Origin: Pseudogymnoascus verrucosus
Taxonomy: Eukaryota
DNA length: 35,390 nt
Direction: 5' to 3' (one strand)
Assembly: GCA_001662655.1 (NCBI GenBank)
Contig: KV460225.1
Both the position numbers and the translations under genes were made by a program. Positions within the stretch are counted from its first letter, which is position 1. Each line of letters begins with the position of its first letter. Below the pieces are notes generated by a model. That model was not told where the DNA came from. It worked only from the letters and a program-made list of their open reading frames with translations, and did not search any database. Positions 1-35,390 of the stretch are shown piece after piece.

Positions 1-899
1 CAAAGTGTGCAGTATGGTTTGCCCTGATTAGGTAAATAGAGGAATGATCAAGTAGGAAAGAGGCAAAAAGTGGCATCGTTAATTATTTTTAATCCAATTC
101 CCCATTATAGTCCATATCCGTCCACGTCCTCAGGAAAGTGACGCGCAAATGATTCTTCATTCTTTCGTCCCTAAGAATAACCCCTACTCCATGTCTGCCA
201 AGTTACTCTGGTTTCAGTAGAGGATTGTGCTACGAACCCTAGGAATGCTTATTGAAGGACAAACTACTATCAGATGTAGTCACATGAGGCAATATGACGT
301 GTGCTCACAATCTCAACTCTGGTAACCTCTAATATCTTGCGGCAGGCTCCCTATCTCCGTGCACCTAAGAGTGATCCACGGTATCATTTCAAGATGGAGA
401 AGGCACTTCCCAACTTCAGTTGGAGCCTATCTCCAGGATGATTTCGTCGGGAAGGCGGCAAAAAGGTATGTCACCCATCACGTATATTGACTGGTATGAG
501 GGGTTATCATCGCATCGCGATGTATGTATTACCGACTGTCGGTGAGTCCGAGATGAGCTAAGATAATAGGGTTATCATCAAATACGAAGTAGATTCTGAA
601 GGCGAAAACTCATGAGGGATGAAACTGGAGTCGGAGGTCTAGGTCTGTGGAGCGTTATGAGTTATGATGCCGGACTGTGTGATCGTGGAGGTTGAGGAGA
701 TGCAAGGCGAGCTGTGGAAGATGTGTCGGGGGATGTTGGAGAGAGGAGAGATGAGAGAACAGAGAGGGATAGTGATGAACTTATATTTGAGGCGGGGTAA
801 GGGTTCGCGATTCCTTGCATTTCAGCTGGTTGAGGCGCAGCCTTGCAGCTTGTTGGTAGTCACGGGCACACGCACCACTCCAGCCAGGTGCCTCAGTAT

Positions 900-1098
900 A
901 TACTATTTTCGACAGGCTTTTGTCAGCATATTTTTGCCCCAGAATAGTAAAGAGGTACCCAAAAAAAGTTAGGTACCTGCAATTAAAGGTACCTGACTTT
1001 TTTCAGGTACCCAAAATAAATCAGGTGCCTGCTTCTACAGGTACCTTACATTTCTCCGGTACCTATAAAAAATCAGGTACCTGCTTTTAAAGGCACCT
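900..1098 (+). repeat. Left terminal-inverted-repeat-like module with an array of 9 AGGT(A/G)CC(T)-type palindromes
   Basis: ATACTATTTTCGACAGGCTT (900-919) is the exact reverse complement of 27917-27936, and gapped similarity continues to about 1011. Motif starts are at 953, 971, 987, 1005, 1023, 1039, 1057, 1075 and 1091. Confidence 0.8.
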
Positions 1099-1113
1099 GA
1101 CATTTCTCCGGTT

Positions 1114-1202
1114 CTTCAACTCGTTACAATAGCGCACTTGAAGCGATCCGATGCTCCTCTCTGAAAAAGCACGAATAAACGCCAGATGGATCTCTTTCCA
1201 CG
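1114..1202 (-). pseudogene. 89-bp fragment of a Myb/SANT-domain gene paralogous to 9929-10017
   Basis: 79/89 nt identical to 9929-10017 by hand alignment. It translates on the minus strand as SWKEIHLAFIRAFSERSIGSLQVRYCNELK versus SWKEIHRAFIRAFSDRSIGSLQVRYCNELK. Confidence 0.85.
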
Positions 1203-1210
1203 GCACGCCA

Positions 1211-1237
1211 ATGATGACTAATTGCGTTAGTCATCAT
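1211..1237. promoter_or_regulatory. Perfect 11-bp inverted repeat containing two AP-1/Yap1-like TGACTAA sites
   Basis: ATGATGACTAA-ttgcg-TTAGTCATCAT, about 550 bp upstream of the beta-lactamase ATG. Function is inferred only. Confidence 0.35.
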
Positions 1238-1780
1238 AACCCAGCTGATCAGGCGCGTTTCGGCCTTTGAGATGTGCTGAGCTTTTTCTCGCTGACTCCT
1301 ACTAGCAACAATTTGAGTGCGTTGTAGATGACCCTATATCGGATGCAGTAAGCCTGCATGCTTTAATTGCTTCCAGTATGTACTCACGTATCGTGGAAAT
1401 TTTGCTCTCCCACGCCGCGCACGGTCAGTGCCACTCCCTTTTGAAGCTCGGACGTAACTGTAATTCCAATATAGAAGCAGGTACAGGATTCAGCTGCGAC
1501 AAAATAATATCCCTTTCATTTATAGGTAATATCATCAACAACATGACAACAATGGGTGGAGGATCATTGGATGGAGGATCGACAACCTTAAATGGGGGGA
1601 AGATGGTGCGGGTTTGCGGGATAATCCCGCCTTTTAAAACGTTTCCCCAATTAGGCAGGCCAACACGACAAGTTAAGGCACCAGGAACACCATACTTACG
1701 TGGTCACACTCCACATACATAGCACTCCCTAGTAAATTACAATTATTTCTAGATATATCACAACAATAAAGATCTCTAAA

Positions 1781-2971
1781 ATGGGCCTCGATAACGGCGC
1801 AAGCGCTACTATCCATAAAGTGGAAGAGGCGAACCTCATAGCTGCCTTAGAGGAAGCCGTTCAAGCTGGCCTTCCCGGCATTTCTTGCACCATTGCTACA
1901 AAGAAAGGTGTTATATGGCAGGGCTGTGCCGGAGATGCAGATATCGACACTGGCTCACCCATTGAGGAGCGGCATCTGTTTGGGATCGGCAGCATCACAA
2001 AAGTATTTATGAGCGTCATCGCATTGCAACTTGTCGAGGAAAACCGGCTGGACCTGGGGAGAAATATTGGAAGTTATCTTGATTCAGCCGTTACGGATGG
2101 GATAGCGAATGCAGCGTCTGCAACGATACCTTCGCTACTGAACCACACGAGTGGAATTGCAAGCTGGGAGGACGATCCGGTGTGGATCCGGGAAGGGAGA
2201 GGGCGAGACGTTGACCCGGCGCGGATCTGGGGCAAAACAGATGCCTTAGAATATATTCGTTCCAAAGCCGCTCAAGAAGAGCAATCAATAGCGGACGCCC
2301 CGGTGCCGGGAAAACACTCGTACAGCAATACAAACTTCACCTTCCTTGGCCATGTCATCGAGGCTGTTACGGGAAACCCCGCAGAAACCGAGATCCGCTC
2401 ACGCATTATCAAGCCCTTAAGCCTCGAGTCCATATACCTCGAAGGCTTTGAGAAATCTACAGCGTGCCTCGTTCCGCACCGTTACCACTTCGTCAGCCCG
2501 GAATTCCGCGAGACGGCTGGCGTCTCGCCTCAGTTTCCTTTCGCAAAGCCGGATCTCATTGACGCGAGCAAGTCAAATCTTTCCGTCGAGTGGGTAGCAG
2601 GCGGCATGCTTTCGAGCAGTGCAGACCTCGCAAAATTCTTCTTGGCCCTTCGTGATGGGAGGCTGCTTACGCCGTCCAGTATGAAGCTCATGGCCACCTG
2701 GATACCGACAGGAAGACAGGGCTCAGAAGTTTCCCATGGCTTATTTCGCACCGACAGGAAGAATGGGGCTACAATTGGCCACGATGGGGGCGTGCTTGGG
2801 TTCACGGCGTTTGCGTGGTGGGCGGAGGAGGGCGATTGCGTCGTTACTGTCCTTTGCAATGTTGGGGTCATGCACTGCGGAAAAGAATTGCCCGCGCCAA
2901 TTATCGGACGTGGAGATACGTTTGTAGACTTAGCAAAGGCGCTGGCAAATAGGTACAATCTTGCCTCATGA
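1781..2971 (+). CDS. Beta-lactamase/transpeptidase-like serine hydrolase (class C / D-peptidase-like), 396 aa, intronless
   Basis: SxxK motif (GSITK), LLNHTSG, YxN motif (YSNTNF), AGGMLSSSADLAKF and HxG-like motif (GHDGG). The ORF is uninterrupted. Confidence 0.92.
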   Translation: MGLDNGASATIHKVEEANLIAALEEAVQAGLPGISCTIATKKGVIWQGCAGDADIDTGSPIEERHLFGIGSITKVFMSVIALQLVEENRLDLGRNIGSYLDSAVTDGIANAASATIPSLLNHTSGIASWEDDPVWIREGRGRDVDPARIWGKTDALEYIRSKAAQEEQSIADAPVPGKHSYSNTNFTFLGHVIEAVTGNPAETEIRSRIIKPLSLESIYLEGFEKSTACLVPHRYHFVSPEFRETAGVSPQFPFAKPDLIDASKSNLSVEWVAGGMLSSSADLAKFFLALRDGRLLTPSSMKLMATWIPTGRQGSEVSHGLFRTDRKNGATIGHDGGVLGFTAFAWWAEEGDCVVTVLCNVGVMHCGKELPAPIIGRGDTFVDLAKALANRYNLAS

Positions 2972-3496
2972 GTAGTTTAGAGAGAATGATGAAAGCTTTA
3001 TTCATGCGGATGTGCCGCTTAGCTTACATTTCATTTCGCGCATTTTGCTTCTTATCTGCCCCGTTTCATTACTCCTGATTTTGGAAATGTGATCCTTCCC
3101 GTGGTGCGATATTACAGGTGACCTCCTCACCAAGCGTTCAAGTGGCTTTTAGTGCAAGGGTCAACATTGATAGTTATGTTGTCTCGCCTGGAGATCTCAT
3201 ATTATGATTCATACTCATGCATCATGCTACGAGGATCTTTGGACGAGACGGCCTACTCATCAGTGATAACCATGCACTAAACGCCGCTTACAATGTTCGA
3301 TCATGACGTCAACTGCGAGGAAAGGCGCCATTTCAGGAGGATCCAACACAGCTAAAACCAGTAACGTGACTATATTTAGTCATCGATTATGTGTCGGGAG
3401 AAGGGCTCAGCCGGCGGGGATGCGGGTGCAGTATGACAAGCTGTGCGCAGGAGCGGATGGTACACTTTGCAGCGCTGCCTCAAAAGGGGGGGGGGA

Positions 3497-4166
3497 CTAG
3501 TACATAGGGTAGCGGGACCCGAAGCGCTCCTCAAACGCCTCATCGAAACCGCGTACTGTGCGGACCGCCACGCGGTAGAAGATGAATGGGGAGATGACGA
3601 AGAATAGGCGCGTGGTGCTGCGAGGGGTATCAGCTCGGGGTAGCGCTTGGGGGGGAGGTGTGTCTTACGTGTTAGCGATCAGGAGGGCGAGACAGGCGCG
3701 GCGCTTGGCGTCTGACAGGCTGTCGTGGGTGACTCCGTCGTGGAGGGCGGCACGCTGGTGGGACGTGACGAGGAGGGTGGCGACGAGGTAGAGGGGAAAG
3801 GCGACTTCGTCGTAGAGGCTGAGCAGGGAGTAGCGGAACATATTTTCGTCGGTACCGAAGCGGCAGGTGACGAGGAACTCGCTGGCGTCGCCGATGAGTG
3901 CGAAGAGGCACTTCGGGGTGTTAGTCTTAGTATTAGCTGTTGCGGGGGGGACGTGCACCGAAGACGCCGAGGAAGGGGACCCAGGCGACGGGATGGGGGG
4001 TCGAGGGGTCGAAGGCGGGGATATAGATGCTGTGGGAGGGGAACGAGTATAGGGCGAGGAGGAGGGAGGGGATGCGGAGGAGGAAGAGGATGAGATGGAG
4101 ATATTCGACAAGGCGGCGGCGGCGGAGGAAGCTGCGGTGGGTTGTGCCTAGTGGGAGGGTGAACAT
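3497..4166 (-). CDS. Hypothetical multi-pass membrane protein, about 190 aa, 3 exons (4166-3957, 3910-3669, 3617-3497)
   Basis: GC-rich coding bias and several hydrophobic helices. Intron 2 is canonical (GTAAGA...CTGAT...CAG). Intron 1 keeps frame only with a GC donor (GCACGT...CTAAC...AAG). Confidence 0.7.
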
Positions 4167-4717
4167 GGCGACGGCGTGGTGGTGAGGTAGTCGAGAGTTA
4201 CATGCGTTTGAGAGACTGAGGAGTGATGGGGAGGACGCGGAGGAAGAGGTTGGCTTTGGAGATATAGTGCCAGACCTTCACTACATTCACGCGACATTCC
4301 CGCACAGCCTTGCCGTCACAGTCATTCCCCTCTGCCAAGGAGCCTTATATCTAGATATCATGCACAAAGCCCGTTGCGCACAGCCTCACCCTCACCGACA
4401 CGTAATGTATTGTAAGTCGCTCCCTCCCAATGAAAGAGCGTGGTGCCAGAGTATGACTAGAAATCACATGGTTTCAGCCGAATACATTTAAATCGTGCCC
4501 GGGTAGGACGGTACTGTGTCTTTTCAGCGTGCACCGTACATATCACGATTATGTGTGTGGGCATCGCATTGGACAATCAAGCTTCATTTTAACATGCTTA
4601 CCATCAGCCACGGCCAAATATCCGCCCATATTATGCCATCCAGATTGTCGGCGCTAAAACATTAATCCCGAGGGAAGGCGCTTTGATGCTCCGTAAATCT
4701 ACAGGCAATATCTATCT

Positions 4718-6044
4718 TCAGGTCTGCGAGCTTTTCCTGCTCGGCAGATCCCAGCTGTTCTCCGTCTCTGCCGTACTATGTTCCGCAGTCCTTTGCCTCA
4801 TCCCCCTCCCATCATCCACACTGATTGTGACCTCTCCCTTAACCTTGATCTTATCCAGCCCATACAGGTTCTCCACGCTGTCTCCGCCCTGACTCCTCCG
4901 ACCGCCGCCTAGCCTACTGGCGCCCCCGGGCCCCGCCTCGACCGTGGTAACCGTCCCAAATGTGTGCCCCTTTCCCATGAATGCAAAGGTCTCCAACCCA
5001 ATATCATCTGACGGCGGGTATGCCGTAAACACAATGTCCGCCCTCGTAGTCGCATATAGCAAGACGTCAAGCCAGCCGTTGCAGGCGATCATCGACCCCG
5101 CCACGCAGAAATACGCCAATGAGACCTCGTTCCCAGCCAACGCTGCTATCCGACCGATAGCGAGTGGCGCAGTACAGATGATATAGATGACGGGGTAGAG
5201 GATCATAAGAGGTGTCGCATGGTGGATCATCTGGCTGGACATATCCTCCCCCCGAGAGCGAGCGCGCAGGTAGATGAAGATGGTGGCGTAGATCAGGACG
5301 CTGCTAAACATGCAGACGAAGATCCAGAAATAGTGAAGCCAAAGACGCTCGTTTTGGTAGGCATCATTAATCCAGCACTTTTGGCCGAGTCAGTTGGGAA
5401 GTAGGATAAGGGGGGTCAGGGGAAATACCCATGCGCTGGCTCGGACGTAGAAGTCATACCGATGGACGAGGGGTCCGATGAGTGCCATCACGTATACGAA
5501 TGTCCAGAGGCCGGCGATGCAGCAATAGAAAGCCACGGTGGGCAATCTATAGTCCTTTACGACGCCGAAGAATGTGTGGACGGCAATTGCGCATATGAAT
5601 ACGCTACTTGCGAGATCTCCAGTGGAAACAAACCTAAGCTACCGTCAGTTTCAACTTCGTCTGATCACTTCACAAAACGAACCATCCTTGCGCGAAACAC
5701 ATCGATGATCCTACTTCAATCGCATTGTGCCTTAAAGCATGAATGTTGAGGACGAAGGCGATCGCTTGTTGGATATCTGCGAATAACATTTAGCAAGAGG
5801 CTTTGAATCGGCATGGAATTCTCTGACCAGCGAAGAGGAGGTTGTAGATAAGGAACAGGAACTGATTTATAGGCCCCTTCACCGCAGATTTGCGCCGCCA
5901 TGATATCAAACGGAACGTTAACCATAGGAATAATGAAGTCGAGCTGATGAAAGACAATAAACCGAACGTCGACACTGGTATCAATCCATGAGAAAGGACA
6001 GCAGGAAGTGGTGACAATGACCTGCTCGCAGCGTCGAGTGCCAT
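4718..6044 (-). CDS. 7-TM G-protein-coupled receptor, Git3/Gpr1-like (fungal GprC/GprD-type), about 391 aa, 4 exons (6044-5828, 5776-5683, 5633-5429, 5377-4718)
   Basis: The spliced translation gives NLLFADIQQA, CFAQGWFVSTGDLASS..IAVHTF, RASAWCWIN, HYFWIF, MILYPVIYIICTAPLA and GWLDVLLY. Three canonical introns give a 1176-nt open frame. Confidence 0.88.
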
Positions 6045-7517
6045 AGTGGCTTCCGCCAGCAGGAAGCGGGAACATCGAGGGATGTCAGATTTCCTGCAAC
6101 ACCGTAGCAATTCGTAGCAGCCCCACTAGTCTTGGCCTTAATAGGAAGGAAGCTGTTGTCTGATCCAGGCTCCATAATTTCCTATTCCGGATAGCATCTA
6201 CTACAGTGTAGGAGCAGCGATCACTACTGCATATAGCATAGTTAAAATTAAAAGTAGCTAGTGTTAGCAAATATGAGGTTCAGTGCGAGTTGAAGGGAGT
6301 CAAATGTTGGGAGTCCATATTTGGCCTAGCGCGGGGCTCGTGGAGAGCTTCGTTTAAGAAGCTCATTTTGAGCAGCTTGACTGGTCAGACTCTTGAACAT
6401 GGATGAGGCAATGTAGAAACGTCATGTTATCCAAGTTGCCAATAGCTGCAAGGAGCTGAATAATTTCAAGGACTGAGGAATGGATTGCTCTACATTCTGC
6501 CACTTCGGGCCCGGGAACATAGACCTCAATCGGACGGGCAAGTTATTCATTCTAGTATCATTAGTCCATCGTCTCCTATCCCCATATCGTATCCATTCTG
6601 TATATACGAGCGAGCGAGGTAGCCTCCGCAATGGACGGCAATTGCCAAAATGCAATGGTCACGGCTGCCGAAGACGTTGTCGATTACTCCTTCATCGACA
6701 AGGAGCTGCAGTGGGAGGCCCTAGAGGCCGCCGGGTCAAACATGGCGTTGCGTTATCCATAGTGCAACAAGCGACTTGCCATGGAACTCATGTCTGAGGG
6801 AGGGCATGAACATAATGAGGTCAAGTTTAGCGACATAGAAGCTGTTGGCATGCTCCTGAGAAGTTCGCGTCGGTGTTCGGAGATATGGTCCCTTCGTTCA
6901 CGTGATCTTCATAAGTGTAGTCACCGCTTTATATTCTGCCATTAACTTAGCCTCTTGTGGTTTGGTGTGCAGATATATGGCTCAGAGATCTCTGTTGGTG
7001 GAGATGGCAGGTCTGTTATACGGCTCCTCATATTATCACTAGCTGGATGCGGTGAGGGTATGCGGTAAGGGCTGGAGTACTCGTCGTCCATCGGGATGAA
7101 GTGAATGAAGAAGGAGTCGGGTATCAGGATCATGGACTCGCTTGTCGACAGGTGTGCTGTAGCTACTCGAGTAGCCGCCTGTATTGGAATGCGATACTGC
7201 GACCGTAGCCCGTCCTGGAGACATGCATGAGCTCAGCATCATTCTGTTGGCATCGTGCAGTCCACATTCATTTGATCCACCATGTCAACGAGGCAGAATC
7301 GCTTTCTAGGGCTTACGTTTAGATGGAGATATGCTGAATTTGAACGTGGCTCCCATGCTCCAGATTACTAATCCAGTCAAACATTGGTGAAGCCACATCT
7401 AGAAGAGTATTTCAGGCTCTAATGTTTCTGGGCCACTGCAGCCCATACTTACCTGCTGAAGTAGAAAGGCGAATTAATCATATTTACGGTGATCTCCAAT
7501 TCTTGTGAGTGTTTGTT

Positions 7518-7580
7518 GTGTTATTTGCTGTTATTTGTAGCGCCGTGTTATTTGTACCATCTCGTTATTTGTAGCATACC
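7518..7580 (+). repeat. Short tandem array of GTTATTTGTA(C/G)C, about 17-bp period
   Basis: 3-4 copies are visible. The same motif recurs at 26806-26960. Confidence 0.6.
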
Positions 7581-7811
7581 ACTATCTGAGAAGGAGGGGA
7601 AATGGCGGGTTGTAATCAATCACCTGAGCCCGGTACCGGACTGTGTCTTCCATGCCTTCAACGATATATGATGCTCCACCGCACATACCTTTCGCGCTTG
7701 GTCTTTTAATGGTGTGGGGCCAAAGCGCGGCGGATTTCCTTGTTGACGCGCTTCCTTGCGCCAGCAAACCGGGCCGACGCTAACAGGGTTGTCACTCTAT
7801 TTTTGAGAAGC

Positions 7812-7842
7812 GGAAGGATCAGTGTGGATCACTGATCCTTCC
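7812..7842. repeat. Perfect 13-bp hairpin/inverted repeat
   Basis: GGAAGGATCAGTG-tggat-CACTGATCCTTCC, about 235 bp upstream of the 8076 gene. Confidence 0.7.
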
Positions 7843-8075
7843 AAATGCCAGAAATGAGCCAATAGAAATACAAAGCGAACAGCAAAGTCCAGATCCTTCC
7901 GAATAAATACCCCAGCTGGGGGACAATCTCAATTTCCCTGTTTTGTGCTCAAGCCGAAGGAAGGGCTGGGCAGTTTCAATCTGCTCCCCTATTTCTGCTG
8001 ACTGGCAGCGCTCCATGCTGATAATCATGTTCTTCATGGACAACCGTCGCTGTCTCCAAAGAGCAATCAGTCAAT

Positions 8076-9066
8076 ATGTTGTGCGATAGAGCTCTTCTCC
8101 TATCGGTGCTCTTCGCCCACCTCCCCTTGGCCATATCACAAACCTGTGTGTGGAAGGACGGCACGACAGCGACAGATTATGTGCCATGTCGAACTGGCGC
8201 AACATCAGGCACATGCTGCCACGCCGGTGAAGCCTGTCTCGCATCTGGATTATGCTACGGCGCGCCTGGATTGATATACCGCGGCGCTTGCGTCGACAGC
8301 TGGGACACACCAGACTGCCTGACATACTGCAAAGAATGTAAGCAAGCGCGCCCTACCGCACACGTGAAATAGCGCTGACAGGCGCGCCTTGATAGCCCTG
8401 CCTTACTGGGCCAACATCTACCCGTGTAACGAAGGGCTTGGAGCCGACAACCCCTCAAGGTTCTGGTGCGGCAGCCCTACACTGAAAACGTGTAGTGTAG
8501 ACGAGGGCAAGCTCTTCAAAGTCAGCCCTGGTGTGGCCGTGAAACTCATCCCCAGAGTCTCCACGACTGTGGCGTCATCCGCGCAGACATCGTCGCCCAG
8601 ATGCTCCTTGCCGACCTCGACCTCCGCATCATCCAAAGTAGCAGCGAGGAACCCCGACGGCGTCGCCTCCTCAGACAAGACCACATGCTCAGGCGCAACG
8701 GAAGCAGAGAAAATCCACTTCGCAAACTCCGTCACGGCGGTGGGAGCCGGCGTAGGAGTCCCATTCGGCGTTCTCGCCCTGGCGTTTCTGGGGCTCTTCC
8801 TGAACGAGCGGCGCCTGCGGAAGAAACTGACGAAGCCAACCGATGTGAGCGGCCCTGGCGTTGCATACGGGCCCGTTAATAGCACATACCAAGGCCCGGA
8901 TTACGGCCAGGGACAGGTCCCGGTACGCGGCCAAGAACAAGAACAAGTGCAATACGTGTATAAGCCCGAGAATGAGATGCCTGCGAACTCGGATCCGGCG
9001 CACGAGCTCACAGGAGGCCATCACCGCCCTGTTCATGAGCTTGGGGGTCAGAATTACCCATTGTAG
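8076..9066 (+). CDS. Type I membrane/cell-surface protein, about 310 aa: signal peptide, Cys-rich ectodomain, Ser/Thr stalk, one TM helix; 2 exons (8076-8337, 8396-9066)
   Basis: Signal peptide ending AISQTC, C..CC...C...GLC...YRGAC.D.W..C motif, and TM segment AVGAGVGVPFGVLALAFLGLFL followed by RRLRKK. The intron GTAAGC...CTGAC...TAG keeps frame. Confidence 0.85.
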
Positions 9067-9898
9067 TTTTATGTTGATGTGTAGCCATCAATTAGTGTCA
9101 ATTTTCAATTTGAATGGCAATTTACAATACCCTCGTACAGTCCGGTGTACTCATGCCGCCCAAGTCCGAATTTAGTTTGATCGTGAGAATTAATATCCGG
9201 GTTTGAGCTGATAGAAATTGTTATTTTGACAATGTTTTGAATAACTAGCCAAGAAAATAAGCTCGTCATAGAGATCCGATACGAGGCGTGTCGCAAAATG
9301 TGGATGGCGTAAGTAGATCATGCTAGATGGAAGGCTTTGGAGATGGACTATTCAAGCGATGTAGTCAGGTGATCGCGTGGAGACGGGCGGGGACTCGGGC
9401 TCCAGCATAGATCAGCGCGACAAGTATTCGTACAATATGTTGAGGAACGGAACTATGGTTGAGGTGGAGCGGAGATAAGTCTGTCGCGTGCCTGCTGTCA
9501 TCTATACTGGAAAGCTACTGCGACTGTACCATGCAAGTTCCCAGAAACACTCGAACTTGCAGAGTGGTTGGATATCGAGCTCTTGTCAAACAGGCAGATA
9601 ATCTCAACATCTAAACTATACGTATTCAGCATAGCGCCCACGCTTAGTTCCGGTCGATTTCCACCCGTTCACCATCGGTGGTCGCCTCTACCCTGCACTC
9701 TTTAGCTAACCGTTTGAAATCCAGGGCAATATAATTACACATCTTACGCCTTTCCAGTCGATATGGCCCCTCAAGCAAAGCCAAGCGCCAAAAGGTTGGG
9801 CGGTAACCTTCGGCGCCAAAAGACCACGTCAAGCCATCGTTGGTCGTTATATTATATAAGAATTGATAGGGTTTCAATGACTAGGCGGAACTATTATT

Positions 9899-11737
9899 CT
9901 ATTCCTCATCAGATTCAGAGTCTCTGTCCTTCAACTCGTTGCAATAGCGTACTTGAAGCGATCCGATGCTCCTGTCTGAAAAGGCACGGATGAAAGCCCT
10001 ATGTATCTCTTTCCACGACAAGCCCTTCTTCTTGAGGCGCATTAGCAAATTATCTTCTTCCGCTGTATATTGGAGACGTCCACGCTTTCTCTGCTTCTGC
10101 AGATCTGGCCGTGGCCTCTTTGCATGAGATGCGCAAACCTGTGTATGAGCTGATCCTCCAGCTGGTTCCCTGCTAGACGTGGGATTTGATATATGGAGAC
10201 CGATCGATGGTCTGAACGAATCTGGAAGGTCTAACAGCCTGAACTCTAGGTTGTAAGTTGTCTCTCGTCCAATCCTCACGCACTTGAGGAAGCCCTGCAA
10301 AGGGTATTCTTGGTAGTCTGCACCTATTGACTCTGTATCGTCTGGTGAACTTCGAGAACCTGTAGAACCTCGAGTAATGCAGGTCTGGGCTTGGGCTATA
10401 GTGGACGAGCGCGTGTGGACCTTCTTGCGGGTGGCGGTTTCAATCGCGTCAGACTCTCTGCGGCGCCGCTTTTGTTGTATTGGAGGTCGCACATCCTCGT
10501 CCTCGTCATCTTCACTATCCTCATTGTCGTTATCCTCATTATCACTTTGATATGGTTTGAAACTGTGTTGGCGGTCTTGTGAGAGAGGGGCCACAACTAC
10601 GGTCTCGTCTTCCACTCGTTGGTGTGGAATGCTCTCCTTTATTTGCTGGCAGTAGCTAATCGCAGTCTTATCGTCGCTGCTGGTCGCCTCTATGTCGTCC
10701 TCCTGTTCGTCTTCTTGCTCGTTTTGTTGGCACTGCTGCTGTTCTATCGTCTTTTTCCACAATATATCATCAGTCGAAATACCTCGAACTTCTGTATTAT
10801 TTTGGGTTTCCTGGTTCAGCGGATTGCATTGGGAGTGAGCTGCGCTCGAAGGCGGCGACCCTTCTGCTTCTTTTGAAGTTTGTCGTGGTTCATTCTCGAT
10901 ATCGTAGACGTTGCCACAGTCGCACGATCCACCAGCCCTCTCGCGTAGTGGAGAAGGCCTCCTTTCGTCGACTATGGCCTTCTCGACACCCTGGTAAATT
11001 TGATCATGACCCGTTGTCTCAGCTAGCTCAGAGCAACTTGGAGAAGGTCGTCGAACGTGAACAGGGAATGTCGAGTCTAGCTCTGCGAAAGACAGGCGTT
11101 GTTGTCCATCCTTAGAGAAACAATCGGCATTGAGGTATTCCGAGTTTCGAGGAGTGGACGGGCCAAAGAGACTGCTCGGGGTAGAGGCGGTATCTTGAGT
11201 GGCCAGGCCATTCTCGCTCGCATCTTGGTCTCCTATGCTGGCAAGGACATCGCTCGAGGCAACCCTAAACTCAACTTCATCGTCGCTTTCATCGTCGCTG
11301 TCATCTTCGATGATTAGGGGTTCTCCTGCGTGGAATTAGTAACGTGTATAGGCATACAAAAGCGAGCTGAGAAACTTACTTTGATTATTGCCTGGCACAT
11401 AGACCGAGTTTGGGGTTGTGGCATCAGTAAGCAGGCGGCTCTCGTCGATCAGTTGGCTCTTTGAGATATGGAGGGGCTTGTGGTTCTGATGTGGCATCTG
11501 AGGCGTATCTCCGTTTCGAGGAGGCTGGAACAACTCATCAAGAGATGGAAGAGAGTCATCTAACGAGTCGCCATCTTGAACATTCCGTGCTAACTCTGCG
11601 TCTCTAGGTGGTGATATGCTGGGTTGTAGAGACGGTAGGTGCTTGTTCAACACCGACCTCGTCAGCTAAGTGTGTGAGGCCTTCAATGCAGGATTAGGGT
11701 TATAGAATTCAACACGGTTTATATTCACAGTATCCAT
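9899..11737 (-). pseudogene. Myb/SANT-domain protein gene (about 594 aa; exons 11737-11380, 11325-9899) with one in-frame TAG at codon 24; type associated with Starship-like regions
   Basis: C-terminal Myb-like repeat YTAEEDNLLMRLKKKGLSWKEIH...RSIGSLQVRYC, acidic tracts, and DDSLPSLDELF and EYPLQGFLKCVRIG motifs. The intron is GTAAGT...CTAAT...CAG. Exon 2 is fully open. The TAG at 11668-11666 is consistent with CAG->TAG RIP, and a downstream ATG could rescue expression. Confidence 0.8.
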
Positions 11738-11899
11738 GCTAAACAGAGTAGGACGCTAAGTGGGATAATGGTCTTTATAACGTGTCTCTCGAGCGGAAAT
11801 GGAGGAGCTTATATAGAGATTCAGACAGTCGCTCTACACTGTTGCTGTGACTCGCTAGAATCCGCGAGCCCATTTGCTTACTCTATACTCTGTGTCACC

Positions 11900-13718
11900 T
11901 CGTTATTCCCGTGCGCTATAGCTAGGCAGTGAACTTTCCGCTCTAGGCTTGACCTGATTCTACTAACTAGACATTTGCGTTAAAGAGGGACAATACACGT
12001 CGTATTCTAAAGGTCTCTAGTAACTGCACTACTGCAACTTAAGTGGTCTTAAGGGCGGAGTCTTACTCTTAGCTAAGCGTTTAGCACTAGGGTCGGCCCC
12101 TCTACTACTAAAAGGAGGAATCATATCTAGATTGTACATGTTGTAAAGGCAATCGCTTTGCAAGCCCTAACTAACCGCCTAAAGGCTAGATAGAGCGGCA
12201 TCTAAGGTTAGTTGACTCTAACAGCCTAACTCTAATGATTGTCCGCTCTCTGTATCCATTTGTCCGCCATCCTAGTAATATTCCCAAATAAACGCCACGA
12301 AACGAAAGTAAAAGGTAACAAAATGCAACATAGGGATAGTCGCAGACGTAACGGCCTTTAAGAGGGATCTCCACTTCGATCTCGAATCGGCCCTTCTCTT
12401 GAAAACTAGCCTAGACTAAGGCAGAGGTCGCTGCTAGTGCCTATAACTCGTAACGTCGTAATATGTGCTACGCGGCGGTCTGCGCAAGGGCCGGCCACGT
12501 TACTACAAGGCATTTTTACAATTAGCTAGGTCGTTGCACAAGGCACTCTTAAGGCAGATTACGCATGCTACAGTCGTAGGCGGCTTTAAATGTGCGTAGC
12601 AATAGCGAAGGGCGCGAGAGAGGTAGGTTGAGTAGAACGCAGCTTAGCTCGTCCTCGCATCTTAGCCGATCTAACGGCTAGACGTCAAGACGCTTAAAGG
12701 GATCGTTGCCATTGCAAAGAGCTTGGTGGCATAGACGGCGTAGTCATTAGAGGGCGTAACTTGAGGTTGTGGCTCTATAAAGCGTTTATGTGCCACTCTA
12801 GGTTTTCAGCTGTAGCGAGGCCGAGAAGGGCGATCTATTAGGTGGAGCCATTATGTAGTGTAGAGGGGGCGGAGAAGGCTAAGCGTCGCGCGATGAGCGT
12901 AGCAGGTGCAAGAAAGTTAGGAGGGAGGAGCGACAGTAGAGAGGGACAGAGTTAGAGGGAGGGAGTGGCCTCTTTATAGAAGTTGAAAGCGGCAGTAGGC
13001 CTGTGCACGCACCTTCCCTAATTGGGCGGGCGCTAAACCCCGTGCGGCATACCTCGCGACTAAGATTATAACAACTATAAGGTAGGTGTATTAGGTTGTC
13101 TAACAACACTTCCTCTTAGGCTTAGAACATTTAGAGCTATAGTTACTTTAGTATATAAGCTAGTACCTTATAGAAGTAGTGCTTAAAGTGTAACGCTAGG
13201 TCTTAAACTATAAGACTTATAGAGGTTTTATTATATTAGTTTACTTAATAGAGGAGGTAGGAGATTAGACACTAAAGGCTTTTATAAAACACGTTATAGT
13301 ATATAACAAATACTATATTAAGTTAAGCATAAAGCTCCTATCTAAGAAATAACTATCTACTTATATAGTAGCGTTATACTAAAGGGAATAGTTAGAATAG
13401 TAGACTTTCTAACTATTCTTACTATTCCTACTAATCTAATTATATATATGTCCTATAAGAGGTGTTATACTTATTATAGGTACTAATTCCTATAGGTGCC
13501 CTTCTAAGGAGGCACCTTGCTCTATATAGGTACCTTTCCTAATAGGTACCTCTCCTTTACTAGGTACCTTCTAAGAAAGGTACCTTTTCCTAAAGGTGCC
13601 CTTATTAACTAAGCTACTTATAATCTCTATATCTATTTCCTACTACTAATTAGCTATAAGCTATTTTACCTTATTATTCTATCTTATAGTATATAGGTTA
13701 TATGTTTTAGCTATAATA
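11900..13718 (-). mobile_element. Truncated, RIP'd LTR retroelement (family A, probably non-autonomous): 5' LTR 13189-13718, PBS/gag-leader shared with the Gypsy element, then an unrelated internal region; left boundary approximate
   Basis: 13070-13188 aligns with 22300-22417 (leader and first ~22 gag codons). The LTR runs TG...(C/T)A and is 530 bp. No gag core, pol or second LTR was found to the left. Confidence 0.7.
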
Positions 13719-15551
13719 GATAGCTCTAGCTAGACTCTACTATCCTTAGTAGTAGAAAAAGGGTATAAGGCACTAGAATAGCTTTTACTTAGGTAAGAAG
13801 ATTTAGTAGTAGAGAATCTTTAGGCTACTCCTAGAAGTCTATACTCTCCTAAGACCACCTACGTTCTTAGAAGCACTACTCTTAAGAGCCTATACGTTTT
13901 TAAGAGCATTACTCCTAGAAGTATAAGCAGTCTTAGGAGAGTATAGGCTTTAGGGAGTAATGCTTTAAGGAGTGTAGGTAGTCTTAGAAGCACTATAAAA
14001 CTATAGTTATATTATATAGCTTTCTATAAAAGCCTAATTAAGATTTATAACAACTTTACTAAGATCTATGTTTCTAGATCTAGATAGGCTATTAAATTAA
14101 TATATCTCTTAAATTAGCTGTTTTAAAGGTTATAAGTAGGGAAAGAGATAGTTAATAAGGAAATAGTATATATATAGTAGGTAGAGGGCAAAGTAATAGA
14201 AAATAAGGGGGGTTTAAAAATTATAATAGGTAAAAGCCATTATGAATTTTATCCCTATAAGTATTTCTAAGGTATAGAGGTATATAAGAGTACTATATAG
14301 TTATTTATAGTTAGTAGCTTAGCACTTCTCTATATAACTATATAGTTATATAGATAAAATGTTTGCTATTAGGTGTAGTTAGCTATGTTAATAAGGAAGG
14401 ACTAAGAGTTACTAATATAAATCTTTATATTTATAGCTAGCATTTAATACAATATTAGGATAATTAATATAGGGGATATTCCTTTTATAAGTTAGCTACT
14501 TTTAAAAGCACATTTAATAAGTACATACCTTTATAAGTACATACCTTACATTAGTACATACCTTCTATAAAGTGTCTTAGCCCTACTATAAGGACTCTAG
14601 TTTAGATAGTAACAACTAAAAGCTACTAGGATACTCCTAAGGTCTACTACTCTTATAACTACTAGTCTTATGCCTACTAGTCTCCTAACCTCTACTACTC
14701 TTATATCCTATAGTCTTATGCCTACTAGGCTGCCCCTAAGCTCTACTACTCTTATACCTACTAGTCTAGCAACTTATATGCCTCTTATGCCTACTACTCT
14801 TCTAACTAATTATAGCCTCTAGAGCGCTACTCCTAAGATTACAATATAGTATTATATATAGTAATAAGGTATTAATTAAAGTCTACATTAGTAGGTTAGG
14901 CTATAGGCTATAGGCTATAGCTAGCTAGCTATAAGGCATTATAGACTACTATACTAACAGTAGTATAAATCTAACTCTAAAGAAAGCGTTAGTATTAATA
15001 TACTAGTAGGATTAACTAGGCAGTATAGGGAGTAGCTTATAAAGGACTTAGCTTAGTAGTTAACTACCTTACTATAGACTTCTAACTATAGGAGGAGTAG
15101 TATAGGCACTACCCTACCTAACTACTAAGGCTTTATTATAGCTATAATAGAGATTTATTAAGTCTTATAAGCATAAATCAACGCCTTATACAGCCTAGGG
15201 GGTTGTAGAGTTTAGCCTTAAGTAGTAGGAGACAATTGCCTCTCTAAAAACAGCACTAGTAAGTCTTACCTCTACTCCCCTTCTAGGACTACTAAATAGT
15301 CCCTAATATCCTATAGTAATAACAAGGACTATAGGGAGAGTCTATAGATTAATAATAAAAAGTAGAGGAGGCATAAGAGATTATATAAGGGAGTAATAGA
15401 AGGGCTAGAAGGCCTTAGGGCAGACATAGCTATCTTAAGACAGTAAGGTAGTAGTAGTAGTAGTAGGAGGTAGTAATAGTAACGTTATTATAGATCGCCT
15501 ACCTACTAGAGACTAAGATTAAGTAGATAGTAGAATAGGCATACACCTATA
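13719..15551. repeat. Heavily RIP'd unclassified repeat; it continues at 23061-~23500 after the solo-LTR insertion
   Basis: Extreme TpA excess and CpA/TpG depletion. It has an internal inverted repeat (13839-13856 vs 13930-13947), 3x AGTACATACCTT (14520-14565) and degenerate tandem repeats at 14620-14830. Confidence 0.6.
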
Positions 15552-16490
15552 TATAACGCTAGGTCTTAAACTATAAGACTTATAGAGGTTTCGTTACGTT
15601 AGTTTACTTAATAGAGAAGGCAGGGGATTAGACATAAAGGCTTTTATAAAACACGTTATAGTATATAACAAAATACTATATTAAGTTAAGCACGAAGCTC
15701 CTATCTAAGAACTATCTATCTACTTATATAGTAGCGTCATGCTAAAGGGAATAGTTAGAATAGTAGACTCTCTAACTATTCTTACTATTCCTACTAATCT
15801 AATTACATATGTGTCCTATAAGAGGTGCTACACTTATTGTAGGTACTAATTCCTATAGGTGCCTTTCTAAGGAGGCACCTTACTCTATATAGGTGCCTTT
15901 TATAATAGGCATGTAACGCTAGGTCTTAAACTATAAGACTTATAGAGGTTTCGTTACGTTAGTTTACTTAATAGAGGAGGTAGGGGATCAGACACTAAAG
16001 GCTTTTATAAAACACGTTATAGTATATAACAAAATACTATATTAAGTTAAGCACGAAGCTCCTATCTAAGAACTAACTATCTACTTATATAGTAGCGTCG
16101 TGCTAAAGGATAGTTGGGATAGTTAGATATATGAGAATATCCCAACTATCTAACTATCTATTACGTAACATCCTACAACCATAGTTAATAGCGCTAAACC
16201 ATAATTGCTACGGGGCCTACGTAATTCCTAGGAGTGCTCTCGCTCCTAAGACTCTCCCTACTCCTAGACCCCCTAGTCCTAGAAGTCCTATACTTCCTAG
16301 AACACTTATTCCTAGAAGTCCCCCTAGTCCTAGGTGCCCTACTAGCCCTAGGATCCCTATAGAATTCATAGCCATAACACTAGGTCCCTCCTCTAAGGCC
16401 TAGTCCTATAGGCCTACTAACTAAGGAAATCGCTAACTACTTAAGTAGGGTAACGCCTACTTATTTTACCTAGTAGGTTGCGCTACCATC

Positions 16491-17042
16491 ATGCCTTCTA
16501 ACAAACATACTAAAATTAAAGAACGTCAACTCCTAGCTAATTGTATTAAAAGAAACGGAATCCTAATGCCGCTATGCTCTAACTGCATCTATAGCAAACG
16601 CTCCTACGTCGTCGCTCCTAGGCATCGCTGATGTAGTGAATGTACTCGTTGTAATTCTAAATGCAACGCCTACAGCCCGTCTACTACTAAATGGGAAAAG
16701 CTTCGTAAGGAAGAAGAGCGCCTAGAGGCAGAAGAGGAAGCTGCTACTGCTTAAGAGCAGGAGGCCTACGCTCGCTACATGCGCCTTTAAAAACAGTAAA
16801 AGGCCCTTAAGCTTTGTAGCGCTAAAATGCTTCGTTGTGGCCTTAAATCCCTTGATGAGCTAGAGGAGGCTAAGGAGCACAATCGACACAAAGCCGAATC
16901 CCATGCTTATCTCCTTAGTCCATCTACAACTAATCCTAAAATCGTCAGTTCTACACACGACCCCTACTAGGCCCTTTCCCCTAGATTCTTCAATCGCATA
17001 GGTGCTAACGGTAGAACTCCGCTAACAACTCTAGGCAGCTGA
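16491..17042 (+). pseudogene. Antisense extra ORF of the chromovirus: Zn2Cys6-like Cys cluster plus coiled coil (184 codons, RIP stops)
   Basis: ATG 16491 to TGA 17042 in one frame. It reads MPLCSNCIYSKRSYVVAPRHR*CSECTRCNSKCNA followed by WEKLRKEEERLEAEEEAA...LKSLDELEE, and it overlaps the pol 3' end. Confidence 0.7.
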
Positions 17043-20000
17043 GGTTCCCCCTCAACTCCTACGAGTTGTCTATAGGTTTGTAACCTTTCCATTTAATTAA
17101 AAACTCTTCTTAGCGTCCTACTAACCTTCTGTCTAGGATTGCCTCGACCTCATATTTAATAATTTCATTTTTAGGCTAGAGTTCAGTATCGGTCGCAATT
17201 AGGGCCTCCCCTCTTGCTAGTTCTAATAATAAGACATAAAACACTAGGTAGAGTTTAGAGTTCTTAGGTAGCTGCAGTCTATAATTAACTAAGCTAACTT
17301 TCTCTAATATCTTAAATGGTCCTAGTTTCTTAAAGTCTAACTTCGTACTTAGTCGTTTCGTTTTAATGTGTTTCTAGAGTAGGTATACTTTATCCCCCTC
17401 CTTAAAGGCAGGTTCCATACTACGCTTCCTATTTGCATATGTAGCAGATCGTTCATTTAAGAATTAGATGTCCGTTATAAGTTGTTTGTAGAACGATTTT
17501 AGTTATTCTACTACAATTAGGGCTTGTTTAGCTTGTGCTTCATCTAGTCTTAGTTGCCTATATGCTTCTAGCTAGTAGCCGTAATTAGCAAAGAACGGTA
17601 AGACTTTCGTTGCTTCTGCCATCGCGCTGTTATATGCAAACTATGCAATGGGTAAAATCTAAACCTAATTATCCTATTAATGATTGACATAACTTCATAG
17701 GTACTATTTAAGGGTTTGATTTAATCTTTCTATTTAGCCGTCTATCTAGGGGTAGAAAGCTGTTAATAGCTTGTGATTTGTTCCTAGTAGAGCCATTAAC
17801 GATTTCTAGAATTTCAAAGTGAAGAGCTTGTCTCTATCTAAGATGATTTCTTCTAGCATCCTGTAATCGGCTAATATAACTTAAATAAAGGTATATGTAA
17901 GCGCTTTAGCGTCGCTAGCTTCTAGATATAGTACGAATTTCCTATACTTCGTGAGTCTTTCCATTATAACGAGGATAGAGTTGTATTCTACTCCTGTTAA
18001 CAGGTCTTTAGAGGGTGGTAGCTTAACGATGAAGTCTAAAGCTACTAATTTCTATGCTCCTTTTAGTACTAGTGTCAACTTAAGTTGTCTATAAGGTAAG
18101 TGCCTATTAGATTTTGACTTACTACAAATGTTGCACTCTCTTACTACTGTTTCTACCTACTTCCTTATACCTAGGAAGTAGTAGTGTCTAGTGATTCGTT
18201 TAAAGGTTCGTGTTACTCCCTAATGACTGTGTGCTAGCAACGAGTGTTGTTCTTGTACTAGCAGGCGTCTTATTTAACTTAGGACATACACTAATCCTTT
18301 ATAACGGATTAATCCTTATTCGTTAATAGCAAAGTCGCCTTCAACTTTAGTTAAGACTCTCTTTATGCATTCGTCTATTGCATAAGATTTCTTAAGTCTT
18401 TCCTTAAGTTCTATATCTTTAACGATGGAGATCGTCGCTAGCAACTCGTTATACTGTATTCCTACGTCTGTTTTCTTTAATATTGCTCTAGGTCTTTCTT
18501 CCTTTAGGCCAACGTAGTTAGTCCTTCTACTAAGAGCATCTGCTCTTACATTCTTAGAGCCCTTGCAATAGGTTATTGTGAAGTTGTAGGCTATGAGGGT
18601 TTCTGCCTAGCAGACTTGTCTATAGTTTAGAACCTTAGTTGTAGTGAAGTATATAAGGTTCTTGTGATCTGTCTACACTTACACTATGTAGGTAGATCCC
18701 TTAAGATATACGCGCTATTACTTAAAGGCAACGACAATAGCTAGTAGCTCCTTGTTATAGATGTTATAGTTAAGCTCTGTAGGTGACAGTTTCCTAGAGT
18801 AGTACACGATTAGTTTAAACTTACCGTTCTTGCCTAGTTGATTTAGACATGCTCTAATCGCAAAATTAGAAGCGTCCGTCTTAAGGACAATCTTCTTTGT
18901 AGGGTTAAATGTTGTAAGGATAGGTGCCTCTATGAACTTCGTTTTAAGTTCCTAGAAGGCAGCCTCTGCTTTATCTGTCTATTTAAACACGAGATCCTTC
19001 CTAGTGAGCTCCGTAAGTAGTTAAGCTACCTTAGAATACCCTGTAATGAACTAACGGTAGAAGTTAGCAAAGCCTAAGAAGGCTTGTACTTCTTTAACCA
19101 TAGTTAGTGTTAGCCATTCCAACACTACTGTAACCTTTGCTTAGTCTATCTTAATGCTGTGCATTCTAATAATGTAACCTAAGAATTCGACTTAGTCCTT
19201 ATAGAACTTACACTTCTCTAGCTTTAATAGTAGGTTGTATTCCTTTAGCTTCTAGAGGACAAGTTTAACATGCTAAACATGTTCGTCTGTGTTTGCTAAG
19301 TATACTAGTATATCGTCTAAGTAAACGATGGCGAATATGTCTAGATACTTGTGTAAAGCATCATTCATTAAGCGTTGCATAGATGTAGGGGCGTTAGTTA
19401 GCCTAAAGGGCATGACTTGATATTTAAATAGACTATAGCAGGTGCAGAATGCTGTTTTCCACTCCTTGCCGTCAGCTATCTAGATTAGGTTGTACGCGCT
19501 ACGTAGATCTAGCAGTCCTTTATTGTTATGTTGTTTAATGCTCGATAATCCACATAAGGTCGTTTACTCCCATCCTTCTTAGGAACCCATAACATTGGGC
19601 TTCCTATAGGAGATTTAGATGGTCTAATAAATCCCTTCTTAAGGTTATCGTCAATATACTCCTTTAGTAGTTTTAACTCATCTGCTAACATCTAGTATAT
19701 TAGTCTAAACGGCGGACTCTTTCCTTCTTCTAAGGGTATTACATAGTCCTATAGTTAGTGCTTAGGAAGTGCCTCGTTCTTAGGGCCTTCCTAGAATAGC
19801 TACTCGTATTCCTTATACTCTACTAGTATACTCGTTAGTAAGGGTGCTAGGGCTAGGTTACTAGGCTCTATAGAGGTTGCACATACCTCACGTTGGCCCT
19901 AGGAGGATTTCTCCCTTTGTGGCGTGTCCGTTCGTTGTTTACATACGCACTAGCTCATTACAATTTTCTCGTTCTACTAGTTGATCTAGGGGTTGTGTTT

Positions 20001-20390
20001 CCTAAGCTACAGCACTCTAAGGATACATGCATAATTGTCTATGTATACAATGTCGAATTAGATCGTTTCCTTGTGTCTACGTAGTATGACCATCTCTAAT
20101 GGGACCGTTTCATAGGTTACCATTCTGTTGTTAGTTGAGATAGGCTCTCTATCTACAACTATTAATAGGTAAGGGTTGGCTCTTAATTGCATCTTAAAAC
20201 CTTGCGTGTCTGCTACTTTCTTTGTCATAAAGTTGCCCGTTGCTCCTAAGTTAATCATTACTTAGAGATGTCGCTTTTGTACCTTAGCAACCACATATAG
20301 CTGCATGCTGCCCTCTGTAGCGCATAGCTGTTTCGTACTAGGCCTCTTCTCGTTGCTTGCTAGTAGCCTACTGTCGAGGACTCCTAGTTT
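16990..20390 (-). pseudogene. pol: pol polyprotein (protease, RT, RNase H, integrase, chromodomain), RIP-broken
   Basis: MI(N)LGATGNF protease, [25 protein letters not shown] and YLDDI RT, TDAS RNase H, FYP*IDG integrase and EYEVEAIL...FLIKWKGY chromodomain at about 17000-17160. Boundaries are approximate. Confidence 0.9.
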
Positions 20391-22369
20391 TTTAACTTGT
20401 TAGAGGGAGAATAGTATTCGTCGTCCTCTGTTAGCAGTCCTAATGAGGGCGGTCCTTCTTGTCTTACCGCCTCTCTTAGTAGGTGTAGGTATTTCTCGTA
20501 TACCTATTCACTCTTTATAGGTAATTCTCCTTTAGACTAACTACGTCTAAGGGCATAAACCTATTCTGCGTCTTGAAAGTGTATCTTAGGTAACAATCGA
20601 GGGAATAGCTAGTGCTAGTGTTTCTTTCTCTAGTAGAGTTTGCAGTCGTCTTCACTATAGTACTCCTAGTAGACATATGCATGCTAGGGATAATTAGTCT
20701 CTGTTGCATCTGCCCTTACTAATTCCCGTTGTCCTTTTACCCATTTGCTGTCTTCTCTTAGAGGCGTGGTAAACGTCTCTAATTGTTCTATGGCTCTCTG
20801 TTCTAGTCAGGTAGCAGGTCTTGTGTTTTCCCGTTAAATTATGTTTCTAGCTTTCTCGTCGTACTTCTTTAGGGCCCTCTTTCTATCCTAGTAGTAAAGT
20901 TTAACGCTTTTCATGCTCTTTAGCGTAGCCATATACTCGACATCCGTTTGTAGTCTTCCTACTTCTTAAACTAGGAAGTCTTCTATCTCTAATGTCGTTC
21001 TAAGCTATCTAAGCTCGTTAGTTAGTATGTCGTAGTATCTCTAGAGGTCGTCCCTATAGTCGTCTACCTTACATTCTAACGGGAGTCCCTATAATAGGTC
21101 CCTATAGGTGCCCTTAAGCGTAGGGATTCTCCTTAGAGTGCTAGGCTTGTCTTGTTCGTCCTTAATCTTCAAGTAGGCGTGTTTTGCTATGCGTCATACT
21201 ACGCTCTTACACTGTGGACTCATTGGTTCCGTAGGTGCAAGCTCTTTAAAGGTTCCTTATTCTGAGACAGTAAGAGATTCCGCCTCTAATTCCTCGTCTA
21301 AGCTTTCATCTTCTAGGGTGCTATCGCCGTTAATTCCCTAGTCCTGTTTGTTTACAATCGTGGCGTTTAACTGCATTCCTAGGGCGTTATAGCCTCCTCG
21401 GCCTTGCTAGGTAGCGTTGAGTTGTTTGCTAAATTTACGTCTACTGTTCCCCTTCTTTAGCTGTCTGCAGTCTTAGGCCATGTGGCCTAGTTTGTTGCAG
21501 TTGAAGTAAAGTCGCTCCTTAACTTACTTGTCCTTTTTTAGGTCACGGGGTCGTCTAGGTTTAAACGTGGCATTAAGTTCCATTAGGTCTAACTAACGGT
21601 TGTCTTGTAGGTGTTGTTCCCGTCGTTTGCCTTCGTTCCCTTAGTAGGGATAACTTTTCTTAGGTTTGTTATAGGTCCGTCGTTCCCTCTAGAATTCGTA
21701 TAGCCGATTGTCGATTTAGACCGTATACTCGATTAGCGTCACTATGTCCGTTAGCTGTTGCTCTAAACGGGTAAGTTCTATACATACATAGCTCTTTAGT
21801 CTACGTTAGTAGTGGCTAATAAGCGCGCTAGCGTCCTATCCTATCTAGTTGCTATATCTCTAGAATTCTGTAGAGTACGTAAGGGCGCTACCCGTCTACT
21901 TAAGCGCAAACAGGTGGTCTACTACAGTCTTGATTTCATTAATATCTCTAAACATACGTTAGATCTCCTTACAGAATCCTTTCTAGCTGCTAAACATGGT
22001 TTAGGTAGTTGCTATGCTTCCGTTAGTACTTTCGTGTTAGAAGTAGTCCTTAAGGAAGGGTTCGATTTATTAAAGGGCTTCTCCTCAAAGGTAGGACGAA
22101 GTCTATAGAGCATAGCTTTCTCTAGTAGGAAACTTGTCGTCATTAAAATGCTAGTACAGTTCGACCTGTAGTAGGAATACTTCAAGTTCCTTTCGATTGC
22201 TAGAATAGGTGTTAGGGAGCTTAACATGTAAGGCCTCCCTAAGTTCCGATGTTGCGGGCGCGTTAGGCATTTCTTTGTTCTTAGTAGTAGGTCTCTAAGA
22301 CGACTATAGGGTAGGTGTATTAGGTCGTCTAACAACACTTCCTCTTAGGCTTAGGACATTCAGAGCCAT
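20384..22369 (-). pseudogene. gag: gag (662 codons, RIP stops) with CCHC zinc knuckle; -1 slippery site A AAA AAC immediately before the stop
   Basis: ATG 22369 is in frame with TAG 20386-20384. The knuckle (C>Y)FNCNKLGHMA*DC is at about 21470-21510. AAAAAAC is at 20393-20387 on the minus strand. Confidence 0.85.
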
Positions 22370-23782
22370 AGTTGCTTTAGTGTATGAGCTAGTACCTCGT
22401 AGAAGTAGTGCTTAAAGTGTAACGCTAGGTCTTAAACTATAAGACTCATAGAGGTTTCGTTGCGTTAGTTTACTTAATAGAGGAGGTAGGGGATTAGACA
22501 CTAAAGGCTTTCATAAAACACGTTATAGTATATAACAAAATACTATATTAAGTTGAGCACGAAGCTCCTATCTAAGAACTAACTATCTACTTATATAGTG
22601 GCGTCGTGCTAAAGGATAGTTGGGATAGTTGGATATATAAGAATATCCTAACTATCTAACTATCCATTACGTGACATCCTGCAACTATAGTCAATAGCGC
22701 TAAACCATAATTGCTATAGGGCCTACGTGATTCCTAGGAGTGCTCTCGCTCCCGAGACTCTCCCTACTCCTAGACCCCCTAGTCCTAGAAGTCCTATACT
22801 TCCTAGAACACTTATTCCTAGAAGTCCCCCTAGTCCTAGGTGCCCTACTAGCCCTAGGATCCCCGTAGAATTTATAGCTGTAACAAGGCACTTCTCTTTA
22901 GCTAGGTACCTTCTAAGAAAGGTACCTTTTCCTAAAGGTGCCCTTATTAACTAAGCTACCTACAATCTCTACGTCCATTTCCTGCTGCTAATTAGCTACA
23001 AGCTATTTTACTTTATTACTCTATCTTACAGTATATAGGTTGCATGTTTTAGCTATAACACTATACTAATATAAGGGATTTAACTTACTAGACAGTTTAT
23101 AGCTATAACAGTATACTATAAATAGCTTTAATTACACGTTAATAGGTGTTATTATTAGCCTTATAATATCCTTACTAGGTAGCTTAATTAGCATTAATAA
23201 CGTTAATGATCCTATAAATTAACACTAAGAAGTGGCTGCCTAGATTGGTTTTAATTACAATAACTCTTTAATGTAAGCATTCTAGTTAGATGTTCACTTT
23301 AAGCAAGAAGGTTTAAGGGATGAGGTTATAGAATAATTTGCTATCTAGTGTAGTTAACTACAATGATATAGAAGGATAAGATTTATTAGTCTAGGTAGAT
23401 AGAAGCCTTATATTTATAGCTGTAGTTACATCCTTAGTTTAGCGCTAAGCTCACTAGCGTAGGCATTAATACTAAAACTATTCTCATTAGTTTTAGTTTT
23501 TAGACCATTAAATCTAGAAGAAGAGAAGAGCATTCGATACGTACCTAGTACGTACTAAGTACGTACCGAGTCTGTTAAAGTGTTGTGTAGTAGGGGTGGC
23601 ATTCTTAGCTTAGCGCCTTGACCCACTAGTGCAGGGACGACTGACATTAAATACCCTAGCGTCCTATTTGTTTAGGTGTTTAGACCATCATACTAGCGAA
23701 GCTACATTTAATGTGGACTATTCCATTATCTGCAACACGGTTAGCTAGGGAAACACTACTAGTTAATAATTAATCTAATAAG

Positions 23783-25987
23783 ATGCTATCTTCCGATCAA
23801 GGCAAAGATTCACCGAATATTTCGAGCACCGTAGATCTAGACAAGGTCTAGCCTGTTCCTTCGTCAGCTTCATTTAATTTAACACTACTAAAGTTCACTT
23901 TAGGCGCGTCTTCCATTTGTACTCCGCCTTCCTTTGGTACTCTAGTGGCTGCAGCGGTATCTAGAAGAACATCCAGCTGACCGTGATGTGGTCTTGAAAG
24001 CGGTTACAGTACTAAAGCTCCCCCTAACTCCCGCCTCAACACCCTCTAATACCGACATACCTAGCGAGCCGGCTCCTGTCCCAATACCCTCCTAGATTAT
24101 CGAACAACAAGTCGAAAGTAATAGTGATCGCGACGTTGATCAGCACGCGAGCCCTTTTATCAAACCTCACGATCAAAGTTCACGAGCCGTTGATAATCAG
24201 GACGAGAGCCTCTCCGTCGATTCTAACGACCATGGCTCACCAGCCACACAGCAAGGGGGCGGTCGTGCAGTCCCACCATACCAAGACTATGTCGAGGACG
24301 CAGAGGACTCAAGTGGCGATTATCAGCCTCCAGCGAACCTCGACGATTGGACTCCGAGTTGTGACGGCGATGATAGTCAAGATAGTAAGCTGTTAAGGCA
24401 GGGCGCAACGTCATCAATATCACAGCGGTCAAATAAATCCTCTAAACGCAAGCAAAACTTTAGAGACCGCAAAGATCCAAAACGTTTGCAGACCAAGGCT
24501 TTAGATGGAACGGAGGTATACCTTGGAAGCCCTCAACTCTCAGAGACTTACGCACCTGACCGGAAAGATGAGATTCACGGCCAGCGACCTAACACCTCAG
24601 ACGCTGGCCAGGACTCGGGATTTTTAGCGTCCTTAGGCACCTCGCCACCATCGCAAACAACACCAGAGAAAACTTGCGAATCGCGGCAGGCACCCACCGG
24701 ACATAATCCATCAGCTGAACGTAACATCGCGTTCGCGGATTTGCCGGCGGATTTGCGGGCAAAGGCACAGATGATCGGGGATATTAAGACACAAGGAATC
24801 GCGTGGCATTTCTTCAACTACATAGAGTCTTAGTCAACTAACTCCAGTAATGCTGAACCGAATCCAGACGATGACGTGCCCTCAACTTCATCGTCAGATC
24901 AAAGACTCAGGGAACTCAAAGTCCGTATTATTACACAGGAGAAAGCAGAGAAATCCGCCTAGAATATGAAAATAGTATCACGTGTCTTCAGGAGAGTATA
25001 TGTAGCGGAACTAGCAGGTAAGTATAAAGAGGAGACAAAGGCCAGAAACGCTGAGCGTAAAACGAGAAGTAAGGAAAATTTGCCCGTCTTATCGGTCAAG
25101 AATAGGTATACGAATCTCCTCTTCCCCGAAACAATAACGTGTAAGGGTGATGAGCAGAGCAAAAAGAAAGAGAATGGCCCGCGGAAGCAGGCTAAAGGAA
25201 AACTCGAGTACTGGTTAAAGTTAGGGAGGTTCCTTGCTGAGATTGCCAAGCGCTATGGGATTGGCATTATACTTCTGCTTCCAACGAAGCTAACTGAAAA
25301 AAAGTAAGTTGCCTCCTAGCTAAGCTCGTTGATATGTTCAGCTGATTAAGATTTAGTATTCATAAATTTCCTCGGCATCAGATTAAGCCCTTTTTAGACT
25401 ACATCGACTTTCTTCAACCAGGTTTGAGGGAGGATATCAGCGGCTTGTCTGCCCTTCTTAAGAGCGTAGTAGAAGTTGGGCTACCATCACAAAGGATAGT
25501 GCTTGAGACATACTCTTCCGACCAATTATCAGAGCTTAGCAATCGGCCCTTGAAGGAACTATTCCAGTTTTGCACTGGCAGAGACTCTCAGCGAGTTTAT
25601 GCGGTGGCCGGCCCTCCGCTTGGTTAGGATCCATCGAATAGTACTTACAGTGAGTACCCACGTCCACCTGCACCTCAGGAAGGATTTATTCATCCCTTGA
25701 CAACTGATCAACAAGTCGACATGGCTGTGGAAGAGTCGTTTTGTTCACAGAATGGTGATTTATCTGTGAAACCACTGGACCATTATGACGGAGAACCCCG
25801 TTTAGTAAACACATCCATAATCTCGAATCAGTTGAATACAACCGGCGACATGTCTACATCCGTAAACAACAGTAATTTTTCAGTACAGACTGTGGATATG
25901 CCACAAGAGATGGGATGGTCAGGTAACGATCAGGATATTAGGACAGTGAACCCGAGGGATCTGCAATTGCGAGCAGCGTCGTTTTAG
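23783..25987 (+). pseudogene. Large hypothetical protein gene (about 690 codons, 2 introns) inactivated by at least 6 RIP-type stops
   Basis: One frame links the track ORFs 24486, 24966, 25424 and 25697 across single TAG/TGA codons, plus intron GTAAGT...CTGAT...TAG at about 25304-25356. It has a disordered acidic N-half and a helical domain ending LAEIAKRYGIGIILLLP. The 5' exon is less certain. Confidence 0.72.
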
Positions 25988-26784
25988 TACAAACAATATC
26001 AGAACACAGTCATGTTTCCCTTACAGTACCTGCAAAGCATTCAAGCATTCAGTTTTTGGCTCTTGCGTAGGTTATAATGATGTCATTGATGGATGTCCAT
26101 TTTGATCCTTGTGATAGACCAAGGCGACCCTACCCTGCAACCCTTAACTCTTGGCGCAGCGTCAATCTCCACCTCTAAATTTGATCCCTCGAGAAAAGCG
26201 ACGAAAAGATAGAATAGCACTGCAGCCGGTTGTGGCTCGATGACCACGTAACGAAAAATAAGGGCATCAAAACAGCCCGTCTTTGTCCTGCCAAAACTGG
26301 AACCCTCAGCCAAATCTTACTGGTGCCGTTTCTCACGCCCTTCAGTATCTCAGTCTTGGCATCTTGCAGTAGTGGAGGTCGGGAGCCCAGCGGGCGTGAG
26401 ACCGGCGGGCGTGAGAGTAGTGGACCTCGGGAGTATCCCAGCGGCCCTTAGTGGTCACCATTGGGACTAGACTGAGTCCTTGTAGTGAGAGTAGTAAAAA
26501 TCCAGCACGTGAAATGTGAATCATTAGCAAGGAACTGCACAAGGCGGGTGGAGCAATACCTGTCAGATGGGAGGTTCCCAATGAATGCTTGATATATACT
26601 AACGTCCATCCATACGTAGCGAGAAACCAACTGTGCCGAGAAAAATGATAGGTAACGTCGGTCCCTAGGTGAAGGAAAATCCACCGTGTAGGAAAAACTT
26701 GTCCAATATGAAAAGGGATTGCTTGATAATTTGAATCTGGAAGCAATCCGTAGCACGTAGTCACGTGGCTTCGTGATATGCTAG

Positions 26785-27010
26785 TACCTTTGGGGCTACG
26801 CTACCGTCATGTTATTTGTACCGTCATATTATTTGTACCGTCGTTTTGTTGGTAGTGTACTGTTCTCTGCACCTATGGGAATGAGCTACCGTGAAATGCC
26901 AGGTACTGTAGAGTCTTCTGCACCTTTGGGAATGAGCTACCATCATGTTATTTGTACCGTTGTTTTGTTGGTAGTGTAGTGTCTTCTGCGCCTTTGGGAA
27001 TGAGCTACCG
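26785..27010 (+). repeat. Complex tandem repeat (GTTATTTGTACCGTC, TTTTGTTGGTAGTGTA, 3x TCTGCRCCTWTGGGAATGAGCTACC)
   Basis: Direct inspection shows modular duplicated blocks. Confidence 0.8.
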
Positions 27011-27356
27011 TTTGGCGGTTTCTATTGTCAGAGGTTCCATTTCCTTTAAGAGTCACGTGGGTGCATGGTAAAAGTGGCAACGGTATCATGACATTGCAGA
27101 GTAATTTGCAACCAGGATTGCTGGGGCATCTGGAGAGTAATATAGCTAGAGAGTGACATTAAGTATAAGAGAGCCATAATTTTCTACGTGACTGTTACAG
27201 TAAAGAAACCTTCTCGAAAATGCAGGTGAGGGATCATTTGGCACTATTTCGGCTAATCCGAATACTGATCAGCAGGGGTCGAACAGATCTGATTGAGCCA
27301 GGGTTGCGTCATCCCACCTTCTTGGCGCCGTGGCAGTCGCATTATCCACACCTAGT

Positions 27357-27702
27357 TTATTCCTTCTCTTTACCCCCTGCTTGCTCTGGATCTTCTGCAT
27401 TGCGTTTCCGTTGATATTTCGCGTCAGCGTTATGTAGCAACATACTTATAGGGATTGGAAACGAAGTCATCTTGCCAGTACTTAGTAAATACCTTCAAAA
27501 TCAGGAGTGAACGTACGATTTCTTTCTTGGATGGTGGAAAACGTGGGTTACCAGGAGATACATAAGTGTAATAACGCCCCTTCTAATAGATGATCAAAGC
27601 AACATCTGCGCCGTATAATTCCCCATACTCATATACCTTGTTGGTCAAAGTGCTTCTCCTTCGAGATGCATTCTGGCTTTGGCGTTTCCGTACGTTGCAC
27701 AT
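27357..27702 (-). pseudogene. Small MADS-box (SRF-TF)-like gene, one intron, RIP stop and a frameshift
   Basis: MCNVRKRQSQNASRRRSTLTNKVYEYGELYGADVALIIY*KGRYYTYVSPGNPRFPPSK, then intron GTACGT...CTAAG...AAG, then MTSFPIPISMLL...KEKE*. It is missed by the ORF track. Confidence 0.75.
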
Positions 27703-27837
27703 GTTGGGATAGAGAATATGATGCCTCCTGTAATTTGAAGACTTGTAGTTCGATCAAGATAGTCGCAGAGTGCCACTGGCATTTTACAGCCGGCAAGGCT
27801 ATTTAAAGTGTTTCAAAGAGATCTACTTCGATATAGC

Positions 27838-27936
27838 AGGTACCTGAAAGCAGGTACCTTTAAATGTAAGTACCTGACTTTTTGTGGGTACCTCTTCATT
27901 CTGGGGTGTGCTGACCAAGCCTGTCGAAAATAGTAT
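27838..27936 (-). repeat. Right terminal-inverted-repeat-like module with 4 AGGTACCT-type motifs
   Basis: The reverse complement aligns with 900-1011. Motifs are at 27838, 27852, 27868 and 27886. Confidence 0.8.
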
Positions 27937-28809
27937 GCTTTGCTCATGTTGCGATAGAGTTTATTGGGCATGGAATCAAGGGAATTACAGTCGCTTGCAA
28001 AACCGGCTTCCCCTTAGAATACAGCTCCAAAATCATTCACTTTGCTTTTGACCAGGGTCATCGGGTTAATCTAGCCAAATACGGTTAGACGCAGAGTACG
28101 TACTCCCTTCAATTTGGCCTACACTCTAAATGTGGTCTTTCAAACGCTTTAAAGTCATGCGGGAACTACGGTAATTTATAGCATTTCAAGTAAATCACTA
28201 TGACTCCAAACCTTGCCCCTTCCCAGCATGACTTGATTTCGGACATGATACATGCCAATATTTAAGGGTTTTCGTTATTGCCACACGGCACATCATGCCA
28301 TTCGACCAACTTATTCGTCCAGTGTCAAGAGTAGGGTTGTTTTCTAGGTAGGGAGACCAGGCTCGGTAGTTACGAAGTGGAATTTCAATTAGACTTCATG
28401 TTGTCTTCTAGCTAAAGTTTTGTGATAAATTTGGTATACTGTACTAGTTCAAGCCCACTATTCATAATAAATGTTGGAAGAAGCCAGGTTCGAAGTTTGC
28501 TATGCCGACTATGGTCACCATGTTAAGTGCCTACATGGAACTAGCATACTCCCCGCCTCTGAACTCTGGTTAAGCCACGGGCCGTCGCGCTACCCCTTGG
28601 AGCGGGGTAGAATTTTAGCGCGGCACCCGAGACGTTTTATGAGGCTGAACCTCAACCTCACTCATCATTCCTGTCTCATTACTGTGTCAACATTTCCTCA
28701 TTCAATACTACTCCGCACTCAGCATCTGGTTACCATTTGTTGACAACCCTGTAAGAAAGACTTTCGATTTGCTGCATACACTTCTGACTTACTCTAGCTT
28801 CGATAAATC

Positions 28810-29240
28810 ATGTCCGGCGCTGAAGCAGGTCTTGTCCTTAGCATCATCTTAGCAATCATTTCAATCATTAATGCCACTAAAAAAGTTTATGAGGCTGTCG
28901 AAGACGAAGCTAGCCTCCTAACAAATTTCAAAAAGTCGGCAAGGAAACTCCCTCTTATCTTGAAAGTCCTCGAATATGCGGAAGAATACGTTAATAACGA
29001 GACGGACGAGTCTACAAAGGCTGCGTTTACACCTACTTTGGAGGATTGCAAAGTTCAAGCTATACACCTCTAGGAGTTGTTCAAAAAGGTCATGCTAGAA
29101 GAGGGCGGCTCGAGGTGGGATCAATGTACAAGAGCTTCTCAAACGATTAGAAAAGGCGGCCGTGTAGAGAGCTTAGTTGGGGGTATCTTAGACGACTTGC
29201 AACTCTTAGCAGCGAAGTTTCCAGGAGTAACGACGCTAGG
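28810..29240 (+). pseudogene. SesA-type (HeLo-like) N-terminal domain of a fungal NLR, RIP stop, truncated
   Basis: MSGAEAGLVLSIILAIISIINATKKVYEAVEDEASLLTNFKKSARKLPLI...CKVQAIHL*ELFKKV...KGGRVESLVGGILDDLQLLA matches the SesA pattern. No NACHT domain follows. Confidence 0.8.
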
Positions 29241-30195
29241 AAGATGTGCTGGCCGGCGCGGACTCGCCATGGCCTTGGTATGGTTATGTCGACTTGCATG
29301 ACCTGTTCTGGATCTAGCTCACTAGTTACACCCTGGTTCGACAAGGGCTTGACCACAGCAGTGGCAAACGGGCGGCCAAACACAAAGTTCCTAAACACAA
29401 ATAGACACTAGTGAGCCATCGACATTGCCACCCACAAACATATTCCGAACTGTAAGAACAGCGTTGCTGCTTTCTTCTCTGGAATATGGCACCAGATGGC
29501 GACTAAAGTTACCACGGCTAGAATTAGGTGTGAATTAAGAAAACTCTCGTATAGGAGACTTCTCATGAGACGTATCGATAGTATAAAAATGAAGCCAAGT
29601 GCCGAGCTCGCCTGTTGCGTGTTAGTGGCGGCTACATATACACAAAAAGACCTACCACAACTCTAGAGGCGCTACCCGACGTCTAGGTGAATCTGCCACC
29701 TTCCTTCAGTGAGACAATCATGTGCAACATAGCTAGCGCGATTGTAGTCCTACCTATCCATCTATGGGATCCGAGGCTTGATTGAAGCGAGGTCCCTAAC
29801 ACTTTTGTCATGAGGCTTATTCGAGGACTGCAGAGGAGGGGGATAAGATTGATGATTGACATGGTAGCAGCGCGGGCTCCCGCCTCCGCCTACGAGGCCT
29901 TCGGAAGAGCAACGAAGAGGACATTTGCGGTTAAGTACAAAGTGGTTGCAATGATCTAGAACCGTGTAGCTGTTCCTAGGAATGGAACTTTTGGTAGTAA
30001 ATGCGGATAAACAAAGTGTTTCAAGATGAAGAATGAAGTAGAGTGCCATCCAGAAGTCATTACATGGTAGAGTGCTCGAAGTAGTAGCCATAATAGAAAG
30101 AAAGATGCCTAAATTACTAAATACCAGAATGGAGTATCGTGTTTAATCCCGCTGAATCTTAAAAGAATCCAAACGCAAAACGAAATGAACGACAT
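29238..30195 (-). pseudogene. Ferric reductase-like transmembrane (FRE/NOX) gene, RIP stops, truncated in the FAD-binding domain
   Basis: FILKHFVYP, RAATMSIINLIPL, SHRWIGR...LH, an intron at about 29612-29655, LYESFLNSHLIL...WCH and VDITIPRPWRVRAGQHIFL. Confidence 0.82.
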
Positions 30196-30299
30196 ATTGA
30201 CGTGAATAGAGATATCATGAGAGTCGAAAGTGCAGAGGACAAGCTGAAGTCTACTCGTCTTTTGCAATGCAACAAAAGTTTGACGTTTGCGAGGTGGAC

Positions 30300-30605
30300 A
30301 ACAGCAGGACCATCGGATAACCCTGAGGATTAACATGTGGGTGACTCCGTCTTTCGCGTATTGTACACTCGAGAGACCACCTCCGCAGAACCACGGGATG
30401 AACCTGTGGGTCAACTCGTGGGGATGTCATGTCCACCTCCGCAAGGCATCCATCTGATGGACCTGACATAGTTGGACCATCTGATGGAACCTGTGGGTCA
30501 ACTCGTGGGGATGTCATGTCCACCTCCGCAGACCATCCATCTGATGGACCTGTGGTAGACATGTTGGACCATCCGATGGAACTTGTAGGGCCACCTGTGG
30601 TTGCC
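30300..30605. repeat. 87-bp direct duplication plus multiple CCATC(T/C)GATGG quasi-palindromes in the FRE / MADS-like divergent intergenic region
   Basis: AACCTGTGGGTCAACTCGTGGGGATGTCATGTCCACCTCCGCA at 30401 and 30488. The motif is at about 30450, 30477, 30537 and 30569. Confidence 0.8.
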
Positions 30606-30632
30606 ATCAATACAGGCCGATATTCTACCTCT

Positions 30633-30890
30633 ATGCTAGGACACGTCACGTTCAAGGGCCTGGAGTTACGTCACGTTAGGGACTTAAGAAAAATCCTCAC
30701 AGTGGAGAAGAGACCTCTGAGAGAGCAACTTCGGAGAAGGAAGAATACTTTTTTCTGGAAAGGCCACGAACAAGTGCTGTCTGTGAAGTGAGTGTCCTCA
30801 GTTTGGTCGTCGACAACAACAAATTAGATATCTATAAAAACATGGACAACCCCACCGGATTTTTCGGATGAACGCCAAAGCTCTATGTAG
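30633..30890 (+). pseudogene. Second, more degenerate MADS-box-like gene relic (1-bp frameshift)
   Basis: LREQLRRRKNTFFWKGHE / xSAVCEVSVLSLVVDNNKLDIY resembles the MADS consensus KRRxGLFKKAHELSVLCxxxVALIV...KLY. Confidence 0.45.
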
Positions 30891-31166
30891 ATTCACATGG
30901 TGGGTTGGATCTGTGGGTTGTGGCCCACGGGCGGAGCGGACTGTCAACTACTTAATCAAGGGAAGACGGAGCCATATAGAACGAGGATAAAAATATATGT
31001 TCCGGCCCAACCACCAACTATTCTGGTTGGCCAACTGGCCGGCCCAACCACCAACTTTTGGGTTGGTGGTTCGGCCGGCCCAACCGCCAACCTGCTAAGG
31101 AGCGGGGTAGTTAGAATAGTAGAATAGAGTATTAAAGCTTTATATTATACACCTATATACGCAATT

Positions 31167-33059
31167 ATGGCTACTATTACTTCAATTAATCCATTTCCGA
31201 ACGATGTGCGTACTGCCTTTAAAGCCTATATAAGTAGTACAACTTACTACAATCGTGAGCAGCTCTCATATGATAAATGGGAGCGTATATGCACAATACT
31301 ACAGAACCTAGCTGCTTTTAAAGTAACACATAAAGAAGCAAAGGCTCTTAAGCATCGTGCGCAGTCTGATTTTGAGCTTATAGATAATAAGCTCTATAGA
31401 AAAAGTAACGTACAGTACTTAAACGCTCGATATGTGGTTCGGAAAGCAGAGGTCTTTAATGTTATTGTAGAAGAGCACCTTAAGCTTCTACACGTAGGCT
31501 AGAATAAGGTGTGGCCTGCAATTGAGCAACAGTACTATGGAATAAAGCGAGAGGATGTAGAGTTTATACTCAAACGGTGTAAGAATTGCACCTTAAACCG
31601 ACTAAATACTACAAAAGCTCCATTAGTCCCTATTATAAGTGGACAGGCGTAGGAGAGGGTTCAAATCGACCTAATTGACATGCGCCACGAGCCGTTAGGG
31701 CAGTATAAATGGATTCTACATATAAAGGATCACTTCTTAAAGTATACACAGCTTTACCCATTAAAAAGCAAGCACGCAGAGCTAATTTCAGACTGCTTTG
31801 CTCAATTCATTGCAGCTTTCTTACCTCCTAAGATTATGCAAGCTAATAATGGGAAGGAATTCAAAGGGGCTCTCCTTATTCTACTACGGAGGTATGGAAT
31901 TCAGGTGGTAAATGGAGCACCACGATCACCACAAACGCAAGGCCTAGTTGAGCAGGCAAATGGAGTAGTTCAGAATAAGCTCCGGGCATAGAAAATGGAT
32001 CATGGGTCTACAGAATGGAAGAATGGGCTACTTGAAATAGTGCTTGCTATGAACACCCAAATCCACTCTACAATTGGGTGTGCGCCAGCTGAGCTTCTAT
32101 TCCGAGAGCGGAGCTCACACATTGACTGGCTCAACAGTTAGGCCCGGAAGGATCTGTCAATTGGAATTGAGCAGGAAGACCCAACCATGGGCCCGATATT
32201 TGAGAGTGATCTTGAGCCCGAAGCTCTAATTGACCCACAGCTCCGCCAGGCGCCAGAGCTCTCAATTGAGCTTAGAATTGGGAGCTCACACTCCGAGCCA
32301 GAACTCGGAATTGAGCTCGCAATTGAGAGCTCCCACTCCGAGCCAGAACTCGGAATTGAGCTTGCAATTGAGAGCTCCCACTCCGAGCCAGAACTCGGAA
32401 TTGAGCTCGCAATTGAGAGCTCACACTCTAAGCCAGAAATTGGAATTGAGCTTCGGCGTGGGACCCGGGCTCGAGTTCCAGCTCAGCTTAGAACTGAGCT
32501 TCGGCTTACACCAGATCCTGTAATTGAGAGAGCTATAGTAGCTACTCAACGAGCAAGGATTTCTATGGTGCGGAAGTATACAAAGAAGCATGATATTCAG
32601 CACTTTGATGTAGGAGCAATAGTCTCTATAAAGGTTCCTCGAGAGGATAGAACCTCAACTGATAATAAGAGGCTATTTGCAAGAATTCTAGAAGAGCCTT
32701 ACCCTCATAGGTATCGGATTCTTATAGCTTCTAGTATTATACAACGCCTTATTCCTACTAAATCACTTGGAGTTGTAGAGCGAGCTCTATGGGGTGATAT
32801 AGTAATTCCTACTTCTACTAAGGAAGTAGGCCTAGGGCTTGCAGCTAGAGAGGCTTCTACAAGTGCTTAGGTTGGAATATCCTGTCAGTGCAAAGGGCTG
32901 TGTAGTACGAAGAGGTGTAGGTGTTATAAGGAAGCAAAGGAGTGTAGTGTACACTGCCATAACGATGACCACGACTGTGGCAATTTATCAGGTCTTACTA
33001 CTCGTACGGAAATAGCTTTAGTTGAGAGGCCGAAGCGGAAGCGGGCTAGAGTAGAGTAG
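31167..33059 (+). pseudogene. rve/DDE integrase-type transposase (KRBA2/SCAND3-like) with H2C2 zinc domain and C-terminal Cys-rich domain, 631 codons, RIP stops
   Basis: EHLKLLHVG...CKNC, ERVQIDLIDM, KDHF, QA(D>N)NGKEF, PRSPQTQGLVEQANG and CQCKGLCSTKRCRCYK..CSVHCH, all in one frame. Confidence 0.9.
32253..32452 (+). repeat. 45-bp coding minisatellite (about 4.5 x PELGIELAIESSHSE) inside the transposase
   Basis: Unit CCAGAACTCGGAATTGAGCTCGCAATTGAGAGCTCCCACTCCGAG. Confidence 0.9.
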
Positions 33060-33410
33060 GTAATTCAATTCAATTCAATATACTATTCTACTATTCTACG
33101 TATAGGTTGGCGGTTGGGCCGGCCGAACCACCAACCCAAAAGTTGGTGGTTGGGCCGGCCAGTTGGCCAACCAGAATAGTTGGTGGTTGGGCCGGAACAT
33201 ATATAATCTAAAAAAAATATGTCTTGTCTCGTGATGGTTTTAATATCATGGTTTAATTAAATCATGGGGTGGAAATTCGAGCTCTAAGTACGACAGCATG
33301 TCTGTAACGTATAATAAAGGCTGAATTTATATTCTCTCCCAGACGGCCTCATTTATGGGAAAGTAAATAGCACTATGATGTGTAATAGTAATAGATTTAA
33401 TTTGCTAGAC

Positions 33411-33883
33411 TCATGTCACAACGTCGCCGTTTCTTTTCCACTTCTCCATCACGCATTCATCGCAGGTATAATCATAGCCATAGGTGCAGCAACTATAGCG
33501 AAGAATGGCAAGGCGGTTCTCATGGCATAGCTAGAGCTTGTGGGCGCTATGCGAGTGTACGTAGGCGATATTCGAGTGTATGTGAACGATTGCGTATCGA
33601 GTAGCGGTGTAGAAGGTAGAGAGCTTAGGATTTCAATTTTCAACGTAGGGAGCGATTTGGTCGAGTATTCCGTCTTGATCGCGATCGGGACTTTCTAGGA
33701 GAGCCTACATAATGATATTAGCGGAGAAAATACTATTGTTTTAACAGAACTCACCTTCTTGCTTCCATCTTTTCTCCACTAATGTGAATGAGCAGAGGAC
33801 AATAAGGGCGGCTAGTATCATGGCAAGCGGTCTCTTCATCTTGCTCTCTTGGAAGTGACGTAGTAGTCCAAACAAGTCGCATT
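33411..33883 (-). pseudogene. Small hypothetical gene relic with one intron (about 33704-33754) and RIP-like stops
   Basis: Canonical AAG|GTGAGT...CTAAT...TAG intron. The reading frame is ambiguous and no domain was recognised. Confidence 0.35.
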
Positions 33884-34148
33884 GCGTTCAGGAGGCTTTA
33901 ATATTGTTTGTTGCAGGTTGTACGGGACGACGGCTGCACCTTAATACTAAAACTTGTATACCACTCGTCGAACCAGTTGATGCAACTTGATGTACCACCC
34001 GATGATACCACCTAATGGTACCACCTAATGGCATCACATAATGGCATATTTGGGTGGGAGGCGAGCTTTGCAATAGTTGCAGTACTTAAGTAACCATTAT
34101 CCTGAGCAGGAGTTGAGGTATCTCTAGCCAACATTGTCAATAATCAAG

Positions 34149-34520
34149 ATGGTTGCCGCGAAAACCCCTACAAAAGCAGCAAACGCCAAAACAGCAGAGG
34201 CTCGTGCAAAGCGTAAAGCCGAAGTAAGAGCAAAAGTTAAACAAGCCAGCAATAAGCTTGAAGAGCTCACGAAGCATGACGAAGAAATCTAGATTAAGCT
34301 GAAGGAGCTCCGCAAGAAGTATGATAACGGTGCCAATCCCCAGTATAAAGAGGAGTTAGATGCACTTCAGCTCGCATCGGTTGAGTCTGGTGATAAGTTG
34401 ATGAATTGTCAAACCGATGTAGAAATGGCCAATAAGGAGGAAATTGGCATAGATAAAATGGACGTCGATTCGCTCTTTGTTGAAGAAGGAGACAACGGTA
34501 GCGATGGTCCATCGTCTAGC
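34149..34520 (+). pseudogene. Lys/Ala-rich coiled-coil gene fragment with one TAG, apparently truncated
   Basis: MVAAKTPTKAANAKTAEARAKRKAEV...EEI*IKLKELRKKY...DSLFVEEGDNG in one frame. Confidence 0.45.
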
Positions 34521-35390
34521 AGCTCCCACATCTCCTCAAAGTTGTCGTCCTCAAACTTGGGGTTCTCAAACTTGGCAGAGGAGTATATTGGAGTGAAAAG
34601 CTCTTCCGTACACAACTTTGTACACCATTTAGAGAATTGAGCCTCTGTCATGTTTCCTTCGCCTGTCGGAAATGATGAGGCTATACTAAATGGTTGGGTT
34701 GACGCGGCCATACTTATCTCGTGTCGCTGTAGAGCTTGTGATGGGGTTTGAGAATAAAGGACGAGGAAGCTTAGCTCTTTAGAAGTGGGAAGAGGAGCCT
34801 TCTTATAGACCTGGAGCACATACGACGAGCTAAGTTGCTGATCAATCATCACATGGTCTTGTCTGTCTTTGAGGCAGTGCATTTTCTCTAGAGCTCGAGC
34901 TAATGGTATTTTAGGGGTAAAAACAGACTGATGAGCTGCAGAACCCCCTTGCTTGGTCCTTTCTTGCGTCTGTAACTAGGCAACAGCTGAGTCTCCACCG
35001 CTAGATAGGCTGATGAGCTGCATGACCCCTTGGTCTTGGTCATGTTAGTTGGTAATGGCGGAGCTGGAAGTGCGTTCCGAGCTCGTCGCGCGCTACATTT
35101 CCGCGATCCGAGGCAGACTAAATGCGAGCTCAGAGAGCTGAATAGAGGAACTGCACAGCCTAACGCTGAAGTAGGAACCGTTGATGCCTGAGATGGCCCG
35201 AAATGAAGAATGGGACTGAGGCAGAACATGCAGGTATTACCCCTTTATCATTATAACACGTTATCAGGCGCTTCAACGAGAGTCTAGCCGAGAAATGTTT
35301 GCCTTTGGGGGATGCCCGTCTTGTTGTCACAGCTACATGAATGCAGATGCAACATCACTGTGGTTTACGTGGCGTTGTTGATGGAGGAAG

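Follow-up and report, generated by a model that had tools for sequence, protein, structure and literature searches.

The nearest analogue of the locus studied here is ToxhAT, a class II transposon that carries ToxA in Bipolaris, Parastagonospora and Pyrenophora (PMC12506042). As described there, ToxhAT is a single-copy element of 14 kb with 74-bp TIRs, a TA target site duplication (TSD) and cargo, and is probably non-autonomous. Its proven empty sites contain a single TA, the entire 14 kb is common to several species, and the element is itself located within a Starship (PMC12506042). A subset of Starships have MYB/SANT genes close to the far edge from the captain, and such elements are bordered by TIRs; on our reading, these MYB genes are directed inward (PMC12256816). 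FRE and NLR genes colocalise with captains (PMC9156397), and PIF/Harbinger elements pair their transposase with an end-binding Myb-like protein (PMC12256816).

We analysed a window (i.e. a stretch of DNA of 35,390 nucleotides from Pseudogymnoascus verrucosus, contig KV460225.1) in which two inverted modules, with tips at positions 900 and 27936, enclose genes and nested repeats. A sequence-only reading had suggested either a non-autonomous giant TIR element of an undescribed type or two ends of related elements. The novelty of the type is not supported, since ToxhAT has already been described as a single-copy, cargo-carrying, probably non-autonomous TIR element (PMC12506042). Like ToxhAT, the locus is present as a single copy per genome, has several non-transposon genes between its ends, has long TIRs (74 bp in ToxhAT; here a perfect tip of 17-20 nt within about 100 bp of inverted similarity), is without a working transposase of its own, is compatible with a 2-bp TA, and lies in a repeat-rich accessory context. 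Unlike for ToxhAT, no empty site and no further copy of the unit turned up here. The locus is also twice as large, about half of it being nested repeats, and no remnant of a Tc1-like transposase was detected. The locus also has subterminal AGGTACCT arrays, whereas the account of ToxhAT in PMC12506042, as far as it is drawn on here, describes none.

The short inverted tip followed by subterminal motif repeats also resembles the ends of CACTA/EnSpm-type TIR elements. In that group, a short TIR is followed by 100-200 bp with many copies of a short motif, at both ends. Unlike in CACTA/EnSpm, the tip contains TACTA rather than CACTA, there is no 3-bp TSD, and no matching transposase domain was found inside. 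Like Starships, the locus is kilobase-scale, gene-carrying and bounded by inverted repeats, with a Myb/SANT sequence near one edge and FRE/NLR-type fragments nearby (PMC9156397, PMC12256816). Unlike in Starships, no DUF3435 captain was found, the Myb fragment comes from an independent repeat and points outward, and the long array-type ends differ from the Starship ends in the descriptions taken from these two papers. The locus shares with PIF/Harbinger a Myb-domain ORF between inverted ends with repeated palindromic motifs, but this ORF belongs to a separate 3.2-kb repeat that elsewhere lacks these ends, and neither a DDE_Tnp_4-type domain nor a 3-bp TSD was found.

Structure of the paired inverted ends

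The features of the locus are listed in Table 1.

Table 1. Features at and between the paired inverted ends, in window coordinates.
Feature	Position	Strand	Details
Left tip	900-952	+	Perfect 20 nt at 900-919
Left subterminal array	953-1112	+	3.1 copies of a 52-bp unit (TRF score 208, 81% matches)
Myb-unit fragment	1111-1209	-	99 nt, C-terminal Myb-domain coding part; abuts left array
Beta-lactamase / DD-carboxypeptidase-like serine hydrolase ORF	1736-2971	+	PF00144, E 1e-45
ORF with weak GPCR signal	4721-5389	-	GPR_Gpa2_C, E 3.9e-4, below cut-off
Myb-unit copy	9893-13070	-	1.3 kb upstream with TATA box, plus intronless ORF (11737->9902)
AT-rich (RIP-like) Ty3/gypsy nest	13071-23060	-	GC 0.29-0.44
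Nest part: 5' LTR and 118-nt leader fragment	13071-13716
Nest part: LTR pieces	15551-15909
Nest part: one full-length degenerate element	15911-23060	-	Coded on minus strand
Hypothetical gene	24096-25987	+	Broken by in-frame stops; family without known domain
Small SRF-type MADS-like gene	27330-27753	-	SRF-TF, E 1.3e-6; start ATG 27705
Right subterminal motifs	27838-27893	-	Four AGGTACCT-like octamers, about one 52-bp unit
Right tip	27885-27936	-	Perfect 20 nt at 27917-27936

Within the window, blastn aligned 900-1011 with 27936-27839 in inverted orientation (79.5% identity over 112 columns with 4 gaps; E 1e-19). The outermost 20 nt are identical (ATACTATTTTCGACAGGCTT), and beyond this tip the similarity is ~75%. 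The Smith-Waterman score of one end against the other was 115, compared with 16.7 ± 2.4 (maximum 26) for 200 shuffles. Neither the 200 nt outside both tips (score 16, shuffles 15.8) nor the 600 nt further inward from the modules (score 21, shuffles 20.2) showed any similarity. Hence, the similarity begins sharply at the tips and stops at about 1011/27839. Extra copies of the tip with up to 6 mismatches were not found above chance level in the window. These results bear out the perfect inverted tips, the sharp start at both positions and the gapped inward similarity noticed in the sequence-only reading.

The subterminal arrays that it had also noticed were recovered by TRF at the left end, and at the right end as four octamers without a tandem array. 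The 52-bp unit of the left array consists of three AGGTACCT-like palindromic octamers at a spacing of 16-18 bp, giving nine octamers in the array; the window as a whole contains 38 such octamers, against 17.4 ± 4 expected. The left tip can alternatively be parsed as A, TA and a 17-nt TIR beginning at 903, and the right tip region is, via gaps, 10 nt shorter than the left. Octamers at a spacing of 16-18 bp also occur within the local gypsy LTRs (13510-13585, 15857-15898 and 22904-22927). The octamer arrays gave slightly raised scores against these LTRs, unlike the tips, which stayed at shuffle level against all three LTR copies on both strands; the modules were thus rejected as LTR fragments. 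With their sharp outer edge, perfect tip and subterminal motif arrays, the modules behave like transposon ends.

Copy number and junctions in related genomes

Copy numbers of the module were derived from contig depths, not assemblies. We used contigs of the strain that the window comes from (X1, with identical sequence), of a near-identical strain (X2), and of two other species carrying the module (X20 and X6). Position 920 was covered by only two contigs in X1 and likewise in X2, one of which carries a 1-nt deletion that distinguishes the right end from the left. The surplus depth of X1 in bin 881-1320 amounted to ~100 nt of one extra copy, i.e. the length of the right end. Together, these observations imply that the only copies in this genome are the present pair, 27 kb apart with tips outward. 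X20 had about three contigs with the module at 920-942. In X6, we found about 5-7 module copies at 920-942, while the flank at 441-880 stayed at ~1x; ~4 contigs span 920 (three of them with the 1-nt deletion, at 921), and four more are clipped at 942 with an overhang that is still recognisably homologous. With one end lacking the deletion and three having it, the end types of X6 are not 1:1, and the deletion may not mark left versus right because the indel sits in a T run. The copies in X20 and X6 identify the module as a low-copy transposon-end family, scattered in related species, with just two copies in X1 and X2.

The left junction (899/900) was bridged by contigs of X1 (53-4740, 0 differences) and X2 (53-1156, 2 differences), and an X20 contig spans 587-1111 across it (31 mismatches, 10 gaps). 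From position 1111 inward, X20 diverges from the window interior, and among the pieces and joints listed its sequence resembles nothing in 1112-13200. Because X20 has the left flank at 441-880 at ~2x, its copy may be paralogous, not orthologous. A left junction common to X20 with a different interior from 1111 points to an old fixed site with later internal turnover. At the left junction no empty site was seen, as the module was present in all four contig sets, and these contigs contained no second copy of the whole unit. The earlier proposal that the 27 kb moves as one unit is therefore not supported: no empty site was seen, the left junction occurs in X1, X2 and X20, the X20 interior differs, and nothing shows that the whole 27 kb ever moved as one piece.

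As the sequence-only reading had stated, no convincing TSD is present; outside the 20-nt repeat, the two flanks share no direct repeat of 2-10 bp, with 0-4 positions matching at each length. A TA occurs at 901-902 and at 27934-27935. It is palindromic and so inseparable from the inverted repeat, and it would fit a 17-nt TIR. If there is a target duplication, it can only be this TA, hidden within the 20-nt repeat.

The absence of a TSD would also fit modules that do not stem from one insertion. They could be remnants of two nearby copies (e.g. after local re-insertion and loss of the inner ends), or one end could have been copied inverted by aberrant transposition or repair, and what lies between would be an ordinary accessory repeat-rich region. 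The ends are just 79.5% alike with 4 gaps, the arrays have 3.1 units versus about one, conserved host-like genes lie between them, and heavy rearrangement has left breakpoints at 1110/1111, 1209/1210, 9892/9893 and 13070/13071. This explanation is unlikely, however, as it requires either that both inner ends were additionally lost or that an unusual duplication took place, must account for the sole two copies in 33 Mb facing each other with tips outward, and leaves aside that perfect 20-nt tips suit a functional pair. We estimate the chance that two unrelated solo ends are so placed in a ~33-Mb genome at the order of 1e-3 to 1e-2. Moreover, the window contains no other degenerate tip as a nearer partner, which favours a single element, and a single inversion splitting a small element would give direct-oriented ends, which is not the pattern seen.

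Nested repeats and the dispersed Myb unit

About 13 kb of the interior is secondary, comprising the gypsy nest and the Myb-unit copy at 9893-13070. The LTR pair of the gypsy element (15912-16379 and 22418-22885) has 94.9% identity, and its minus-strand ORFs at 17.2-19.7 kb match RVT_1, RNase H and integrase SH3/chromo. In the roughly 13 kb that are left, the hydrolase is the one intact accessory gene; further ORFs are present, and the hypothetical gene and the MADS-like gene are pseudogenes. Fragments of SesA (an NLR-type N-terminal domain) and of a ferric reductase lie at 28.8-29.9 kb, just beyond the right end and outside the pair.

The Myb gene reported by the sequence-only reading is present, but as a pseudogene copy of an independent, dispersed 3.2-kb repeat. 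The ORF of this repeat encodes an acidic protein with a terminal Myb/SANT domain; in the window's copy, the reading frame is interrupted by a stop at 11336-11338, and the copy is truncated 6 nt past its stop codon. Depth over the unit was about 20-45x in X20, 10-17x in X6 and 2-4x in X2; loose ends were seen at 9896-9899. The 99-nt fragment next to the left array is 87% identical to 9926-10024 and 92% to metagenome locus L003. It differs from the window's own unit by 7 transitions and 6 transversions, and the shared states match L003a; the fragment belongs to another subfamily than the copy at 9893-13070. In eight metagenome loci (seven distinct, since L003 and L004 are identical), Myb units sit among ordinary genes and never border an end module. 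The abundance of the unit in X20 and its independence from the module speak against Myb as the element's own or a Starship-type gene.

The same sequences bear on whether the pair borders, or lies within, a small degenerate Starship without its captain gene. There is a Myb fragment 0.2 kb inward of the left end, and some Starships have a MYB/SANT gene near the edge opposite the captain and are flanked by TIRs (PMC12256816). Likewise, fragments of SesA and a ferric reductase adjoin the right end on its outer side, and FRE and NLR genes colocalise with captains (PMC9156397). Yet DUF3435 was not found in 259 of the 315 ORFs, the Myb sequences form a stand-alone repeat among ordinary genes in the eight metagenome loci, the fragment is directed outward, opposite to the MYB genes of Starships (on our reading of PMC12256816), and the FRE and SesA pieces are outside the pair. 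A Starship origin is thus very improbable.

Genes between the ends

The beta-lactamase named in the sequence-only reading indeed has a PF00144 fold. Homologues of the hydrolase (396 aa) had identities of 98%, 87% and 71%, followed by values of at most 54%; only 3 of the 120 listed reached at least 71%. The gene was absent from X20 and X6 at ≥80% identity (depth 0 over 1761-3080), and the surrounding region 1321-3960 was not found at ≥80% in these module-bearing species, so that sharing of a whole unit, as in ToxhAT, was rejected. The hydrolase is an accessory gene with a patchy distribution among Pseudogymnoascus, and at least one inner gene is therefore accessory.

For the GPCR there is some signal, although a weak one below the cut-off. 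This region occurs ~2.5-3x in the own genome (X1 depth 506-578 over 4401-6160). An X6 contig matches it over 5318-5972 at 97.6% (16 differences in 655 nt), and it is also present in X20; it looks like an ordinary conserved gene. The hypothetical gene gave no Pfam domain and no Atlas match. Its family comprises 42 representative clusters with a best identity of 76%; 11 of the 12 homologues scanned had no Pfam family, and the twelfth, itself a weak match (E 3.2e-4), carries bacterial-type domains. The MADS-like gene does have an SRF-TF domain, but this copy is a pseudogene in which a TAG replaces a Q of the intact homologues (117 aa). A homologue search returned five proteins of 83-92% identity from Pseudogymnoascus spp., never two per named strain.

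Could the 27 kb, or roughly 13-17 kb without the nested repeats, be a cargo TIR element that transposed whole with the hydrolase, GPCR-like and other genes, in the style of ToxhAT? The paired ends are the sole two copies in the genome, the patchy hydrolase missing from X20 and X6 lies just inside the left end, TA occurs at both ends, and ToxhAT provides a precedent (PMC12506042); moreover, the SesA and ferric reductase fragments, which represent gene types common in Starships, adjoin the pair, and ToxhAT rides in a Starship. We nevertheless consider this distinctly unlikely. Neither an empty site nor a second unit copy was found, the left junction is common to another species (X20) whose interior differs from 1111 on, the GPCR-like region occurs in X6 and X20 like an ordinary conserved gene, and several inner genes are pseudogenes. 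Ordinary-looking genes such as the GPCR-like gene and the hydrolase do not insert themselves into transposons, so that either capture before insertion or rearrangement is needed.

The positions of the genes would also fit a mainly regulatory role of the modules at present, as transposon-derived clusters of putative AGGTACCT binding sites upstream of the MADS-like gene (right) and the hydrolase (left), with a pairing that has no transpositional meaning. Both genes read inward; the MADS-like ATG follows 133 nt after the end of the right array, and the hydrolase lies about 670 nt from the left array. LTRs often carry promoter or enhancer sites, and the local gypsy LTRs contain arrays of the same octamer; the module tips lack LTR similarity. 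Such a role is quite improbable as the main explanation, since it leaves the sharp, perfectly conserved 20-nt outer tip unexplained, an antisense Myb fragment intervenes between the left array and the hydrolase, and X6 has ~5-7 module copies versus the five MADS-like proteins, which are not a count of X6 genes.

Class membership and transposase search

Of the generic properties of class II TIR elements, inverted ends with a sharp outer boundary were observed, and contig depths revealed dispersed end copies. No transposase or DUF3435 domain matched in 259 of the 315 window ORFs of at least 45 aa, in agreement with the claim that no transposase or captain lies inside; outside the scan were 37 ORFs between 900 and 27936, of which 11 overlap the beta-lactamase ORF and 26 belong to the retroelement nest, as well as stop-rich AT-rich stretches. 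The element is at most non-autonomous.

Several classes were rejected. The tip begins with ATACTA instead of CACTA and has no 3-bp TSD (TAT vs GCT), which speaks against CACTA/EnSpm; the missing 3-bp TSD also disfavours the earlier suggestion of a RIP'd CACTA. A hAT element requires an 8-bp TSD, and CTCAGTAT and GCTTTGCT match at only 1 of 8 positions. Mutator-like elements share the long inverted ends but require a TSD of 9-10 bp (3/9 and 4/10 match here). PIF/Harbinger was rejected because neither a DDE domain in the scanned ORFs nor a 3-bp TSD was found, and because the Myb ORF comes from a repeat of its own. No Starship captain was detected in the scanned ORFs; of the Starship accessory set (FRE, NLR, PLP and DUF3723), Ferric_reduct and SesA occur as fragments beyond the pair, and the left-edge Myb fragment comes from the stand-alone repeat.

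Proposed origin of the element

We give about even chances to the reading that the modules form the two ends, left and right, of a single old class II cut-and-paste transposon that is non-autonomous and now immobile, and that belongs to a low-copy family of Pseudogymnoascus-type fungi. A single insertion, a cut-and-paste mechanism and present immobility are what we infer from the observed end structure, copy numbers, nested repeats and absence of recognisable transposase domains. On this reading, the present 27 kb would not be the size of the element at insertion. At least 13 kb would be later arrivals, namely two gypsy insertions, one Myb-unit copy and the 99 nt left of a second Myb unit, and the inner edge of the left array (1110/1111) and 9892/9893 would be rearrangement breakpoints. 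The hydrolase, the other ORFs and the pseudogenes may either have been carried in as cargo or have arrived later. A transposase encoded elsewhere, and lacking in this genome's copy, would act on the ends. Its binding sites would be the palindromic AGGTACCT repeats within the subterminal 50-200 bp, with cleavage at the conserved tips of 17-20 nt, and the target duplication, if made, could only be TA.

Structure of the paired inverted ends

The 20-nt tip ATACTATTTTCGACAGGCTT at 900-919 is the perfect complement of 27917-27936, and a gapped inverted match runs over 900-1011 versus 27936-27839, with 79.5% identity over 112 columns (blastn within the window, E 1e-19). Local alignment of the two ends scored 115, as compared to 16.7 +/- 2.4 for shuffled sequences (n = 200). 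The tips are perfect, while the remainder of the ends has diverged. Neither the adjoining 200 nt beyond the tips nor the next 600 nt inward scored higher than shuffles, and the window contains no further tip-like 20-mers above chance. These results confirm the inverted termini with a sharp outer boundary that had been described from the sequence alone (hereafter the sequence-only reading). Each 52-bp unit of the left array contains three AGGTACCT palindromes, or one-off variants of them, at a spacing of 16-18 bp. The right end has four AGGTACCT-type octamers, in which TRF detected no tandem array; octamers thus lie behind both tips, as proposed, but a tandem array only behind the left one. The features of the window are listed in the table.

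Features annotated in and beside the region between the inverted ends
Feature	Position	Orientation	Remarks
Left subterminal array	953-1112		3.1 copies of a 52-bp unit (TRF)
Myb-unit fragment, 99 nt	1111-1209	antisense	C-terminal Myb-domain coding region; directly behind the left array
Beta-lactamase/DD-carboxypeptidase-like hydrolase ORF	1736-2971		PF00144, E 1e-45
Further ORFs	3.4-9.2 kb		one with a weak GPCR signal
Myb unit	9893-13070	ORF 11737->9902	complete-looking, pseudogenised
AT-rich gypsy material	13071-23060	full-length element on minus strand	LTR, LTR pieces and one degenerate full-length element
Hypothetical gene	24.1-26.0 kb		broken by stops; family without known domains
Small SRF-type MADS-like gene	27705->~27330	inward-reading	133 nt from the right array
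2.2-kb element	30993-33204		101-nt inverted ends, 100% identical, start TGTTCC

Direct repeats of 2-10 bp, as expected of a target site duplication (TSD), are absent at the pair, which bears out the earlier remark that no convincing TSD is present. The sole possible TSD is the TA at 901-902 and 27934-27935, which itself belongs to the palindromic identity. The contigs of four sequencing runs over 1-13200 showed no empty site at 899/27937. The window pair departs from CACTA, hAT, Mutator and Harbinger elements in its TSD, and in each case also in its tip or transposase. Hence, the CACTA-type affinity suggested earlier is not supported.

Copy number of the ends

Public sequencing runs were selected with 25400-35390, and Logan contigs of four of them (X1, X2, X20 and X6) were compared over 1-13200. 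X1 is identical to the window (contig 53-4740, 0 differences) and X2 nearly so (contig 53-1156, 2 differences), whereas X20 ('organism K') and X6 ('organism C') each represent a species other than that of the window. The proteins encoded in the window have their best matches in Pseudogymnoascus species (Leotiomycetes). Another 17 runs, among them metagenomes from soil, freshwater and sediment as well as several further coded organisms, contained shares of 0.09-0.14 of the sampled words of 25400-35390.

In the alignment of the two ends, a 1-nt deletion distinguishes the right end from the left. Position 920 was covered in X1 by two contigs (depth 424.2), one of which (233.5) carries this deletion, and X2 showed the same pattern (82.9, of which 34.2). 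Moreover, the excess depth of X1 in bin 881-1320 corresponds to about 100 nt of one more copy, the length of the right end. Hence, to judge by contig depths, the two ends in the window are the only copies of the module in their own genome. X20 had three contigs at position 920 (799.9), two of them with the deletion. About four contigs of X6 crossed 920 (752.2), three of which (610) had the 1-nt deletion, at 921, and four additional X6 contigs were clipped at 942 with an overhang, CAATAGGCTTAGCTAGCAAATTTTTGCTAG, that is still recognisably module sequence. The X6 flank at 441-880 is single copy (depth 132.6). Such a low-copy family, whose boundary lies at about 900 in several species, has the look of a transposon end, and neither an inverted repeat arisen by chance nor a promoter private to one gene would look like this. 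Searching metagenome contigs with a tip pattern (23 specified bases, one Y, gap 1-2) yielded 0 matches, which is little informative because the pattern demands near-identity.

The outer left flank (1-440) is present at about 2x in the window's own genome and at 2-3.6x in the other runs; a second X1 contig over this stretch (depth 232) lacks 2 nt at 142 and has an extra G at 200. Part of the left 'flank' is therefore itself a low-copy repeat.

The left junction and turnover of the interior

One X20 contig covers 587-1111 at about 92% identity (31 mismatches, 10 gaps). Hence, the junction of left flank and end, with the full three-unit array, is present in another species, in a copy that may be a paralogue, as the X20 'flank' at 441-880 is at about 2x. 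The alignment ends exactly at 1111, where the Myb fragment of the window starts, and the remaining 824 nt of the contig had no match to 1112-13200 among the matches listed, which makes 1110/1111 a breakpoint. The left junction is therefore old, whereas the sequence inside it has since been replaced.

In X1, X2 and X6, contigs link 3384 directly to 4682, so that 1297 nt are skipped and 19 other letters stand in their place, and also link 4681 back to 3342. These joins (3342-3384 and 4681-4740) point to a short repeat, or to a paralogous arrangement of this stretch, elsewhere in these genomes. A perfect 11-nt hairpin palindrome, ATGATGACTAA-CGCAA-TTAGTCATCAT, occupies 1213-1240, 3 nt inward of 1209, where the similarity of the Myb fragment ends; it may be a rearrangement footprint.

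The Myb unit

The Myb unit is a dispersed 3.2-kb repeat that consists of an ORF without introns and, upstream of it, about 1.3 kb of conserved DNA that includes a TATA box. Its product is an acidic protein with a C-terminal Myb/SANT domain, to which long forms add two chromodomains. We found 55 homologues at E <=0.001 (590-790 aa), with many paralogues per Pseudogymnoascus genome. The ORF of the window copy has an in-frame stop at 11336-11338. Contig depth over this copy was about 20-45x in X20, 10-17x in X6 and 2-4x in X2, with loose contig ends at 9896-9899.

Eight metagenome loci carrying the unit (L001-L008, of which L003 equals L004 in sequence) were compared with the window. All eight match it only at the complete-looking copy and the 99-nt fragment, and the neighbours of their units are ordinary genes (pirin, ribosomal proteins, WD40, APH, SDR). 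In these loci, neither a transposase near the units nor a AGGTACCT array or tip beside them was found. Hence, the Myb gene, counted by the sequence-only reading among the contents of the bounded element, is an independent dispersed repeat. Copies truncated at the 5' end also occur, for example at L003:10725-11103.

Two arrangements involving the unit were rejected. The module is not its natural 3' end, because the units in the eight loci run 50-230 nt past the stop into other sequence, with no arrays or tip nearby. Neither was 1210-9892 inserted into a single Myb unit with a 99-nt target duplication, because the two 99-nt copies fall into different subfamilies, with seven transitions and six transversions between them. 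At least two Myb units must therefore have entered the region, in addition to two gypsy elements. In the portions of the literature available, neither transposons of Pseudogymnoascus nor a repeat of the Myb-chromodomain type were found.

Gypsy elements, shared octamers and a second element

A gypsy LTR with a 118-nt leader fragment adjoins the 5' end of the Myb unit. The gypsy LTRs contain AGGTACCT octamer arrays (13510-13585, 15857-15898 and 22904-22927) with the same 16-18-bp spacing as in the modules. The tips of the modules have no similarity to these LTRs, which rules out that the tips are LTR fragments. The occurrence of AGGTACCT arrays in unrelated mobile elements suggests a common DNA-binding factor, whose sites both may have taken up. 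The arrays at the paired ends might instead be co-opted regulatory sequences; the right array has the MADS-like gene as its neighbour, and the modules look like transposon ends in several species. We consider such co-option very unlikely.

Beyond the right end, each terminus of the element at 30993-33204 contains three copies of a 36-37-bp repeat (CCGGCCCAACCACCAAC...), and its flanks show a possible TATA duplication. The interior has an integrase-core (rve) remnant (E 1.7e-7) and weak zinc-finger and CXC matches. This element, which we take to resemble Ginger-type DNA transposons, looks recently active.

Genes between and beside the ends

Only three of the 120 hydrolase homologues listed reach at least 71% identity (98%, 87% and 71%), and the others, bacteria included, have at most 54%. 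No contig of X20 or X6 covers 1761-3080 at >=80%; for these two runs, uncovered parts of 1-13200 mean absence at that threshold in contigs, not proven absence. The hydrolase is therefore an accessory gene. Its close relatives among the 120 matches come from only a few Pseudogymnoascus sources; identity is about 50% to bacterial DD-carboxypeptidases (Rhodothermales, Gemmatimonadales) and about 50-53% to other Leotiomycete proteins. Parts of 3.4-9.2 kb occur in X6 (5318-5972, at 97.6%) and in X20, and parts are at 2-3x in the window's own genome.

The hypothetical gene had no match in Atlas, and a 93-aa piece of it matched 42 representative clusters. Eleven of its 12 scanned homologues lack a Pfam family; the other, a weak match, has bacterial-type domains. 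The MADS-like gene has a TAG in place of a Q of intact 117-aa homologues. Pfam detected no transposase or DUF3435 domain in 259 of the 315 window ORFs of at least 45 aa, in agreement with the earlier observation that no transposase or captain lies inside.

A split SesA domain (28807-29298; E 4e-14 and 3e-9) and minus-strand ferric reductase fragments (29411-29889; E 7e-8 and 1e-4) lie just beyond the right end. SesA is an N-terminal domain of NACHT/NLR-type proteins. Ferric reductase and NLR-type genes colocalise with Starship captains, according to the accessible part of PMC9156397; among the 259 of 315 ORFs, no captain accompanies the fragments here. Some Starships have a MYB/SANT gene at their edge, as stated in the accessible part of PMC12256816, which is mimicked here only by an outward-pointing fragment of a stand-alone repeat. 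Starship membership fails for want of a DUF3435 captain among the ORFs scanned, and a degenerate Starship is extremely unlikely.

Discussion

We put it at about even that the pair represents the two termini of a single class II element that is old, non-autonomous and now a relic. This reading is favoured because the only two copies in a genome of about 33 Mb sit 27 kb apart with their tips outward, because the tips have stayed perfect in spite of drift in the remainder of the ends, and because the window holds no nearer partner tip. It is weakened by the lack of a 2-10 bp TSD and of an empty site in the contigs compared. We regard the alternative of two separate or duplicated ends as unlikely; by our own estimate, the chance that independent solo ends would be so arranged is 1e-3 to 1e-2. 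That one inversion broke up a small element was rejected on orientation, since it would yield direct rather than inverted ends.

The one-element reading would define a family whose ends combine a 17-20-nt tip with palindromic octamers in arrays, as putative transposase binding sites. From the architecture, a transposase would bind the octamers and cut at the tips; with no partner transposase in this genome, the element would be a relic, in which the Myb units and gypsy elements accumulated.

The nearest system is ToxhAT, the ToxA-carrying class II transposon. As described in the accessible part of PMC12506042, ToxhAT spans 14 kb, is present in single copy, has TIRs of 74 bp, a TA duplication and several passenger genes, probably lacks its own transposase, and is itself carried in a Starship. 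The window pair has this architecture in common with it; however, ToxhAT is convincing through its empty sites and through a complete unit that is shared, both of which the window pair lacks. The earlier proposal of a giant cargo element of an undescribed type is therefore supported in part: the paired ends stand, and the genes outside the later repeats may have been cargo at insertion, but about 13 of the 27 kb are demonstrably secondary and ToxhAT had already been published. A true cargo vehicle is quite unlikely. Equally doubtful is the wider scenario that a new cargo-mobilising TIR family (17-20-nt tip, AGGTACCT arrays, possible TA target) moved the hydrolase, together with further accessory genes, from one Pseudogymnoascus genome to another in a ToxhAT-like manner, at about twice the size, with an autonomous copy in some species whose transposase recognises the octamers.

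The structure is real and tidy, yet it is old, has shown no mobility so far, and has an analogue in the literature. Of comparable interest to the paired ends may be the Myb(-chromodomain) unit, whose high copy number goes with no recognisable way to spread, and likewise the shared AGGTACCT arrays and the 2.2-kb element. In these genomes, a 'Myb gene' found in such a region is a high-copy repeat rather than the marker of an element, and the candidate DNA-binding factor common to the arrays is worth identifying.

The genus Pseudogymnoascus includes the bat white-nose fungus. As a relic without demonstrated mobility, the pair leaves knowledge of fungal gene transfer unchanged. If it is one element, it would be the second fungal case, beside ToxhAT, of a conventional inverted-repeat transposon enclosing ordinary genes, and the first in this genus. 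It would also illustrate how such an element decays: retroelements and other repeats collect in it as in a sink, yet its ends can still be recognised.
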